A stretch of 64,000 nt of DNA, taken from an uncultured Gemmatimonadales bacterium. Its GTDB lineage: Bacteria; Gemmatimonadota; Gemmatimonadetes; Gemmatimonadales; GWC2-71-9. Both the position numbers and the translations under genes were made by a program. The stretch spans positions 343,075 to 407,074 of the forward strand of contig CAWEWK010000005.1 of NCBI GenBank assembly GCA_963812755.1, given 5' to 3'. Shown piece by piece: positions 1 to 64,000 of this stretch (positions within the stretch are counted from its first letter, which is position 1; each line of letters opens with the position of its first letter). The notes below the pieces were generated by a model that saw only the letters and a program-made list of their open reading frames with translations, did no database searches and had not been told where the DNA came from.

Positions 1-1
1 C

Positions 2-181
2 CACTTTCCCCATCAGCGACACATCAAGGCCCTGGGTCCCCAAGCCTGCGCCACCTGCCACGGGGACGTCGAGCGCATGCCTCAGGTCTTCAAGGTCAAC
101 AACGTAAACAACATGGGCTTCTGCGTTACCTGCCATATGGAGCGGAAGGTCTCGCGGGATTGCTCGGTGTGCCATTACTGA
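2..181 (+). CDS. actA: C-terminal end of multihaem cytochrome c, ActA-like subunit of alternative complex III (5'-partial)
   Basis: Frame 2 reads ...CATCHGD...CVTCHM...CSVCHY*, giving three CxxCH haem motifs. Stop at 179-181. Lies directly upstream of actB-F. Confidence 0.75.
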   Translation, partial: HFPHQRHIKALGPQACATCHGDVERMPQVFKVNNVNNMGFCVTCHMERKVSRDCSVCHY

Positions 182-182
182 T

Positions 183-210
183 CGGCACTCGGCACTCGGC
201 ACTCGGCACT
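183..210. repeat. Tandem heptanucleotide repeat (CGGCACT)x4
   Basis: Four perfect head-to-tail copies read directly, in the actA-actB spacer immediately after the actA stop. Confidence 0.9.
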
Positions 211-227
211 ATGCGTGAGGATCTCTG

Positions 228-3218
228 ATGTCTGAAACCATCGGTCGGCGGCGCTTCCTCACCGTGCTCGGCGCGTCCACCGGCGGCGGAGCGCTGGCGC
301 TGAGCGGGTGCTCCACCGACCGGGTACAGAAGCTGGTGCCGTACCTGGTACAGTCGGAGGACCAGGTTCCGGGGCTCGCCACCTGGTACGCCAGCACCTG
401 CACCGAGTGTTCCGCCGGGTGCGGCCTTCACGTACGGACCCGGGAAGGGCGGGCGGTGAAGCTGGAGGGGAACCCGGAGCATCCGGTCAATCAGGGCAAG
501 CTCTGCTCCCGAGGCCAGGCCGGGCTTCAGGGACTTTACAACCCCGGCCGGATCAAGGGCCCGATGCAGCGGGCCGCCGATGGCACCTTCCAGGAGATCA
601 GCTGGGATAACGCGATCGCCTTATTTGCCTCCAAGCTGACCGAAGCCGGCAATCGGGTCGCGGTGATCTCGGGCGCGGGGAAGGGCACCTTCTCGGATCT
701 GCTCGCGGAGTGGACGGCGGCAGTGGGTGGTCGTCTGGTTCGTTACGAGCCGTTCGACCACGAGCCGCTGAGGGCGGCGAATCGTCAGATCTTCGGGATC
801 GACCAACTTCCGGCCTACGATTTCAGTCGAGCCAAGTACATCGTGTCCTTCGGGGCCGATTTCCTGGAGAGCTGGCTGTCCCCGATCGAGAATCAGCGCG
901 GCTTTGCCCAGGCGCACGGGTTCGAAGGGGGCGACGTGGCCAAGTTCGTCTATGCCGGGCCACGGATGGACCTCACTGGTCTCAACGCCGACGAGTGGCT
1001 GTCGATCCGTCCCGGCTCCGAGGCAGCCTTGGCGTTGGCCATGGCCAACGTACTCCTGGGCGAACGAGGCGGTGCCGGGGCCGGGCTGGCTGGGGCCCTC
1101 GCGCCGTATACCCCGGCGATGGCCGCGCAGGAAACCGGCCTCCCGGCACAGACCATCGAGCGCATTGCCCGGGAGTTCGGTGCCGCAGCGCCCAGCCTCG
1201 CGGTTGCCGGCGGCGTGGCCGCTCAGCACGCCGCCGCCTCCGAGCTCTGCGCCGCGGTGAACGTGCTCAACTTCGTTGCCGGCAATGTGGGTGAGACGGT
1301 GCGTTTCGGGGCCGAGCTTCCCGCCGGCGACGGCTTTGCGGCCCTGGCGCAGCTGGGTCAGGCAATGGGTTCCGGGGAAGTCGGGCTGGTGCTGATTCAC
1401 GACGCCAATCCGGCGTACGCGGTGCCCAAAGCGGCGGGGTTCGCCGAGCAGCTGGGAAAGGTGGGGTTCAAGGTCTCGACGTCGCTCTATCTGGACGAAA
1501 CCAGCGCCCTCTGCGACCTCCTCCTGCCCCAACACCACGCGCTGGAGCGGTGGGACGATCTTCGCCCGCGGGCCGGGGTGTTCAGCCTGATGCAGCCGGT
1601 GATGGAGCCGGTATTCAACACCATGCCGGCCGGTGACGTCCTGCTCAAGGTGGCGCAGAAGACCGGCGGACCGCTGGCCCGTTTCAACGCGCCCTCCTAC
1701 CAGGCGCATCTCAAGTCCCGCTGGCAGGCGCTCGCGGGCGAGCAGGGTCAGGGCAGCTTCGACGCCTTCTGGCGGTCGGCGCTTCAGCGGGGCGGCGTAT
1801 TTCGGGATGCGCCGGCTCCACCGACGGTGTCACTCTCCCTCAGCGAGGCCCGGGTCTCATACACCAAGCCGGCATTCGAGGGTGACGGCGAATTCGTGCT
1901 CCTGGCATATCCTCACGCGATGCTGCACGACGGTCGCGGTGCCAACAAGCCATGGCTGCTGGAGAACGCCGACCCCGTCACCAAGATCGCCTGGCAATCC
2001 TGGATCGAGGTAAGCTCGGGAACGGCTCGCCGGCTCGACATCCGCAACGGGGAGATTCTCCGGATCACCACGGCCCGGGGTAGCCTCGAGGCGCCGGCCT
2101 TCGTCTATCCCGGCCTGCGCGACGACGTCGTCGCGGTTCCTCTCGGCCTGGGCCACACGGCGTACGGGGCCTTTGCCAAGGGTAGGGGGATCAACGCCCT
2201 CGATCTGCTGGGTGCGCCCAAGGGCGATTTCGTTCCCTATCTCTCGACCCGAGTGAGACTGGAAAAGACCGGCGGCTACCGGAAGCTCGCGTCGGTTGCC
2301 GGGGTGCCCCGCCAGCTCGGCCGAGGGATCGCCGAGGCGATTCCGCTGGCTGCTGCGCAAAAGGGGCTCACCGTCGAGCAGGCGTACCTCGAAGAGGGTC
2401 ACGGCAAGCACGAAGTCAATCCCGAGCGGGAGCTGGAGGCGCTCAAGGGATGGTCCGAGACTCAACACCGGGCCACCCAGCACGGCGACTACGCGAACGA
2501 GCATCCTCAGTGGGGGATGACGATCGACCTGGCGAAGTGTACCGGCTGCCAGGCGTGCGTCACCGCCTGCTACGCGGAGAACAACATCCCCACCGTGGGC
2601 GAGGAAGAGATCCTCCGCGGCCGGGAGCTCACCTGGATGCGGATCGAGCGCTATTGGGAGGGCGGGGAAGAGCCGGGTGAGCCGGTATCGGCGCGCTTCA
2701 TTCCGATGCTCTGCCAGCATTGCGCCAACGCGCCGTGCGAGCCGGTCTGCCCGGTGTACGCCGCGTACCACACCGCCGACGGGCTCAACGGGCAGGTCTA
2801 CAACCGCTGCGTGGGCACCCGCTACTGCGCCAATAACTGTCCCTACAAGGTCCGCTACTTCAACTGGTACAAGTACAACGAGATGGCGTGGCCGGAGCCG
2901 TTACACCTCCAGCTCAACCCCGATGTGACGGTTCGGGCTCGGGGTGTCATGGAGAAGTGCACCTTCTGCATCCAGCGCATCCGGGGAGCCCAAAACCAGG
3001 CCCGGCTGGAAGACCGGCAACTGCAGGATGGCGAATTCACCACTGCCTGCGCCCAGGCCTGTCCCTCTGACGCGATCGTCTTCGGCAATGTGCGCAACCC
3101 GGACAGTCAGGTGGCCCGCCGGAAACAGGACCCCCGGGGGTATCGGGTGCTGGAGGAGATCAACGTCAGGCCGGCGGTCACCTATCTGGCCAAAGTCATG
3201 CATTCGGCGGAGGCCTAA
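228..3218 (+). CDS. actB: Alternative complex III subunit ActB (molybdopterin-oxidoreductase-like domain fused to a 4Fe-4S ferredoxin domain)
   Basis: 996-aa ORF. Twin-arginine signal GRRRFLTVLGAS. N-terminal Cys cluster CTECSAGC. C-terminal CxxCxxCxxxCP ferredoxin motifs (CTGCQACVTAC, CQHCANAPCEPVCP, CVGTRYCANNCP). Confidence 0.92.
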   Translation: MSETIGRRRFLTVLGASTGGGALALSGCSTDRVQKLVPYLVQSEDQVPGLATWYASTCTECSAGCGLHVRTREGRAVKLEGNPEHPVNQGKLCSRGQAGLQGLYNPGRIKGPMQRAADGTFQEISWDNAIALFASKLTEAGNRVAVISGAGKGTFSDLLAEWTAAVGGRLVRYEPFDHEPLRAANRQIFGIDQLPAYDFSRAKYIVSFGADFLESWLSPIENQRGFAQAHGFEGGDVAKFVYAGPRMDLTGLNADEWLSIRPGSEAALALAMANVLLGERGGAGAGLAGALAPYTPAMAAQETGLPAQTIERIAREFGAAAPSLAVAGGVAAQHAAASELCAAVNVLNFVAGNVGETVRFGAELPAGDGFAALAQLGQAMGSGEVGLVLIHDANPAYAVPKAAGFAEQLGKVGFKVSTSLYLDETSALCDLLLPQHHALERWDDLRPRAGVFSLMQPVMEPVFNTMPAGDVLLKVAQKTGGPLARFNAPSYQAHLKSRWQALAGEQGQGSFDAFWRSALQRGGVFRDAPAPPTVSLSLSEARVSYTKPAFEGDGEFVLLAYPHAMLHDGRGANKPWLLENADPVTKIAWQSWIEVSSGTARRLDIRNGEILRITTARGSLEAPAFVYPGLRDDVVAVPLGLGHTAYGAFAKGRGINALDLLGAPKGDFVPYLSTRVRLEKTGGYRKLASVAGVPRQLGRGIAEAIPLAAAQKGLTVEQAYLEEGHGKHEVNPERELEALKGWSETQHRATQHGDYANEHPQWGMTIDLAKCTGCQACVTACYAENNIPTVGEEEILRGRELTWMRIERYWEGGEEPGEPVSARFIPMLCQHCANAPCEPVCPVYAAYHTADGLNGQVYNRCVGTRYCANNCPYKVRYFNWYKYNEMAWPEPLHLQLNPDVTVRARGVMEKCTFCIQRIRGAQNQARLEDRQLQDGEFTTACAQACPSDAIVFGNVRNPDSQVARRKQDPRGYRVLEEINVRPAVTYLAKVMHSAEA

Positions 3219-3221
3219 CCG

Positions 3222-4592
3222 ATGGCTGCTGTCGCTCCCCCCCATCCGGTCGGCCACGACGGCCACGTAATTACCCAGAGCCACGCCGACGTCACCCGCG
3301 ACGTCGTCGCGACCCTGGAGCCTGCCAGCCGGGGGTACGTCCTTCTGCTGTTGGGCGCGGTGTCGCTGTTTCTGATCGGGCTGCTGACTTTCCTGATGCT
3401 CATCAAGGACGGCCTGGGGCACGCCGGGTACCAGCCGCCGATCTTCTGGAGCGTCTACATCACCACCTTCGTGTTCTGGATCGGTATCGGGCACGCGGGC
3501 ACGCTCATCTCGGCGATCCTCTTCTTGTTCCGGTCACCCTGGCGGACGGCGGTGTACCGCTCCACCGAGGCGATGACCGTGTTCGCGGTGATGACGGCCG
3601 GCCTCTTCCCGATCATTCACATCGGCCGGCAGTGGATCTTCTACTGGCTGCTGCCGTACCCGAATCAGCGGTTCCTCTGGCCCAACTTCAAATCACCGCT
3701 GATCTGGGACGTCTTTGCCATCTCGACCTATCTGACGGTCTCGACCACCTTCCTGGTGTTCGGACTGATCCCGGACCTTTCCGCCGTGAGGGACAAGGCC
3801 ACCGGCTGGCGCAAGAAGGTCTACACGATCGCCGCGGTGGGCTGGCAAGGCACCGACAACCAGTGGCGGCACTATTCCCGGGCGTATCTCTATTTGGCCG
3901 CGCTGGCGACGCCGCTGGTGCTCTCGGTTCACTCGGTGGTGTCCTGGGACTTCGCATCCTCCCTGGTTCCGGGGTGGCACGGCACCATCTTCGCTCCGTA
4001 TTTCGTGGCGGGGGCCATCTACTCCGGCATCGGCATGGTGCTCACCCTGCTGATACCTCTGCGCCGGGCACTCCGGATCGAGCACATGCTCACCCCGGAG
4101 TACCACTTCGACAATCTCGCCAAGCTCACCCTGCTCACCGGCTCGATCCTGTTCTACGCCTACGGGATGGAGTACTTCGTCGCCTGGTACAGCGGCAACA
4201 CCTTCGAGCAGACCACGTTCTATCGCAGGGCCTTCGGTTGGTACTGGTGGGCCGGGTGGACGATGATCATCTGTAACGCCTTCGTCTCTCAGCTGCTCTG
4301 GTTTCGGAAGATCCGGACCAATCTGACCGCGCTCTTCGTGATCTCGATCTTCATCAACATCGGGATGTGGTTCGAGCGCTTCGTGATCATCGTGTCGTCG
4401 CTGAGTAACGACTACATCCCCTGGGCCTGGGACCAGCTCAATCCGACCTGGGCCGACTGGGGAATCCTGGCCGGCTCCTTCGGCTGGTTCGGCATGTGGT
4501 TCCTCCTCTTCGCGAAGAACCTGCCGATCGTCGCGATCCAGGAGATCAAGGAAATGATCCCGATGCCCCGGAAGCGGGGAGGGCACCACTGA
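3222..4592 (+). CDS. actC: Alternative complex III subunit ActC (NrfD/PsrC-like polytopic membrane quinol-binding subunit)
   Basis: 456-aa highly hydrophobic ORF, 3 nt after the actB stop. NrfD-like sequence character. Its stop overlaps the actD ATG (ATGA). Confidence 0.9.
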   Translation: MAAVAPPHPVGHDGHVITQSHADVTRDVVATLEPASRGYVLLLLGAVSLFLIGLLTFLMLIKDGLGHAGYQPPIFWSVYITTFVFWIGIGHAGTLISAILFLFRSPWRTAVYRSTEAMTVFAVMTAGLFPIIHIGRQWIFYWLLPYPNQRFLWPNFKSPLIWDVFAISTYLTVSTTFLVFGLIPDLSAVRDKATGWRKKVYTIAAVGWQGTDNQWRHYSRAYLYLAALATPLVLSVHSVVSWDFASSLVPGWHGTIFAPYFVAGAIYSGIGMVLTLLIPLRRALRIEHMLTPEYHFDNLAKLTLLTGSILFYAYGMEYFVAWYSGNTFEQTTFYRRAFGWYWWAGWTMIICNAFVSQLLWFRKIRTNLTALFVISIFINIGMWFERFVIIVSSLSNDYIPWAWDQLNPTWADWGILAGSFGWFGMWFLLFAKNLPIVAIQEIKEMIPMPRKRGGHH

Positions 4593-5117
4593 TGGCGCTC
4601 CTCAAACGCTCCCGAGTGCCTGGTGTGCTGGCCTCCTTCGTTCACGTGGATGCGGCGGCCGACGCGATTCGGGCCCTCCGGGCAAAGGGCATTCGCGAAC
4701 CTGGTAGTGTACACCGCGGCCCCCAATCACGAGATCGAGGAGGCGCTCAATCACCGGGTGAGCCCGGTGCGGCTCTTCACCTTGATCGGGGGGCTCACCG
4801 GATGCGCCGCCGGTTTCGGCATGACGCTCTGGATGTCGCACGACTGGCCGCTCGTGGTCGGTGGGAAACCCATCGGATCGATCCCTCCGTATGTCGTCAT
4901 CGCGTTCGAGCTGACCATTCTCATGGGTGCGCTGAGCACGGTGGCCGCGGTGGCGCTCTTCACGATTCTGATGGGCAAGCGGGGAATCGCCTACGACCCC
5001 CAGTTCAGCGACGACAAGATCGGAGTGTTCGTGAAGGCGGGCGCCGACCAGCTGCAATCGATCGAAGAGCTGTTGCGTTCCGCGGGGGCGGTGGAGGTAC
5101 GTCATGAAGCGGCGTAG
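4592..5117 (+). CDS. actD: Alternative complex III subunit ActD (DUF3341-like), interrupted by a +1 frame break near 4697-4701
   Basis: ATG at 4592 gives MALLKRSRVPGVLASFVHVDAAADAIRALRAKGIRE in frame 2. The family-typical continuation LVVYTAAPNHEIEEAL...TM helices is in frame 0 (the track ORF 4623..5117). The junction reads gaa-c-ctg. Confidence 0.75.
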
Positions 5118-5799
5118 CCTCCACCTTGTCCTGGTGGCAGCCGGGACGCTGAGCCTGGGCGGGTGCGACTTCTGGTACAACCGGGTGCCGTCGCCCGACG
5201 ACCTCTGGTACGTGCTTCCGTTTCTGGATCACATGAAGACGGCGCGCTACATCCGCCCCTATCAGACGGCCGGGGTGCCGCGCACAACCCCGGAAGGGGC
5301 AGTACCGGTGAGCGGTGGTGAGGCGGACTGGTCGGGCGAATGGACCACGGGAAAGACTACCACCGCTGATACCCTTCGAAATCCATTCGCTCAGGGCGGG
5401 AGCGGTGAGGCCGCATCGCCGGGGCCCGACGTGGCCCTGATCACTCGCACGGTCGAGGCCGCGGGCGACACGCTGTATCAGAATTTCTGCGCCGTGTGCC
5501 ACGGCTCGGCGGGCGATGCCAAGGGCCCGGTTTCCAGCCGAATGGGAGCGCCTTCGCTCCTGACCGGCCGGGCGCGGGGATACAGCGACGGCTACGTCTA
5601 CAGCATCATCCGTTACGGCCGAGGCGTCATGCCCCGGTACGGCGACAAGGTGTACCTGCCGGAGGAGCGCTGGGCGATCGTGAACCACATCCGCAAGCTG
5701 CAGGCCCAGTCGCCGGCTCCCCAGGAACCGCCCGGCGCCTCCGCCCCCATCGCGCCGGCGCCAAGCGCCACCGGCTCCACCGGAGTGACACCTCGATGA
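5104..5799 (+). CDS. actE: Alternative complex III subunit ActE (monohaem cytochrome c lipoprotein)
   Basis: Lipobox LSLGGC. Single CAVCHG haem motif. Position between actD and actF. Stop overlaps the actF ATG. Confidence 0.88.
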   Translation: MKRRSLHLVLVAAGTLSLGGCDFWYNRVPSPDDLWYVLPFLDHMKTARYIRPYQTAGVPRTTPEGAVPVSGGEADWSGEWTTGKTTTADTLRNPFAQGGSGEAASPGPDVALITRTVEAAGDTLYQNFCAVCHGSAGDAKGPVSSRMGAPSLLTGRARGYSDGYVYSIIRYGRGVMPRYGDKVYLPEERWAIVNHIRKLQAQSPAPQEPPGASAPIAPAPSATGSTGVTPR

Positions 5800-7161
5800 G
5801 TCCTACGACCATCCATCGAAGGCTGGTGGAGCGCTCCCTGGCCGGGCGGTACGATCTGTTTCTCGGGGTCGGCGGAGGGCTGGCGCTGCTGGGACTGATT
5901 CTCTTCGTCGGTGCGCTCTCGGGCAACGCCGCCGATCGCGCCTGGCAGTTGTTCCACGTCAACTGGCTGTATTTCACCGGCCTCGCCGCCGGGAGCGTCG
6001 CTTTTGCCGCAGTGCAGAAGATCACCAACGCGAAGTGGTCCGGAATGGTGATCCGGTTTGCCGAGGCTTCGGTGGCCTTTCTGCCGGTGTCGCTGGTGGC
6101 CCTGGTGTTGACCTTTACCCTGGGGTACCAGGCGGTCTACGGGCCGATGCAGACGGCGATGCACGAGCTGGGGCATGATAAGGCGGTCTGGCTCTCCCAG
6201 GGATTCATGTTCGCCCGGTTGGGGATCGGGCTGGCTCTGCTTGACGCTGGTAGGGTGGCGGCTGGTGCGGGCCGACATGGTTCCGGACATGTTTGCCGTC
6301 CGTGGGGTCGCCGGCGGCGCTCGCACCTCCCGCTTCGACCGCTGGACCCGTCACTACGACGGCGAACCGGCAACCGCCGCGGCGCAGGAGGCGTACATCC
6401 ACCGGATGGCGCCGACGTATGTGGTGCTGTACGTCATCGTTCTCACCATGGTGGCCTTCGACGGAATCATGGCCCTCCAGCCGCATTGGTTCTCCAATCT
6501 CCTGGGCGGCTTCTTCTTCATGGGGTCGTTCCTCGGCGGCCACATGCTGCTCGCGCTCCTCATGCTCTACGGTTCGTCCCACCTTGGCGTGGCCGACCTG
6601 GTCTCACCCAAACAGCGGCACGATCTGGGGAAGCTGTGTTTCGGCTTCACCGTATTCTGGACCTACCTGATGTGGGCTCAGTTCCTGGTGATTTGGTACG
6701 GCAATCTTCCGGAGGAGACCGGCTTCGTCTTTGCGCGGCTGTGGGGGCACTGGCTTCCGGTGGCGCGGGCCGTGCTCATTGGGATGTTCATCGTTCCCTT
6801 CTTCGGGCTACTGGGCGTGGCTCCGAAGAAGGTCCGGGTCACCCTGGCCTTCTTCGCAACCGTGAGTCTGGTCTCCTTGTGGTTGGAGCGGTATCTGCTG
6901 GTGATGCCTTCGGTGAGCGCCCTGCCCGGTCCCCGCTTTGGGCTTCCTGAGATCGGTCCGACGCTCTTGCTCGCCGGCCTCTACCTGCTGTCCTACGCGC
7001 TCTTCGCCCGGACCTTCCCCATGATCTCGCCGCGCTTGGCGGAGATCACCCTCGACCGCGAGCGCGGCCACGCCGTCGGTGCCGGCGAGTTCGAGCACGA
7101 GGAGGGCCCGGCCGACTACGTGCCCCCGGAGCTGATCGAGCGGAGGGAGAAGCCGAGGTAG
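5796..7161 (+). CDS. actF: Alternative complex III subunit ActF (second NrfD-like membrane subunit), interrupted by a +1 frame break near 6240
   Basis: ATG 5796 (ATGA overlap with actE) opens a hydrophobic N-terminus to ...FARLGIGLALL in frame 0. The membrane protein continues TLVGWRLVRADM... to 7161 in frame 1 (track ORF 6175..7161). Confidence 0.75.
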
Positions 7162-7280
7162 GCTATTGGCTATCGGCTATCGGCTATCAGTTACTCCATA
7201 TAAACGACCCTCCGATGATAGCCCTCGGAGGGTCGTTTTGCTGCGGAGTAGCTGATAGCCGATAGCCGATAGCCGATAGC
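7161..7280. repeat. Long inverted repeat built from GGCTATC heptamers, enclosing an inner terminator hairpin
   Basis: Left arm 7161-7197 (GGCTATT GGCTATC GGCTATC GGCTATC AGTTACTCC) is the reverse complement of right arm 7245-7280 with about 2 mismatches. The arms abut the actF stop and the anti-sigma stop. Confidence 0.85.
7206..7240. terminator. Bidirectional intrinsic terminator between convergent actF and the anti-sigma gene
   Basis: GACCCTCCG (7206-7214) pairs with CGGAGGGTC (7226-7234) around an 11-nt loop, followed by GTTTTG. T-rich on the other strand too. Confidence 0.75.
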
Positions 7281-8290
7281 TACTTACTTCTCATCTCCGC
7301 GTTGATCCTTCGAATCATCGCTCGCAGGCTGTCGGACGGGAGCGCGCCGGTGATGGCGAGCATGCGGTCGCCCAACTGCATCGCCATGGCCTGATCGGCT
7401 CCGGTCCCTATCAACCCGCGGAGATCATTCGACACCGCGAGGGAGTCGGATCCCGCCCGGCGGGCAAGGAGTTGGGAGACGTCGGTCGCGGGACCCTCGA
7501 TGGTCTGGATCACCTGGCCCGAGGAGAGCTGCTGCGCCACGACCATCAAGGGGCGCTTACCCTGATCGCTGGCGTGGACCTGTACATCCACCACGGGAAG
7601 GCCATCGATGTGGGGGAGTCGCTCTCCCGCCTCGGCAGTGGCCCCGTCCCACGACATGGTGCGCCACTGTCCCTTGGGCTCCGGGACTGTCTGGTCACTC
7701 TCCGGCTTTCCCGCCGCCAGGCTGGAAGGAGCAACGGGGTCGAGCACCGCCAGCGCCACGGCTCGAGCCGAATCGCGATTGGGAGCCGGTGCCGGCTTGG
7801 TCTCACGTGCCGCCACCGCGGGCGCGGAGTCGCGGCGCGGGTGAGGGGAAACCGCCCTCGGGGCGGGAACCTCGGATTCGGACACTCGGGCCAATGCAGC
7901 GGGAGCGGCCGGAGCAGCGGATTCCCGCGCCACCGTAGGAGGAGAGGAGGAGTCGGCGGAGCGGTCCCCGGTCAGGTAGCTCGCGATCCATCCCATTCCC
8001 ACAGCCCCCACCAGGCTCGCCGCCCAAGCGGCTCGGTGGATCCGGCGGCGGCGCTCCGAGGCCTGCGCGGCGGCGCGACGCCGAAGCACCTCAAAGGCCG
8101 GTGGCACGCCGCGCGGCGGGGCCAAGCGCGCGAGCAACGCGGTGGTCCGGTCGCGCAGCGCCGCGATGGTGTCGCGGGCGGACTGGCACGAGGGGCAGCC
8201 GGCGAGATGGCTCTCGATCTCGACGCACTGCGTGCGGCTCAGCCCCTGGTCCAGATAGGCGTGCAGCTCTTCTTCAGGAATGTGCCGCAT
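7280..8290 (-). CDS. Anti-sigma factor (zf-HC2 type) with a Pro/Ala-rich linker and C-terminal domain
   Basis: N-terminus MRHIPEEELHAYLDQGLS...HLAGCPSCQ (HxxxCxxC zinc-finger anti-sigma motif). Overlaps the 3' end of the ECF sigma gene. Confidence 0.8.
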   Translation of the reverse strand: MRHIPEEELHAYLDQGLSRTQCVEIESHLAGCPSCQSARDTIAALRDRTTALLARLAPPRGVPPAFEVLRRRAAAQASERRRRIHRAAWAASLVGAVGMGWIASYLTGDRSADSSSPPTVARESAAPAAPAALARVSESEVPAPRAVSPHPRRDSAPAVAARETKPAPAPNRDSARAVALAVLDPVAPSSLAAGKPESDQTVPEPKGQWRTMSWDGATAEAGERLPHIDGLPVVDVQVHASDQGKRPLMVVAQQLSSGQVIQTIEGPATDVSQLLARRAGSDSLAVSNDLRGLIGTGADQAMAMQLGDRMLAITGALPSDSLRAMIRRINAEMRSK

Positions 8291-8789
8291 GGTTCCTTGC
8301 CTGACTCTGCCGGTCGTGGGCCTCCACCAGACGCCGCCTCGCTCTTGCCAGCGTGGTGCCCACCGCGCCGACCGCCAGCCCGGTCTGGGCCGCGATCTCG
8401 GGGTAGCTCAACCCTGCGTCCCACAACAACAGGATTTCACGATCGCGAGGAGTCAACGTGTTCAACGCCTCCTGTACCGATGCCATTCGCTCGTCGTGCT
8501 CGAGTATGTCGTCCGGGGCAGCGGCCACTGCCGGCTGCGCGATCGGATCGCCTTTGAGCAAGGTGAGGTGGCGCTTCCGCCGCACCGCAGCCCGCGCCTC
8601 GTCTCTTGCCAGATTCGCCGCCACGGCGAACACCCAAGCCCGCGGCTTTTCCGGGCGATGGGCCAAGGCGCGCACGAATACTTCCTGCGCCAGGTCCTCC
8701 GCACGCTCGGCGTCCCATACCTTGCGGTACAGGAAGCGGACAACCGCTGTGTAGGTGCTCTGATAGAGCTGTTCGAGCTCGTCTGTCAC
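8274..8789 (-). CDS. ECF-family RNA polymerase sigma-70 factor
   Basis: 171 aa. Region 2 (AEDLAQEVFVRAL) and region 4 HTH (LSYPEIAAQTGLAVGAVGTTLARARRRL) are recognisable. Confidence 0.88.
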   Translation of the reverse strand: MTDELEQLYQSTYTAVVRFLYRKVWDAERAEDLAQEVFVRALAHRPEKPRAWVFAVAANLARDEARAAVRRKRHLTLLKGDPIAQPAVAAAPDDILEHDERMASVQEALNTLTPRDREILLLWDAGLSYPEIAAQTGLAVGAVGTTLARARRRLVEAHDRQSQARNHAAHS

Positions 8790-8860
8790 GAACCCTCTCG
8801 GCTAGTGCGACGGATCGCCCATGAAGACGGCCAACTGTCCTAGACTTGCACACTTGAGCG

Positions 8861-9559
8861 CTATGACGGCCGCCGCTTCTTCCGTTTTGACCTGGGCCCG
8901 AAGACGCATCCGGGGTGTAGCCCCCGCCCCTTCGGTGGCCATTCGGTACAAAGATCCGGCTTGGCCGGCCGGCCGTCGGCCCGCTGCCGGCCGTGGAGCG
9001 CACAGGCAATGCCATCGTCCGCCAGGTATCCGCAGGCGGAAATGACCTCCACGTCCAGGGAGAAGTCCCCTTCCCGCTCCACCTTACAGAGATACGGCGA
9101 GCGTCTGGACCGCACCAGTGCCTCCAGCCTGCGCTCCGACTTGGTGCACATGATCTCCAGCTGAAGATCCCGGCAACAGGCTGCACCTACTCGGTTGTCC
9201 GAGGTGCGACAGGCGGCTTCGGCACAGGGATTAGCGCCATTGATCACCGGCAGCGCGCGAGCAGGCGCGGGCGGGGGCGGGGGACCAAGGCGGCGGTGGA
9301 CGATCTCCATGCCCTCGATCAGGAAAAATCGATCCCGGCCCAACTGGCGGAGCTGCTCAAAGCGGCGAGGAGCGCGCGGTAGCGGGCGGCGGAACCCATG
9401 AGCCCGGCATCCGGCCTCTTGCCCGTCCTGGTATAGGTAGCGGCAGCCGATGTGGAGCACCGCGTCGACGTAAAGATCCCCTTCCGATTCCCACAACTCG
9501 CCGAAGGTAATCCGTTCGGTATGTCCCAGGAGCCACGTGGCTTCATGATCGAGCGACAT
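8861..9559 (-). CDS. Cys-rich hypothetical protein (possibly a YkgJ-like metal/Fe-S binding protein)
   Basis: ORF with many Cys, including a ...AACCRD... cluster. Start chosen at MSLDHE (9559), but upstream in-frame ATGs at 9622 and 9682 are possible. Confidence 0.5.
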   Translation of the reverse strand: MSLDHEATWLLGHTERITFGELWESEGDLYVDAVLHIGCRYLYQDGQEAGCRAHGFRRPLPRAPRRFEQLRQLGRDRFFLIEGMEIVHRRLGPPPPPAPARALPVINGANPCAEAACRTSDNRVGAACCRDLQLEIMCTKSERRLEALVRSRRSPYLCKVEREGDFSLDVEVISACGYLADDGIACALHGRQRADGRPAKPDLCTEWPPKGRGLHPGCVFGPRSKRKKRRPS

Positions 9560-9812
9560 GGGCCCGTCTTCCAGCGAACCGACCCGCAGGGTCACCGACA
9601 AGGCGCGGCAATGCGTTCCCATCTGGCGGCAGGGAGGAGCGGCCTTCACCGGAGGATGTGACGGCTGAGCTAGCGATGTCATGTGTGCTAAGGTAACTAG
9701 AGTGGAGTTCGGACAATGCGTGACTCGGCCCACTTCCATTGGGAAAGGGCGGGTATATCTTTGTGAACTGGTTCACAAAGTAGGATTCATCAGCTTCGGA
9801 GGCAGAGCGGAG

Positions 9813-10283
9813 ATGCGTGCGACTTCATTGGCGGCGGGCCTCGCCATTGTTCTGGCGGCCTGTGGAGGCGAAAAGAAGGCCGAGGACCAGCAGGCGACGT
9901 CGACTCCCGAGCAGGCTCCGGCTCAGCAGGCCGCACCTGCCGGCACTGGGGCCACCCACGATGTCAACATGGTTCTCGAGGGCAGCAAGTATACCTACCA
10001 GCCGGCCGAGCTCACGATCAAGGTGGGCGACGTGATCCGGTTTCACAACGTGAGCGGCGGTCCCCACAACGTCTCCTTCTGGGGCGACAGCATTCCGAAG
10101 GGCGCGGAGGGTCCGCTGAAGGCCGGGATGCCCGACCAGATGGCACCGCTCGAAGGTCCGCTTCTCACCGAACCCAACGCGACGTACCAGGTGACGTTCG
10201 CGGGCGTTCCGGCTGGCGAGTACAAGTTCTACTGCCTGCCGCATCTGGCGTTGGGGATGAAGGGAAAGCTGACCGTTCAGTAA
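9813..10283 (+). CDS. Blue copper protein (plastocyanin/pseudoazurin-type cupredoxin), lipoprotein
   Basis: Lipobox LAACGG. Type-1 Cu ligands H (GGPHNV) and C-x2-H-x4-M (YCLPHLALGM). Confidence 0.85.
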   Translation: MRATSLAAGLAIVLAACGGEKKAEDQQATSTPEQAPAQQAAPAGTGATHDVNMVLEGSKYTYQPAELTIKVGDVIRFHNVSGGPHNVSFWGDSIPKGAEGPLKAGMPDQMAPLEGPLLTEPNATYQVTFAGVPAGEYKFYCLPHLALGMKGKLTVQ

Positions 10284-10305
10284 TACGCGGTCGTGTAGCT
10301 GGCGG

Positions 10306-11232
10306 CTAGGTGGTTGATGAGGGACGAGCCGGCTCCATGCCGCTCGTCCCTCGTTGCTTTTCCCTTAGGTGCCACCTGGCACTCAGCGCTTTCGCGGTAA
10401 TCACTCCGACTACCATTCCAGCGACCGCGTCCACCCCGTAATGCATCTGACAGTAGACCACGCCAACGGTGAGCAGGAACGTCGGGATCGCCATGGCCAA
10501 TCCGAGCTTGAAGGAGCCCCGGCCGGCGGCTACGGCTGCCGCCACGGTGGCAGCCACGTGGGAGCTGGGGAATGCGGCGCCGTAGGAACTGCCGGCGGCC
10601 AGGACTTGGTAGACCAGGTGCGCAGGACCATTGTCGGTGAACCACTCGGGCGGGCGAGGAAAGAGATAGTAAGGTCCCGCGACCGGGAAAAAGATGAAGG
10701 TGAGATAGCAGAGCACGAAGGTGGTCATCACCACCAGCACGAAGTGCCGTGCGGCCCGCAGATCGCCCTTCCAGAGGAAATAGAAAGCGGGGATCGTCAC
10801 CACGAAGTAGTAGGAGAAATACGCTGCGTGGAGCAGGGAGGACCAGAACCGGCTGGGCGCTGCCTGCCACCATTCCCGGCTGATCTGGCTGCCGAAGATG
10901 GCGAGCTCCCACCGCTGCACCAATGCATCATGCACCGGAACGGTCCCGCGTCCGTTCAGGACGTCGAGCTCGCCGTACAACCCGGCGAGCAGCAACAGCG
11001 GGTAGATCTCGCGCAGCGTCCGGCCCAGCCGTCCCAATCCGGGCCGAGTGATCAGCGCCAGCCAAACGACGAACAGTCCATGGCCGGCCAAGAGCCACCA
11101 GCAATCCGGCTGTTCCCCCAGCCGCGAAATCGCCACCAGCGATACCACACCCAAGTATCCCAGCAGCAACCAATCCACCGCCCGCAGCGGCTCTCTCCGG
11201 CTCAGGCCGGTCTGCTTGGCCGCCGGGGGCAT
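10306..11232 (-). CDS. PAP2-superfamily membrane protein (candidate phospho-headgroup transferase/phosphatase of the sphingolipid operon)
   Basis: Polytopic membrane ORF with PAP2 C2/C3-type motifs FPSSH and HYGVD. ATG at 11232 sits 3 nt from the upstream gene's stop. Confidence 0.75.
   Translation of the reverse strand: MPPAAKQTGLSRREPLRAVDWLLLGYLGVVSLVAISRLGEQPDCWWLLAGHGLFVVWLALITRPGLGRLGRTLREIYPLLLLAGLYGELDVLNGRGTVPVHDALVQRWELAIFGSQISREWWQAAPSRFWSSLLHAAYFSYYFVVTIPAFYFLWKGDLRAARHFVLVVMTTFVLCYLTFIFFPVAGPYYLFPRPPEWFTDNGPAHLVYQVLAAGSSYGAAFPSSHVAATVAAAVAAGRGSFKLGLAMAIPTFLLTVGVVYCQMHYGVDAVAGMVVGVITAKALSARWHLREKQRGTSGMEPARPSSTT
10319..10361 (+). terminator. Intrinsic terminator downstream of the cupredoxin gene
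   Basis: GAGGGACGAGC (10319-10329) pairs with GCTCGTCCCTC (10342-10352), followed by GTTGCTTTT. It lies inside the last codons of the convergent PAP2 ORF. Confidence 0.6.
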
Positions 11233-11234
11233 GG

Positions 11235-12203
11235 CTACAGCCACCCCGCGCTCCGGTACCACTGCCAGGTATCGGCGAGGCCGCTCTCGAGATCGTGCGC
11301 GGCCTGCCACCCGGTCTCGCGGGTGAGTGGGGAAGGGTCTCCGGTCCAGGCGGACTGGAAGAACTCGTTGGCCTTGTCGGTGGTAAGAATCGTTGGCTGC
11401 CGAGCCAGGCGGGCGGAGGCTTCGGTGATCCGGAGTAGCGCTCTACCGATCGGGTCGGGAATCCGCAGAATCGTAATCCGGCGATCCATCGCGCGGGCCA
11501 CCGCCCGTACGAACTCGGCGCTGGTGAAGATCTCAGGGTGACAAGGATAGTAGATCCGCCCCTCGGCACCGCCGGACGTCGCCACCGCTACCAGCGCCGC
11601 GGCGAGGTCCGCTCCATGTACAGCGGAGAGCTGTTGGCCCCCATCACCGAAGACCGGCCCCATGCCGAGTCGTGCCAGGCGGAAGACCTTGAGTACCTCG
11701 CGGTCGCGGGGGCCGTACACCATTGGGGGGCGAAGAATGCACCAGGGAAGCGAGGTGGCGGTCACCACCTGCTCGGCGGCCAGCTTGCTGCGGCCGTAGG
11801 CGGTCACCGGGTGAGGCGGCTCCGAGCCGGTGAGTGGTGCTCCGTAGCGAGCCGGTCCACCGGCCGCCATCGATGACACCAGAATCAGCTTGGGATCACC
11901 AGCTCGTTCGGCGGCGGCTACCAGGTTGGCTGTCCCATCCCGATTCGCCCGCATGAAATCGGCTTCACTTCTCGCGGCTACTACGCCGGCCACGTGGAAG
12001 ACAACGTCCTGATTCTCCACGGCACGCTGGAGCGCCCCGGCATCGTGCAGGTCACCCGGCACTACTTTCACACCCAAGGGAGCCAGCGTCGCGGCTTTGT
12101 TGGACGAGCGGGCCAGCGCCGTTACCTCGTCTCCCCTACGGCGCAGCGCCTCGGCCAGATGGCTGCCGACGAAGCCGGTGGCGCCAGTAACCAGCGCCCT
12201 CAT
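11235..12203 (-). CDS. NAD-dependent epimerase/dehydratase-family (extended SDR) protein, CerR-like candidate
   Basis: MRALVTGATGFVGSHL Rossmann motif and YGRSKLAAE (YxxxK). ATGA overlap with the upstream GNAT gene. Confidence 0.8.
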   Translation of the reverse strand: MRALVTGATGFVGSHLAEALRRRGDEVTALARSSNKAATLAPLGVKVVPGDLHDAGALQRAVENQDVVFHVAGVVAARSEADFMRANRDGTANLVAAAERAGDPKLILVSSMAAGGPARYGAPLTGSEPPHPVTAYGRSKLAAEQVVTATSLPWCILRPPMVYGPRDREVLKVFRLARLGMGPVFGDGGQQLSAVHGADLAAALVAVATSGGAEGRIYYPCHPEIFTSAEFVRAVARAMDRRITILRIPDPIGRALLRITEASARLARQPTILTTDKANEFFQSAWTGDPSPLTRETGWQAAHDLESGLADTWQWYRSAGWL

Positions 12204-13336
12204 ATCGCGCGGTCGTAGAGCCGATAGGTCTTGTAGACCCGGAAAGTCATCTTTTCCAGTCCGGCATTCATCGCCGGGTTGTCTTCGAGAATCCACCCCG
12301 CTTCGCCCCAGGGGATGCCCAGCTCGCCGCACCGGGTCCAGATCCAGTGGTAGAGCATCGCGTCGATGCCCTTGCCCTGATACTCCGGCAGTATACCCAG
12401 GAGCAGGATCCTCACCCGACGGATCTTCCGGGTCTTGAGTGTCCAGAGCAGCTTCGGCAGGATGGGAAGTAACCACCCTTTGCTGTTGCCCTTGAAGACT
12501 ACGTTGAGGTCCGGCAGCACGATCCCGAAGCCGATCACCTTCCCGTCCTTCTCCGCGAACGGCACGATCTCCGGGATGACCACCGGCTTGAACTGCTCCG
12601 CCAGGTGGTCGATCTCCCGGTCGGTCATCGGAACAAAGCCCCAATTCTTCTGCCAAGCCACGTTGTAGACCTGCTTGATGCGCTCGACGTCGCCTTTGAA
12701 GTCCTTCATGTTCAGGGAGCGCAGAGTGATGCCCTGCCGCTTCTGGATCAGCTCGGTACCCCGCGCCAGCCGCTCGGGTACCGGATAGTAGATGGTCTCG
12801 TGGCCTCCCTGGTACACCCAGAGGTCCTTGGCCTTGGTGAATCCGCCGCGCTCCAGCAGGCTGACGTAGTACCTGGGGTTGTGCGGCATCATGAGAGTGG
12901 GAGGTGACTCGAACCCATCGACCAGCAGCCCGCATTCGTCGTTCACCGAGAAGGACGCCGGTCCCCGGAGCACGTCGTGTCCCAGCTGGCGGCACCAGGC
13001 GGCTGCTGCGGCGAAGAGTGCGTCGGCCACGGCCTGGTCGTCGATGCACTCGAAGAATCCAAAGAAGCCCACCCGGTCATCGTGGACTTGATTGTGCAGG
13101 CGGTTGCTGATCGCGGCGATGCGGCCGACCACCTCGCCGTCCCGCTCGGCCAGGAAGTACTCCGCCTCGGCGTGCTCGAAGAATGGATTCTTGCTACGGG
13201 AAAGCAGGGCGGCCACGTCCCGACGCAACGGCGGGACCCAGAGCGGGTCCCGCGCGTGGAGTCGGTAAGGCAGGTCGATGAAGCGCTTGAGGTCTCGTCG
13301 GTCACCCGCCGCGCGGACGCGCAGCGGGTCGGTCAG
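12200..13336 (-). CDS. GNAT-like N-acyltransferase (candidate bacterial ceramide synthase type); start codon unresolved
   Basis: C-terminal GNAT motif A (LPEYQGKGIDAML). Conserved N-terminus DLKRFIDLPYRLH. No in-frame ATG/GTG/TTG seen between the far-upstream ATG at 13621 and about 13190. Only CTG at 13336 and 13324. Confidence 0.65.
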   Translation of the reverse strand: MTDPLRVRAAGDRRDLKRFIDLPYRLHARDPLWVPPLRRDVAALLSRSKNPFFEHAEAEYFLAERDGEVVGRIAAISNRLHNQVHDDRVGFFGFFECIDDQAVADALFAAAAAWCRQLGHDVLRGPASFSVNDECGLLVDGFESPPTLMMPHNPRYYVSLLERGGFTKAKDLWVYQGGHETIYYPVPERLARGTELIQKRQGITLRSLNMKDFKGDVERIKQVYNVAWQKNWGFVPMTDREIDHLAEQFKPVVIPEIVPFAEKDGKVIGFGIVLPDLNVVFKGNSKGWLLPILPKLLWTLKTRKIRRVRILLLGILPEYQGKGIDAMLYHWIWTRCGELGIPWGEAGWILEDNPAMNAGLEKMTFRVYKTYRLYDRAI

Positions 13337-14538
13337 ATGACCCCCAGGTCCCGTCCGATCGTGGCGAACTGCTCCAAGGCGAAATCGATCTGGTCGAAGG
13401 TGTGGGTCGCCATGAGACTGGTGCGCAGTCGGCACTGCGACGGCGGCACTGCCGGCGGGGCCACCGGGTTGGTAAACACGCCCGCGTCGAACAAGCGTCG
13501 CCACATGAGGAAGGTCTTCTCCAAGGGACCGATCAGCACCGGCACGATCGGTGTCTCCGTGGGGCCGATGTCGAAGCCGAGACTCCGGAACCCGTCGTGC
13601 AGCCGCCGAGTGTTGGCCCACAGCTGGTCCCGGCGCTCCGGCTGATCCTGCAGTACCTGGAGGGCTGCGAGTACACCCGCGGTGTTGGCCGGCGGCAGGG
13701 ACGCGGTAAAGATGAGCGGCCGGCTGTGGTGCCGCAGGTAGTGAATGACGCTGTCCGACGCAGCGACGAACCCGCCGATCGAGGCAAGCGATTTGGAGAA
13801 CGTGCCTGCGATGATGTCGACCTCATCGGTGAGGCCGAAGTGCGCCGCGGTCCCGTCGCCGTTGGGGCCCAGCACTCCGAGGGCGTGGGCATCGTCCAGG
13901 GCCAGTGCGGCGCCGTACTTCCGAGCCACCCGGATCAATCCGGGCACGTCGGCGATGTTGCCTTCCATCGAATAGACACCGTCCACCACGATCATCGAAC
14001 CGCGGCCGGAGCCATTCCGCTCCATCCGGCGCTCGAGATTGGCCAAATCGCCATGGTTGAAGCGCTCGGTCTCGCCGTAGGAGAGTTTCGCGCCGTCCAC
14101 GATGGAGGCGTGGTCCAGCTTGTCCAGATAAACGACCTCTCCCCGACCCACCAACCCGGAGATCAGCCCCAGGTTGGCGGAGTAACCGGTCGAGAACACC
14201 AGGCAGGCTTCCTTGCCCAGGAATTCAGCCAGCGAGGTCTCGAGCTGCTCGTGGAGGTCCAGCGTACCGTTGAGGAACCGGCTGCCGGTGCAGCCCGACC
14301 CGTAACGGGACAGCGCCCGGGAGGCGGCCTCGAGCACCTTCGGATGGTGGGTCAGGCCGAGGTAGTTGTTGGAGCCGAGCATGATCCGTTTCTGACCGTC
14401 GATGACGACAACGGTGTCCTCCGATTCGGAAATCGGTTTGAAATACGGATACAGCCCGACCGCCTTAAGCTCGCGCGCTTTGGTGAACTGGCGGCACTTT
14501 TCGAACAGCGCGACTTGCTGAAGCTCTTGGGTGTCCAC
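13333..14538 (-). CDS. spt: Alpha-oxoamine synthase family PLP enzyme, serine palmitoyltransferase-like
   Basis: 401 aa. N-terminus ...LYPYFKPISESEDTVVVIDGQKRIMLGSNNYLGLTHHPKV. PLP-lysine motif TFSKSLASIGGF. First gene of a 4-gene operon with lipid-type partners. Confidence 0.82.
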   Translation of the reverse strand: MDTQELQQVALFEKCRQFTKARELKAVGLYPYFKPISESEDTVVVIDGQKRIMLGSNNYLGLTHHPKVLEAASRALSRYGSGCTGSRFLNGTLDLHEQLETSLAEFLGKEACLVFSTGYSANLGLISGLVGRGEVVYLDKLDHASIVDGAKLSYGETERFNHGDLANLERRMERNGSGRGSMIVVDGVYSMEGNIADVPGLIRVARKYGAALALDDAHALGVLGPNGDGTAAHFGLTDEVDIIAGTFSKSLASIGGFVAASDSVIHYLRHHSRPLIFTASLPPANTAGVLAALQVLQDQPERRDQLWANTRRLHDGFRSLGFDIGPTETPIVPVLIGPLEKTFLMWRRLFDAGVFTNPVAPPAVPPSQCRLRTSLMATHTFDQIDFALEQFATIGRDLGVI

Positions 14539-14610
14539 GGCGCCTCGGTACGTAGAGGTGAGGAGGTCCCCACATCACTATGTCGTTGAACGGCTTAAAC
14601 TAGTCAGCCC

Positions 14611-14704
14611 TGCAAGGTGACACAAGTTGCATCATTGCCCTGGCGGCGCAAGCGGATGCAAGTTGTGGGCTTGGGCTCTCAGTTGGTAGTCCACCCGCAA
14701 CTTG
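14611..14704. promoter_or_regulatory. Four copies of a near-palindromic TGCAA(G/C)(G/T)TG motif in the divergent spt / soxY intergenic region
   Basis: TGCAAGGTG 14611-19; CAAGTTGCA 14623-31; TGCAAGTTG 14657-65; GCAACTTG 14697-704. Confidence 0.4.
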
Positions 14705-14736
14705 ACTTGCCCCCGCCTCCCTCCAAACCTTAGTCC

Positions 14737-15249
14737 ATGGCGTCAAGTAACGGTTTCTCGCGGCGGGACTTTCTCCGTGCTTCCGGGCTGGCGGCGGCAG
14801 GGTTCCTCGGTGGCGGGGCCCTGGGACCAAGCGAGCGCCTGCTGGCGCTGGCCCAGCCGGGGATGGACCCCGGCGATCCCGAGGTTCCCAACGAGGAAGT
14901 CGCCCGGATCCTCCGGACCCTCTTTGGTGAGCGTCCGATCCGTCGGGGCCACGTCGAGCTGGACATGCCGCTGGTGGCGGAGGACGGTCGCGTAGTCCCG
15001 GTGATCATCGAAAGCGATCTCCCGATGACCCAGGAGCGTCACGTCCAGGCGGTGCACCTCATCGTAGACCACAATCCCGACGCTCATCTGGCCGCGTTCC
15101 ATCTGACGCCCGCGGTCGGCTCGGTCTCGATTTCCACCCGGATCAAGATGAAGCGGACTACCTGGGTTCGAGCCATTGTGGAAACCAACACTGGGGAAGT
15201 CTGGGCCGGGTATAGTCGGGTGCAGGTCACGACCAACGGTTGCGGATGA
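14737..15249 (+). CDS. soxY: Sulfur-carrier protein SoxY
   Basis: Tat signal SRRDFLRASGLAAAG. C-terminus ...VTTNGCG* matches the SoxY carrier-cysteine swinging-arm motif. Confidence 0.85.
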   Translation: MASSNGFSRRDFLRASGLAAAGFLGGGALGPSERLLALAQPGMDPGDPEVPNEEVARILRTLFGERPIRRGHVELDMPLVAEDGRVVPVIIESDLPMTQERHVQAVHLIVDHNPDAHLAAFHLTPAVGSVSISTRIKMKRTTWVRAIVETNTGEVWAGYSRVQVTTNGCG

Positions 15250-15587
15250 TGGCGACAACCATCGGTGAAGCCAGAATCAAAATCCCCGACCAGATCCAGC
15301 GGGGAGATACCATCGTGGTGAACTCCATCGTTTCCCATCCGATGGATACGGGGTTCTTCCGGCGCGCGGACGGGAGCCCGATCCCTGCGTATTTCATCAA
15401 GGATGTAATCGTCAGTTACGGCGGTCAGCAGATCGCGCGGTTCCAGTGGACCTCGGGAATCAGTCGCGATCCGGTCATCAGCTTCACTCTCAAGGCCGAC
15501 AAGGAAGCGCCGCTGGCCATGGTCTGGACGGACAACAAGGGCGGCGTCTTCAAGCAGTCGGTCGACATCACCTTCGCGGCAACCTGA
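15246..15587 (+). CDS. soxZ: SoxZ
   Basis: About 113 aa immediately overlapping the soxY stop. Sequence IKIPDQIQRGDTIVVNSIVSHPMDTGF is typical of SoxZ. The alternative TTG at 15240 is the track start. Confidence 0.82.
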   Translation: MMATTIGEARIKIPDQIQRGDTIVVNSIVSHPMDTGFFRRADGSPIPAYFIKDVIVSYGGQQIARFQWTSGISRDPVISFTLKADKEAPLAMVWTDNKGGVFKQSVDITFAAT

Positions 15588-15630
15588 CGCGAGTCGTTCC
15601 CGCCGTCGCACCTTCCCGCCGATCTGACCG

Positions 15631-16578
15631 GTGTCGCTCCTCCTATCACTACTGGCCGGCTGGCAGCTGATTGGCCCGCCCGGCGGCAGGCCGGCGGACC
15701 GGTTTCCCACCCGGCAGCTCGCTGCCGGTGTCTTCGCCGTGGTAGGCGATACGGGAAGGGGATCGGAGGGCCGGCCGAACGCAGGCTTCGTGGTCACTCG
15801 GGAGGGAGTGGTCGCGATCGATGCACTGGGCAGTCCGCGGCAAGGCCTAGTGCTGCTTCGGACCATTAAGTCGATCACCGGGCAGCCGGTCCGATGGCTG
15901 GTTCTTACCCATCATCATCCCGATCATCATTTCGGCGCCATCGTTCTGAAACGAGCCGGTGCGGCCGTCATGGCTCACCCCGACAACCGCGTGTTGGTGG
16001 CCGAAGGTGGACCAGAGGCAATGGTGGAGGAATGGACCCGGGTCGTCGGGGCCGACGCGATGAAGGGTTTCGAATTGGCCGATCGGCCGGACCGGCCGGT
16101 GACCGGGAGCGATACCCTCCGGCTCGGCGGCAAGACGATTGTAGTCTTTCATCCCGGAGTAGCACATTCCGCCGGCGACCTGATGGTCTGGCTTCCCGCC
16201 GAGCGGGTGTTGTTCGCTGGCGACATCCTGGTTGAGGACGGGGTGACAATGGTGGTGGACGGCAATTCATCCGGGCTGCTCCGAGCCCTCGACGCGATCG
16301 ACAGCCTGGGCCCGGCCGTGGTAGTGCCGGGCCATGGGAGAATTCCGGCCACGAGCGCCGAGCTGGTCTCTCGAACTCGAGAATATGTGATGGGGTTGAG
16401 GGCCGACATGCGATCCGCTGTGGAACACGGCGTTCCCCTGCGGCGCGCCACGGCCGCCCTGCCGCCGATCGATGAGAATCGGCCGGTGTCGCTCAACTCG
16501 AGGCGGCGCCGCAACGCGGTCCGAGTCTATTTGGAGGAGGAGCGGGCCTACATGGGTCTCGACTCGGTCAGCCCTTGA
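15631..16578 (+). CDS. MBL-fold metallo-hydrolase (secreted)
   Basis: THHHPDHHFG (HxHxDH) motif and an N-terminal hydrophobic signal. Confidence 0.8.
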   Translation: MSLLLSLLAGWQLIGPPGGRPADRFPTRQLAAGVFAVVGDTGRGSEGRPNAGFVVTREGVVAIDALGSPRQGLVLLRTIKSITGQPVRWLVLTHHHPDHHFGAIVLKRAGAAVMAHPDNRVLVAEGGPEAMVEEWTRVVGADAMKGFELADRPDRPVTGSDTLRLGGKTIVVFHPGVAHSAGDLMVWLPAERVLFAGDILVEDGVTMVVDGNSSGLLRALDAIDSLGPAVVVPGHGRIPATSAELVSRTREYVMGLRADMRSAVEHGVPLRRATAALPPIDENRPVSLNSRRRRNAVRVYLEEERAYMGLDSVSP

Positions 16579-17498
16579 GACTGACCCTCGCGGTCTGGAC
16601 CATCCTGGCGGCAGCGCTGTCGTCCTGCGGCTCCAATCCGAGAACCACCGGCGCGCCGGCACCGAACTCGAAGTTGCCGGGGATCGCTTCGACGGAGCAG
16701 CTTGCGGAGTGGCAGCAGCAGCGGCCGGTCAGCGTGATCGACATCCGCACTGACGTTTTCACCTACTTGAAGGGTCACCTCCCCGGAGCCGTCTACCTCA
16801 ACACCGAAACCCTGAGGGCGAGCCAGGGAGGGACCCCGACCCAACTGTTGGATGGTCCGGCATACGTGAGTCTCTTTTCCCGGCTCGGAATTCGATTCGA
16901 CCGCCCGATCGTGATCTACAGCGCCGGGGAAACTCACAACATCGACGCGACGTTCCTCGCCTGGATTCTCGCCGGTTTCGGCCATCCCGAGGTGTACGTG
17001 CTGGATGGCGGATTCTTCAAGTGGGAGCTGGAGCACCGGCCGGTCGTGAAGCATTACCCCAAGGTGGGCTCGAGTGACTTCCCCGCGGCGCGTTTCCGCC
17101 CCGATGCCGCAACCCTCGCAGAGGTCCAGCAGGCGTTGCGCACTGGTGACGCGATTCTGGTGGACGCACGGCCACCGGACCAGTACGCCGGCGAGGCTGG
17201 GGCTCAGATGCGCCGGGGTCACATTCCGGGTGCGATCAGCCACTACTGGCAAGACGACCTCACTCAAGCCGGCTTCGGCCACGTGTGGAAGCCGGTGGAG
17301 GAGCTACGCACTGATTATGAGAAGCAGGGAATCACGTCAGGGAAGAACATCATCGCCTACTGCAACAGCGCGACCGAGGCCAGCCACGTCCACTTCACGC
17401 TGCGCTACCTGTTGGGGTACCCGCGGGTGAAGGTGTACGTGGGATCCTGGACCGAGTGGGCCGAACGAGAGGATTTGCCGCTGGAGGTCGGGCAGTAG
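16575..17498 (+). CDS. Tandem-rhodanese sulfurtransferase (thiosulfate/3-mercaptopyruvate type), lipoprotein
   Basis: Lipobox LSSCG. Two rhodanese-like halves. Active-site loop YCNSATEAS. 4-nt overlap with the MBL gene. Confidence 0.82.
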   Translation: MRLTLAVWTILAAALSSCGSNPRTTGAPAPNSKLPGIASTEQLAEWQQQRPVSVIDIRTDVFTYLKGHLPGAVYLNTETLRASQGGTPTQLLDGPAYVSLFSRLGIRFDRPIVIYSAGETHNIDATFLAWILAGFGHPEVYVLDGGFFKWELEHRPVVKHYPKVGSSDFPAARFRPDAATLAEVQQALRTGDAILVDARPPDQYAGEAGAQMRRGHIPGAISHYWQDDLTQAGFGHVWKPVEELRTDYEKQGITSGKNIIAYCNSATEASHVHFTLRYLLGYPRVKVYVGSWTEWAEREDLPLEVGQ

Positions 17499-17533
17499 CC
17501 CGGTGCCTCACCCTCTCGGGTGGCAGCACCGGG
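17499..17533. terminator. GC-rich hairpin between convergent rhodanese and amidohydrolase genes
   Basis: CCCGGTGC...GCACCGGG outer stem with nested CACCC/GGGTG. No clear T-tract. Confidence 0.45.
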
Positions 17534-17541
17534 CCCCCAAC

Positions 17542-18972
17542 CTAGTTCATGGCGATGCCGCTCCGCAGTTGCCCCGGCCGCCAGATGCGCCCGCCGGCCA
17601 TCACCCACTCAACCGATTCGAGATTGGCGATGTCCTGCAACGGGTTCCGCCTTAGGAGCACAAGATCGGCATAGTAGCCGGCCTGAATGGTACCGATCTG
17701 ACGACTCGGCGCTCCGCCGATTGCCCGGGCCCCGTCGCGGGTGGCGGCGAGTAGCGCGGCGGTGGGTGAGAGGGCGATCGAATCGACCAACAACTGAAGC
17801 TCACCGAAGAGCGTGGCCCGCTCCGTCACTGGCCCATAAGCCACGTGATCACTGCCGGCGCTGATCCGCACTCCCCGGCGTACCGCTTCGCGGGTGATCT
17901 CCATGCCGAACCGCGATGCCGCCATCGCGTAATCCTCTTGCAGCGACGGGATGTGCCGCGTCTTGGAGTTGAAGTACGCCACGCTGTGCCGCACCGCGTC
18001 AAGCGTTGGCTCGAAGGAAATGCCACGGCGAGCCATGCTGTCGAGCGTGGCCAGGATCCTGGGGTCGTGGGCGGTTGCCATGGTGGCGACTCGGGCGGTG
18101 GCGATCTGCAGGTCGCCGTCGTTTACCAGCGTGTCCCGATCGGCCACGTCGAACAGCTCACCGGCCAGGCCGGCCGAGTGAACCACGCCATCCATCCCGG
18201 CTTGGGTCTGCTCCAGCACGCTGGCAGGCTGCACCCAGGCATGCCCCCACACCGGCATCCCTGCCCGATGGGCCGCTTCGGTCAGCCGCTGGACGGAGCG
18301 GCGATCCAGTTGGGCGTACAGCTTGAGTCCCATGGCGCCGGCCCGACGGGCCTCGGTAACGATCGAGTCCGGATCGTCATCGAGGGTGTAGAGCATCGGA
18401 GTCCAGCCTAGCCGCTGCATGGTGAGAGCGGGCGGCTGGCGGTAGATGGTGCCCCGCGCCGTCGCGGTACCGTGGAAACCGTTGAAGAAGAACCGGCGCC
18501 CGGCGACCAACTGCATGGCGTACACCCGGGGTGCGGCCGGCAGTGCCCGAACTCGCGAGAGCAGCTCAGCCGGATTGTTACCCATGTCGCGAACGGTGGT
18601 GACGCCCTGAGCCAGGAGGTCCCGTAAGTCGAGCGAGAGGTCTTCGCCCGCGCTGCCGTTGGACAGGAAGAGCAGGTGAACGTGCGAATCGATCAACCCG
18701 GGGATGAGATACTGTCCCTGTGCCTCGATGATGCGAGCGCCGGCGGGAACCGGGCACTCGCCCGCACCACCCGCGCACAGAATGCGATCGCCCCGAACCA
18801 GGGTGACCGCGTTGGGCACCGGAGCTCGGCCGGTACCGTCCCACAGTGTTGCGCCGACAATAGCTGTGGCCGGGCTGAGCGGCGCCGGCTGCGGCGGCCG
18901 CGGAGCCGGCCCGGAGCAGCCTGCCGCCGAGATGCCCAGCACGGCGATCAAAGTCGAGGTGAAGAACTTCAT
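17542..18972 (-). CDS. Amidohydrolase-family metal-dependent hydrolase, lipoprotein
   Basis: Start MKFFTSTLIAVLGISAAGCSG (lipobox). LIDSHVHL metal-binding motif. Confidence 0.8.
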   Translation of the reverse strand: MKFFTSTLIAVLGISAAGCSGPAPRPPQPAPLSPATAIVGATLWDGTGRAPVPNAVTLVRGDRILCAGGAGECPVPAGARIIEAQGQYLIPGLIDSHVHLLFLSNGSAGEDLSLDLRDLLAQGVTTVRDMGNNPAELLSRVRALPAAPRVYAMQLVAGRRFFFNGFHGTATARGTIYRQPPALTMQRLGWTPMLYTLDDDPDSIVTEARRAGAMGLKLYAQLDRRSVQRLTEAAHRAGMPVWGHAWVQPASVLEQTQAGMDGVVHSAGLAGELFDVADRDTLVNDGDLQIATARVATMATAHDPRILATLDSMARRGISFEPTLDAVRHSVAYFNSKTRHIPSLQEDYAMAASRFGMEITREAVRRGVRISAGSDHVAYGPVTERATLFGELQLLVDSIALSPTAALLAATRDGARAIGGAPSRQIGTIQAGYYADLVLLRRNPLQDIANLESVEWVMAGGRIWRPGQLRSGIAMN

Positions 18973-19280
18973 AGGGATGAGCTCCATCCTACTACGGGCA
19001 GCAGGGACAGCCTTCGACACCGCGGAACGCCCGGTTGTACGTAAGATGCGGAACCACATCCGGAACGAGCGGTGATACGAACTCGTATCCCGCCGTGACC
19101 AGCGGCACCAGCCTAAGTCCTTGCAAGAACGCAAAATCATGCACGGACGTAGAAGGAACCAGAGGCATCGCTGCGGTGCCGGATAGCTCTTACAATAAGA
19201 AGTCGGCAACGGCCATGCCGGTTCCCGAACCCGCGGGACGGACCGTTGCGGCGGGTGACATCGCTCTCTAGTCTTCCCTG

Positions 19281-20273
19281 GTGCAGACCTCCATCATCCG
19301 CCGTCCCCGCCGTCTTCGTCGTACCCAGGCCATCCGAAGGCTGGTGAGGGAGCACGAGCTTTCGTCCGGTGATCTGATTCAGCCGGTCTTTGTGGTGCAC
19401 GGCGCCGGTGTCGAGCGGGAGATCGGCTCGATGCCCGGCGTTTTCCAGCTCTCGGTCGATGCGGTGCTCGACCGCGAAGTAGACCGAGTTCGGGCACTGG
19501 GTATTCCCGCAGTCCTGCTCTTCGGCCTCCCGGCCAGCAAGGACGACGTGGGCTCGGAGAACTTCGCTGAAGACGGCATCGTCCAGCGTGCGCTCCGCCG
19601 GCTTCGGGCAAATCATCCCGACCTGCTCCTTCTGACCGACGTCTGCTGCTGCGAATACACCAGCCACGGCCATTGCGGAGTGGTTCGCAACGGCTCGGTG
19701 GACAACGATGCGACCCTGGAGATCGTCGGCCGGGTGGCATTGAGTCACGCCGCGGCCGGAGCCGACGTGGTGGCCCCGAGCGGCATGATGGATGGAATGG
19801 TGGGCGCGATCCGGACGGCGCTGGATGGCGGAGGGTTCCAGGACCGGGCCATTCTGAGCTATGCGGTGAAGTACGCAAGCGCGTTCTACGGCCCCTTTCG
19901 AGAGGCTGCCGACAGCGCGCCCGCGTTCGGCGATCGCCGCCAATACCAGATGGACCCCGCCAATCTCCGCGAGGCGCTGGTCGAGGCGGCGTTGGACGAG
20001 CAGCAGGGCGCGGACCTGCTCATGGTAAAGCCGGCACTGGCCTACCTCGACGTGGTGCGCGCGGTGCGAGAGCGAACCGAGCTGCCCCTGGTGGCGTACA
20101 ACGTGAGTGGCGAGTACTCGATGGTGAAGGCAGCCGGACGGTTGGGGTGGATCGACGAGCGACGAGTGATTCTCGAAGCGCTGACCGGGATGCGCCGGGC
20201 GGGGGCGGATGCCATCATCACTTATCACGCCAAAGAAGTAGCGGGCTGGTTGGCGGAGGAACCTGCTGAATGA
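19281..20273 (+). CDS. hemB: Porphobilinogen synthase (ALA dehydratase)
   Basis: 330 aa. RRPRRLR N-terminal signature and VKPALAYLD active-site Lys region. Confidence 0.92.
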
Positions 20274-21571
20274 CCGGGGTCCGGACGGCGTTGCCCACCA
20301 CGGCGTCAGAGCGGCTCTTCGCGGCGTCCCAGCGAGTATTGCCCGGTGGAGTCAACAGCCCGGTGCGCGCGTTCCGCGGCGTGGGGGGTACCCCCCGGTT
20401 CATCGCGCGGGGCCACGGACCCACCCTGGTAGATGTGGATGGCAACCACTACGTCGATCTGGTGCTCTCCTGGGGACCGCTGATCCTGGGGCACGCCCAT
20501 CCCGAGGTACTGGCCGCGATTGTGGACGCCGCTGGTCGAGGTACGACCTACGGCATCCCAACCGAATTGGAGCTATTGCTGGCGGAGCGGGTGGTGGCGG
20601 CATTCCCGTCGATCGAAATGGTTCGCTTCGTGAGCTCGGGCACCGAGGCGGCCATGAGCGCCGTGCGCCTGGCAAGAGCGGCCACCAATCGCCGTGCCAT
20701 CGTGAAGTTCGACGGATGCTATCACGGACACGCCGACCCACTGCTGGCGGCGGCCGGCTCCGGAGTGGCTACCCTCGGCCTGCCCGATTCACCCGGCGTC
20801 ACCCCTGCCACGGTTGCCGACACCCTCATCCTGCCATTCAACGATCTCGGGGCGGTCGAGGCCCTGTTCGCCACCCGCGGCGAGGAGATCGCGGCGATCC
20901 TGGTCGAGCCGGTGGCCGGCAACATGGGGCTGGTGCCTCCGGTGGCCGGCTTTCTTCCCGGGCTGCGCGCCCTGACTCGTCGCTATGGTGCGCTGCTGGT
21001 CTTTGATGAGGTGATGACGGGTTGGCGGGTGCATCCTCGGGGCGCGCAGGTGCTCTATGGGATCGAGCCCGACCTGACCTGCCTGGGTAAGGTCCTTGGA
21101 GGAGGCCTTCCTGCGGCCGCGTACGGCGGCCGGCGGGATCTGATGGAGCAGATCGCTCCGGCCGGTCCGGTGTATCAAGCGGGGACTCTTTCCGGGAACC
21201 CGCTCGCCATGGCGGCCGGGCTCGCGACCCTCGACGTCCTCTCTCGCCCCGGCACCTGGGAGCGAGCCGACGCGTGGGCGGGTCGCGTGGCCGAAGCGAT
21301 CACTCGCCGCGCCGCGGCGGCAAGTGTGGCGGTGACCGTTCAGCGGGTGGGAACCATGTTCACCCCCTTCTTCACTCCCCACCCGGTCCACGACTATGCC
21401 CAGGTGCGGCACACCGACCGGGCGGCCTACAACGCCTTCTTCCACGCGATGCTCGAAGGAGGCGTCTACCTGCCGCCATCGGCCTTCGAGGCGGCGTTCA
21501 CCTCGGCGGTACATGGAGAGGCCGAGCTCGCGACGGTCGAGGCGGCCCTCGCGGCGGCATGGCAGCGGTAG
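20270..21571 (+). CDS. hemL: Glutamate-1-semialdehyde 2,1-aminomutase
   Basis: 433 aa. [10 protein letters not shown] and class-III aminotransferase character. ATGA overlap with hemB. Confidence 0.92.
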
Positions 21572-22935
21572 CCGTAGTCGGGGCCGGTATCGCGGGTCTC
21601 ACCGCCGGGTTTCGCCTGAAGCAACGCGGCATTCGGGTGGTGGTTTACGAGAGTGGCGATCGGGTGGGAGGCGCCATCGCCACCGAGCGCCGCGACGGGT
21701 ACCTGGCAGATCTGGGACCTAACTCCCTTTCAGCCCCGAGCGCCGCCGTCCGCGCGCTGCTCTCCGATCTCACTCTGCTGGACAGCATGGTGGAGGCCTC
21801 ACCCGAGGCGAGGAACCGCTATGTCGTCCGCAAGCGGAAGCTCCTCGCCCTGCCGACCTCGCCACCGGAGCTGCTCACTACCCGCTTGCTTTCCAACACC
21901 GCGAAGCTCGCGGTCTTCGGCGAGCCTCTGGTCGACGCCGGGGAGTCTCTAGTTGAGGAAAGCGTGGCGACGTTCGTTCGCCGGCGCTTCAATCAGGAAG
22001 TGCTGGATTACGTCGTCAATCCGTTCGTGGCCGGCATTTTCGCCGGCGATCCCGAGCAGCTCTCCGTTCGCCACGCGCTTCCGCACCTGTACTCACTGGA
22101 GCGGGCTCAGGGGTCGGTGATCAAGGGCTTCGGGCGAATGCTTCGGGCTCGACCGGGCGAAGAAGCCGGTGGCTCGGGGTTGGTGTCCTTCCGCCAGGGA
22201 CTCCAGGAAGTCCCCGACGCCCTGGCGCGGGAGCTCAACCCCGGGATCCGGCTGCGCGCGCCGGTCACCCAGGTGCGCTACGGCCCCAAAGGCTGGACGG
22301 TCGGCGCTGCCTATCAGCAGGCGGAGCTGTACGACGGGGTGGTGTTCGCGGCGCCGGCCCACTGCGCCGACGAGATCGACTTTGCCTTCGAGGGCGGGGA
22401 GCGACTCAAGACCCTGGCAAGCATCATCCATCCGCCGGTCGGGGTGCTGGTGCTGGGCTTCCGGCGGGAAGACGTGACCCATCCTCTGGATGGCTTCGGG
22501 TTTCTCACCCCCGAGGTCGAGCGCCGTCAGGTGTTGGGAGTAATTTTCTCATCCACCTTATTCCCTGGTCGCGCGCCTGAGGGTCACGTGGCACTGACCG
22601 CATTCGTCGGCGGAGTGCGCAACCCTGACCTTGCCAACGCGGACCTGCCCACGCTTACCGCACGGGTGCAGGACGACCTGCGCGCGCTCCTGGGGGTCCG
22701 GGGGGAGCCGACTTTTCGGGCCTTTCATCTCTGGCCCAAGGCCATTCCGCAGTACACGCTGAGTCACGGCCGATTCAAGGAGATCATGGACGATGCGGAG
22801 CGGCGCAATCCCGGACTGGCGCTGGCCGGCTCCTATCGGGACGGGGTGGCACTGGGGGATGCGATCGCCTCCGGCGAGCAAGCGGCGGAGCGGCTCTCCG
22901 GGCAACTGGAGACACAGAAGCCGAGCGCACCATGA
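21559..22935 (+). CDS. hemY: FAD-dependent protoporphyrinogen oxidase (HemY/PPOX type)
   Basis: [20 protein letters not shown]...[10 protein letters not shown] dinucleotide-binding motif. Sits within the hem operon. Confidence 0.85.
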
Positions 22936-23909
22936 GTCACCCGGGCCTGCTTCGGATCGGTACTCGGAGCAGTGCTCTCGCGCTCTGGCAAACCGAGCGG
23001 GTGCGATCGCTGATGGAGGCCAAGGGTTACCCCACCGAGCGGATCGAGATCCGGACCACCGGCGATCTGGTTCAAGACGTACCTCTGTCGCGGATCGGCT
23101 CCCGAGCTCTCTTTACCAAGCAGATCGACGATGCGTTGCTGGCCGGGCGAATCGATCTCGCTGTTCACTCGCTGAAGGATCTCCCGACGACCCTCCCAGC
23201 CGGGATCGAGCTTGGCGCCATCGGTGAGCGGGAAGATGCCCGGGATGCTCTGGTCGGCCGGGCGCCCGTCCGCTGGGTGGATCTCCCGAAGGGCGGGACC
23301 GTCGCCACCAGCAGCCTCAGGCGCCGAGCCCAGTTGCTGTACCTGCGACCCGACCTCCAGGTCACCGACATCAGGGGCAACGTGGACACCCGCTTGGCCA
23401 AGCTCGATGCCAACGCCGATTGGAGCGCCATCCTGTTGGCAGTCGCGGGACTAGTGCGGTTGGGACTGAGCCATCGAATCGGAGAGCGACTGCCGGTCGA
23501 CGTCATGGTTCCGGCTCCGGGGCAGGGCGCCCTGGCGGTGACCGTACGGGAGGGGGATGCCGTCTCGCTCACGGCGGCGCGGACAGCGATGCACCACGAG
23601 CCCACCGCGATAGCGGTCGCTGCCGAGCGAGCATTTCTGAGGAGACTCGAGGGTGGGTGCCAGGTTCCGGTGGCAGCCTACGCTGGACTGGAGGGCGAGG
23701 GTGTGGGTGCCGAGCTTCGGATCCGGGGACGAGTCGTCTCCCTCCTTGGTGAGCACGCAGTGGAAGGGGAAGCTCGGGCGGCGTGCCCCGACCAAGATGC
23801 GGCAGCCGCCCTGGGTACGTCCCTGGCCGAGCGTCTGCTCGCCCAAGGCGGAGCAGAGATCTTGGCGGCGGTGCGGGCAACACCGCAACCAGCGGTGACG
23901 GAGCCCTGA
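22932..23909 (+). CDS. hemC: Hydroxymethylbilane synthase (porphobilinogen deaminase)
   Basis: LRIGTRSSALALWQ N-terminal signature. Confidence 0.92.
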   Translation: MSHPGLLRIGTRSSALALWQTERVRSLMEAKGYPTERIEIRTTGDLVQDVPLSRIGSRALFTKQIDDALLAGRIDLAVHSLKDLPTTLPAGIELGAIGEREDARDALVGRAPVRWVDLPKGGTVATSSLRRRAQLLYLRPDLQVTDIRGNVDTRLAKLDANADWSAILLAVAGLVRLGLSHRIGERLPVDVMVPAPGQGALAVTVREGDAVSLTAARTAMHHEPTAIAVAAERAFLRRLEGGCQVPVAAYAGLEGEGVGAELRIRGRVVSLLGEHAVEGEARAACPDQDAAAALGTSLAERLLAQGGAEILAAVRATPQPAVTEP

Positions 23910-24655
23910 TGACTGCCGTGGTGATCACCGCTTCGGCCGGCAGCTTTCCCGGCCTGGCCGATTCGCTGCGGGCGATACCGTTGGAGGTAGAAGAGCGCCC
24001 GCTGTTGAGCTTCGCTCCCCCGGTTGATTGGGGGCCGCTGGATCGGGCGCTGGAGCATCTCGCACGGTTTCATGGCATCGCTTTCACCTCACCCCGCGCC
24101 GCGAGCGCCTTTGCCGCACGGCTCGCGCAACGACGAGAGCGCATCCCGAGTCCGGAGCAACTTCCTCCCTTGTGGGCCAGCGGCGCCTCCACTGCGGAGG
24201 CCCTGGACCAGCTTGGACCGGTGCAGACGCCTTCCAGCGCCGCCGATCGAGCGATAGGCGCGGCAGCAGCGCTGGCCCGAGCCGTGATCGCTTCCCGAGC
24301 AGGCGGGCCGGTATTGTTTCCCTGTGGCGAGCTGCGGCGGGATGAGCTGCCGGCCCGTCTGCGGCAAGAGGGCATCGAGGTGGAAGAAGTCATCTGCTAT
24401 CGCTCGGTGCTCGCTCGCGACGAGGAGGCCAGGTTCGCCGCGGAGCGCGCCTCGCTGCTGGTGGTGGCGAGTCCCAGCGTCGCCCAGCTCCTGGTGCGGG
24501 TCTGTCCGCCGGAGGCGCGGCCACCCATCCTCGCCGTCGGCCCCACCACCGCGGCGGCGGCGCGGGCAGCCGGATGGCCGCCGGTGGCGGTGGCCGCGGA
24601 GCCCACCGCCGAGTCGGTGGCCGATACAGTACGAACCCTACTCACCATTCGATGA
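23909..24655 (+). CDS. hemD: Uroporphyrinogen-III synthase
   Basis: About 248 aa between hemC and hemE, overlapping both. HemD-like FTSPRAA motif. Start ATG 23909 chosen within track ORF 23783..24655. Confidence 0.78.
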   Translation: MTAVVITASAGSFPGLADSLRAIPLEVEERPLLSFAPPVDWGPLDRALEHLARFHGIAFTSPRAASAFAARLAQRRERIPSPEQLPPLWASGASTAEALDQLGPVQTPSSAADRAIGAAAALARAVIASRAGGPVLFPCGELRRDELPARLRQEGIEVEEVICYRSVLARDEEARFAAERASLLVVASPSVAQLLVRVCPPEARPPILAVGPTTAAAARAAGWPPVAVAAEPTAESVADTVRTLLTIR

Positions 24656-25680
24656 ACGATCTGTTCCTGCGGGCTTGCCGGCGCGAAGCGGTCGAGCGGC
24701 CGCCGGTCTGGATGATGCGCCAGGCGGGCCGGTACCTCCCCCAGTACCGCGCAGTTCGCGAACGGGCGGATTTTCTCACCATGGTGGCAACGCCGGAGCT
24801 GGCGGTGGAGGTGACGCTCCAACCGGTCGACACGCTCGGAGTCGATGCGGCCATCATCTTCAGCGACATCCTGGTGGTGCCTCAAGCGATGGGGATGACG
24901 CTGTCGGTGGACGATGGCGTAGGTCCCCGTTTTCATCACCCGCTTCGGACTCCGGCCGACATCGATCGGCTGGAAGACTTCGCGCCGGATCAGGCATTAG
25001 GGCACGTGCTCGAGGCGATCCGGCTGGCCCGGGGGGAATTGGATGACCGGGTCCCGCTGATCGGTTTCGCCGGGGCACCCTGGACCCTGATGAGCTATAT
25101 GGTGGAAGGGAGCGGCTCCAAGACGTTCAGCTGGGTCAAGCGCCTGCTGGTGGAGGACCGCTCCCGGGCGCACCATCTGCTGGCCCGTCTGGGTCACCTG
25201 GCCGGAGAGTTCCTGGTGGCGCAGGTGAAGGCGGGCGCCCAGGCGGTTCAGCTCTTCGATTCCTGGGCCGGCGCGCTCACCCCGCGCGACTTCCGCGAGT
25301 TCGCGCTGCCCTATCTGGCGGACGCGGTCCGGAGGGCGAAGACCACCGGCGTGCCGGTCATTGCCTTCGCGCCGGGAGCAGGGTGGGCGCTGGAGGAGCT
25401 CGCCGCCTCCGGTGCCGACGTCGTCGGGATTGACTGGCAGACCGACCCCGCCGCCGCGCGCCGGCGGTTGGAGTCGGCCGCTGTCGCTCTGCAAGGCAAT
25501 CTGGATCCCTGTTGGCTATACGCTTCGCCCGCGGTCATCCGGGAGCGGACCCGGGCGATGTTGCAGGCGTTTGGTGGTCGAGGCCACGTCGCCAATCTCG
25601 GACACGGCATCCTGCCGGACGTGCCGGTGGAGCACGCCCAGGCGTTCGTGAACGCAGTGAAGGAGTGGCGGCCGACGTGA
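24652..25680 (+). CDS. hemE: Uroporphyrinogen decarboxylase
   Basis: MNDLFLRACRRE..PPVWMMRQAGRYLPQY signature. Confidence 0.92.
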   Translation: MNDLFLRACRREAVERPPVWMMRQAGRYLPQYRAVRERADFLTMVATPELAVEVTLQPVDTLGVDAAIIFSDILVVPQAMGMTLSVDDGVGPRFHHPLRTPADIDRLEDFAPDQALGHVLEAIRLARGELDDRVPLIGFAGAPWTLMSYMVEGSGSKTFSWVKRLLVEDRSRAHHLLARLGHLAGEFLVAQVKAGAQAVQLFDSWAGALTPRDFREFALPYLADAVRRAKTTGVPVIAFAPGAGWALEELAASGADVVGIDWQTDPAAARRRLESAAVALQGNLDPCWLYASPAVIRERTRAMLQAFGGRGHVANLGHGILPDVPVEHAQAFVNAVKEWRPT

Positions 25681-26618
25681 GCGCTTCGGATGTGCGGGAA
25701 CGGGTCGCCCGGCAGATCGAGCAGCTGCACGACGACACGACGGCGCTCTTCACCTCACTCGATGGCGCCGGTCGGTTCCAGGAAGACGAGTGGACCAGGC
25801 CGGGTGGTGGCGGTGGCGTCGCGAGAGTGCTCAGCGACGGAGCCACCTTTGAAAAGGCAGGGATAAACCGCTCCCTGGTCCACGGGTCGCTCACCCCGCA
25901 AGTGGCCCAGCGCTTGGGTGCGCGGCTCGGCGCCGCAACCGATTCCGAGTTCTTCGCGGCGGGGATGAGCCTGGTGGCGCATCCGCGCAGCCCCATGATT
26001 CCCACCGTCCACCTCAACGTCCGGTTCTTCGAGATCACAGGGCCGACGGGAGAGACGCAGGACCAATGGTTGGGCGGAGGCACCGATCTCACGCCCACTT
26101 ATCCCTATCCCGACGATGCCGTGGCGTTCCACCAGGGGCTGAAATCCATTTGCGACCGGCATCATTCGTCTTTCTATCCCAGATTCAAAACCTGGTGCGA
26201 TCACTACTTCGTGAACACCCACCGGGGAGACGAACGGCGGGGAGTCGGCGGGATTTTCTTCGACCACCTGAGGGCCGGCGAGAGCGGGCTGGACCTGGAC
26301 CGGATGCTGGGTTTTTGGGAGGACGTCGGCCGGTCGCCTTCGGTTACCTACGCCCCGATCGTGGAGCGGCGCCGGGGCGAGAACTACGGCGACCGGGAGC
26401 GCCGCTTCCAGCTCGCCCGCCGCGGCCGCTATGTGGAGTTCAACCTGGTGCACGATCGAGGGACGCTCTTCGGACTCCAAACCCAAGCGCGGATCGAAAG
26501 CGTCCTCATGAGCCTGCCGCCCCTGGCGGCGTGGGAGTACTCGCCGGAGTACCAGCCGGGGTCCTTCGAGGCCGAGCTGCTCGCGATGCTGGAGCCAAGG
26601 GAGTGGGTGAACAGCTGA
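25677..26618 (+). CDS. hemF: Oxygen-dependent coproporphyrinogen-III oxidase
   Basis: ...RPGGGGGVARVL..G..FEKAGIN and HPRSPMIPTVHLNVRFF motifs. GTG 25677 overlaps the hemE stop. Confidence 0.9.
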   Translation: MSASDVRERVARQIEQLHDDTTALFTSLDGAGRFQEDEWTRPGGGGGVARVLSDGATFEKAGINRSLVHGSLTPQVAQRLGARLGAATDSEFFAAGMSLVAHPRSPMIPTVHLNVRFFEITGPTGETQDQWLGGGTDLTPTYPYPDDAVAFHQGLKSICDRHHSSFYPRFKTWCDHYFVNTHRGDERRGVGGIFFDHLRAGESGLDLDRMLGFWEDVGRSPSVTYAPIVERRRGENYGDRERRFQLARRGRYVEFNLVHDRGTLFGLQTQARIESVLMSLPPLAAWEYSPEYQPGSFEAELLAMLEPREWVNS

Positions 26619-26836
26619 GGCAGTCGCCACAGTTGTGGGTCTGTCGCACAGGTATGATCCTCGCCACGCTGGTAGCTAAGTCCATATAGACTAAGCAGCT
26701 ACGCTGACAACGCGGAGTCTGCGACAGCCCTCCGGAGATTGGCACGGCTCTGGCGCATGGGGGGCGTTAACCTGGTCACGCGCATCAAACCCGTCGGCTC
26801 CCTAGACACTCGTCGCTCTTGGGCCGGAATCATTCT

Positions 26837-28171
26837 ATGCGATCAATCGGTAAACTGGCTGTCGTAACCGGAACGCTGGTGCTGGCCGCGGCGTGTAGTG
26901 ATGGCGGCGTCACCCCGCCGCCGGACAACACAGCGCCGGTGGCAAACTTCGCGGTGCCGCCATGCGCCATCGACCTGGCCTGTGACTTTGCCAGCACCAG
27001 CACCGATGATGCCCAGGTGACGGAATGGAGCTGGGATTTCAATGGCGACGGCAATCCGGACGCGACCACGGCGACTGCGGGGTTCACCTATGGCACTGCC
27101 GGGGATTTCAACGTCAGCCTGACGGTCCGTGATGCTGAGGGCTTGAGCGACACCAAGACCAGCACCATAACCATCGCACCCGCCAATAACCCACCGCCGC
27201 CGCCTCCCCAGAACTCGGCTCCGGTGGCCGACTTCGCCGTGCCGCCATGCACCATCAACGTGGCCTGTGACTTTGCCAGCACCAGCACTGATGATGCCCT
27301 GGTGACGGAATGGAGCTGGGATTTCGATGGCGACGGGAACCCTGACGCGACCACGGCGACTGCGGGGTTCACCTATACTGCTGCCGGGGATTTCAACGTC
27401 AGCCTGACGGTCCGTGATGCTGAGGGTTTGAGCAACACGAAGACCAGCACCGTGACCATCGCACCTCCTCCGGTCAACACGCCACCGACTGCGGGGTTCA
27501 CCCACAACTGTACTGCGACCAACTGCAGCTTCATCAGCACCAGCACGGACGCAGCCCCAGGCAGCATCACTATCTACGCGTGGACCTTCGGAGATGGTGC
27601 GACTGCCGATGTGAATAGTCCGTCGCATGGCTACGCGGTTACCGCCACCACCGACTTCACCGTCACGCTCACCGTGACCGACAACGAGGGCGCCACCGAC
27701 GTCGAGACCCAGACGATCACCGTGTCACCGCCGCCGCCGGTGGCCCAGGGTTGCACGACCTCAGGCGATCACGTGGAATGTGTTCTGGACATCACGGCCC
27801 GGTCCACCATCAAGCTCAAGCTGCTGGGGATCAGCTGCGAGCTCCTGGGGGAGCGAGTCGTCATTCCGGCGCCGATCGGGGACCAGGTCTTCTTAAACGT
27901 GTGCTCGAGGACCGTCGGCGATTCGACCAAGATCTTCGGCGGCGTCGCCGATACCGCGGTGGTGTTCGAGGCGGGCAGTCAGGTGCGAATCCGGTTCGTC
28001 CAGGGCACACCGGCTCGGGGTGATCCGACGCCAGGTCCTCCGGCTGCGAACTTTGTGGGGAGCTTTCCCAACTGGACGATCAATTTCGAAGATGGCGGCA
28101 ATCCGGGCGGAGCAGGCGAGCCGGATTTCAGCGACGTCGTGCTCGGAGTGGAGGCTGTAGCCAAGCCGTAG
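26837..28171 (+). CDS. Lipoprotein with three PKD-like domains and a distinct C-terminal domain
   Basis: Lipobox LAAACSDGG. Repeated ...WSWDF(N/D)GDGNPD...FNVSLTVRDAEG... PKD signatures. Confidence 0.8.
   Translation: MRSIGKLAVVTGTLVLAAACSDGGVTPPPDNTAPVANFAVPPCAIDLACDFASTSTDDAQVTEWSWDFNGDGNPDATTATAGFTYGTAGDFNVSLTVRDAEGLSDTKTSTITIAPANNPPPPPPQNSAPVADFAVPPCTINVACDFASTSTDDALVTEWSWDFDGDGNPDATTATAGFTYTAAGDFNVSLTVRDAEGLSNTKTSTVTIAPPPVNTPPTAGFTHNCTATNCSFISTSTDAAPGSITIYAWTFGDGATADVNSPSHGYAVTATTDFTVTLTVTDNEGATDVETQTITVSPPPPVAQGCTTSGDHVECVLDITARSTIKLKLLGISCELLGERVVIPAPIGDQVFLNVCSRTVGDSTKIFGGVADTAVVFEAGSQVRIRFVQGTPARGDPTPGPPAANFVGSFPNWTINFEDGGNPGGAGEPDFSDVVLGVEAVAKP
26933..27466 (+). repeat. Near-identical 285-bp-period internal tandem duplication (PKD domains 1 and 2)
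   Basis: 26933-27181 and 27218-27466 align base-for-base with only scattered substitutions. Confidence 0.85.
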
Positions 28172-28414
28172 CCGTGCCGGAGCTCGCAAGGTGGGCCACT
28201 CTTGCGGGCCTACTTCGAATCTCGGGGGCGAGGGGTGCCGAGATCGGTAGCTTCTGCCACCTCGCTTGACATCCGCTTGACGGAGCTTGAGCAGGTTCGT
28301 CTTGCTTCTCGCGGCGCAACGGCATGTAAGCGGCGCTCGCTGAGCGGCGCCAACGGGCGGCTCGCCATGGCTCCACCTCAGCCCGCTGGTTCCTCGGAGC
28401 CAAGGTGGGTTCCC

Positions 28415-29653
28415 ATGCGATTACATACCCCGTTTGCCAATGCGGCACACGGAGCGCCAGCGTACGGTTGGCCCTCTCTGCGCCGGCTCGCTCCGATTCT
28501 CCTGGCGGCCGCCGTGGGCTGCCGGGAGGACGCCGAGTCACCGACCGCCCCAGAGGCCACGCCACTCGCCGCCAGCGCCACACATGCGCTGGCATTCTTC
28601 CAGGTAAGCGCAGGCCAGCTACACACCTGCGGCGTAACTACCGACAATCGCGCTTATTGTTGGGGCGAGAACGGGCAGGGCCAGCTCGGGAACGGTTCGA
28701 CGACCGACCGCCTGACTCCAGTAGCCGTCTCCGGCACGCGCCGCTTCCGCCAGGTGAGCGCGGGCGATCACTTTACCTGCGGCGTGACCACGGACTACCG
28801 GGCTTACTGCTGGGGCCAGGGCTTTGCCGGCGAGCTCGGAGACGGTACGGGCACCAACCGCCTCACGCCTGTCCCGGTGGCTGGCGGGCAACGGTTCCGC
28901 CAGGTGGACGCGGGTCTCTTCCACACCTGCGCCGTGAGTTACCCAGACAACCACGCCTATTGCTGGGGCTACAACGGCGACGGCGAGAGCGGCGACGGCA
29001 CGACCACCAGTCCCCGCTTGGCGCCGGTGGCGGTCAACGGAGGGCGTGAGTTCCGTCAGGTGCAGGCCGGCGGCCGCCACACCTGCGGCGTGACGACATC
29101 GCGCGAGGCCTTCTGTTGGGGGGAGAACCTGCAAGGCCAAATCGGTGACGGCTCGGCGGGTTCCCCGCGTCTGACGCCCACCCTGGTGGCGGGAGGGCGC
29201 CGGTTCCTCCAAGTGGACGTGGGCTGGTCCCACAGCTGCGGCGTGACCCCCAATGACCGAGCCTTCTGCTGGGGATATGGCGGCAATGGACAAGTGGGCG
29301 ATGGGAGCAGCACACGGCGCGTGACGCCGGTCCCAGTCGCCGGCGGGCTCAGCTTCGAACGCGTGAGCGCGGGCTATCACCACACCTGCGGCGAGACCAC
29401 GTTGAACCGCACCTACTGCTGGGGAAACAATGACGGCGGCCAGCTGGGCGACGGTACGACGATCACTCGGCTAACGCCAGTCGCGGTCGGCGGCGGCCTC
29501 TTCTTCAGCCAAGTGAGTGCGGGCGACCTGCACACCTGCGGGAAAACCCCGGCCGCCGTAGCCTATTGCTGGGGCGCAGGTGGCAGCGGCCGGCTCGGCA
29601 ACGGCTCGACCAATAATCGCTTGAGGCCGGTCCCGGTCGCCGGCGGCAACTAG
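28415..29653 (+). CDS. RCC1-repeat (beta-propeller) lipoprotein
   Basis: Seven or more repeats of HTCG(V)T..xxAYCWGxNxxGQLGDG. Candidate lipobox LAAAVGC after ATG 28415. Confidence 0.82.
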   Translation: MRLHTPFANAAHGAPAYGWPSLRRLAPILLAAAVGCREDAESPTAPEATPLAASATHALAFFQVSAGQLHTCGVTTDNRAYCWGENGQGQLGNGSTTDRLTPVAVSGTRRFRQVSAGDHFTCGVTTDYRAYCWGQGFAGELGDGTGTNRLTPVPVAGGQRFRQVDAGLFHTCAVSYPDNHAYCWGYNGDGESGDGTTTSPRLAPVAVNGGREFRQVQAGGRHTCGVTTSREAFCWGENLQGQIGDGSAGSPRLTPTLVAGGRRFLQVDVGWSHSCGVTPNDRAFCWGYGGNGQVGDGSSTRRVTPVPVAGGLSFERVSAGYHHTCGETTLNRTYCWGNNDGGQLGDGTTITRLTPVAVGGGLFFSQVSAGDLHTCGKTPAAVAYCWGAGGSGRLGNGSTNNRLRPVPVAGGN

Positions 29654-30156
29654 TCTGGGACGTAGGGGATGGGACGGGGAAATCCATCCGGCGAGGTCGA
29701 GGATCACGACTGCCGCCGGATGGGCGCGAGCAGGGCTTTGCAAGCCCGACCAGGCGTTATCCACCTTCGCACGGCAAGCGAACTTCTCTCGAAGGATTCT
29801 GTAGGGTGCGAACGTCTTCCGGGATGTTCGCACCCTGGCTAAAACCCGGCTGCTCGTGCCGAACATCTTGCTGCCGCGCCGAGGCAGCGTGGTGCCCTGT
29901 TCCATGCCTTCCTCCGCGCCTCGGCCACTAGCAGGAAGCACCTCCAGTCACTGACGTGGACGCGCACGGCGGTTGGAAGTCGACCGTCACCATTCAGCGT
30001 TGCTACCAGCAGCCCGACGAGGCACCTATGTCGTCGGTCGTGCTTGGCGGGTTGAGTTGCGGGCGTGATTCAGACCCGTTCTTGCGCACGTCTTAGCTCA
30101 TCGCCACCTTGGGCGGGGCGTCCAGACGATTTAACTTGCAATCCGGTAATACATTC

Positions 30157-30196
30157 GGGGCGGTAGCTCAGCTGGGAGAGCACCTGCTTTGCAAGC
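30157..30196 (+). pseudogene. Truncated tRNA-Ala(UGC): nucleotides 1-40 only
   Basis: GGGGCGGTAGCTCAGCTGGGAGAGCACCTGCTTTGCAAGC covers the acceptor 5' strand, D-arm, anticodon stem 5' strand, the TTTGCAA loop and 2 nt of the 3' stem. The expected AGG..T-arm..CCA is absent here and nowhere else in the window. Confidence 0.85.
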
Positions 30197-30379
30197 TTGG
30201 ACCACCGAGCTGCCACCCCGACAACTTGCCGGTTTTCCCTCTGCAATGTCGGACTAATTCCGACCTCCCAGCCCCAGCTTATCGGTCTTTCTCGCCCTCA
30301 AACGTGTACACAAACCGTATCACCCCCGTTGTGGGGGCCTCATGCGGGGAAACCCACAAGCCCGCTCTCCTTTCCCAAG

Positions 30380-30508
30380 CCGGAACAGCCGGAACACACA
30401 CACCACACTACTACTACTAACTACATAAGAAGTAAGAAGCTGCACCTATTCCCCCAGGTGTTCCGTTTCGGTTGAAAGTGCCCGGAACATGCCGGAACAC
30501 CCGGAACA
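30380..30508. repeat. Iteron-like cluster: CCGGAACA x5 direct plus 1 inverted, flanking an AT-rich core
   Basis: Direct copies start at 30380, 30389, 30482, 30492 and 30501 (9-10 bp phasing). Inverted TGTTCCG at 30459-65. AT-rich CACTACTACTACTAACTACATAAGAAGTAAGAAG lies between. Confidence 0.8.
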
Positions 30509-30513
30509 GGGGG

Positions 30514-30624
30514 CTAGTCCCGGCCTTTCGTCTTGGCGCCGAGCTCAATCTCCGCAACCAACGCCGTGACGCTGAGCCCGAGCCCATCAGCGACCCGAGC
30601 GAGCGTTATGAGGCTGGGGTTGGT
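30514..30624 (-). pseudogene. C-terminal fragment of an XRE-type HTH protein
   Basis: The minus strand reads (stop)TNPSLITLARVADGLGLSVTALVAEIELGAKTKGRD*. No N-terminal half or start codon. Confidence 0.5.
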
Positions 30625-30644
30625 CTACCGCGTACCGGACCTTT

Positions 30645-31055
30645 ATGAGCACGCTGGAACGGGGAAAGATTGACCCGATCGTGCCGGTATTGGGCTCACC
30701 CCCGCTCCACGACCTCGGGTGGCTCTATGAACCCAAGTTTGATGGCTGGCGCGGGACGCTCTACCTGGACGGGCACTCCACGTACATCCGATCGAAGCGC
30801 GGCAATGTGCTACGCAGGTTCGGGGAGTTGGCTGGGCGGGTGAGGGCGGAGCTGGGGGTGAGGGACGCCATTCTGGACGGCGAGGTAGTAGCGCTCGATG
30901 ACGACGGCCAAATGTCCTTTAATGCTCTCGAGCGCGTCGACGCTGACGGCATGAGCGAGGAGATTACGACCCCGCTGGCTCGGGGTTCCTGGCCTCGGTT
31001 GGCAGATGCGCGAGTTCTAACCTTGCCGCCTGGCGACCAGATGGCCTATGTATGA
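30645..31055 (+). pseudogene. ATP-dependent DNA ligase N-terminal fragment (copy L0)
   Basis: ...VPVLGSPPLHDLGWLYEPKFDGWRGTLYLDGHSTYIRSKRGNVLRRF...LDGEVVALDDDGQMSFNALE, then unrelated sequence. Homologous to copies at 42978, 44661 and 49556. Confidence 0.75.
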
Positions 31056-31288
31056 TCGTCGCGGCGCGCTGTAGACTCTCCACGCTGGTCGTCTCCACCA
31101 CCCCGGAACTCGAAGTGGTGCGGATCCAACGTCCGCTCGCCTGTGATAAACCGGCCGTCCGGCCGCCCGAGAATGTGGGCGACGACGCGGTCGGTCAGCA
31201 CAGCGGCGGGTTCCCAGACACCAGCCGTGAGGTAGGGATACAATGATGCGAACTCCGACCGTAGCCTCGCGTGCCGCCCGGGGTTCAC
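31046..31288 (-). CDS. Hypothetical protein
   Basis: 80-aa ORF with plausible composition. No family recognised. Confidence 0.3.
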   Translation of the reverse strand: MNPGRHARLRSEFASLYPYLTAGVWEPAAVLTDRVVAHILGRPDGRFITGERTLDPHHFEFRGGGDDQRGESTARRDDHT

Positions 31289-31622
31289 GGCGCGGGCCTA
31301 AGAGCAACCAGGCCGTCTCTCACATGTCACTCCCATTGATATTCCTGGCGCTCCGCAGTCGAGTGATGATGCGGAGGGTCACATGACCAAGCAGGGCAAG
31401 CACGAGAAGCAGCAGACGCCCAGCTCGCCAGCTCCCACGATGAGGCCGAGCGACCATGGCACCTCGGCTGGTTACGGATCCTCGGCGAAAGGTGGCCTGC
31501 TACTCGGTCGGGCGTGAGTGTCAGCGGTTACCCACGGGCAGAGTTGCCCAGCTGCTAGCACGGGTACCCAGAGCCGGGGCTGGGAACCTCCACGTCCAGC
31601 CCCTTCCTCGTCCCTACCGACT

Positions 31623-32384
31623 TCACCCCGGATTAGCTCGAGCCGCGACTTCGTCCTCGATCTTCACCAGCTCGTGCTTGCCCGTTCGGCCGGTCAGAAG
31701 AAATGTGTAGCTCTTTCCAGCCTCGAGCTTGACATTGGGGAGAGACGCGAGTTTGGTGCTCTTGTTATCCGGACGCACCGTCAAGGTGCCTGAGCTGGGG
31801 TCGAACTCGTTCCACCCTGCCTCCACCTTGAAATTCACCCCGTCGAACAATGGCTCTTCGCGACCGCTGATAAACAGGTCAACATCGGTGTCGCCCGGCA
31901 TGCCGTTGATGAAGCGAACGCGAGCCTTGCCGCTCGTCACCGGCTTCAGGTCGTCGTCCAATACTCTCAGGTTCCGCTCGTTCTGATCATTCTCCGCCGG
32001 CAAGGCGATAATGGTGTAGTGGCCCCCGTCCTTCAACTTCTCCCGGTTGTGGGCGAGCGCGCTCCCGGCACCGCCAGCCCGGATCTGGAAGTCGAACCGG
32101 TCGTCCGGGATCTCCTTGAAGCCGGTGGCGCTCTTGTAGGCAACAGCACTGAAGGCGGCGCTGTCGCCTGCCCAGATGGTGACCGGCTCGCCTGGGATCG
32201 CATTCACTACCCGCACGAGGGCATTGTCCCGCTCCTCCACCGCCTCGGCGGGTGGCGCGCTGGTGGTCTTCTCCCCCTCACGTGACGTGACCGTGCCGGT
32301 TTTTCGGGTCTCGTTGCATGCGGCGGCAGAAGCCAGGATCGCCCCGACGAGGAAACCCGCCTGAAGTCGTGTCAAGTTGCGCAT
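31623..32384 (-). CDS. DUF4397-like lipoprotein
   Basis: Start MRNLTRLQAGFLVGAILASAAAC (lipobox). Repeated VRVVNAIPG / VRFINGMPG beta-sandwich-like motifs. Confidence 0.7.
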   Translation of the reverse strand: MRNLTRLQAGFLVGAILASAAACNETRKTGTVTSREGEKTTSAPPAEAVEERDNALVRVVNAIPGEPVTIWAGDSAAFSAVAYKSATGFKEIPDDRFDFQIRAGGAGSALAHNREKLKDGGHYTIIALPAENDQNERNLRVLDDDLKPVTSGKARVRFINGMPGDTDVDLFISGREEPLFDGVNFKVEAGWNEFDPSSGTLTVRPDNKSTKLASLPNVKLEAGKSYTFLLTGRTGKHELVKIEDEVAARANPG

Positions 32385-32443
32385 AAAGCACCTCGAGTAT
32401 GAGGCTGGGCGGCAGAACCCCCCCACTCACAGTGACACCTGGG

Positions 32444-33445
32444 TCAAATGGCGGCTGTCCGCCGCTCCGGGCCGGCATAGCTCGCATCGCGCCGACGGCG
32501 GCGCTCCTTGCCTTGCCATGGCCCGCGCGCGCGTACGTCCCCCCGCTCCTCAATCCGGGCCTCCTCACGACGAACGGTGTCGCGCACCGTTTCGGTCTCC
32601 TGCACGGGCCGCTTGCCGACCGTGATCTCCTCCTTCACGACCGGCCGTTTCTCCACCCGCACCTCCTCCTCGGTGAGCGGAATCCGGATTTCCTCGCCTT
32701 CCTTGATGTTGCCCGTGGCCGGCCGCCCCGAGACCGGGCGCCGTTCGATGACGGCCTCCTCCCGCGTGACCGGCACCTTGATGGTCTTCTCCTCGCTCAC
32801 GACATCCTTGCGGACCCGGACCTCACCGGCCTTGACCCGCTCCTTCCTGGCCAGCAACTCTTCCTCGCTCAGTTGGAGTCGCTCCCGGTCCCTGGCGTCA
32901 AAGGCTGCCACGGCCGCCGGGCCGAACTCCGCGCTGGCGTCGAGGAGGATCCGGCGTGCGTCGGCGGCCGCGGCGCCGGCATCGACCGTCACCAGGATGC
33001 CGCCTTCCCGGAGCCCGGTCTCGTAGTACCGGGCGTCCTCCTCTGGAATGCCCATGCCGATCAGCGCCCCGATGAGGCCTCCAGCGGCCGCACCGATCCC
33101 GGCGCCGGCCAGAGTCGAGGCGAGCGCGCCCCCAGCGATGATCGGGCCGATCCCTGGAATCACGAGCGCGCCGACGCCGGCGAGGAGCCCGACGACGCCG
33201 CCGACCACGCCGCCGCTCACCGCGCCGGCAGCAGCGCCCTCACCCGCCTTCGTACCTGTGTCTGTAGCCAGTCGGCGTTCCTCGGCGCGGTCCTGCATGA
33301 CGACGCCGATCCGGCTGTCCGAGAAGCCAGCGGCCTTGAGATCGCGAATCGCCCGCTCCGCCTGAGCGGTGTCGCGGAACAGCCCGACGACGGCTTCTGG
33401 GCGTCGGGCAGTGTCGGGGCTATCAAATGGATTCATGGTTATCAC
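32444..33445 (-). CDS. General stress protein: N-terminal stress domain, glycine-zipper segment, and C-terminal YsnF/DUF2382 repeats
   Basis: GLFRDTAQAERAIRDLKAAGF. G/A-rich zipper GGVVGGVVGLLAGVGALVIPGIGPIIAGG. EEVRVEKRPV-type DUF2382 repeats. Confidence 0.75.
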   Translation of the reverse strand: MITMNPFDSPDTARRPEAVVGLFRDTAQAERAIRDLKAAGFSDSRIGVVMQDRAEERRLATDTGTKAGEGAAAGAVSGGVVGGVVGLLAGVGALVIPGIGPIIAGGALASTLAGAGIGAAAGGLIGALIGMGIPEEDARYYETGLREGGILVTVDAGAAAADARRILLDASAEFGPAAVAAFDARDRERLQLSEEELLARKERVKAGEVRVRKDVVSEEKTIKVPVTREEAVIERRPVSGRPATGNIKEGEEIRIPLTEEEVRVEKRPVVKEEITVGKRPVQETETVRDTVRREEARIEERGDVRARGPWQGKERRRRRDASYAGPERRTAAI

Positions 33446-33838
33446 TCCTGCGTTTTACGCCGGCCTTGCCTGTCGCGGTCGGCTAGGACCCGTAACCTAA
33501 GTGGCGTACTGAGCGACGGTTGTGGCCGACATCACGGCAGCCAGTATGCGACGTGGCATATTACTACGGCCGCCAATGGCGTCCTCGCCGACCGCTAATC
33601 CGATATTTCCTGAGCGCGCTCTTGGCAGGCAGGCTACGAAGTCGCAGTCATGGCGACTTCTCCCGGGTGCACGCGTTGGAGGAGTGGTCGGGCCAAGAGT
33701 CCACGAGGACAAGCAGAAATTGATTCGACGGAAACGGCTCGCGCAGGGTGAGGACATCCGGTCGCGTTCACTCGCCAGGCTTATCCGTCATTCGTTAAGC
33801 AGCCTGCCGCACTTCCGCATCCGTTGTGACGACTACGC

Positions 33839-34189
33839 ATGAAGGCCACCAGAATGGATGAGCAGTTGAAGATCCGAGCGCAGGCACTCGCCTCGAAACT
33901 GGCTGGCTCTACGCCTGGCACGTATGAGAACCACCTCTCGAAGCGTCTCCAAGCGATCCTGCAAGCATCACCTTTGGATCAGGCCGAGCTAATTCGAAAA
34001 ACGCTCTCTACTGCCGACCAGAACTGGTATGAGAGCAAGATCAATGGGTACGCTATTCTGATAGACGATCTTAAGACCGACGCGGGCGAGGTAATGCAGG
34101 AGTACGTCGAGTCCGCCAACCAGTCGAGATTGGAGGCGGAGCGCGATCAGGACGTGATTCGGGAGCTGAGAGCTCCTCCGCGCGGATGA
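33839..34189 (+). CDS. Hypothetical protein
   Basis: 116-aa ORF in a lower-GC patch. No motif recognised. Confidence 0.4.
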   Translation: MKATRMDEQLKIRAQALASKLAGSTPGTYENHLSKRLQAILQASPLDQAELIRKTLSTADQNWYESKINGYAILIDDLKTDAGEVMQEYVESANQSRLEAERDQDVIRELRAPPRG

Positions 34190-34311
34190 CGGATTGATGG
34201 CGCCGTCGAGTCTTAGACACGCCTTGCTAGCGGAGCGGTGGCCTCTCCAGGGTGACAAACGAGGAGATCGAGCTTGGGCGCTCGCTCAGTCAGGTCGAAG
34301 TGCGGGTGGAG

Positions 34312-34395
34312 CATCCTAGTTGTTGATGATGAGCCCAGGCTCTCTTTCACCCCCATCCTAGTTGTTGATGACGAGCCCAGGCTCTCTTTCAACCC
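34312..34395 (+). repeat. 42-bp tandem duplication (x2) carrying a receiver-domain N-terminal motif
   Basis: CATCCTAGTTGTTGATGA(T/C)GAGCCCAGGCTCTCTTTCA(C/A)CCC twice. Reads ILVVDDEPRLSF in frame but has no start codon. Confidence 0.85.
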
Positions 34396-34423
34396 TCATT
34401 TCAGCAAGGGCTCGGCCCCCTGG

Positions 34424-34859
34424 TCAGCGCTGACCGGCGCGTGAGCGAGATCGCGTCCGACGACTGGGCCGCTCGAGCAATACCCTAACTGCCTGCGCCA
34501 GTTCCTCACTCCTAAACGGCTTTAGGAGCACGGGAACGCAGTAATCCCGCAGGGTGGACTCGAGGAGTTCAGTCGCCGTGGCGCCAAATCCGGTGATCAG
34601 AGCAGCGGCAACTCCGGGTGCGAATGGGAGAGGGTATCGATGACCTCGAGGCCGTTTTGGTTGGGGAGCATGAGATCGATCAGCGCCACATCTATCGGCG
34701 GGGCCCCCGGTCGATCATTTGAAGCCCGGTCTCACCATCCGCGGCCTCCAAGACGGTGCAGACGCGGGGCTCGAGTGCGTTGCGAATCGTGCGGCGGACG
34801 GAGGGTTCATCGTCGATCACAAGCGCTGCAGGGCCCTGAAATGTGCTTGCGTTAGCCAT
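34424..34859 (-). pseudogene. Response-regulator receiver gene with at least 2 frame breaks
   Basis: MANASTFQGPAALVIDDEPSVRRTIRNALE...EAADGETGLQMI, then IDVALIDLMLPNQNGLEVI, then ITGFGATATE...LLKPFRSEELAQAV, in three different frames. Confidence 0.7.
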
Positions 34860-35215
34860 CGGGGCCATCCATTCTGCGGACGCACCGCGAAGTAGGAAGC
34901 AGATGCGCAAACGACAGCAAGGCGTAGTGGAGGGCAGAAGGGAGATCCCTACTCACCGTAGACGCTCTAGAACAAGATCAAAGCCCGACATGGACCCGGG
35001 CATGAAGCTGTTCCGAGGTGACGGTGAGCTTCAGCCCCGACTAGCGCCCGAATCCTACCGAGGGCGTCCCACATGGGGATGTGACTCGTCTCACGGCCAT
35101 CGAGGGAGGCGATAGCATAATCGCACGCTCGGGTGTCACTTACTGAGCAACTTAGAAGGCCGCTCAGCAATCCAACCAGGTCGTGCTTCGTAGACGTTCG
35201 GCACGACCCGTAGAC

Positions 35216-35341
35216 CTATGCTGGCCACCCGTCCCGCTTGACGCCCTCGTTCCGCGTCGTGGGGTGGCCCACAGGGTCCACCATGAAAATCGCAAAGTCG
35301 CGCACCTGCTCGACCAGGGTACGGAATCGCCGGTCCCTTGC
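35216..35341 (-). pseudogene. PAS-domain N-terminal fragment of a sensor kinase
   Basis: RFRTLVEQVRDFAIFMVDPVGHPTTRNEGVKR resembles the common start of PAS-HK proteins and ends in a stop. No kinase core follows. Confidence 0.4.
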
Positions 35342-35551
35342 CGCCGCGACTCGTCTAACCCCGCCTGAATGCCTCGACCGCTGCCCGATCCCAGCCCCGA
35401 CTGCGCTCGCGCTGGAGCGCACGGTGGAGCACCCACCCGGCAAGCACACTGCCGGGGTACGCCTGGATAAAGACCCCAGCCAAGCTGCTGTACGTGAGGC
35501 TGGATTGGCTGGGGATCCGGGATCACCCGCCGGACGGCATGGACCCAGCAA

Positions 35552-35911
35552 TTAGGCCCCTAACAGGCGCCGCACTGCGGCAACTAGCTCCGCGCTATTG
35601 TAAGGCTTGGGCAGGAAGTCATGGAGCAGGGCAACGTTCTCGGACTGTTGGAATACCGGCTCCGCATAGCCCGAGATAAAGAGGACGGGTAGGTCGCGAC
35701 GGAACCCCCACGCCGCACGAGCGAAGTCCAGTCCGCTGACTCCCGGCATCCGGATATCAGTCAGGAGCAGATCAACGCTGAGCCCGCGCTGGAGCAATTC
35801 GAGCGCCACCTCGCCCGACCCGGTTCCGACCGCCTCGAATCCTGCCTTTTGTAGTATGGTCAGGCCTCGGAGAGTGGCCTCGTCGTCAACAACGAGAGTA
35901 GTTAAGGGCAC
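35552..35911 (-). CDS. Single-domain response regulator (CheY-like receiver)
   Basis: TLVVDDE, LLLTDIRMPG, LPKPY motifs. 119 aa, appears intact. Confidence 0.82.
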   Translation of the reverse strand: MPLTTLVVDDEATLRGLTILQKAGFEAVGTGSGEVALELLQRGLSVDLLLTDIRMPGVSGLDFARAAWGFRRDLPVLFISGYAEPVFQQSENVALLHDFLPKPYNSAELVAAVRRLLGA

Positions 35912-36186
35912 GCCTCAAGATACCTGAGAGGACACATGGTCACCCGGGGAGCCGCCACTGGGCTCCGGGTCCAGATCCTTTTCAGCGAGTTACTGCTGGT
36001 CCCGCACGCCACGGCTCACTTCCCTGGATTGGTGCCGGACCATCAGACTGTGCGCTCCAACACGGTGACGATTACAGTCACCCCCTAGGGTACAGGCGAG
36101 GTTCAGCCTAAAACGATTAACTCGGACCGAATCGCCCCGCACTATGGCAGCGTGATCGCGGACCTCCAAGAACGCAACGTCCGAAT

Positions 36187-36498
36187 GTGCAGACTATGGA
36201 TCAGATCGATTACGAGCTGCTCAGCCGACTGGCGGCCGGCGAGTCCGTTCTTCGGCCGGCCGATCGCACTGATCAAGCCCGGGACGACTTTCAGCAAACC
36301 GTAGTCCGGCTGCTGTCGCTGCGGGATCGCGGCTGGATCACCCTGCCGGATGGTCGACTTACGCGGAGTCAAAGCGGGGCGTATCTCTTGCTCGCGGGCC
36401 CGTGTTCATTGACGGACGCCGGGCGAGGCGCTGCGCTTGAGCACGACCGGCACTTGGGTACACGACCACCCTCCCAGGAGGGCAAAGAGCATCACTGA
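36187..36498 (+). CDS. Hypothetical protein (paralogue family with 36684 and the fragment at about 47455)
   Basis: Shares the pattern EL.LL..L...E.L...(F.QTV..L....GW..L) with the neighbouring ORF. Confidence 0.45.
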   Translation: MQTMDQIDYELLSRLAAGESVLRPADRTDQARDDFQQTVVRLLSLRDRGWITLPDGRLTRSQSGAYLLLAGPCSLTDAGRGAALEHDRHLGTRPPSQEGKEHH

Positions 36499-36683
36499 TG
36501 TTGTACGAATGCTTCGGCGGTCCGCTTGATGGCCGCAAGATTGCAGACCATGGGCCACGCTTCACGGTCGAACTCGAAGGAAGGATGATTCGGGCGGGTG
36601 TGGATCGGACGCCATCTGGGTACTACGAACGGTTGGCTGATGGTTACCATTGGCGCCCGACGTGAGTGCCAGGGTAGGCTGCG

Positions 36684-36986
36684 GTGCCGCTGACGAGCGA
36701 CGAGCTGACACTGCTCCGATCATTGTGTGAGGCCGAGGTGCTGACCTTCTCGCCTGAGGATATGACGTCGCCAGCGCTGGAGCGGTTCGAGCAGACCGTC
36801 GCCTTGCTCCGCAGGATGGAAGGATCGGGGTGGGTTCAGCTCGAGATCACACACCCTGTACACAGCTCGCGCTGCCGGTACCGCCCGCAGACGCGAATTG
36901 CCGCCGCCCGGTGTACTGAGCAAGGTAGAGAGGGTCCTTCGGCATTTGCGGTAGCCCCGCATGCCGGAAAGTGGGGTGCGGAATGA
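36684..36986 (+). CDS. Hypothetical protein (paralogue of 36187)
   Basis: SDELTLLRSLCEAEVLTFSPEDM...FEQTVALLRRMEGSGWVQL. Confidence 0.45.
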   Translation: MPLTSDELTLLRSLCEAEVLTFSPEDMTSPALERFEQTVALLRRMEGSGWVQLEITHPVHSSRCRYRPQTRIAAARCTEQGREGPSAFAVAPHAGKWGAE

Positions 36987-37364
36987 GACTCTTGGTCGTG
37001 GAGGACTCGGCGCTGATCCGGACGGTCACTCGCTTGGCTTTTCCATCAAGAGATCACGAGATACAGGAAGCGGCGAATGGCCGGCAAGCCCTGACGATTC
37101 TCGATGCTGCGACTCAACGCTTCGATGCCATTCTGCTGGATCTCAGGATGCCGGAGATGAATAACGGGGAGTTCATCCGCGCGCTCGGGCAGCGTGCGCT
37201 CCATCGCGACACGCCGATAGTGGTGGCGAGCAGCGAGGGGGAAACCTCAGAGCTAGTCCAAGAGGCGCGTCGGGCGTGGCGTGGCCGCGATCGTGAAGAA
37301 ACCCTGGAAACCTCAGGAACTTGCCCAGCTAGTACAGGCCTGCATTGAGCGTCGTGCAGAGTGA
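36983..37364 (+). CDS. Response-regulator receiver with a +1 frame break near 37275
   Basis: MRLLVVEDSALIRTV...ILLDLRMPEMN...; the expected C-terminus GVAAIVKKPWKPQELAQLVQACIERRAE* is in the next frame. Confidence 0.65.
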
Positions 37365-37552
37365 CACCCGGTAGAATGCTGGCGCGGATCTATATCGTGG
37401 TGAACGAGCCGGAGAAAGCGGTGGATCAGGTGGAGGTATTGCTCAAGACTCCGAGTTACTTCGCTCCGGGTCGGTTCCGCGTCGATCCCAACTTTGCTCC
37501 GCTTGGAGGCAACCCCCGCTTCGAGCGGTTGGTCGGAACGAAGCAACAATGA
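37361..37552 (+). pseudogene. C-terminal TPR-type fragment
   Basis: LARIYIVVNEPEKAVDQVEVLLKTPSYFAPGRFRVDPNFAPLGGNPRFERLV resembles the extreme C-terminus of large TPR regulators. No upstream body. Confidence 0.4.
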
Positions 37553-37716
37553 GCGCCACCGGCCCCCCACAGGATTGGCCGATGCCAGCACTACCTCGCC
37601 ATACGCTCCGACCCTGAGCCCTCGCAGGCAGCCCGAGGTTGAGCAGGTACGGAGCGAGCTGGCGAAGTTGCTCAGCGAGCCCGCAGCATTGAACCGTTTA
37701 TGATCCAGCGGTGGGT

Positions 37717-37824
37717 AAGATGGCCAGGGGGTAGAAGATGGCCGATAAGATGGCCAATGGGTTTGACCATCTTATAACTCTACTAACTACTACTATTTAT
37801 ACCCCTATTTTCGGTAAGATAGCC
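37717..37824. repeat. Iteron-like cluster: AAGATGGCC x3 direct, 1 inverted and 1 degenerate, flanking an AT-rich core
   Basis: Direct at 37717, 37735 and 37747. Inverted GACCATCTT 37765-73. AAGATAGCC 37816-24. AT-rich TTATAACTCTACTAACTACTACTATTTATACCCCTATTTT lies between. Confidence 0.75.
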
Positions 37825-37905
37825 AACACTCGGGGCACATAGGGATTCCGATCGGTTGGGCCTTTCCAGGCGTCCCCCAAACGGTGCATTACCGAGGAGG
37901 GCACG

Positions 37906-38208
37906 ATGCGGAAGCCAGTCGCGGCGGTACCTTGGGGTACTAACGGTGTGCTCGTGGCGTGTGACACCGGCGAGGCAATGGTCTACGATGTAAAGGCGGA
38001 TGCCTGGACCAAGCTGAACAAGGCGCCGAACACGAGAAGGCCGGTGGCCGTGATTCCTCGCGGCGCGAAAGCCCTTGTGTTCATTTACGACGACGGTTCG
38101 GCGCGCAAGTTTGTCCTCCAACCAGGCCCGTTGCGGAGTTGGAACGAACAACGATTGGCAGCAATGCCGAATAGTCCGAGCCCGGAGGCAGTAAGCGGCG
38201 GCCCCTAA
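37906..38208 (+). CDS. Hypothetical protein
   Basis: 100-aa ORF. Confidence 0.4.
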   Translation: MRKPVAAVPWGTNGVLVACDTGEAMVYDVKADAWTKLNKAPNTRRPVAVIPRGAKALVFIYDDGSARKFVLQPGPLRSWNEQRLAAMPNSPSPEAVSGGP

Positions 38209-38479
38209 CCAGGGCATGCGCCGCCAAGGCGGGATTGATTCGACGCACCCCGTCGTGTAGGAACGGACCGGAAAGGCGTGGGGGCGCCGATGCTGGCCGC
38301 CCCCACTCGCCTCTCCCCGGAGTTATGCCGCCTGAGCCTGGCACTATGAAACCCGGCACGCCCGCTTCATCCGGTTCCAAGCTTCACCCGGCAAAATCTT
38401 CCGCCTAGCGGACGGACAGCCAGGGAGGCAGCTTCTCGTCGGCTTTGGATCTCCCGCAGACCGATGCGCCTGTCTGATC

Positions 38480-38908
38480 ATGACCCGATTCCAAGTGGCG
38501 TTTGGCGCAGTCGTCCTGGCTCAAGCCGCACACTCAGCGGAGGAGTATATCGGCCGGCTTTGGGAAGCGTTCCCGCCCGCCCGATTTCTGAGTGGCTTGA
38601 TATCGCAGGACCTCGAGCGAGGCTTCCTGGTTACCAATGTATCGCTGGTGGCTCTTGGGCTCTGGTGTTTGCTCTGGCCTGTCCGTCGCGGATGGCCGTC
38701 CGCCAGGAGTCTCGCTTGGGCTTGGGTAGTCGTGGAGGTCATTAACGGAATAGGCCACCCGCTTTGGAGTCTGCGCCAGGGCGGCTACACACCCGGGGTG
38801 GCCACCGCCCCCATGCTCCTGGTGTTGGCGGTCAACCTGGCGCGTCAGGTGCGGCATAGCGCTGGCCGCTCGTCACGTGAGCGGTCGGAGAGATCCTTGA
38901 CAGATTAG
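38480..38908 (+). CDS. HXXEE-domain membrane protein
   Basis: AQAAHSAEEY motif near the N-terminus, followed by 3-4 hydrophobic helices. Confidence 0.65.
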   Translation: MTRFQVAFGAVVLAQAAHSAEEYIGRLWEAFPPARFLSGLISQDLERGFLVTNVSLVALGLWCLLWPVRRGWPSARSLAWAWVVVEVINGIGHPLWSLRQGGYTPGVATAPMLLVLAVNLARQVRHSAGRSSRERSERSLTD

Positions 38909-39305
38909 ACCGGAGACATGGTTGACAGTCGCCGGCGGCGATGCATGCTCCATGAGCGCGCTAAAGGAACGTAGGTCTGTTCGAGCGCTGGCCTGATTGC
39001 CGGCAAGTGATGCGCATTTCGTTAGGCAGCAGTCAGCAAGCCCAGTTACCTTCGAACTGGTCGTCCGGCCGGGTCCCGTCCTGTTGGTCCCCAGGCCGAG
39101 CGGCTCGCCCGAATGGAGAGGCCGCTATGCCCAGATCACCAACCGGCGAGGGAAAGCGGGGCAGGGGATGAATTGCGACCGTCGCACGGCGCTGGCGATC
39201 GCGGAGACGGTGGAGCGTTGGGTCTTTTTACGACACCACGCCTAGCGCCACATCCCCTCCGGCGGCATACTCTGGGTAGCCCCCATCCTATCCTGGAGCG
39301 CCACC

Positions 39306-39635
39306 ATGCTTCGCCCGCTCATGCTGGCCGTTGCCTTCGTCTGCCCAGCCGTCCTGCCAGCGCAATTCAAACCCGGCGACGCCAAGCATCCCCGAACTCT
39401 CACGGTCCCAAGCCCGCTCCCCCCGGCTGAAACCATCACCCAACTCACTAGTGTCCTGGTCGCCCGCGAGTACACGATTGATCGTGCAGAAGGTGGCGTC
39501 GTCAACTGCGCTCCCCGCGAGTACAAGAACGCGATCATGTTCACCCTGCGCTCTAATGTCGTCCCATCCCCGACTGCTGCCGGGTATGCACGACCGGAAA
39601 GGCGTGCGGTGATAGCTGCATCTCCCGGAGTCTGA
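39306..39635 (+). CDS. Small secreted hypothetical protein
   Basis: N-terminal signal MLRPLMLAVAFVCPAVLPAQ. Confidence 0.45.
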   Translation: MLRPLMLAVAFVCPAVLPAQFKPGDAKHPRTLTVPSPLPPAETITQLTSVLVAREYTIDRAEGGVVNCAPREYKNAIMFTLRSNVVPSPTAAGYARPERRAVIAASPGV

Positions 39636-39679
39636 CCTGTAACGAGGGTGCCGGCTGTGCCTGCAACGGATAGGTAACC

Positions 39680-40239
39680 ATGCGCCTTGCCGCGCTCATT
39701 GGCCTTGCCCTAGCCCTCCTCGGCTCGCCGATAGCCGCGCAAAAGAATTGCACCAAGGGTACTCCCTGCGGGAAGACCTGCATCAGTGCGTCCAAGGTTT
39801 GCCGTGTCGGGTCACCGAACGGCGGAGGGAGCTCGGCCGCTGCCCCCGCCAACTCCGGACCTAGCTGCCTCACTGGCATCCCGTGCGGCAATTCCTGTAT
39901 CAGCGCCGACAAGGTGTCCCGCATCGGGCCGGCGCCGACCGCCACGGAAGGGAAGGGCTCACCTACAGCCGCCCAGCCCCGCGACGAACGCGGTCGGTAT
40001 ATCCGGAGCCAGTCAGCCAGGGCGCGGTTCATGCGCCTTACCGGGTATTCGAGCGGCCGGGGCGGCTACGTGGTGGACCACGTCAACTTCCACTGGCCTG
40101 CGGCGGCCCGGACACGCCTGAGAACATGCAGTGGCAGACGATCGAGGAGGCGAAGGCGAAGGATCGGGTCGAGAAAAGGAGTGCGCTACGGCTGGCTCAC
40201 GCTAAGGCGCTCGAAGGCTTCCCAGTCCTAGCGATGTAG
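39680..40239 (+). CDS. Secreted Cys-motif plus HNH-type nuclease-like protein, frame break near 40085-40095
   Basis: Signal peptide. Two C-x-(K/T)G-x-PCG-x-x-CIS-x-x-K(V) repeats. GYVVDHV in one frame continues LPLACGGPDTPENMQWQTIEEAKAKDRVE in another (track ORF 39883..40239). Confidence 0.6.
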
Positions 40240-40536
40240 GCCCGGGGGAGCCTGGCGACCTCGGCCTCGACGGCGGAGTAGCTCAAGCCGATCCCGCAGA
40301 GGTCGTCGCTCACGAGGAAAGGGGCCTCGGAATCAAAAGCGTCAATGTGCCCCAACTCGGGAGTCGGTCGATCGTTCCCCACAACGCAGCAACGTATGGA
40401 CGGGGAGGCCCCGGAGCTGCGCCTCAAGGCGAGAAGTTCGAGTCGATCCCGTAGCGGCCACCTCGCGAATTGCTGCCACCAAAGATCGTCGCCCACCCCT
40501 TGACTCCCGAAGAGTCGCCGGTGCTATACTGGCGGC

Positions 40537-40749
40537 ATGGAATCAACTGATCGTCAACGCTGGGCGCGGGTACCGCCCGGCCAGGCATGGAAACACCCGG
40601 GTCTGCCTGTCGATTGGGTAAGGGTTCTTGGTGAGCATCCGGAAGGGGATGAGGCGCTCCCTGGCTACGTCTGGCTGGACATGCCGGGGAAGGTGCGGCA
40701 TGTCGGCGAGCACGAGCTGGAGTTCACGGACGAGCGGCCGGCGGTCTGA
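40537..40749 (+). CDS. Hypothetical protein
   Basis: 70-aa ORF. Confidence 0.35.
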   Translation: MESTDRQRWARVPPGQAWKHPGLPVDWVRVLGEHPEGDEALPGYVWLDMPGKVRHVGEHELEFTDERPAV

Positions 40750-40767
40750 TCCCTTTGCTGACTACGC

Positions 40768-40935
40768 TCGACAGACGGCGTACCGGCCCATAGTTCAATC
40801 CCTACGACCCCCGACAAAGGCACACCCGGCGAAAGCGCGGGCCGAAAGCCACGGGTCCTTGCCTCCTCCGCGACGCCGCCTTACGCCCAGCCCCGACGCC
40901 ACGAAGGATCCACGACCGCCAGCCCAGTGGAGATC
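40768..40935 (+). promoter_or_regulatory. Promoter plus structured leader, copy P1 (degenerate; no ligase upstream)
   Basis: TCGACA(40768)-N17-TAGTTC(40791), then CGACAAAGGCACACCCGGCGAAAGCGCGGGCCGAAAGCCACGGGTCC...GACGCCACGAAGGATCCACGACCGCC. ATG of the next ORF at 40938. Confidence 0.6.
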
Positions 40936-40937
40936 CC

Positions 40938-41623
40938 ATGGACAGGAACGCTGCCGCCGAGGCCGAATATCAGCTGCAGAAGATTCTCACCGTGGAAGCA
41001 TCAAAGCGGACCTTCGCCCTACCCTGGCTATCGGAAAGCGATCGCTGGAAGGAACTCGTTTTTGCATTGTTCACGAGCGCAGTGACTACCCAGAAGAGCA
41101 CCTCCGGGAGATCGTCGATAATCTGTACGATCTTGGACTGCTAAGAATCGACCTGTTAGCCGAAGTGAGCATCCCTAAACTGCAATCCGAGCCCGTCGAT
41201 CGTCTAAGCGCCCACTTTCTCGCCTTTCTTCAAGAGCACGGTTTTTCCCAACAGGAAAGTGAACGTCTCCTGACCATAGTATCGGAAGCTGCGAGTGCAC
41301 TGTCGCAGCAGTTCGATGGCAAGATTCAAAAATACCTCCGCAAGTATGGGGAACTCATGTTGAAAGAAGTTCCCGCTCTATTTCACTTCACGACAATCAA
41401 CAGCGATCAGATCGGGCACGCATTTACGTACTGGTTTCAGAATGTGCTCAATATGCCTCTGTCGTTGGTAGACTCGAACATCGTTGCTTTCTGCCAGGAC
41501 AATGGATTCGAGGTCGCAAATCTGATTGCTGCTGCCGACCGCCTTGACGTGAATCTCGCTCTCCTGGATGACCTGGTATACCTGAAGCTCAAGACTCAGG
41601 AGGCCGACCTAGCGCGAGCATAG
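40938..41623 (+). CDS. Hypothetical protein (weak HhH-GPD/glycosylase-like pattern), frame break near 41060-41090
   Basis: MDRNAAAE...SESDRWKELVFALFT in one frame, SDYPEEHLREIVDNLYDLGLL...VDSNIVAF... in another. Lower-GC patch. Confidence 0.45.
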
Positions 41624-41807
41624 ATTCTCTGACCCATCGACGAGATCGAGCACCATATTTGACTCTCGTGTTGCACAAGAACTCAGGAGGCTCAATGGCT
41701 CCGAAATTCTCAGGATCTCCACAAAATCGGATTCCTGCTCAACCATCCCGCTCGCACACAATCGGAGGGGCGGCCGTCTTGAACTAGATCTGCTCACGGT
41801 CGGAGAG

Positions 41808-42794
41808 ATGCTAGAAGCGGAGCGTCTTGTAGGAACCGCAAAGGCAGCTGGCCTCTTCCAGCCTGGTAGCGGCGGGCAATACGCATGGGGGCCCAAAGGC
41901 GAAGGCAATGTTCTACTACCTCTCACTCGAGGCGGTGTAGTAGATATCGATTGGCTGAACACACTCATGTCTGTTAAGGCGACAACCCCGGAGGCTGCTG
42001 CACTCTTATACGCCGGCGGCAAGGTCGCTTGGGCAGTATCACACGGAATACTTAAACGGTCTATCGGCGTGACTTGGGGTCACATCAAAGCGGCGTTCCC
42101 AAAAGACGAAACGATGGCTGCCGCACTTGCCATTGAGTACGGCGTAAAACCTTGGAAGTTTGCCGACCTTCTGCATCCTGATCTTGTGAAAGCAGCAGAC
42201 CGTCTTCTGGCGGACTTCAAGATAGCGAAAGTCAACAAACCCGCTCCTCAACCCCTGAAGAGGCCAGCATCACCGCCTCGGATTCTACTTAGGCAGCCAA
42301 GGCTGACTCCTGTTGTGCGGCAGGTACCCCAAAGGCCGAACGAAGCTTGGAAGAGCGGGCTTCGGCAGTCGCAGGACATGCAACAGCGTCAGCTGCAGCG
42401 GTCAATCCGGGATGCTTCAGATCGCGCTCACCAGCGGTTCATGCAGCAGAGCCAACAGGCAGCGCAGACCATGCACAAGCATGCGAGGGATTTCATGCAG
42501 CAGCAGATGCACAGGACACACGCAGCCACGGTGCCTTCAAGAAGCCGCCCATTCGATAGCCCGGCATTCCCGCGCTCCCCGTTTGGAGGGACTTCGCACG
42601 GTGGGGGTACCGCGTCGCCTCGTATCGGTCCCATACATCGTACTGGCATTCATGGGACGGGACACACCATGCCTCATGAGCGCCAGAGGCCGCACGGATC
42701 TTTCTTCACGTTTCGGGATCTCGACGTCGATCGTCGTGGCCACACCATTCCGGGCCCGTTCCGCGGCACGGAAATCACCCGCCACCGATACTGA
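41808..42794 (+). CDS. Hypothetical protein with a Gln/His-rich C-terminal half
   Basis: 328-aa ORF. No family recognised. Confidence 0.45.
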   Translation: MLEAERLVGTAKAAGLFQPGSGGQYAWGPKGEGNVLLPLTRGGVVDIDWLNTLMSVKATTPEAAALLYAGGKVAWAVSHGILKRSIGVTWGHIKAAFPKDETMAAALAIEYGVKPWKFADLLHPDLVKAADRLLADFKIAKVNKPAPQPLKRPASPPRILLRQPRLTPVVRQVPQRPNEAWKSGLRQSQDMQQRQLQRSIRDASDRAHQRFMQQSQQAAQTMHKHARDFMQQQMHRTHAATVPSRSRPFDSPAFPRSPFGGTSHGGGTASPRIGPIHRTGIHGTGHTMPHERQRPHGSFFTFRDLDVDRRGHTIPGPFRGTEITRHRY

Positions 42795-42844
42795 GAAATC
42801 CCTGTATTCGCTCCCATTTAAAGACAGATTGCCAACCCCGCAGC

Positions 42845-42977
42845 CATCTAGCCGTTTGTCTTCCGCTAGCCTAGACTAACCAGTAACGGCCCGCCTTAGG
42901 ACTCGGGCCGGAACCGTGTGACCCCTCGTCGTGGAGAGGCCAGCCGGCAGCTTTCGCGCTGCCCGGAGCCGCCACGA
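42845..42977 (+). repeat. Ligase-upstream module U, copy a
   Basis: CATCTAGCC(42845)...CCTAGACT(42870)...CCCTCGTCGTGGAGAGGCCAGCCGGCAGCtttcgcGCTGCCCGGAGCCGCCACGA, then the ATG. Confidence 0.8.
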
Positions 42978-43613
42978 ATGAGCCCGCGCACCACAGGACC
43001 CTTCCACCGTTGAGCCGATCGTCCCGGTATCGGGCTCACCCCCGATGAACGACCCCCAATGGCTCTACGAGCCCAAGTCGATGGCTGGCGGGGAATACTC
43101 TACCTCAGCGGTCGGGAGTGCTATATCCGCTCCAAGCGGGGGAATCTGCTACGTCGGTTCGCGGAGCTCGCCGAGCAGGTCAGATCCGAGATGTCGGTGA
43201 GTGATGCCATCTTGGACGGCGAGGTCGTGGCGCTCGATGACGAGGGGCGCATGAACTTCCGTGCCCTCCAACACGGCCGCGGGTGGCTGCACTACGCCGC
43301 CTTTGACGTGCTCTGGCTCCACGGGAAGGACCTGAGAGCCCAGCCGCTCACCCGGCGGAAGCGGCGCCTGGAGGGTCTCATTCCGAGGACCACTCCAACG
43401 CTCTCTCGGGTGCTCGCTGTGGAGGAGTACGGGCGGGAGTTGTTCGAGGCAGCCCAGAGGCTTGACTTGGAGGGCATCGTGGCGAAGCGAAAGCGCGACT
43501 CCTATTCGCGGCAGACTACCTGGTACAAGGTGAAGAATCCGGCGTATACACAGACGGAGGGGCGAGGAGACCTGTTCTATAAGCCTCGTTCACCTGCCCG
43601 GAAGTTGTCTTGA
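42978..43613 (+). pseudogene. OB-less ATP-dependent DNA ligase (nucleotidyltransferase domain only), copy L1, at least 2 frame breaks
   Basis: The ATG frame stops after 11 codons. VEPIVPVSGSPPMNDPQWLYEPK is in a second frame and VDGWRGILYL...LDGEVVAL...AFDVLWLHG...EGIVAKRK...WYKVKN...* in a third (motifs I, III, IIIa, IV, V). Confidence 0.8.
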
Positions 43614-43781
43614 CAAGCTCTGTACCGGTCCGTATCTCACTTCTGCCATCCCTCGACAAAGGCACACCCGGCGAAAGCCGGGGCCGCAAAGCCACGGGTC
43701 CTCGCCGCCCTCCGCGACGCCGCACGGTACTTCCGCCTGACGCCACAAAGGACCCACGACCGCTGAGCTGCCGAAGGGTGG
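43610..43781 (+). promoter_or_regulatory. Promoter plus structured leader, copy P2 (best preserved)
   Basis: TTGACA(43610, containing the ligase TGA)-N17-TATCTC(43633). CCCGGC-GAAA-GCCGGG hairpin, CGCAAAGCC, GGGTCC...GGACCC helix. CCATCCCTCG (43647) is complementary to CGAAGGGTGG (43772) in 9 of 10 positions. Confidence 0.65.
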
Positions 43782-43840
43782 CTAGGTCTGTCCGCTCATT
43801 TCGTAAACCTTTCAAGACAGCCTCTTCCCACGGGGTCCTT

Positions 43841-44435
43841 ATGCATCCGGCACGGCGCTTTGTTCCGCTCACACTCGCAGTATTCGTCCTAAGCTGTCAG
43901 GATGGCAATGGTCCTACTCCTGCCGAAAGCGCGCCCGTGGCGGGGCAACCTTCGGCGGCACAGATTGTCGACCGAACCCGCTTTTTCGACGGATTCCTCG
44001 TCCACCACACACCACAGTTGACCTTTACCGTAGGCCTGGTTGATCCCCTGGAAGCTCTCCCAGAGTGCGGCGGCACCGGCGAACTTGTCGAAACTGATAC
44101 CAGAGGCTTTGACCAGAAAGTGTTCACACCACCGGGTCCCATCAGACAGGTTCGACGCTTCACGGGAACCATCGCCCTTTACGATGTCCCACTCCTTCCA
44201 GAGGGAGGACTTGTGCAACCTGATCGGCCACCTCGTTGGAACCGGTCCAGGCACCTTTACTAGCACCGACAACAGCCTAACGGGTGTGGGCCCGGGCACG
44301 AACGCGTTCGGCTTCATGGCCAATGCTATTCTGACTCTGACTGATGGCAGCAAAGCGAAGTTCAGGGCCATCGTGCGGTTCGTTGGCGAGGATCTCATTG
44401 TCGAAGATCTCACGGTGACCCCGATCGGCAACTGA
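43841..44435 (+). CDS. Lipoprotein of unknown function, frame break near 44190-44215
   Basis: MHPARRFVPLTLAVFVLSCQDG lipobox. The C-terminal half (…GHLVGTGPGTFTSTDNSLTG…DLTVTPIGN*) is in track ORF 44040..44435. Confidence 0.55.
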
Positions 44436-44542
44436 ACCAAGCGGGATCCGTCGCCTCACTTCACGCTCTAAGCCGCACAAAATGAGTCGGGGGTGGCGCT
44501 CGCCACCCCCCCTTGGCGGACTCTTCGGTAGCTTTTTCTACA

Positions 44543-44660
44543 CATCTAGACTGCTTTTCAGTACCAGCCTATAGTCTGATTAGCGGCCTCTCGGCCGCGC
44601 CGTCAGCCCTCGTCGTGGAGAGGTAGTCGGCAGCATTGTCGCTGCCCCGGAGCCGCCACG
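44543..44660 (+). repeat. Ligase-upstream module U, copy b
   Basis: CATCTAGAC(44543)...CCTATAGTCT...CGTCAGCCCTCGTCGTGGAGAGGTAGTCGGCAGCattgtcGCTGCCCCGGAGCCGCCACG. Confidence 0.8.
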
Positions 44661-45094
44661 ATGAGCGCGCGTACCAAAGCACTTCCCACCTCGAGCCGAT
44701 CCTCGTGGTCACGGGCTCACCCCCGCTGCATGATCCCAACTGGATCTATGAGCCTAATTTCGACGGCTGGCGTGGAACCTTGTATCTGGATAGGCACTCC
44801 TCCTACATCCGCTCCAAGAGGGGGAACGTGCTACGCCGGTTCTGGGAGCTGGCCGGGCAGGTCAGGGCGGAGCTAGGTGTGAGAGACGCCGTTCTGGACG
44901 GTGAGGTGGTGGCACTCGATGACGAAGGCCGAATGTCCTTTAATGCTCTTCAAGTCGGGCGCGGATGGCTGCACTCCGTCGCCTTCGACCTGCTGTGGCT
45001 GAACGGACGAGACATGCGGGCTGAGCCGCTCTCACGGCGGAAGCGCCGATTGGAGGGACTGATCCCAACCAACAATGCGACCGTCTCACGCTGA
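44661..45094 (+). pseudogene. ATP-dependent DNA ligase fragment, copy L2 (frame break after the ATG; truncated after about 150 aa)
   Basis: The ATG at 44661 is out of frame with the body EPILVVTGSPPLHDPNWIYEPNFDGWRGTLYL... Motif I reads NFDG instead of KFDG. Ends ...LIPTNNATVSR* without motifs IV and V. Confidence 0.78.
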
Positions 45095-45228
45095 GATCTC
45101 TGCCGAAGCTCGGGCCGCTGCCTACGAAGGTCCGTTTGACAGACTCATCTGGCTACTGCCAGGCCACCCACCACGGGCGATCGACCTCCGGCTAGAGTCG
45201 GCCGCAGCCTGATAACGAAACCTTTCGG

Positions 45229-45801
45229 CTAGTCGTTGGTCCGAAAGAGGTAGACGATCTGTGCACGGCGCGTCGGGTGATAGGAGCAGTGGTAGCGGAT
45301 GACCTCTTCGCGCAGTGGGTCCAAACCCGATTCTCCCTCAGCCGGCGGCAGTTCGCCAAGCGCTTCAAGGAAGGGTCTCGCTCGGGCTGCTTCTCGCTGG
45401 ATGATCTCATCAGGAGGGATGGTGACGTCGCAGGTCTCCTCGTCCTCCCACTCCCCGTACCGGTCGAGTCGCTTCACATAGATCAACAAATCCGGACTGA
45501 CCTGTACGGCCTCCAGAGCGGCGAGCATGCAGATGCCCTCGAGAACCAATGGCTGAGACGCTGCCTCTATCGCGTTGCCGAGCTCACCGCGTTTCAGGTG
45601 GGGAAGGAAGGTCCCTTGGTTCTTGTGGATGAAGTCATCCAGGCTCAGGAGAGTGCCGCCGAGAGCTCCATACAGGTGACGTGCGATTGTCGTCTTACCG
45701 CTCCCGTGGATTCCGTCGACGCCGATGGTGGCTGCAGCAGGGAAGGATGATCGCAGGCGGGCAACGAGGGCTTGAGGGCTGTTCACTTCGTACGCGGTCA
45801 T
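45229..45801 (-). CDS. P-loop NTPase/kinase-like protein
   Basis: Walker A GVDGIHGSGKTT. 190 aa, apparently intact. Confidence 0.6.
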   Translation of the reverse strand: MTAYEVNSPQALVARLRSSFPAAATIGVDGIHGSGKTTIARHLYGALGGTLLSLDDFIHKNQGTFLPHLKRGELGNAIEAASQPLVLEGICMLAALEAVQVSPDLLIYVKRLDRYGEWEDEETCDVTIPPDEIIQREAARARPFLEALGELPPAEGESGLDPLREEVIRYHCSYHPTRRAQIVYLFRTND

Positions 45802-46365
45802 CTCTTTGCCGGGCCAGACTCATGCTCCTGCTGGGCATTGAGTGCCGATTCGAGACCCGCTCCCGCCGTCAATGCCTCTCTAAAGCCGATGAGGCTGACG
45901 GGCAACCCGCCTCCAATAGTCCCGTAGGCGCGGCTTTAGCAATCGGGCATCCTTTGGCATACAGCAAGAATAGCGGGGTCATTCCATAGGCGAGCGGGGC
46001 GGCCAGCATCGGCGCCCCCCGTGGTGTGTGTGCGGATTAGGAGGTGGGCGACGGCGGAGGCGGTTGGTAGGGTGTTTCCTTCCGGGCGATCAGCGCGGCG
46101 GCCACGTCGTCACGGTGACACATCTGGACAAACACGATCGCCTTTGCACGCCCGCCACGCTCGAGAACGGTCAACGGACTCGCCATGACAGCGCAGAAAG
46201 AGATCCGGACGATGTCCCTGTGGCGATAATGCTCCAGTGTTCTTTACGCACGGGGGTGAGTCCTAGCGCTTCCTCGTCAAGGACTCCAGACTTAAAGCAG
46301 GCCCAAGGCGCCTGCGCGCATGGCGCGGCCCGCCAACCAACGGGCTCGTAACGCTGGGGATTTCT

Positions 46366-46737
46366 ATGTTTGCCCGTCGCGACACGCTGGTGCAAGCCCT
46401 GAACGACCTCGAAACTGGTGGCCTTCCCAACGCCGAAATAATCGTAGTGAGCCGCGGTTGGTGGGAGAGCCTGTCCACCTCTGAACAGACCACCTTCCGC
46501 ACTCGCGCCGATCGGGTGGGTGTCACGCTGAACGTCGACGACCAGCTGTCCGCACACTATGTCGAGGTGCGGGCGGGCCGAGCGATCAGCGGCTGTCAGG
46601 CGAGCACCCGATCTAGCAGAGTTGCGTGTCAGGCCAGGGGCTACAGTCCTAACTTCCGCACGCATCGCCGCCCAGACGTGCCGCGGCTCGGCGGCGAGGT
46701 CGCCACCACAGCTCACGGTACAATTCAGTATACTTGA
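46366..46737 (+). CDS. Hypothetical protein
   Basis: ORF. The first 80 or so aa look protein-like; the C-terminal part is low-complexity and may be out of frame. Confidence 0.3.
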   Translation: MFARRDTLVQALNDLETGGLPNAEIIVVSRGWWESLSTSEQTTFRTRADRVGVTLNVDDQLSAHYVEVRAGRAISGCQASTRSSRVACQARGYSPNFRTHRRPDVPRLGGEVATTAHGTIQYT

Positions 46738-46761
46738 AGAGTCCTCGACCCAGGCCTGCAG

Positions 46762-46992
46762 TTGAATCCCGTCTTGTACAAGGGCTTCACCATCACGGCG
46801 CGCACGTTCCAGATACGTGGCTGCGGACGCTGGACCCTTGATCTCTTGATCGGCCGCCACACTGACTTGCGGGCCTACAGCGGCCCTAGCACCTACCCCA
46901 CAGAGGAATCGGCTATCACGGGATGTTGTGACTTCGGCCGGCGCATCATCGATGGCCAAGTGTCGAATTGCTCAGTCGATGACTTGTCGTGA
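46762..46992 (+). CDS. Small hypothetical protein
   Basis: 76-aa ORF YKGFTITARTFQIRGCGRWTLDLLIGRH...FGRRIIDG. Recalls a small conserved family, but I cannot name it. Confidence 0.4.
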   Translation: MNPVLYKGFTITARTFQIRGCGRWTLDLLIGRHTDLRAYSGPSTYPTEESAITGCCDFGRRIIDGQVSNCSVDDLS

Positions 46993-47613
46993 GACTGGGG
47001 CGCGGCCGTTTTCCGACAGACCGCGCAAGCCGCCTTCAAAATGCCGGAGACCCACCAGGGAGGGGTGCGTTGCAGAGGGGAGATGCGGCACGCGGGCGGC
47101 ACAGCCGGGCGGGTGAATGCGGGATTACTGGTCCCCAGGTGGTCCCTCTAGTGCCGTGAGCGAGGCTAACTCTGATCGGCGGCTGCGAGCGCGAGCAGGT
47201 CAGGGCTATTCAGGAGTTCGGATGCCATAGTCCGGAGCATCGACACCGCTGGGCCCGGGTCCCGCTCAGCCATGCGGGGAAATACCCCGGTCTCCCCGAC
47301 CACTGGTGCCGCGTCTATGACGCCCACCCGGATCCGTCGATCGACACCCTGGCCGGTCATGTCTGGATCGATGCCCCCCAGAAGCTGCTCCATGTGCGGT
47401 CTGACTGTCTGGAGTTCCGAGACTCGCCGCCCGACGAAAGCGAGTGACGGACGAGAACTCGCCCTGCTACGCTCGCTCTGTCAGGTCGAGGCGTTGACCT
47501 TTGGGTCCGAGGATACATCGCCTGGCCGCGCGGATGAACTCCACTCCGTTCATCTCCACTCTCCCTCGCTGCTGGCGACGACAATCGGCGTATCCCGATG
47601 GAGGTTCAGAGCC

Positions 47614-48258
47614 TTACGACAAGAACCACGCGAGGCTAAGGAGCAGAACCGCGGCGAGCAACAAACCAAGGCTGCTCCACACTGCGAACCGCCTGTACCC
47701 TGCGGTATCCGGGGCTAGGATCGGCTGCCGCCGCTTCGCGAGGCGGGTGGCTTGGGTGTCGAGCCAGCCGAGAAGTAGCAACGCGGCGATAGCTGCGGTC
47801 AGGCGACCTGGCAGATGCTCCGGCCCGCCCCCGATGGCGAACATCAGGCCCACACCGAAAATGAGGACGAACCCTGCCACGAAGGCTATGAACACTCCTA
47901 GCGGTCCCTCCATAGAACGGCTGGCCGTATCTACCGCCCGCAAGAGTGGCTCATTGCCGTGTGGCTCAGCTGCTGCGGTGCCCTTGCTGATCCCCTGAGC
48001 TATCGCGTTCTCAATTAGACCCCGCACCGGCGCGGGCAGGCTCATACCCTCCAAGGTCCGCCCATTCAAGCTCACCGAGGTTTGCAGCATTCCAAGCACA
48101 TTTTTGCCAGCGCTCCCGCCCTGGAGTACGTCGGGAATACCGTCCTTGTCCTTGTCCTGGAACTGGTCAAGCATCACCTGATAGGCCTTTCGAACCTCTG
48201 GCGCCATGGCCTCGGGGCTATCGTACTCTTGGCCGTTGAAGATGATGCGGGTCGTCAT
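47614..48258 (-). CDS. Membrane protein with an N-terminal RIIFNGQEYDSPEAM domain
   Basis: 214 aa. Soluble N-terminus plus C-terminal TM helices. Paralogue of 48346..49088. Confidence 0.55.
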   Translation of the reverse strand: MTTRIIFNGQEYDSPEAMAPEVRKAYQVMLDQFQDKDKDGIPDVLQGGSAGKNVLGMLQTSVSLNGRTLEGMSLPAPVRGLIENAIAQGISKGTAAAEPHGNEPLLRAVDTASRSMEGPLGVFIAFVAGFVLIFGVGLMFAIGGGPEHLPGRLTAAIAALLLLGWLDTQATRLAKRRQPILAPDTAGYRRFAVWSSLGLLLAAVLLLSLAWFLS

Positions 48259-48345
48259 GAGTGTCTCCCGACTGGGACGGGTTAGAGCTCGATCTCGTAC
48301 CTGCTGGCGATTTCCCTATAGTGGACCGCTCGGAGAGAGCCAGGG

Positions 48346-49088
48346 CTACTTTTTCAGCCTCATCTCGAGTGAGATGTACATCCCAGCGATGCAGGCGAGC
48401 GCCACGAGCACACCGATCCCGACAAAGAGGCCCCCTGCTTGGCTTTGGGAACTCGCGTCCATGTGCGAGATCATCCAGACACCCCCCGCAACGACGCCCC
48501 CCGCACCCACACCCAACAGAATCTGGAGCACCCGTGCAAGGGCATGTTCACTCGTGTCGAGTGCCCGCAGGAAGCCTTCGTTGCGGTGCGCCTGAGCCGG
48601 TGTGGTTTGAGCGTCCGGGGCTGAGTCTCGCGGGGCACTGGTCTCCGGGGACTTCTGCTTCTTCAGCATCAGCCAGATCGCGATACCAATCCCCGCGATG
48701 CCGGTGAGCACCACCGCCACCAGGAACCCGCGCCCGATGTAGAAGCCGCCGCCTCCCTGGCGTCGGAAACCCGCCTCCAGCTGCCAGACCATCCACCCAC
48801 CCCCCACAATGATCCCTCCAACCGCCACGCCCATCAGAATCAGGAGCCCCCGATTTTCAGGGCATGTTGAGTCCTGCCGATCGCCCGCATGAAATCCCCG
48901 TAGGGGTGCGCTCGAACCGAGCCGGCTCGCGCGCCCTGCCCCGAATCTCCCGTGGTACTGATCTCGCGCAATCCCTGCTGATTGGCCTCCAACTTGGCAA
49001 GCGCTTCTTGGTACGCTTTGCGTACAGCTTGCGGCATAGCCTCTGGGCTGTCATACTCTTGGCCGTTAAAGATGATGCGGGTTGCCAT
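48346..49088 (-). CDS. Paralogous membrane protein with a duplicated TM module, frame break at a G-run near 48840
   Basis: MATRIIFNGQEYDSPEAMPQAVRKAYQ... ends ...HALKIGGS*, but LLILMGVAVGGIIVGGGW continues in the adjacent frame. The module F(M/L)RA..T..HAL plus 2 TM helices occurs twice. Confidence 0.55.
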
Positions 49089-49427
49089 AAAGAGTCCCTC
49101 GCCCGTAGAGAGCGACACGGCACTTGCTGAAGTCGCAGTGAGATCGAGCCCCCGAACTGCAGAACGCGCACGATGGAGGGGGTTCTCTACAGAATAGCGC
49201 TGCGGCGCAAGAGCGCTACCCGCTCCGCCGCGATTGCTATGCGGCGCGGGCGGCCACGAGACCACGGAGCTGCCGTGCTGCCTCGGTGGCGCGGCCCAAG
49301 ACCGCAGGGCAGCTGATTGCCGCGGTCGGGCAACTCCTGCACATGGCCAGCCAGGTCAGTGATACCGTTAGCCTTGGTGCGCCGGGCGCCACTGATAGCC
49401 TGGCGACCGGTAGGGTTCTCCCTCGCA

Positions 49428-49555
49428 CATCTAGACGGCCGCCCGGTAGGGGCGTAGAATCTCCCTTAGCGACCCAGTAGCAGGCCGCGTCACCGTCTTA
49501 GCCCTCGTCGTGGAGAGGCAGCCGGCATCTATTGCGCTGCCCGGAGCCACCACGA
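49428..49555 (+). repeat. Ligase-upstream module U, copy c
   Basis: CATCTAGAC(49428)...CGTAGAATCT...GCCCTCGTCGTGGAGAGGCAGCCGGCATCtattgcGCTGCCCGGAGCCACCACGA. Confidence 0.8.
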
Positions 49556-50144
49556 ATGAGCCCCCGCACCACCAAAACCCTTCCCCTCGTCGAGCCGGTC
49601 GTCCCGGCGCTGGGCTCACCCCCGCTGCACGATTCGAAGTGGATCTACAAACCAAAGTTCGATGGCTGGCGTGGGACGCTCTATCTGGACGGCCACTCCA
49701 CGTACATCCGCTCGAAGCGGGGCAATGTGCTACGCAGGTTCTGGGAGCTGGCTGGGCGGGTAAGAGCGGAGCTGGGGGTGAAGGACGCCATTCTAAGACG
49801 GCGAGGTGGTGGCGCTCGATGACGAAGGCCGCATGTCCTTTAATGCTCTCCAAACTGGCCGGGGATGGCTGCACTACGTTGCCTTCGACTTGCTGTGGCT
49901 GAACGGACAGGACATGCGGGCTCAGCCGCTCACTCGGCGGAAGCGTCGATTGGGGGGACTGATCCCGACCAACAATGCGACCCTATCCCGGGTGCTCGCC
50001 GTGGAGGAGCACGGGCGGGAGTTGTTCGAGGCAGTGCAGCGGCTACGCGATCCCTACGCTCAGCAGACCGTGTGGTACAAAGTGAAGAACCCGGCCTACA
50101 CTCAGGCTGAGGGGCGAGGCGACCTGTTCCACAAGGCTCGCTGA
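49556..50144 (+). pseudogene. ATP-dependent DNA ligase, copy L3 (1-nt insertion near 49790; motif IV region deleted)
   Basis: MSPRTTKTLPLVEPVVPALGSPPLHDSKWIYKPKFDGWRGTLYLDG... is in frame from the ATG. A break at DAIL|DGEVVAL (ctaagacggc versus ctggacggc in L0). ...AVQRL-RDPYAQQTVWYKVKN lacks EGIVAKRK. Confidence 0.8.
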
Positions 50145-50167
50145 CGCCTCCTAGCCCGGACATTGTC

Positions 50168-50300
50168 TTGACAGCCTCCGTACCCGCCTGTAGTTCATCC
50201 TACCAACCCTCGACAAAGGAACACCCGGCGAAAGCCGGGGCCGCAAAAGTCTCGGGCTCCTCCTCCGCGACGCTACCTCCGACGCCACGAAGGACCTTAA
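50168..50300 (+). promoter_or_regulatory. Promoter plus structured leader, copy P3
   Basis: TTGACA(50168)-N17-TAGTTC(50191). CGACAAAGGAACACCCGGCGAAAGCCGGGGCCGCAAAAGTC...GACGCCACGAAGGACC. Confidence 0.6.
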
Positions 50301-50369
50301 GATCGCCGAACTGCGCCATGATGGTCTTCGACGGATAGACTCGCAACGCGTTGCGAAAGGAGATTTCCA

Positions 50370-50796
50370 ATGCCCATGCAAGCCGCAGCCACCGCACCGT
50401 TAACCGACAAGGATCGTGCTGATATCAAGGGGCTCAATCGCGCAATTCGACAAAGACATGCTGGCGCGAAGAGTGCCCGCCCTTGTCGGTCCTTACACGA
50501 AACACCGCCATCCTCATGCCGCCCCACGCACCCATGGTGCGCGGGCGGGCGGCGATCCGGCAGTTCTTCGAGGACTTCCCTAAGGTCACAGAGTTCACGC
50601 AGAAACCTGTTGAGATAGAGGGAGAGGGGACCTTGCGTTCCCATGGGGTACGTTCGAGATGGCAGTGCTTCCCGAGGGGGCAGCAGCGCCGGTGAGGGAC
50701 CGAGGTAAGGTGCTCGGCATCTTTCGTAAGCAACCCGACGGATCATGGCTCGTCGGTAGGGTTTGTTGGAATTCCGATCTAGCCCCGGTACCATAA
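50370..50796 (+). pseudogene. SnoaL/DUF4440-like (NTF2-fold) gene with several frame breaks
   Basis: MPMQAAATAPLTDKDRADIKGLNRAI / TAILMPPHAPMVRGRAAIRQFFEDFPKVTEFTQKPVEIEGEGTL / GKVLGIFRKQPDGSWLV..WNSD occur in different frames. Confidence 0.55.
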
Positions 50797-51671
50797 CTCC
50801 GGCCGAGAGCCCGGCAGAGCTTCTCGCACTGAGTTGTAAGACACATACCGGTGAGCACAACGGACGAGTCATGGCTACACGGTCACTGAAAGCCCCCCTG
50901 CCACTCGTCATCATGGAGGCCCTATGCCGGCGCCTGGCGCTACTTGTCTGTAGTCCTCCTGTCACTCTTCCCACGTCTGAAACTAGGAGGTCAGAAGCCC
51001 CATATCGAGACCCGCGTTCTCGTGTTCCCTTCGAACGGGTCGACACCCTGCGGAAACTACTGGAGGAGACTTAGTCAGTCCTGGCGGAAGCCAAGCGCCG
51101 TGGCGGGATCTTGGATGATGTATGGCTCGTCCATGCTCGGCGAGGAGAGTCAATGTAGTCAAGATGACTACCTGGAAATCCTGGCAAGTACTCGAGGAAA
51201 CGACTGTCGGGCTTACGCCGCCACCAGAAAGTTCTATCCGGACTCGGTCGACGAAGAAACTCAATCATCGATTCGCTGGGGTATTCCAAGGGCCTCCGCA
51301 TGTAGACAAGATTACCGGAAAATCGAGTAGCGTTCGGTTCTCGATGCTATAGCCAGCGTAACAGGTTGATTTTCGATGGGGTTTGGCGGGTCCCCGCTGC
51401 GAGAGGCGGCGGGGAAATGCGCCTGTGCAAATATCTGTGCGAACTTCCCCCATCATCCGGCACATTTCTGTACCTGCGCGCGTGCATCCTGCATACGTAA
51501 TCCCTGAATTCAGGGGGAAGCTGACGAAATGTTCGCCAGCCCCTAGCCAATCGGCTGAGCATGGAGCGTATCACTGGTCCGTTCCAGAGCCTCGTGCTAG
51601 CGTAGTAGAGTACCTCCCGAAGTATCTTCCCGCTGCCCGACAGCGCTGCCCGCCTCCAGGCCGCACCGGCC

Positions 51672-52087
51672 GACCGCCACCTGTTTGAGCGCGAGCTGGG
51701 CCAGGGCGGCATGGCGACCGTCACCTGGCGCGCGACGTCAAGCACGACCGAGAGGTGGCCCTTAAGGTTCTCCATCCGGAGCTAGCCGCTAGTCTGGGGC
51801 CGGAGCGCTTTCTCCGGGAGATCCGCACGACGGCTCGCCTGCAGCACCCGCATATCCCGTCCGTCCTCGATTCCGGCGAGGCGGCAGGCATGCTCTGGTA
51901 TACCAGGCCGTACGTCGAGGGCGAGGGCCGACGCGACCGGCTGCGGCGCGAGGCCCAACTGCCGGTCGATGAGGCGATTCGGATCGCGCGGGAGGTGGGG
52001 CTCGCCCTCGACTACGCCCACCGGCACGGAGTGGTGCACCGCGATAGCAGGAGATTCTTCCAGGAGTTCGAGATAATCCGATCGTAA
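51672..52087 (+). pseudogene. Ser/Thr protein kinase N-terminal fragment
   Basis: DRHLFERELGQGGMATV, a break, then VALKVLHPELAASLGPERFLREIRTTARLQHPHI...YAHRHGVVHRD followed by unrelated residues and a stop. Confidence 0.7.
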
Positions 52088-52744
52088 CGGGTATGGATTT
52101 TTACGCTAGGAGGAAAGGCGAGCGGGGGGCGCCGATCCTGGCCGCCCCCGTGAGGTGTGCGGGATGAGGTGGGGAGTCAGGGCGTGGTGGCGCTCTCGGT
52201 GAGGTAGACGCCCCGGTGTAGGCGGACGGCGGCGCGGCTCAAGACCACCTCTCTAGGACGCTCTCGGTATAGGCTTTCACGTCCGCCCGGTGTGCGGACC
52301 ATAGGAGATCGAGCGCGCCCGCGGGACCGTGAGCCGCGACCAGCTCCCGTCGCCTCCCCCGCATGTCGGCGGGTACTTGGTACTCGTGAACCTCGACCAA
52401 CCCGGCCGCATAGGCGGCGAGCATGGCGGGCCAGGCGCCGCCGGCAATGTCCTGGAGCGTTGCCTCTTGGGGCGCTGGCACGCCAGTGGTTCAACGCGTG
52501 CTCCCACATTCCGACCTTGGGGGCGCGTACCCATTCGGTGAGGTGGTCGCCCGGCTCAAGCGCGTTAGTCAAGTAATTTATTGCCGGCTAGGGCCCGGCG
52601 CAGGACGGGCACCGCCTCGGCGTAGCGCCCGAGCGCGACGGAGGTCGCGCCCAAGTACTCGTTGGTGAGCGGGAATGCGGTGTCCATCGCCACCGTGTTC
52701 CGCAGCTAGGATCGCCTCACCGGAGTCGCACCAGTCAGGGGGCG

Positions 52745-55274
52745 CTACCGCACCGTCGGTGTGAAAAGCGTGTCGTGCGCCGCCACTGCGCGTCGGCGCA
52801 TCGCCGCGACGTCCTCCTGCATGCGTGCCGCAATCCGCTGGAACTGCGGATGCGCCCGTATGCCGTCGAAAAAAGGGTCGCGCGCGAGGACTCGCGGATC
52901 CTTGAATCCTCGCTGGTAGGCGTGCTCCAGCCACTCCAACGCATCGGAAAGGTCACCGCGTACTGCGCTGATCGCCGCGATCTCGAGCGATCGGTCGAAC
53001 ATTTCGTTCCCGGCAGCGAGATCCTTCCGGGCCTGGGCGAGTGCCGCGTCCCCCATGGAGTCGGCACGCGCCCGCGCGCCGCGCTGAGCGAGTGCCCAGG
53101 CGTAGAGTGTCCGGAACGTCTCGTGGAGGAAAAGCGGCCGCGTGTCGGGGGACGCTTCGGCGAGAGGCTTGACGAGTGCTTCAGCATCCAGCGCCCGGGT
53201 GACGACCGCAAGCTCGGCGAGGTACGCTAGTCCTTCCTGATTCTCCGGGTCGCGCGCCACGATGCGGCGCGCGCGCTCCATCGCCGACGTGTCGCGCCCC
53301 CGCTTCAGGTCCAACATGGACAGCGCAGTCTCGAGTCGGACGTTGTCGGGGAATCTCCGGGTGGCGCGGACGAGAAAGCGTTCGGAGGCCAGATCATCCC
53401 CGAGCCGGACGAGCGGCACGCTCACGTGGTAATAGGTGACCGGGCTGGCCGGATCGAGAGGCACGGCCCGCATCGCCCAATAGAGCGACTCGTCATAGTT
53501 GCCCAGGTAATCCTCGTTGATCGACAGGTCCATCATCGCCCAGGCGTAATTCGGATCGAGCTGGAGTGCCTTGCGGTACGAGATGCGCCCTGCGGCGAGG
53601 CGCCCGCTAACGCTCTGGGTGCCGCCAAGCGCGAAATGGGCTTGTGCCAGTTCCGGATCGGCCGCGACCGCCTTCTTCGCAGCAACAAGACCGGAGTCGA
53701 AATAGGCGGGCCCGCGGCTGTATCCCAGGAACATGAAGAGGCGGGCGAGTTCGGCGTACGCTGCGGCAAAGGTGGAGTCCCGTGCAACGGCCTGGCGCAG
53801 AATCTGATGCCCTCGAGGTTCTGCGTGGGATGAACCGGTCCGTGTCGCCGGCCCGCATGTACAACTCGTATGCAGCAAGATCCACGGTCGGCGGCCGTCC
53901 TGCGCGGCGCGCCTCCGCCGGGGTGAGTGAAGTCTGCAGGGCGGTCGTGATCCGCTGCGCGATGTCGCGTTGCACGCCAAAGACGTCTGCGAGCTCCCTG
54001 TCGTACTGCTCCGTCCAGATCGTCTGCCGTGACCGGGCGTCGATGAGCTGTACTCCTACCCGTGCCCGATTCCCTCGACCCGGACGGTTCCCTCGACGAT
54101 GCTTCCTACGCCAAGATCCTTCACCATACGTGGTATGCGGTCGGTGGCGTCGGTGTAGGAGGTTAACGTGTTGCGGCCCAGCACCCGCAACGCGGAGAGT
54201 CTGGAGAGCTGCCCGGTGATCTCCTCCGTCATCCCCGCTGCGAAGTAGCTCCGGGCCGAGTCGGCCGACAGGTTTTCAAAGGGCAACACCGCGACCACGT
54301 ACTTCTGGTCCAGCGGTGCGGCCATCGCAACTTCAACTGGCGCATCGGGGCCCCGCGTAGCGAACCACGCTACGCCGAGAAGAAGGGCCAAGCCCAGCGC
54401 GACCGCCAGCCACGCGTGCGAGCGGGGACGTGATGCGACGGCTGCCGGTGCCGTCTGGTGCGCTCCTCAGCGCCTCGGTGAACTTCCCTACAGTGTCGAA
54501 CCGATCCGCGGGCGTCTTCGCGAGCGCGCGGGCGACGGCCCCGGCTACAGCGGACGGGACCGCGGGACGCAGCGGAGTGATGGAGCGAGGCTCGGAAATC
54601 AAATGCTGGTGAATGATGCTCTGTGGCGTCGGTCCAGTGAACGGAGGCTCGCCGGCGAGCATTTCGAACAGCACGCACGCCAGGCTGTACAGATCGCTGC
54701 GGCCGTCTGTGTCACGGTTGCCCGCCGCTTGCTCCGGACTCATGTACGTCGGGGTGCCAAGCGACATTCCTGTTCCCGTGAGGCGCTCAGTTCCCGCCGC
54801 CGACAGCGCCCGGGCAATACCAAAAGCGGCCACGACCGCGTGTCCCGCTTCGAGCAGGATGTTCTCCGGCTTGATGTCCCGGTGCACAACGCCGTGCGCA
54901 TGAGCGTAGGACAGTGCGTAGCCTACCTCGTGCGTGATGCGCAGCGCGTCGTCAAGGGGCAACTGCTTCTCACGGTCTAGCCGGGCGCGGAGCGACTCGC
55001 CCTCAACGAGCGGCATCACGAAGAACAGGGCGCCGTCTAGGTCGCCCGAGTCATAAACTGGGAGTATGTGCGGATGGCGGAGACGGCTGGCGATCTCGAT
55101 CTCACGGAGGAAACGCTCGGAGCCGAGGGAATAGGCGACTTCGGGACGGAGCAGCTTGAGCGCCACCCTGCGCTGGTGCCGGACATCGTCCGCCAGGTAG
55201 ACCTCGCCCATTCCGCCCATGCCGAGCAGCGAGTCTATCTGATAATGCCGGAGCGCATGACCTTTCTGCAACAT
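52745..55274 (-). pseudogene. Ser/Thr kinase - TM - periplasmic domain - TPR protein, at least 4 frame breaks
   Basis: Kinase domain 54333..55274 (HRDIKPEN; the DFG position reads AFG). TM and FENLS-type domain in ORF 54056..54391. Linker in ORF 53607..53975. TPR repeats in ORF 52745..53980. Each is in a different frame. Confidence 0.75.
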
Positions 55275-55772
55275 AGTAAGCTCAAAATGCTGCCGCTTCC
55301 TCCTCACCGCCACTGCGGCGTGCCACGCAGGCCAGACGGGGCGACTTGAGTGGTCAGCAGAGTCGTGGTTCGAGCCCAGGAGGGGCAATCAAACCCGGTA
55401 ACCGATGCTGTTCAGGAGTACCAGCAGGATGCGGCTTCTCCTCACCCTTCTGCCCCTACAATGCCGTGCTGACTCTTCAGGGCGACCAGGCAGTGTCGGC
55501 GAGCGGGCAGGGCAATTGTTATGCCCCACAACTCGTCTTCACTCAACGTGGCAGGCCCAGCGGTGAGGCATGGGGAAGACGGAGGAGACCTAGGCCGCGC
55601 TGATTGCGGAACTGTCCTAACCAACAATGGGTGGGCAGGAGCGCATTGAGCTACACTTCGGCTTAACGGACGGTTCGGACCAATGCCCTGAGCGACGTTT
55701 AACAGATGAGGGCGAACGGTGCGCATACATGCGCGCTCAAAGCCCGTCTCACCTTCACCCATGGAGGCTCTC

Positions 55773-56296
55773 ATGAAGCCAATCGTCATTAGCAGTCTGA
55801 CAGCAGCGCTCCTGCCCATATCGGCCGGAATGCTGTTTCTTCTAGCCGCTTGCCAAGATCCGGCGTCGGTCTCGCAACCGACTGACGCCCGGCTCTCGCA
55901 CAGGCGCCTGCGACCGGGAACGGCCAGAAGTTCGTGCTCCCGATCGACGAGGAGGACGTAGTGAACTGCGGACCGGGCCAAATCCTCACCGTGCATTTCT
56001 TCGGCTGGATTCAGTTCCGGGTCTTTGACGAGCCCGTCAAGCGGAACGTCGAGCTGGACGTCTTCCATGTGGCCGGCATATATACCAACACGGCCGGCAA
56101 GACCTACAGGTTTAATGATGTGGGACCAGATCACTACTATCTCGACGATGGGAACCTCATCATCGCGGCTTCCGGTCGAATCGGCGGGGGAAACATTGGG
56201 CACGTCGTGACGAACCTTACGACTGGCGAAACCGTGTTCGTCGCCGGAAAGGAGTTTGAAAGCGCTGATGCCCTTGCCTGTGAAGCCCTCACGTGA
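55773..56296 (+). CDS. Lipoprotein of unknown function, frame break near 55900-55935
   Basis: MKPIVISSLTAALLPISAGMLFLLAACQD lipobox in one frame. The body (ORF 55934..56296) is in another. Confidence 0.5.
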
Positions 56297-56367
56297 GCGG
56301 TGTTCCTCCCTGGTCTAGTGGACGAAAGCCGGGGGTCCTTGGCTGATCTGGCCGACCCGCATTTGGC

Positions 56368-56486
56368 CATCTAGACTAACTCGAAGGCCCGGCTAATCCC
56401 CGGGCCCCAAGCCAGTTCGAGCCTCTTCGTGGAGAGGCAGCCGGCAGCTCTGCGCTGCCCGGAGCCGCCACTAATGAGCCCGCGCC
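56368..56486 (+). repeat. Ligase-upstream module U, copy d, with only the first 4 or so ligase codons
   Basis: CATCTAGACT(56368)...CCTCTTCGTGGAGAGGCAGCCGGCAGCtctgcGCTGCCCGGAGCCGCCACTAATGAGCCCGCGCC, then homology ends. Confidence 0.75.
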
Positions 56487-56490
56487 GAAT

Positions 56491-56544
56491 CTCTCCAAAC
56501 CGTTCACCATGGATCGCTTGCTCGCCGAAGTAGCGCGTTTGTGA
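56491..56544 (+). pseudogene. 18-codon C-terminal fragment of a response regulator receiver
   Basis: Reads LSKPFTMDRLLAEVARL*. Occupies the place of the deleted ligase body between U(d) and P4. Confidence 0.5.
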
Positions 56545-56581
56545 GGAGGTAGTAGCCGCTCAATCCGCCGAAACTGTTGCC

Positions 56582-56665
56582 TTGACAGGAAGTGTACCCG
56601 CCCGTAAATCGATCCTACGATCTCCTCGATAAAGGCACGCCCGACGAAAGCCGGGGTCGCGGTGT
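56582..56665 (+). promoter_or_regulatory. Promoter plus leader, copy P4 (leader truncated/diverged after the GAAA hairpin)
   Basis: TTGACA(56582)-N17-TAAATC(56605). CTCGATAAAGGCACGCCCGACGAAAGCCGGGGTCGC. Confidence 0.55.
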
Positions 56666-56764
56666 TCTGTCGGGATATATCCTGCCAGTCAGATTCGTGC
56701 TATTTGTCCGTGTAGGTGCGCCGGGGGAACCCGGCATTGTTGGCAAAAGGAACAGGAGGTTACC

Positions 56765-57076
56765 ATGGCGATTGCACTCTACCAGGAGTTTCCCGGCTTC
56801 ACGGAGCAACAGTACGAGGCGGTGCTGCGGGAGCTGAACCTCGGCGGCCGTCTGGCGGAGGGAGGGGTGTTTCACTGCGCCGGCCCGATGGAAGGGGGTG
56901 CCGGCTGGCGCGTCTTTGACGTCTGGGAGTCGCAGGCCGATTTCGACCGCTTCCGCCGCGAGAAGCTCGACGCAGCGATGCAGAAGATTGGGGCGGAGAT
57001 GGCCCCGCGGGTTACCTCCTGGACCGTACACAACGTGCTCCTTGCTGAGCGTGCGCCCGCGTGGTCCCACTCATAG
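56765..57076 (+). CDS. Small hypothetical protein (intact cargo ORF behind P4)
   Basis: 103-aa ORF preceded by AGGAGG 6 nt upstream of the ATG. Confidence 0.55.
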   Translation: MAIALYQEFPGFTEQQYEAVLRELNLGGRLAEGGVFHCAGPMEGGAGWRVFDVWESQADFDRFRREKLDAAMQKIGAEMAPRVTSWTVHNVLLAERAPAWSHS

Positions 57077-57178
57077 CCCCAGCCCGGCGCGGACATGGGT
57101 TGAAAAGCACGGCCCAGCTCAAGCCGATTTGGCAATAGCTGCCAGTGTGCGGGGGGCAATCCAAAAGCCCCCCGCGTC

Positions 57179-57350
57179 CATCTAGACGACTCCTTCGAAC
57201 CAACCTAGACTCTGAATACCGGCCCCAATAGCCGCCAGCCCGTCAGCCCTCGTCGTGGAGAGGCAGCCGGCAACTCTACGCTGACCCGGAGCCGTCCGCG
57301 ATGAGTTCACGCACCAAAGCACTTCCACCCGTTGGTTGTACCCCCGCTGA
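57179..57350 (+). repeat. Ligase-upstream module U, copy e, plus a degenerate ligase start (L5)
   Basis: CATCTAGAC(57179)...CCTAGACT(57204)...CGTCAGCCCTCGTCGTGGAGAGGCAGCCGGCAAC...ATG(57301)AGTTCACGCACCAAAGCACTTCC..ACCCCCGCTG, then diverges. Confidence 0.7.
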
Positions 57351-57454
57351 TCGTGCCGAAGGCGGGCACGACCGCCGATACTCGGGTTCACCTCCTACTC
57401 GCCATAGGGAACCTATTATGAGTCAAGAATCGAGGCACTCACACCGGCCGCCCG

Positions 57455-58440
57455 ATGTCGACGACCACGGAGATCCTCAAGCGCAAGTACCTAGAGGCGG
57501 AGCTTTTCAGCTTGGATGGGCAAGTGCGAGCGTTTGACCGGATTCGCGATCGCCTCGCGGCCGACGGCAAGGACCCGTTGGCCTTCTATCGTCAGTTGCA
57601 GGCGCGTCGTGAGAAGCTCGTCGCCGCGTTAAAGCAGCCTGGATCCACGCCGCTTGCTTCGAGCGTCGTCCACCGCCTTTGGCTCGCATCGAGGAGGAGC
57701 TGATAGCACTCCCGATCGCGCCGGCGAAATTTGATCACGTAGGCGGCGTCTTCGGGTTCGGAACCTCCGGCTTCGTGCAAGTAGCGCCCGCCAGCGAGGG
57801 CATCCAGGACTTTGTAGCAGCGGGCCCCCACCCGCACTCGGGGCAGATCGTGACCGTTCCCGGCAGCTATCCGGGCGAGGTGACGTTTGGCGGCGCCCTC
57901 CACGTCGGGCCCGCCCAGGTTCCGCCGGATGAATACGATGCCACGATCAACTACTGGTGGATTCACAACTGGAACTATTTGATTCCGTTCCCACCGCCGA
58001 CGGTGGAGTCACTTTTCACCTATCGCTTCAAAGTGTTAGCGGTTTTCAGCGTCATTTTTTCCGGTGGGGAGGCGAACGTACAGTGCTTCTTCTCGCTCGG
58101 TGAAACGTCGAATCTCACAGCGGGAACGACTGTCACGGTCGGGCCCGATGGTGGTGGGTTCCCTCTGATAGCCGACCTGCAGCAGCCGGGTCCGGGCTAC
58201 AACGGTCACTATGACTCTGTTAGAGGTGAAGCGACCGTGCAACGCTCGTTCAGGGTCGCCGCTAACCGCGTCCCGGGTGTTGCTGTCGTCGTCGGCGCGA
58301 TTGGGGCGCTGTCCATGATGGCGGAGGTCAGCCTGACCTTTGCCGGGGTTGGCTATTCCCGCATTAACATCGGTTCAGGAAACAGGAGCGGCCGCGTGGA
58401 GTACTGGTACGAGCCGCAGATGGAGGTCTCGCCTGGTTAG
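57455..58440 (+). CDS. Hypothetical protein, probable frame break near 57680
   Basis: ORFs 57455..57703 and 57679..58440 overlap and read as one product (…ARIEEELIALP…). Confidence 0.4.
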
Positions 58441-58784
58441 GCTGATTTGAGTTTATCGGCGAATGCCATTGCAGATAGTGCGGGACGAGCTTCGCGACTG
58501 GCAGGATACCGCTTGACAGAATCGACCAAGGGCTCATCCATGCCGGAGTTCAAGTTGGGCTGCGACGCTCAGGCTGCGGGCCGCTTCCACCGTCCACCTG
58601 ACGATCGAGAAGTATGCGGGATTATCGAATGCACGGTAGACAACGGTTGCGCTGACCTTGCGGAAGGGTCGTTCGCTGCGGGCAGGCTCCACGTTGTCCC
58701 GGCTCTTCGGTCGACAGCACCCGACGTACGCTTTGTTCACCTCGGACGCCCTTCTTCCACACATCCTTACGGCTCGGAGGCCCT

Positions 58785-58979
58785 ATGCGTCGTTCCCTCC
58801 TTTTCAGCACCGCCGCGCTAGTGAGCACCCTCGGCCTCGGCTGCACCGACGGTCCGGCCCCCAGCGACCCCAGCGCGCCGGCTGCGACTGAGCCGGCCTC
58901 GCTGACGCGGGCCGCGGCGCCGACGCCGCTCGCGCCGACCACGCAGCTGCTGGTGACGGGCCTCCAAGAGCTGCAGTGA
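58785..58979 (+). pseudogene. Lipoprotein N-terminal fragment
   Basis: MRRSLLFSTAALVSTLGLGCTDG lipobox, stop after 64 aa. Downstream frames contain propeller-like SIVGPGGAIFVT but no continuous ORF. Confidence 0.4.
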
Positions 58980-59375
58980 AGCATTGTCGGTCCCGGAGGG
59001 GCGATCTTCGTCACCGCTGTGCCACAGGTCCAGCGGCATCCGCGCCGCCAGGCCACCGGGAGGGGAGTCATGTTCGAGGCCCGGTTCGCGCTCGAGGGGA
59101 CCGCCTCGTCGCCGCTCTTCCGCGATCGCATCGACGCTGGTCGCCAGCTTGAGGACGGCGGCATTTACCCGGACGCCGACCCGCCCCGACGACTGCCCTA
59201 CGTCCCATGCTATCCGGGCATATGTGGAATCCACATCACAGAAAGTGCCCCTTAGCGCGATTAAAATGCCTGCCACTTTCCGGCGCGTCGCTAGAACCCG
59301 CTGAAGCGAGAATCTGGGAAGCGCCAATCTCATTACGTCGGCTTATACCCGAAACCTATTAGTTGACGAGGAGCC

Positions 59376-60044
59376 ATGCGTCGCCTGCTTCGCGAGAACG
59401 GATTGTCCATTGTCCTTGCATCGCTCTTTCTCGTCTTCCTCATCGGGCAGAGCGTAGCCGGCCACCGGGAATACAACAGCGAACAACGTGAACATGGAGA
59501 GTCCAGCCTGGGTTACGGCGCCTACCTTCGATCTTCGCATTTCTGGGAGGCGACAGCCGAGAACTGGGAAAGCGAGTTTCTGCAGATCTTCTCGTATGTG
59601 TTCTTGACCGCGTTGCTGTTTCAAAAGGGGTCGGCGGAGTCGAAGAAGCCGGACGAACCCGAGCCGGTGGATCGTGACCCGCGGGCGGCGAAATCGCGAG
59701 CCGATGCGCCGTGGCCGGTCCGACGCGGGGGCATGGTGCTGTCCCTTTACGAGCACTCTCTGTCACTGGCGTTTCTATTGATGTTCCTCACCAGTATTGC
59801 CATGCACGCAGTGGCAGGGTCCGCCGTGTACAACGAGGAGCTAGCCGCGCACGGTGCGCCGACCCAGCTCTCAGTTCTCCAGTACGCCAGTACGTCTCGC
59901 TTCTGGTTCGAGTCTTTCCAGAACTGGCAAAGCGAGTATCTGGCCATCGCCGCCGTGGTGGTATTGTCGATCTTCCTGCGCCAGCGGGGATCTCCTGAGT
60001 CCAAGCCCGTCGATAGTCCTCATAGTGAGACGGGTACCGGCTGA
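59376..60044 (+). CDS. DUF6766-like membrane protein
   Basis: Two homologous halves, each with ...H.EYN.E...HG......Y..S..FW...ENWQSE(F/Y)L. Confidence 0.6.
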   Translation: MRRLLRENGLSIVLASLFLVFLIGQSVAGHREYNSEQREHGESSLGYGAYLRSSHFWEATAENWESEFLQIFSYVFLTALLFQKGSAESKKPDEPEPVDRDPRAAKSRADAPWPVRRGGMVLSLYEHSLSLAFLLMFLTSIAMHAVAGSAVYNEELAAHGAPTQLSVLQYASTSRFWFESFQNWQSEYLAIAAVVVLSIFLRQRGSPESKPVDSPHSETGTG

Positions 60045-60105
60045 TCTCACCAAGGCGAAGACCCGTTCAATAGAAAAGACACTCACATCCTTCTAGGAGC
60101 GACCA

Positions 60106-60618
60106 ATGAGCCTCGACTCACTCCACTCCCTCTTCGTTGAAGAGTTGAAAGACGTTTACAACGCTGAAAACCAGCTCATCAAGGCCCTGCCCCGCATGGC
60201 CAAGGCCGCCGTATCGTCTGACCTTCAACAGGCATTCACCAACCATCTGAAGGAGACGGAGGGCCAGATCCAGCGCCTTCAGCGCATCTTCACGGAGATC
60301 GGGGAGGATCCGAAAGGAAAGCGATGCAAGGGAATGCAGGGCCTACTCGAGGAAGGCAAGGAAGTCATGGAAAAGCCCGGCGAACCGGCTGTCATCGACG
60401 CGGCTCTCATCGCCGGGGCGCAGCGGGTGGAGCACTACGAGATCGCAGCCTATGGGTGCCTGCGTACCTACGCTCGGTTGCTTGGCATGGACAACGCGGC
60501 CAAGCTGCTGGAGCAGACCTTGGCGGAAGAAGAGGCGGCTGACAAGTTGCTCACCGACATTGGCGAAAGTAGCGTCAATAGCCAAGCGGCCGCAGTGGGT
60601 AGCGGCGTCGGGGAGTAA
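60106..60618 (+). CDS. YciE/DUF892 ferritin-like stress protein
   Basis: LFVEELKDVYNAENQLIKALPRMAKAA... and GAQRVEHYEIAAYG motifs. Confidence 0.82.
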   Translation: MSLDSLHSLFVEELKDVYNAENQLIKALPRMAKAAVSSDLQQAFTNHLKETEGQIQRLQRIFTEIGEDPKGKRCKGMQGLLEEGKEVMEKPGEPAVIDAALIAGAQRVEHYEIAAYGCLRTYARLLGMDNAAKLLEQTLAEEEAADKLLTDIGESSVNSQAAAVGSGVGE

Positions 60619-60683
60619 ACTCCCATCGTACAATCCGCAGCGCGATTCTACGGGGACAGTCCGGCCTGAAAAATCAGCTAGGA

Positions 60684-60711
60684 ACGCGCCCGGTGCGTGC
60701 ACCGGGCGCGT
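60684..60711. terminator. Perfect 13-bp GC-rich hairpin between the convergent yciE-like and catalase genes
   Basis: ACGCGCCCGGTGC (60684-96) pairs with GCACCGGGCGCGT (60699-711). Confidence 0.6.
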
Positions 60712-60721
60712 CCATTTCCAG

Positions 60722-61678
60722 CTAGCTGCGCGCCCTCGCAACTCTTGCTCTTGGCGCCGGCTTCCGCTTCTTCGGCGCCATCTCGGGAAACAGCCGTTTA
60801 GCCACGTCCTGGAACATCTCCGGGTCGATGTCCGCTCCCACCGGTGCGGTCAGCTGGGGCTCGTCCTCCAGGTCGGGCGGCGGCGAACCCTCGGGACCGC
60901 CGACCTGGACTTCCAGATCGCTGCCATCTTCCGGGTGCTGGCCGTTCCAGATCTCGCCGGCACGGGGGTAATCATCGGGGCTGAACTGGTAGAGGATGCG
61001 GTGAAGCCCACGAGCCTCGTGCCGCGCGGCCTCCGGGAAGCGCTTGTTGCTGATGTCGGGGATCGGGAGGAGCTTGCCGACGTCCACCCCGGAGAGCTTC
61101 TCGAGCGCCTTGGCGTAGGCCACGATATGCACCCCGCCACGGACCAGGAGGAACCCGACGCACGCGCGAGCGGTCGCATCGTCGACCGTCTCGTACACCC
61201 GAATCTTCCCAGCGCGCGCGCCGCACTCGAGGAAGAAGTTGTGCAGCAGGTCCAGCTTGAGGTTGCCGCTGGAGAACACATTCGCTCCGGTCCAGAAGTT
61301 CCCCTGGGAGTCCATGGGCAAGGCTTGCTGACCGCTGGCGAGGAAATGGTAGCTGTTGCGTGCGTCTGCGGCTGACGCGAGCGGCGCCTCCGATGGATCG
61401 TCCCCGCGTTCAGTCGTGCCGGTGAGCAGCAGATTGATGGCGTAGGAGACGAGCTCGATGTGGCCGAACTCCTCCGCCGCGATGTTCGCGATGAGGTCGT
61501 AGAACGGCCGCATCCGGCTCCGGCCGCGGAAGTTGAACGACTGATAAGTGTAGTTCATGAAGGTGGACATCTCGCCAAACTTCCCGCCCAGCAGCTCCTG
61601 GACGGCCGCAGCCGAGTTCGGTGATGGGTGGTCGGGGTGCGGAAGCTCCGTCTGGAGCTTGTCGAAACGGGTGATCAT
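60722..61678 (-). CDS. Manganese catalase
   Basis: ...LLGGKFGEMSTFMNYTYQSFNFRGR...AEEFGHIELV (di-Mn ligand region). Confidence 0.88.
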   Translation of the reverse strand: MITRFDKLQTELPHPDHPSPNSAAAVQELLGGKFGEMSTFMNYTYQSFNFRGRSRMRPFYDLIANIAAEEFGHIELVSYAINLLLTGTTERGDDPSEAPLASAADARNSYHFLASGQQALPMDSQGNFWTGANVFSSGNLKLDLLHNFFLECGARAGKIRVYETVDDATARACVGFLLVRGGVHIVAYAKALEKLSGVDVGKLLPIPDISNKRFPEAARHEARGLHRILYQFSPDDYPRAGEIWNGQHPEDGSDLEVQVGGPEGSPPPDLEDEPQLTAPVGADIDPEMFQDVAKRLFPEMAPKKRKPAPRARVARARS

Positions 61679-61704
61679 GGTCTGCGCTCTGTCGTAAAAG
61701 GAAA

Positions 61705-61733
61705 GGGGCCGGCGGCGGGTGCCGCCCGGCCCC
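61705..61733 (-). terminator. Intrinsic terminator after the general stress protein gene
   Basis: GGGGCCGGCGGC / GCCGCCCGGCCCC hairpin, followed on the minus strand by TTTCCTTTTAC. Confidence 0.6.
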
Positions 61734-61754
61734 GATGACTGTCGTGCCGGTTGC

Positions 61755-62522
61755 TCAAGGAGTCGCCAGTCGACGCTCCGGGCCGACGTAGTCTACGTCG
61801 TCCCTGTAGCGGCGCTCGTTGCCGCGCCAGACCTCTGACGCTGACGCCGCGGCGCCTCGCTCACTAACTGGCGCCTCGCCCTGACTCTCGATCGGGGTCT
61901 CCTCGCGACGCATCGTTTCCGAAACCTGGTCAATGTCCAGGAACTGGGGGTCAACGGCCTCGGCCATGGGCGCCGAGGAGACCTCACTACGGCCCGGGCC
62001 AAGGTCGGCGCCGCTCATGAGGAGCGTCTGCCGAGCCAGCTCCTGTGTGCCCGACTCGACCGTCACGAGCACGCCACCCTGCTGGAAGCCGCGCTCGAAG
62101 TGCCGCGCATCCTCTTCGGGCACGCCTATGCCGGCTAGGGCTCCGATAAGACCGCCTGCCGCCGCGCCAATCCCTGCACCGGCTAACGTGGAAGCGAGCG
62201 CTCCCCCCGCGATGATCGGACCGATCCCCGGTATAACCAGGGCACCGACCCCGGCGAGCAGCCCGACGACCCCGCCGAGCACGCCCCCGCCCGTCGCACC
62301 CTTCGCGGCGCCTTCGGCAACTTGGGCGCCGGTGTTTTCGATGAGTTCCTCCTGCTGCCGCTTGTCGAGCACGGCTACCCCGATCTGCTGCTCCGCGAAA
62401 CCGGCCGCCTTCAGGGCCTGAATGCCGCGTGCGGCGGCCGGCTGACTGTCGAACAGGCCGATGACTATCCCGCCCGCAACGTCTGCCGCGCGGGCTTCCA
62501 TGTCCGTCTTGCGTGGTGCCAT
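61755..62522 (-). CDS. General stress protein with a glycine-zipper segment (paralogue of the 32444..33445 N-terminal half)
   Basis: GLFDSQPAAARGIQALKAAGF...GGVLGGVVGLLAGVGALVIPGIGPIIAGGALASTLAGAGIGAAAGGLIGAL, nearly identical to the zipper in 32444..33445. Confidence 0.75.
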   Translation of the reverse strand: MAPRKTDMEARAADVAGGIVIGLFDSQPAAARGIQALKAAGFAEQQIGVAVLDKRQQEELIENTGAQVAEGAAKGATGGGVLGGVVGLLAGVGALVIPGIGPIIAGGALASTLAGAGIGAAAGGLIGALAGIGVPEEDARHFERGFQQGGVLVTVESGTQELARQTLLMSGADLGPGRSEVSSAPMAEAVDPQFLDIDQVSETMRREETPIESQGEAPVSERGAAASASEVWRGNERRYRDDVDYVGPERRLATP

Positions 62523-62706
62523 TAATGACTCCTGACTACGTGGAACTTGAGCGCGTCCGAGTCTGCTGAAGAGCGAGAGGCGGTACGCGGTGAGTGGTCG
62601 TGTGTTCCGACGAAACACGCGACGTTCAGGGAGGGGAGGGCAAACTATAGCTCGTTCCGGCCCCGAGGTGACAACGCTCACTATTCGGTACGTCCTGCGT
62701 CGCCCT

Positions 62707-62991
62707 TTATGGGGCTGTGGTCGAACTGTCGACGCCGGAATTCACTGTGTCGCCCTTGGACGTCACGGGCTGACCCTGATCCGGGCGAGTCTTCTCTGCA
62801 TTCGGCCCAAGTGTCGACTGCCCACTCGAGTCGGTCATTCCGGACTCCGTCTGGTTGACCTTCGCGGTTCCGGCAGCGCTCGTGTCGCGGGCGGCCCCGA
62901 CCTTGGTATCGGAGGAAGTGTTTCGCGCACATGCCAGGCCTGCTATGACCACAGTCAGCACGGTATAACGCGTCAAGGATGAGACTTGCAT
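62707..62991 (-). CDS. Small secreted Ser/Thr-rich protein
   Basis: Signal/lipobox-like VVIAGLAC, low-complexity mature part. Confidence 0.4.
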   Translation of the reverse strand: MQVSSLTRYTVLTVVIAGLACARNTSSDTKVGAARDTSAAGTAKVNQTESGMTDSSGQSTLGPNAEKTRPDQGQPVTSKGDTVNSGVDSSTTAP

Positions 62992-63066
62992 TGAACCCCA
63001 CAGGGCTGGAGATGATGTATTGGGCCTCGTGGCCCGGATATCCGGGCCACGAAAGAGCGGTCAGCC

Positions 63067-63318
63067 TTAGACCCGGCTAGTGGCGGGACGATTGACGTCG
63101 CTGCGGTTGACTTCATGCTGGTTGCGGCGCTTGAGCCCGAGCAGCCCGGCGAGGCCGAGAAGACCAAGCAGGCCCTTATCGAAGCCCTCGTCGTTGTGCC
63201 TATCAGACGGCACGGTTTGGGCATCTTGGGCCTCGACGGGCGCCGGGGAGCCGAGGGCCGCCATCGAGACGAGGAATAGCGAGCCGAGCAATGTTTGCCG
63301 AAGGAGATTCGAGCGCAT
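63067..63318 (-). CDS. Small secreted protein with a C-terminal GLLGLLGLAGLLGLKRR anchor-like motif
   Basis: Signal peptide plus a Gly/Leu-rich hydrophobic tail followed by basic residues. Confidence 0.45.
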   Translation of the reverse strand: MRSNLLRQTLLGSLFLVSMAALGSPAPVEAQDAQTVPSDRHNDEGFDKGLLGLLGLAGLLGLKRRNQHEVNRSDVNRPATSRV

Positions 63319-63826
63319 ATTGAGCCTTCACATGAGAAAGAGTCGTGACCGTATTGAAAAGACGGCGCAGGATTAGAGATTCCTGCGAAGCCGACAAGAA
63401 TAGCGCTTCTCGCGCGTCGGCGTTGTGACGAATAACCGCTCCCACGCCTCGAAGCGGAGCGAAGGGTAGCCGGAGATAAACATGAGAGGGGAACCGCAGG
63501 GAGAGTACTCACTCGTTCAGCAGCCTCAAGCCATCCTTTCCGCATCGCCACGTTTAGTGATCATGATGGTGTCCTCCCGGCGGCTTCTCCGTCCCGCTGT
63601 AATCGCGTTAGCATAGCCTCCAGGGCGCGGGCCCTGATGCCACAGAACACTCCTCGTCGTCCAGCAGACGGATCGTGGTGGGCGGATCTCGCGGTGCTGA
63701 GTTGCCGGGGTTCACCTGCCACCTCAGTCCTCAAATGCGTGACCCCCCTCACAGCCTCAGGTTGTCAACACCCCTACTGTGCGCGTCCGCTCGAGTAGAT
63801 GTCTTAGGCAGGGAGGGAGCAGCATT

Positions 63827-64000
63827 ATGGCGCGAGTTACTGCTGTATTTGACGACCGGGCGCGGGCTGAACGAGCGGTCAACGACCTGCGGAACCTGGG
63901 GTGGGAGGATACTGACCTATCGTTCGTCGCGCGCAGCGAGGATGAGGCCGTTGCTGCCGGCGCGAAACGCGAAAATGTAGGGGAACGAGCGGCCAAGGGT
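63827..64000 (+). CDS. General stress protein N-terminal domain (3'-partial, runs off the window)
   Basis: GGGAGGGAGC then ATG 63827: MARVTAVFDDRARAERAVNDLRNLGWEDTDLSFV, same domain type as 32444 and 61755. Not in the ORF track because it has no stop in the window. Confidence 0.6.
   Translation, partial: MARVTAVFDDRARAERAVNDLRNLGWEDTDLSFVARSEDEAVAAGAKRENVGERAAKG

Follow-up and report, generated by a model that had tools for sequence, protein, structure and literature searches.

The window analysed here is a 64,000-nt stretch of the genome of an uncultured Gemmatimonadales bacterium. Its forward (+) strand carries five copies of a segment U, six copies or fragments of a ligase-like gene (L) and four copies of a segment P. 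These copies, their positions and their shared strand agree with a preliminary description of the locus and were confirmed by self-BLASTN of the whole window (E values down to ~1e-155) and a repeat search, as was the length of ~0.9 kb for a full module. The features are listed below, with blocks labelled M0 to M5 and an isolated P copy labelled P0.

29891-30042, + strand: C-terminal remnant of a tyrosine recombinase/phage-type integrase, ~51 aa, one frameshift
30157-30196, + strand: tRNA-Ala(TGC) 5′ fragment, nt 2-41, 40/40 identity to the intact tRNA-Ala of locus L003
30669-30932, + strand: M0 ligase fragment, residues 12-99, no U, no P; closest to intact protein P0001 (97% aa)
40767-40921, + strand: P0, degenerate promoter TCGACA and decayed riboswitch-like segment (nhmmer 78.5 bits)
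42845-42994, + strand: M1 U, −10 TAGACT at 42872-42877, predicted hairpin over SD GGAG (42965-42968) and ATG (42978)
42978-43613, + strand: M1 L, full-length, lineage B; nearest P0002/P0003 (84-85% aa)
43596-43776, + strand: M1 P, TTGACA (43610-43615), 17-nt spacer, TATCTC (43633-43638), then predicted aptamer
43841-44435, + strand: M1 P cargo, lipoprotein gene (MHPARRFVPLTLAVFVLSC...), frameshifted in the window
44543-44678, + strand: M2 U, predicted promoter TAGACT, 17-nt spacer, TATAGT; leader
44661-45136, + strand: M2 L, truncated past residue ~160 (tblastn 44666-45136, residues 4-160)
49428-49572, + strand: M3 U, predicted promoter TAGACG, 17-nt spacer, TAGAAT; leader
49556-50144, + strand: M3 L, lineage A (tblastn 49556-50141)
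50154-50319, + strand: M3 P, TTGACA (50168-50173), predicted aptamer with broken P1 and mutated P1a
50370-50618, + strand: M3 P cargo, SnoaL_2/DUF4440-type gene, cut by a frameshift in the window
55934-56296, + strand: lipoprotein gene, N-terminally truncated; L001 orthologue 88% nt
56347-56489, + strand: M4 U and first ~4 ligase codons (nhmmer U profile)
56491-56544, + strand: response-regulator C-terminal tail LSKPFTMDRLLAEVARL, ending in a stop, behind M4 U (tblastn; homologous to L001 7667-7756)
56568-56726, + strand: M4 P, TTGACA (56582-56587), predicted aptamer with the P2 arm replaced
56765-57076, + strand: M4 P cargo, 103-aa ORF, weak ABM-fold match
57179-57334, + strand: M5 U and ~12 ligase codons, unrelated sequence after (self-BLASTN; nhmmer U span 57179-57317)

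Only four of the six ligase copies have real body homology by tblastn; those at 56474 and 57301 are stubs comprising a start codon followed by ~4 and ~12 homologous codons, respectively. In self-BLASTN, M1 (42913-43771) aligns with M3 (49492-50314) at 74% identity (E 7e-155), and M2 (44593-45090) and M0 (30672-30929) align with M3 at 82% and 87%. The DNA between modules does differ from one interval to the next, as first described, with the exception of internal duplications (48152-48258/48982-49088 and 48346-48645/48655-48965) and one inverted kinase fragment (51695-52044/55227-54877), all detected by self-BLASTN. The first ORF 3′ of P lies on the same strand. In three cases it starts 183-231 nt past the P −35 element and 42-67 nt past the aptamer; the distance initially given was 150-190 nt. 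The ORF originally termed glycosylase-like found no support in Pfam.

The ligase-like gene and its leader

By its sequence, L is a ~205-aa LigD-type nucleotidyltransferase domain without the OB fold. PF01068 is its only Pfam domain, its match to TIGR02779 spans positions 10-186 of 302 with 130 bits, below the cut-off of 228, and the closest solved structure is the Mycobacterium tuberculosis LigD ligase domain, 1vs0. Like LigD and the bacterial NHEJ ATP-dependent ligases (TIGR02779; PDB 1vs0, 6nhx), the L family, which numbers >1,300 proteins, has the PF01068 signature and conserves motifs I (KxDGxR), III, IV (EGIVAK), and V (WYKVK). Unlike them, it is devoid of the OB-fold domain and the motif VI region, is 205 aa long rather than ~300-310 aa, scores below the curated cut-offs, and is usually found in genome loci beside a single-domain response regulator and Ser/Thr kinases. 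No Ku family was present among the ligase-neighbour clusters whose representatives were scanned. The ligase is present once per locus in ~80 of 83 genome loci (tblastn), and L159, L187, and L150 each contain several ligase fragments. At six loci the ligase follows a tRNA gene, of varying identity, at a distance of 85-1400 nt (binomial P ~1e-5 to 1e-6, under an assumed tRNA-gene density).

Every ligase copy in the window is truncated, frameshifted, or missing a motif, a further departure from LigD ligases. M1 L runs into a stop 11 codons in and shifts frame at motif I (KxDG); its tblastn span (43006-43589) is frameshifted, and the annotated ORF at 43059-43613 encodes 184 aa (P0046). In M2 L, Asn stands in place of the catalytic Lys (EPNFDGWR), and the ATG and the body are in different frames; the ORF at 44636-45094 encodes 152 aa (P0081). 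M3 L has a 1-nt insertion near 49795 that is confined to the window. It has also lost motif IV (DLEGIVAKRK) through a 30-nt deletion shared with a sister strain, where the M3 ligase is an open 195-aa ORF. Since the window and the sister contig both resemble long-read MAG assemblies, single frameshifts may be sequencing errors, and M1 could be less broken than it appears; the truncations, the M2 K-to-N change, and the M3 motif IV deletion are common to both assemblies. The copies belong to two lineages, B (M1) and A (M0, M2, and M3), each closer to intact genes outside the window than to the other (M1-P0002 85%, M0-P0001 97%, M1-M3 74%).

U is the ligase gene's own promoter followed by a conserved 5′ leader predicted to sequester the ribosome-binding site. 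An nhmmer profile search of the window found the five + strand U copies and no others, and no Rfam family matched U. The leader, which contains structured, imperfectly palindromic sequence, is kept in >35 loci across the ligase family and would form an anti-SD:SD helix, with compensatory changes in 6 of 13 pairs. The fusion of the M4 U to the tail LSKPFTMDRLLAEVARL is a deletion junction; assignment of this tail, placed by the preliminary description within 56368-56665, to a response regulator comes from weak matches to response-regulator C-termini (tblastn E 1e-4 to 0.08, values obtained in a very small search space).

P elements and the genes behind them

P combines a sigma-70-type promoter with a c-di-GMP-I-GGC riboswitch aptamer (RF03167, clan CL00126, GEMM-I). 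The aptamers lie at 40812-40921, 43652-43776, 50209-50314, and 56625-56722, with the promoter 40-45 nt upstream of each. M1 P alone among the four window copies reaches the Rfam gathering score (59.3 bits against 59, E 1.9e-11), and none of its pairs is flagged as non-canonical. M3 P scores 33.1 bits (E 6e-4, mismatches flagged), M4 P scores 28.5 bits (E 0.013), and P0, whose P1a hairpin and 3′ strand are altered, has no Rfam match at E ≤ 1. Among the window copies only M1 still looks like a working aptamer. Copies in L003 and L001 score 62.6-63.6 bits. As is typical of RF03167 riboswitches, P sits in the 5′-UTR of membrane, secreted, and signalling genes, and many copies have a terminator-like hairpin competing with the P1 3′ strand; P differs from that family in that its P2 arm is extended by a conserved 45-60-nt insertion and in the decay of three of the four window copies. 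By family match the putative ligand of the P variant is of the c-di-GMP type.

The same promoter and riboswitch head >100 unrelated genes in related Gemmatimonadales. Of 122 distinct riboswitch copies, 95 have TTGAC ~38-49 nt ahead of the aptamer, and the cargo falls into 60 unrelated clusters. P elements are this lineage's standard regulatory leader, serving lipoproteins, secreted proteins, response regulators, and kinases, and only 9 of 111 riboswitch copies (~8%) directly adjoin the 3′ end of a ligase. The M1 lipoprotein is one of 13 members of the largest riboswitch-cargo family, which also has members in L001 and L003, and the SnoaL_2/DUF4440-type gene is intact, at 141 aa, in the sister contig L085. 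The truncated lipoprotein gene at 55934-56296 is without P in the window; a riboswitch heads its L001 orthologue.

Island border and origin of the array

The integrase remnant is 58-61% identical to residues 339-389 of the L003 integrase (PF00589, phrog_1; tblastn E 7e-8) and preserves both the HxxR box and the region of the catalytic Tyr. The tRNA-Ala fragment (Rfam tRNA score 24.3, below the gathering score) stops in the anticodon stem, and L003 has a fragment with the same breakpoint at 4080-4119. The window fragment is a putative att remnant and left island border, with the first ligase fragment ~450 bp to its right. Haem-biosynthesis and other housekeeping genes are found to its left and hypothetical, stress, and signalling genes to its right, the G+C content drops there from 0.65-0.69 to 0.59-0.64, and all window modules are oriented as the tRNA fragment is. 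The preliminary description had reported no integrase, transposase, or attC-type site. This holds between modules, where no attC-like sites or IS ends were found, and it is corrected by the integrase and tRNA remnants at the border. ARAGORN detected no intact tRNA in the window, and no intact integrase is encoded there. The window holds neither the intact tRNA-Ala nor the right end of the island.

The sister contig L085, 96% identical and from a different sample record, contains the whole 19-kb array collinearly with the same cargo order and no cargo turnover; more distant relatives have different flanks, as in L241 and L243, where the same blocks recur. Divergence from L085 is patchy, a mosaic that hints at recombination but could be MAG consensus chimerism. 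L003 has an intact tRNA-Ala, an integrase, a ligase, and a riboswitch, and L001 contains a 1.89-kb P-lipoprotein-U-ligase unit, integrase-less, between 49-nt tRNA-Ala-derived direct repeats. A tRNA-linked pattern is likewise seen in L027, at tRNA-Arg.

The closest known systems are composite islands at tRNA genes that grow by tandem accretion and decay: the CIME/ICE elements of streptococci, the tycheposon-type islands of Prochlorococcus, and the asn-tDNA hotspots of Klebsiella. Literature matches for tRNA-linked composite islands are 10.1101/2020.12.28.424599, PMC4891358, and PMC5357655. The window resembles such islands in its border with a tRNA fragment and integrase remnant and in its shift in G+C and gene content, and further resemblance comes from the att-like repeats of L001, the intact tRNA and integrase of L003, and the differing content of distant relatives. 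It is unlike them in having one att copy and none between modules, in having a ligase-like gene with its leader, not att or integrase, as the repeated landmark, and in that the remnant is the tRNA 5′ half, with crossover in the anticodon arm.

The region from ~30.2 to 58.6 kb is probably the interior of a composite, decaying tRNA-linked genomic island containing old paralogous ligase blocks. The module is an ordinary syntenic block of U, L, and then P directly behind the ligase stop codon, and P at the block end would control whichever gene comes next. Site-specific integration at tRNA-Ala is evident at the island border and in relatives; with a single att copy in the window and none between modules, it is documented for the border and not for each module. 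We infer the order and mechanism of accretion and erosion as follows. The island would have been built at the tRNA-Ala attachment site, gathering blocks of the two old ligase lineages, and recombination among repeated U, L, and P sequences may have taken part. Deletions and illegitimate joins would then have eroded the blocks at different points, so that two copies remain at full length, though defective, and four survive as stumps among unrelated genes. The region does look like a hotspot of recombination and integration, and it is not simple recent gene duplication, which bears out part of the earlier interpretation; its likening of the layout to cassette arrays is not supported.

Serial integrase-mediated accretion of discrete elements at tRNA-Ala, each of them either a P-cargo-U-L mini-element or the part of a larger element nearest the tRNA, would give a tandem stack as in CIME/ICE with internal att copies lost later; this reading is conceivable but doubtful. 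Such accretion fits the L001 unit with its flanking repeats, the common breakpoint of the window and L003 tRNA fragments, the pattern of L027, the six ligases downstream of tRNA genes, and the orientation of the modules. However, no att fragment lies between any module pair (word size 7, E ≤ 1), and of 83 genome loci just one has an integrase next to the ligase. The ligase stop in M1 and M3 is 0-20 nt from the next promoter, which leaves no room for an att site. The L-P junction is common to copies and genomes, with homology unbroken between M1 and M3, which argues that U-L-P was copied as one block, and its recurrence in L176, L207, and L002 makes the block older than the window copies.

A recent origin in situ from a single ligase locus, by tandem or segmental duplication with later divergence and cargo insertion, is unlikely. 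It would account for copies that are collinear on one strand within 27 kb, for M0, M2, and M3 forming one clade, and for a family that elsewhere is single-copy per locus. Yet identity between copies is 74-87%, while M1 and M0 are 85% and 97% identical (aa) to intact outside genes, and L001 already has separate M2-type and M1-type U copies, each with its own upstream flank. Self-BLASTN of the window found no flanking cargo co-duplicated with the modules, contrary to the segmental-duplication alternative raised in the preliminary description.

An active gene-cassette system, whether integron-like or of a new kind, with U or P hairpins as recombination sites and the ligase taking part in capture, is largely refuted and highly improbable. 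As in integron cassette arrays, short conserved segments alternate with unrelated genes on the same strand. Also in favour of this reading, U is imperfectly palindromic, and the NTase-only ligase family is associated with tRNA genes. Unlike integrons, the window is without an IntI-type integrase, attI, attC, and a common Pc promoter, no attC-like or other inverted repeats were found at cargo ends, every cargo is served by a promoter and riboswitch of its own, and part of the cargo is on the opposite strand. U-L-P does not hold up as a cassette-forming module: P is generic, with >90% of its copies ligase-free, U covaries as an RNA leader of the ligase, the ligases are defective, and the sister-strain array is identical in cargo order. 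An assembly artefact, with strain variants collapsed or chimeric in the MAG, is very improbable: the patchy divergence from L085 and the alternative junction of L084, which shares its sample with L085, could be read that way, but copies at 74-87% identity are too diverged for collapsed repeats, and the independent L085 assembly reproduces the 19-kb array collinearly.

Leader, ligase and riboswitch copies in the window

Self-BLASTN and a repeat search revealed long, diverged repeats in the window, all on the same strand, including a match of 42913-43771 to 49492-50314 (74% identity, E 7e-155). By self-BLASTN, 44593-45090 matched 49483-49990 (82% identity) and 30672-30929 matched 49592-49850 (87%), and shorter matches to U (the promoter and leader of the ligase gene) or P (a promoter with a c-di-GMP-I-GGC riboswitch) were found at 56422-56485, 56576-56660, 57179-57334, and 40767-40919. 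A profile of five U copies matched 42845, 44543, 49428, 56347, and 57179, a P profile matched 40812, 43652, 50209, and 56625, and neither matched elsewhere in the window. Coding sequence of L, the LigD-type nucleotidyltransferase-only ligase-like gene, was located by tblastn with an intact family member as query. The repeated same-strand copies of U, L, and P reported in the preliminary description are therefore confirmed. Of its six ligase copies or fragments, those at 56474 and 57301 consist of a start codon and a few codons. The copies and fragments, M0 to M5 from left to right, are listed here with their flanking elements.

Ligase copies, leaders and P elements of the window (all on the same strand; bit scores are for Rfam family RF03167, gathering score 59)
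30669-30932, M0 coding sequence, ligase residues 12-99 only
40812-40921, P0, the leftmost P copy, no Rfam RF03167 match reported
42885-42995, M1 ligase leader
43006-43589, M1 coding sequence, early stop and frameshift at KxDG (motif I)
43652-43776, M1 P, 59.3 bits, E 1.9e-11
44583-44678, M2 ligase leader
44666-45136, M2 coding sequence, Lys changed to Asn, ends at about residue 160
49468-49573, M3 ligase leader
49556-50141, M3 coding sequence, 30-nt deletion of motif IV (also in the sister strain) and a 1-nt insertion present in the window only
50209-50319, M3 P, 33.1 bits (under gathering score), P1/P1a broken
56400-56491, M4 ligase leader; M4 is a stump
56625-56726, M4 P, 28.5 bits (under gathering score), P2 replaced
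57219-57318, M5 ligase leader; M5 is a stump

No ligase copy in the window has the intact motif set I/III/IV/V; isolated frameshifts call for caution, because the assemblies of the window and of the sister strain both look long-read derived. According to self-BLASTN, the DNA between the modules, with its cargo genes, shows no relationship between intervals, as had been claimed, except for two internal duplications at about 48.2-49.1 kb and an inverted kinase fragment. Minus-strand cargo occupies 45229-49265. The Ser/Thr kinase fragment (plus strand, 51755-52087) repeats, in inverted orientation and at 65%, part of the kinase domain encoded by a minus-strand kinase-TPR gene at 52745-55388, which is itself seemingly split into ORFs at 54333-55388, 54056-54391, and 52745-53980.

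An OB-less ligase family and its leader

A frameshift-corrected reconstruction of L has more than 1,300 homologs, most of them 204-207 aa long and containing only PF01068. The family shares with the LigD/NHEJ ligases the nucleotidyltransferase motifs I, III, IV, and V, which vary little or not at all among 26 aligned members, but differs from them in having neither OB fold nor motif VI. It matches only positions 10-186 of the 302 in TIGR02779 (130 bits against a cut-off of 227.75), and it aligns with residues 9-178 of the 310-residue chain of the LigD ligase domain structure 1vs0, which is the nucleotidyltransferase half only. In both comparisons the C-terminal OB-fold domain with motif VI is absent and the proteins end at about residue 205. 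Self-adenylylation by classical DNA ligases requires the OB domain. The OB-less family may therefore not ligate unaided, and these LigD-type proteins may not be ligases on their own. A large family of LigD-type nucleotidyltransferases without an OB domain is hereby brought to light.

Among GTDB genomes, the family is present at 534 loci or more, in Gemmatimonadales, Acidobacteriota, Nitrospira, and others. Single ligase copies are the rule, at about 80 of 83 examined loci, and several fragments each are found in contigs L159, L187, and L150 of relatives. Neighbor clustering over the 83 loci gave only two frequent kinds of neighbor, response regulators at 17 loci and Ser/Thr kinases at 15; in 8 loci, a single-domain response regulator is directly upstream of the ligase on the same strand. 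Phage origin of the ligase was rejected as a general explanation, the IMG/VR relatives being distant (at most 46% identity). A split terminase adjoins the ligase in one relative (L002), and the riboswitch core has no exact match among viral contigs.

U begins at a sigma-70-like promoter, for example, TAGACG-17-TAGAAT or TAGACT-17-TATAGT, and no shared motif was found 5' of the U copies beyond the -35 element. At more than 35 loci the leader has the order CCCUCCUCGUGGGGAGGG, CUCC, a variable hairpin, GGAGCC, the start codon, and CCCACGA, and its predicted fold pairs both the SD (GGAG) and the start codon. For 24 loci, RNAalifold predicted an anti-SD:SD helix and two hairpins (hairpin 1 and an inner one), and 6 of the 13 base pairs show compensatory changes. 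Long-range pairing of UCGUGGG with CCCACGA is predicted as an alternative. In loci where a response regulator lies ahead of the ligase, it is the response regulator that the leader precedes. In relatives, the leader is found at 5461 in L005, at 5463 in L012, and upstream of the ligase in L016-L031. U is the ligase gene's own regulatory leader and a candidate new cis-regulatory RNA; no family in Rfam 15 matches it.

P as a generic riboswitch leader

The P of M1 falls in RF03167 by its gathering-level score and occupies a 5'-UTR position before a same-strand ORF. Its aptamer is directly preceded by TTGACA, a 17-nt spacer, and TATCTC; the arrangement TTGACA-N17-TAnnnC is borne by each P, and in M1, M3, and M4 an ORF starts 42-67 nt past the aptamer. 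An exact-pattern scan of metagenome contigs for the aptamer core identified 120 loci. There is little P1a covariation among the sampled copies, because the pattern used to select them was an exact 35-nt core in which three positions were two-fold degenerate. TTGAC is found about 38-49 nt 5' of the aptamer in 95 of 122 distinct copies. In many related copies the P1 3' strand also forms part of a terminator-like hairpin, which is degenerate in M1.

The first ORFs downstream of the riboswitch copies fall into 60 sequence clusters, mainly lipobox/signal-peptide proteins, single-domain response regulators, Ser/Thr kinases, SnoaL-like proteins, proteases, and hydrolases. The cargo of the M1 P and the ligase-adjacent cargo of L001 and L003, contigs of two relatives, are in the largest of these clusters, which has 13 members. 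A ligase gene ends within 400 nt upstream in only 6 of 103 riboswitch copies, and 9 of 111 copies directly adjoin a remnant of the 3' coding end of a ligase. Since P is rarely ligase-linked and precedes so many cargo clusters, it is a generic promoter and riboswitch leader of this lineage and not a part of the ligase module as such. In soil Gemmatimonadales, more than 100 unrelated genes for lipoproteins, secreted proteins, response regulators, and kinases are preceded by an orphan riboswitch variant, c-di-GMP-I-GGC, whose promoter is stereotyped, and they represent a ready-made regulon for ligand identification. The P2 arm of the Gemmatimonadales variant contains a conserved 45-60-nt insertion (…GGGUCCUCGCCUCCUCCGCGACGCC…GACGCCACGAAGGACCC…) in more than 100 copies, at 43690-43760 in the window. 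A GGGUCCU/AGGACCC pairing clashes with the Rfam P2 register. There are two alternative P2 pairings.

The probable island border and the origin of the array

Left of about 29.7 kb lie housekeeping genes, encoding a molybdopterin oxidoreductase with NrfD, aminotransferases, HemB, HemL, HemC, and HemE, and after these, genes for PKD and RCC1 proteins. G+C is 0.65-0.69 left of 30 kb versus 0.59-0.64 to the right, where the genes are hypothetical or have stress (YflT/DUF2382, DUF892, Mn catalase) and signaling functions. Close to this border, 29891-30042 encodes a 51-aa frameshifted C-terminal remnant of a phage-type tyrosine integrase, and 30157-30196 is an exact 40-nt copy of nt 2-41 of tRNA-Ala(TGC), ending in the anticodon stem. 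M0 starts approximately 450 bp right of the tRNA fragment. The remnant is the only recombinase trace near the array, Pfam scans of the 30-64 kb ORFs having found no integrase, and it qualifies the earlier statement that integrase, transposase, and attC sites are lacking, although transposases and attC-like repeats were indeed not found. The compositional and gene-content break, with variability among relatives, is as found in tRNA-linked or CIME-like islands. The window itself has one 40-nt tRNA-Ala fragment, with no second copy and no intact tRNA, and a frameshifted integrase remnant; among relatives, L001 has 49-nt direct repeats derived from the tRNA, and in L003 an intact PF00589 integrase lies by tRNA-Ala.

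On the 474-kb L003 contig, intact tRNA-Ala is followed by an integrase gene (PF00589, phrog_1), a pair of small ORFs, and the ligase, and then by riboswitch, lipoprotein, riboswitch, and kinase; the same 5' tRNA-Ala fragment recurs 3.5 kb to the left. L166 likewise contains a tRNA fragment and an intact tRNA. The 5' tRNA-Ala fragment (nt 2-41) and the 3' fragments of L001 (nt 31-75) overlap at nt 31-41, in the anticodon loop, from which we infer the expected kind of crossover core. More broadly, an intact tRNA gene (Met, Pro, Leu, or Thr/Leu) is 85-1400 nt upstream of the ligase on the same strand in L010, L011, L012, L017, L022, and L159. The ligase is also downstream of a tRNA in L003 (Ala) and L027, the latter with tRNA-Arg and two extra 5'-fragment copies. 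At least 5-6 of 33 loci are tRNA-linked (binomial P ~1e-5 to 1e-6, assuming ~45-60 tRNA genes per 3.5-4 Mb); the ligase genes, with their SD-sequestering leader, are enriched shortly downstream of tRNA genes. In L022 and L017 the ligase is the sole non-housekeeping gene between tRNA-Met and methyltransferase and MurB genes. This pattern is consistent with the ligase block often surviving at whichever edge of integrated DNA is nearest the tRNA.

The region is probably a composite tRNA-Ala-linked island containing paralogous U-L(-P) blocks of two ligase lineages, later eroded. Deletions and illegitimate joins would have done the eroding, as exemplified by the fusion of the M4 U to a response-regulator tail and by the differing truncation points, and the P, U, and L repeats are plausible substrates of homologous exchange. 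The M1/M3 homology is unbroken across the ligase stop and the P promoter (self-BLASTN), and the L|P junction is found again in L176, L207, and L002. U-L-P is therefore an old syntenic block, copied or moved whole. M1-type and M2-type U copies precede other genes elsewhere in L001, and the paralogous blocks are therefore older than the split from the window lineage.

Alternatively, each unit could have entered as an att-bounded mini-element. L001 supports this. Its two 49-nt direct repeats, at 7561-7609 and 9448-9496, are 94% identical, and each corresponds to tRNA-Ala nt 31-75 in reverse complement; at a spacing of 1,887 bp, they enclose riboswitch, lipoprotein, U, and an intact ligase with no integrase. 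The 1.89-kb unit looks like a cis-mobilizable element. No internal att site was found in the window, nor any tRNA-Ala remnant between modules, and we regard separate entry as unlikely here. It is doubtful, too, that riboswitch-cargo-leader-ligase units in general are att-bounded mobile cassettes taken in trans by a resident tyrosine integrase at tRNA genes; L001 would then be an example, the ligase-like gene the hallmark terminal gene, and the window an old eroded stack. If true, this would constitute a new riboswitch-wired cassette system and would explain ligases just downstream of tRNA genes of at least five identities, and the att-bounded, integrase-less P-cargo-U-ligase unit of L001 makes the idea testable.

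Recent tandem duplication appears improbable, being contradicted by ligase phylogeny. M0, M2, and M3 (lineage A) group with family proteins P0001 and P0005, and M1 (lineage B) groups with P0002 and P0003; amino acid identity is 74% between M1 and M3, 85% between M1 and P0002, and 97% between M0 and P0001, which argues against recent duplication of a single gene in situ. In other relatives, L241 has an M1-type U-L-P (85.6% identity) with unrelated upstream genes, and in L243 an A-type U-L lacking P sits in another gene context. L084, from the same sample as the sister strain contig L085, contains a response regulator, U, and an intact ligase, the ligase being 93% identical to M0 at the DNA level. 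It is joined to window sequence at 58566, an alternative arrangement, and begins with the reverse complement of window 30622-30666. A simple inversion relative to the window at M0 was not supported, only 45 nt matching.

L085 is collinear with window 39613-58566 at 96.3% identity. The array is therefore stable at this distance, and the cargo turnover between strains envisaged in the preliminary description was not seen, gene order being identical. An assembly artefact is hardly credible given this independent collinear assembly. Divergence from L085 is a mosaic: 40.2-44.0 kb differs by about 8-10%, 44.0-50.4 kb by about 0%, and 57.4-58.4 kb by about 20%, with switches near 40.1, 44.0, 50.4, 52.0, 57.4, and 58.4 kb, several of them near P/U edges, which suggests recombination without proving it. 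The original cassette-array or hotspot reading was partly right, as to the hotspot, and wrong in taking the module as the unit of capture.

An active cassette system is very improbable: there is no integrase or attC, the cargo has its own promoters, and the ligases are defective. An integron array was rejected because there is no IntI, each cargo has its own promoter, and no inverted repeats turned up at the ends of cargo in a general (not attC-specific) scan of 29.5-59 kb; integron arrays have mostly promoterless cassettes on a common promoter, whereas some cargo here is on the minus strand. IS elements or transposons were rejected for lack of a transposase domain in the scanned ORFs and of flanking inverted repeats, and integration into the ligase gene at one fixed crossover point was rejected because truncation points differ (residues ~4, ~12, 99, and 160). 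The best reading of the array is a composite genomic island in decay, ordinary biology and not a new cassette mechanism. More interesting leads are the riboswitch regulon, the OB-less ligase family with its leader and tRNA proximity, and the L001 unit.

Other repeats were noted in and around the island. Three intergenic sites, 38280-38303, 45996-46021, and 52123-52148, carry GGGGGCGCCGATGCTGGCCGCCCC, an imperfect, GC-rich palindrome of REP type 24-26 nt long, one copy being inverted. A 42-bp tandem duplication (95%) at 34312-34395 encodes ILVVDDEPRLSF, a response-regulator N-terminus, and response-regulator fragments are also found at 34475-34832 and 47559-47708 on the minus strand. A 235-bp repeat (77% identity; 32982-33216 and 62056-62290) is inside two YflT/DUF2382-type stress-protein genes, one at either end of the low-GC region. 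Just left of the border, the PKD-domain protein gene (26915-27465) contains a 285-bp duplication and the RCC1-repeat protein gene (28595-29650) has internal 150-bp periodic repeats; an RCC1 protein adjoins the ligase in L011 too.

Follow-up and report, generated by a model that had tools for sequence, protein, structure and literature searches.

The leader copy P2, at 43652-43776 on the + strand of the window (the whole 64,000 nt stretch of DNA analysed here, from an uncultured Gemmatimonadales bacterium), is probably a complete c-di-GMP class I (GEMM-I) riboswitch aptamer that is transcribed from its own promoter, with c-di-GMP as its predicted ligand. P2 belongs to a thoroughly characterised class and is the one intact copy of four in the window. 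What appears to set it apart, judging from its sequence, is a second hairpin that lacks the tetraloop receptor and bears an insert, combined with a canonical pocket. The leader sits before a lipoprotein gene, which it is predicted to control.

The resemblance of P2 to the c-di-GMP-I family is far beyond chance, as seen from the scores against both an Rfam model and a lineage model. When the whole window was scanned with Rfam, the only match at the gathering thresholds was 43652-43776 (+), assigned to RF03167 (c-di-GMP-I-GGC) with 59.3 bits against a gathering score of 59 (E 1.9e-11) and covering model positions 1-80 of 80. This Rfam score is barely at threshold, and it was obtained against a variant family. 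The gathering score of a second family of the same clan (CL00126) was likewise reached at P2, and this family was masked by clan competition. The lineage covariance model R1, built from 31 sequences of other genomes with the window sequences excluded, matched P2 over its full length with 106.5 bits (E 5e-29). A scan of the window with R1 found no copies besides P1-P4. The initial annotation had proposed that the leader is of the GEMM-I type and had named a covariance-model search as the test. The match at the gathering threshold supports this proposal, and the lineage model, the pocket and the leaders of orthologous genes agree with it. The likeness had been described for the 5′ half of the riboswitch; that half is indeed matched, but so are the 3′ strand, the C92 equivalent and the P1 helix. 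The features of the P2 locus are as follows.

43610-43638, + strand: P2 promoter, with the -35 box TTGACA at 43610-43615, a 17-nt spacer containing GTACC and the -10-like TATCTC at 43633-43638
43652-43776, + strand: P2 aptamer, matched by RF03167 and R1
C43652/C43654/G43655 with G43776/G43773/C43772, + strand: P1 helix of P2 (model alignment)
43662-43687, + strand: hairpin 1 of P2, with the GAAA loop at 43673-43676 (model alignment)
43690-43769, + strand: hairpin 2 of P2, with AGCC-CGG-GUC base-paired with GAC-CUG-AGCU (model alignment)
43701-43757, + strand: lineage-specific insert in place of the canonical tetraloop-receptor hairpin (alignments A2 and A3)
43763-43786, + strand: platform hairpin of P2, CUGAGCUGCC-GAAG-GGUGGCUAGG, with one G.A mismatch (folding)
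43841-44435, + strand: P2 cargo gene, encoding a lipoprotein (MHPARRFVPLTLAVFVLSC...) with 30 homologues

The order of elements read by eye, i.e., TTGACA, a 17-nt spacer, TATCTC and then the leader core, is present as it had been described. The leader starts with CUCGACAAAGGCACACCCGGCGAAAGCCGGGGCCGCAAAGCCACGGGUCC... about 13 nt after TATCTC, and its 3′ end reads ...GAGCUGCCGAAG / ...GACCGCUGAGCUGCCGAAG at 43776. In P2 a P1 helix encloses two hairpins, the first of which is capped by a GNRA loop; this is the arrangement expected of the clan. Aligned to R1, the helices of P2 carry two atypical bases, both at otherwise near-invariant positions: a G to A substitution in the distal helix, which gives a C.A mismatch, and a C to U substitution in hairpin 2, which gives a G.U pair. 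Shuffled sequence reaches a folding energy as good as that of P2 (z = 0.04). None of the ORFs that overlap 43614-43840 has a coding-like codon-position GC, and the lengths of related leaders differ by non-multiples of three. Thus, the segment is non-coding, as had been thought at the outset.

The -35 box of P2 overlaps the stop codon of a ligase pseudogene upstream. The pattern TTGAC(A/G/C)-N17-TAnnn(C/T) recurs in 29 of 34 relatives, where it ends about 10-12 nt 5′ of the aptamer. It is fitted by P2, P3 and P4. Every P segment had been described as carrying TTGACA; copy P1 has TCGACA instead. A generic sigma-70 scan called none of the P promoters, as their -10 box ends in C. Despite this negative scan, the putative P promoters are supported by their conservation among relatives. 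From the promoter at 43610-43638, the P2 RNA would start a few nucleotides 5′ of the P1 helix.

The sub-family to which P2 belongs was seen in MAGs of Gemmatimonadales and in metagenomes of soil type. When a genome collection was searched with a generic pattern for the 5′ half of the aptamer, the nearest to P2 among the matches listed were L116 and L016, both from Gemmatimonadales MAGs. The matches listed for this generic pattern are ordinary c-di-GMP-I aptamers of many phyla and serve as a reference set. Metagenomes were searched with a second pattern, and about 27 unique leaders proved to match P2 all the way from the promoter to the P1 helix. Viral contigs gave no match. Throughout the sub-family the GAAA loop is invariant, the canonical tetraloop receptor is absent and the distal part of hairpin 2 is a conserved insert of 50-70 nt. 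The arms of the insert are conserved (CUCGCC..CCUCCGCGACGCC / GACGCCACRAAGGACCCAC) and its centre varies in length. Total aptamer lengths range from 111 to 135 nt and differ by non-multiples of 3, which argues that the insert is non-coding. In P2 the CUAAG...UAUG motif was not found; what RF01051 gives as CUAAggccc...gggcuAuGac is replaced by 43701-43757. This is in accordance with the early remark that the 3′ half shows no obvious tetraloop receptor. The tetraloop receptor is not universal in the c-di-GMP-I family. The insert may form a new tertiary contact, or may serve as a second input that alters the response of the aptamer.

The helices were examined for covariation in an alignment of 31 sequences from which the window was excluded. 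For the Rfam-type structure together with the distal helix, 94% of the cells are paired and 6 pairs show compensatory change; none of 500 shuffles reached the observed values of pairing and compensation. The distal helix itself (CCUCCGCG/CRCGAAGG, alignment columns 60-68 with 102-110) is 93-94% paired, with 2 compensatory pairs. This covariation support is modest because variation within the sub-family is low, and the warning that the pairing tool gives about related sequences applies here. A different helix, GGGUCC/GGACCC, had been put forward in the initial annotation. It is compatible with the sequences (92%) and shows no compensatory change, so that covariation is seen for the Rfam-type GGUC/GACC pairing and the distal helix but not for this one. 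The GGGUCC/GGACCC pairing may represent an alternative conformer.

In published structures of Vc2, c-di-GMP is contacted by G20, A47 and C92, and universal conservation is described for an interhelical C-G pair (PMC4744006). Of the two guanines of the ligand, one is read by G20 at its Hoogsteen edge and the other is Watson-Crick paired with C92. Model alignments place the equivalents of these residues in P2 at 43661 (G20, a G), 43688 (A47, an A) and 43771 (C92, a C). The candidates for the interhelical pair are C43685 for C44 (in GGGGC-C-GC) and G43762 for G83 (in GAC-CG-CUG), and these two probably pair in P2. Thus, P2 appears to have the canonical c-di-GMP pocket. The three contacts, along with the interhelical C-G pair and the GAAA tetraloop, point to c-di-GMP as the predicted ligand of P2.

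Folding of related leaders suggests how ligand binding could be coupled to expression. In about 15 of 25 relatives the 3′ strand of the aptamer (CGCCGAGCU) doubles as the 5′ arm of a strong hairpin that lies downstream. A U-tract after this hairpin is clear in L222, L188, L227 and L192, and in L243 and L240a the complementary strand adjoins a GGAGG ribosome-binding site. Ligand binding would lock the CGCCGAGCU strand into the aptamer, the hairpin would not form and the gene would be ON. As a ligand-stabilised aptamer would withhold this strand from the downstream hairpin, the sub-family is most simply read as a putative ON switch. In P2 the 5′ arm of the platform hairpin consists of the 3′ strand of hairpin 2, C92 and the P1-helix strand. 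There is no U-tract after 43786, and a generic terminator scan called no terminator at the P2 platform. The orthologue L241, which has an intact gene, shows almost the same platform. We therefore take the platform of P2 to be a conserved variant and not a product of random decay. The read-out of P2 may be transcriptional or translational, or may have been lost. In an unconstrained fold of P2, base-pairing of AAGGACCC (43748-43755) with GGGUCCUU (43833-43840) spans the ribosome-binding region; this pairing was seen with two sequences and is only a lead.

The cargo gene of P2 belongs to a family of about 197-204 aa. It has 30 homologues, with identities of up to 86% across the first 85% of the ORF, and the ORF matched no Pfam family. 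Nucleotide alignment to L241 shows a +1 frameshift at about 44196 in the window copy, caused by an extra G in GAGGGAGG. In tblastn the protein is accordingly split between two frames, with residues 1-119 in one and 119-201 in the other. The frame after the frameshift is still ∼82% identical to the homologues. Hence, the frameshift either arose recently or is an error of the assembly. In L241, L243 and L240 the orthologous lipoprotein genes lie behind the same leader (54-67 bits). L240 carries four such leaders within 10.6 kb; the one in L242 is followed by a PAP2 gene and then by the cargo homologue. Among the relatives the first ORF usually encodes a lipoprotein (signal peptides in most), and several unrelated families are represented. 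These modules of leader plus gene are often found in tandem arrays.

Upstream of both P2 and P3 lie remains of a small ATP-dependent DNA ligase that consists of the adenylation domain only (PF01068). The window holds six ligase-derived pieces, and all of the ligase copies are defective.

30669-30929: ligase fragment
42923-43610 (as a gene, 42977-43613, + strand): ligase pseudogene 5′ of P2 (PF01068, E 9.5e-17; frame change in tblastn)
44607-45184: ligase piece, K to N, truncated
49492-50141: ligase piece, frameshifted
56422-56485: ligase 5′ stub
57247-57334: ligase 5′ stub

The ligase near P2 has a 1-nt deletion at about 43075, just after the catalytic-lysine motif. In L243 an intact 206-aa ligase precedes a second ligase 3′ fragment, and this fragment leads directly into TTGACA. 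As the same junction is found there, the succession of ligase 3′ end, promoter and leader has been inherited, and the four window copies arose by duplication of this unit. We also considered the ligase as a general partner of the riboswitch. Among about 240 loci searched with tblastn it was found only in L135, and beyond these in L243, and this idea was rejected. The ligase belongs to the duplicated unit for the cargo family of P2, not to the riboswitch family at large.

The presence of four leader copies in the window, as reported before, is reproduced by repeat family D6 and alignment A1. The Rfam scores of the three sister copies were obtained in a search with relaxed threshold, and all are below the gathering score.

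40808-40934, + strand: copy P1 (RF03167 20.1 bits, E 0.92; R1 66.8 bits, with many flagged non-pairs)
50168-50196, + strand: P3 promoter, which fits the conserved pattern
50207-50322, + strand: copy P3 (RF03167 33.1 bits, below gathering; R1 85.6 bits, with flagged non-pairs)
56623-56674, + strand: copy P4 (RF03167 28.5 bits, skipping the central part of the model; R1 32.5 bits, with 73 model positions deleted)

Copy P1 has a disrupted hairpin-1 stem, lacks the C that precedes position 47 and carries other sequence in place of the 3′ strand, C92 and the P1 helix; its -35 box is the mutated TCGACA (40768-40773). P4 consists of a promoter (56582-56610) and the 5′ half of the aptamer only, i.e., the 5′ strand of the P1 helix and hairpin 1; beyond about 56661 its sequence is unrelated to the leader. 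Copies P1 and P4 had already been regarded as degenerate, which is correct, but P3 has to be added to them. In P3 a C to A substitution breaks the pair equivalent to C22-G45, an extra A follows position 47, and part of the insert and the 3′ strand of the P1 helix are missing. The CGCCGAA of P3, once taken as the counterpart of UACCGA in Vc2, is actually part of the 3′ strand of hairpin 2 (GAUCGCCGAACU) and not of the C92/P1-helix segment. Copies P1, P3 and P4 are decayed or truncated duplicates that are unlikely to sense anything, and they should not be called riboswitches. Most likely they would act only as promoters and 5′ UTRs. The suggestion that every variable cargo gene is driven by a second-messenger leader is consequently unsupported in the window, where P2 has the only intact aptamer.

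Elsewhere the 3′ tail of the leader alone has been left behind other genes, namely in L248, L244/245 and L246/247. With the 5′ half alone left in P4 and the 3′ tail alone at these loci, the breaks made by recombination evidently fall within the leader. Recombinase, transposase and GGDEF/EAL genes were not found among the ORFs tested in the window.

The ligand assignment has to be weighed against two other possibilities. RF03167 is the top Rfam family for P2 and its close relatives, as would be expected if P2 were a true c-di-GMP-I-GGC variant with an altered pocket and a ligand other than c-di-GMP. We consider this very unlikely. At position 47 the printed consensus of RF03167 (GCGAAg) differs from that of RF01051 (GCAAAg), and P2 reads GCAAAG, so that the G of RF03167 is absent from 43688. 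An A is likewise found at position 47 in every other RF03167 match that we inspected, against the consensus G; this argument depends on reading “GGC” as positions 20/47/92, as the model consensus suggests. The preference for RF03167 is accounted for in another way: its consensus also lacks the CUAAG...UAUG receptor hairpin, and receptor-less aptamers with a canonical pocket score better on it for this reason. The RF03167 label on P2 thus seems to reflect the missing receptor hairpin and not an altered pocket. For annotation this means that the RF03167 “GGC variant” model probably fires on receptor-less aptamers whose pocket is canonical, and that no change of ligand specificity should be concluded from such matches. 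The initial annotation had also raised the possibility that the leader senses 3′3′-cGAMP, as do aptamers of the GEMM-Ib type, and the overall fold family is indeed common to the cGAMP class and P2. The cGAMP class, however, has an A at the equivalent of Vc2 G20 (PMC6140456), and P2 has a G at 43661 that is invariant across the sub-family alignments A2 and A3. We give this ligand next to no chance, and c-di-GMP remains the predicted one.

It could also be asked whether P2 still functions as a riboswitch. Its surroundings would suit a relic that no longer regulates, in a locus of decaying duplicates: the ligase copies are all defective, the cargo gene is frameshifted, the platform hairpin is mismatched and has no U-tract, two lineage-atypical substitutions lie in the helices and the three sister copies are clearly damaged. 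Nevertheless, we find such a relic unlikely, as all pocket positions and the P1 helix of P2 are intact, the P2-type platform next to the intact gene of L241 argues for conservation over random decay, and the cargo frame shows no further damage past the frameshift, whose extra G lies in a G-run and may be an assembly error. It is extremely unlikely, in our view, that the conserved segment is chiefly a repeat acting at the level of DNA, i.e., a homology arm or recombination joint for cassette shuffling, to which the RNA resemblance is secondary. The arrays of leaders in the window, L240 and L188 would fit such a role, as would the breakpoints within the leader (the 5′ half in P4 and the 3′ tail at the three other loci). 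These breakpoints are, however, what is expected from ordinary homologous recombination between repeated leaders, which makes a dedicated DNA function unnecessary. Moreover, conservation falls precisely on the positions of the riboswitch core and pocket, and the ORFs tested included no recombinase or transposase. There is a further reading, which we regard as doubtful but worth stating: the arrays of small, diverse lipoprotein genes in Gemmatimonadales, each gene behind the same promoter and c-di-GMP riboswitch, may be shufflable cassettes, in which the ∼200-nt leader doubles as the homology arm for their duplication, exchange and truncation. If so, the repertoire of surface lipoproteins would be both variable and gated by c-di-GMP.

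With RF01051 and the Vc2 aptamer of Vibrio cholerae, P2 shares the P1 helix and the two-hairpin architecture, the core AAAGGCA(A/C)ACC-stem-GAAA-stem-GGG(A/C)CGCAAAGCC, the G20, A47 and C92 contacts together with the interhelical C-G pair, the position as a 5′ leader directly after a promoter and the association with surface or envelope genes. It differs from RF01051 in that the canonical CUAAG/UAUG receptor hairpin is replaced by the 50-70 nt insert with its own distal helix, in a C42.A mismatch or internal loop in hairpin 2, and in an ACA/GCC internal loop of hairpin 1 instead of AAA/GAC. The latter is common in ordinary members too: we considered the ACA/GYC loop as a marker of the lineage and rejected it, as it is also common in receptor-bearing aptamers. 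With RF03167, P2 shares the second hairpin without a tetraloop receptor, and this is its best-scoring Rfam model (59.3 vs 59 bits), yet the two differ at position 47 (consensus G, A at 43688 in P2).

If our assignment holds, riboswitch control by c-di-GMP would extend to a phylum that has received little study, and it would point to a regulon of uncharacterised small lipoproteins. The lipoproteins of the sub-family are candidates for c-di-GMP-dependent roles at the surface or in biofilms. As in the multi-GEMM regulons of Geobacter and Clostridioides, there are many leaders per genome, and they precede genes for envelope or secreted proteins. The terminator platform that overlaps the 3′ strand of the aptamer, seen in the relatives of P2, is also known from Bc1 of the Bacillus cereus group (PMC11218506). 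In contrast to the Geobacter, Clostridioides and Bc1 regulons, the leaders here are packed into tight arrays alongside small lipoprotein genes of diverse kinds; they have been duplicated along with a ligase 3′ end, and several of them are broken by recombination inside the aptamer.

Leaders of the P2 type occur in tandem on other contigs. One related locus, L240, carries four of them as a tandem array in 10.6 kb, a second, L188, has two in 1.6 kb, and in both arrays a different small gene lies 3′ of each leader. As such arrays are present outside the window, we conclude that the arrayed organization is a trait of the lineage and not a peculiarity of this stretch. At further loci the leader is reduced to its 3′ tail (CGAGCUGCCGAAGGG with a terminator or platform), which is located directly 3′ of a different gene's stop codon. 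The L246 and L247 tails each form a clean stand-alone terminator, CGCCGAGCUGCCGACGGGGUGGCUCGGCG-UUUGUCGUUGU.

Leaders and leader tails on other contigs
L240, 4846–4970: leader
L240, 6121–6234: leader
L240, 7233–7358: leader
L240, 8946–9065: leader
L188, at 616: leader
L188, at 1608: leader
L246, ~2940–3000: 3′ tail only
L247: 3′ tail only
L248, ~185–263: 3′ tail only
L244/L245, ~40–105: 3′ tail only

In most relatives the 17-nt promoter spacer contains GTACC at a fixed position, as seen in the window at 43622–43626, 50180–50184 and 56594–56598, and a second subgroup has GGACC in its place. The motif may bind a regulator or serve as an extended promoter element.

Aptamers at nine loci (L011, L093, L095, L065, L025, L021, L022, L032 and L016) score 60–80 bits with RF03167, the Rfam “GGC” variant family. 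All of them have the canonical A at position 47 (Vc2 numbering) and lack the receptor hairpin; a match to RF03167 should not be taken as a sign of altered ligand specificity.

Within the insert of the P2 aptamer, AAGGACCC (43748–43755) is perfectly complementary to GGGUCCUU (43833–43840), which spans the ribosome-binding region immediately 5′ of the AUG, and GGGUCC (43695–43700) is a competitor of the insert segment for this pairing. The pairing could constitute a translational switch, although a purine-rich stretch facing a pyrimidine-rich one could also be complementary by chance.

The lipoprotein gene 3′ of the P2 leader has one G more at 44190–44200 than its orthologue in L241 (GAGGGAGG in the window vs. 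GG-AGG), and its frame is thereby shifted. Because the frame 3′ of the extra G is otherwise well conserved, this may be an assembly error and not the mark of a pseudogene. The gene following P1 (40938–41623) appears to be divided over two frames, an ORF at 40938–41144 and then the 3′ part of an ORF at 40628–41623, which suggests a further frameshift.

A small ATP-dependent DNA ligase gene is represented in the window by six remnants:

30669–30929: ligase remnant
42923–43610: ligase remnant
44607–45184: ligase remnant
49492–50141: ligase remnant
56422–56485: ligase remnant
57247–57334: ligase remnant

When intact, as in L243 (605–1225), the gene encodes ∼206 aa with the adenylation domain only. 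All six remnants are defective, through frameshifts, replacement of the catalytic lysine (K to N), truncation, or reduction to the 5′ UTR hairpin and start codon. The ligase gene has been duplicated repeatedly, jointly with the leader.

The interval 34000–60000 looks like a plastic chromosomal region. Its G+C content is 0.59–0.64, lower than that of the first 30 kb (0.65–0.69), it is rich in repeats, pseudogenes and short ORFs without Pfam families, and stress genes (Mn catalase, DUF892, YflT) lie on its flanks. The ORFs tested include no mobility gene. The RCC1-repeat protein encoded at 28202–29653 is homologous to the lipoprotein encoded 3′ of the leader in another relative, L201 (50–57% identity). 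In the window this gene has no leader of its own and adjoins the gene for a PKD-domain protein (26819–28171).
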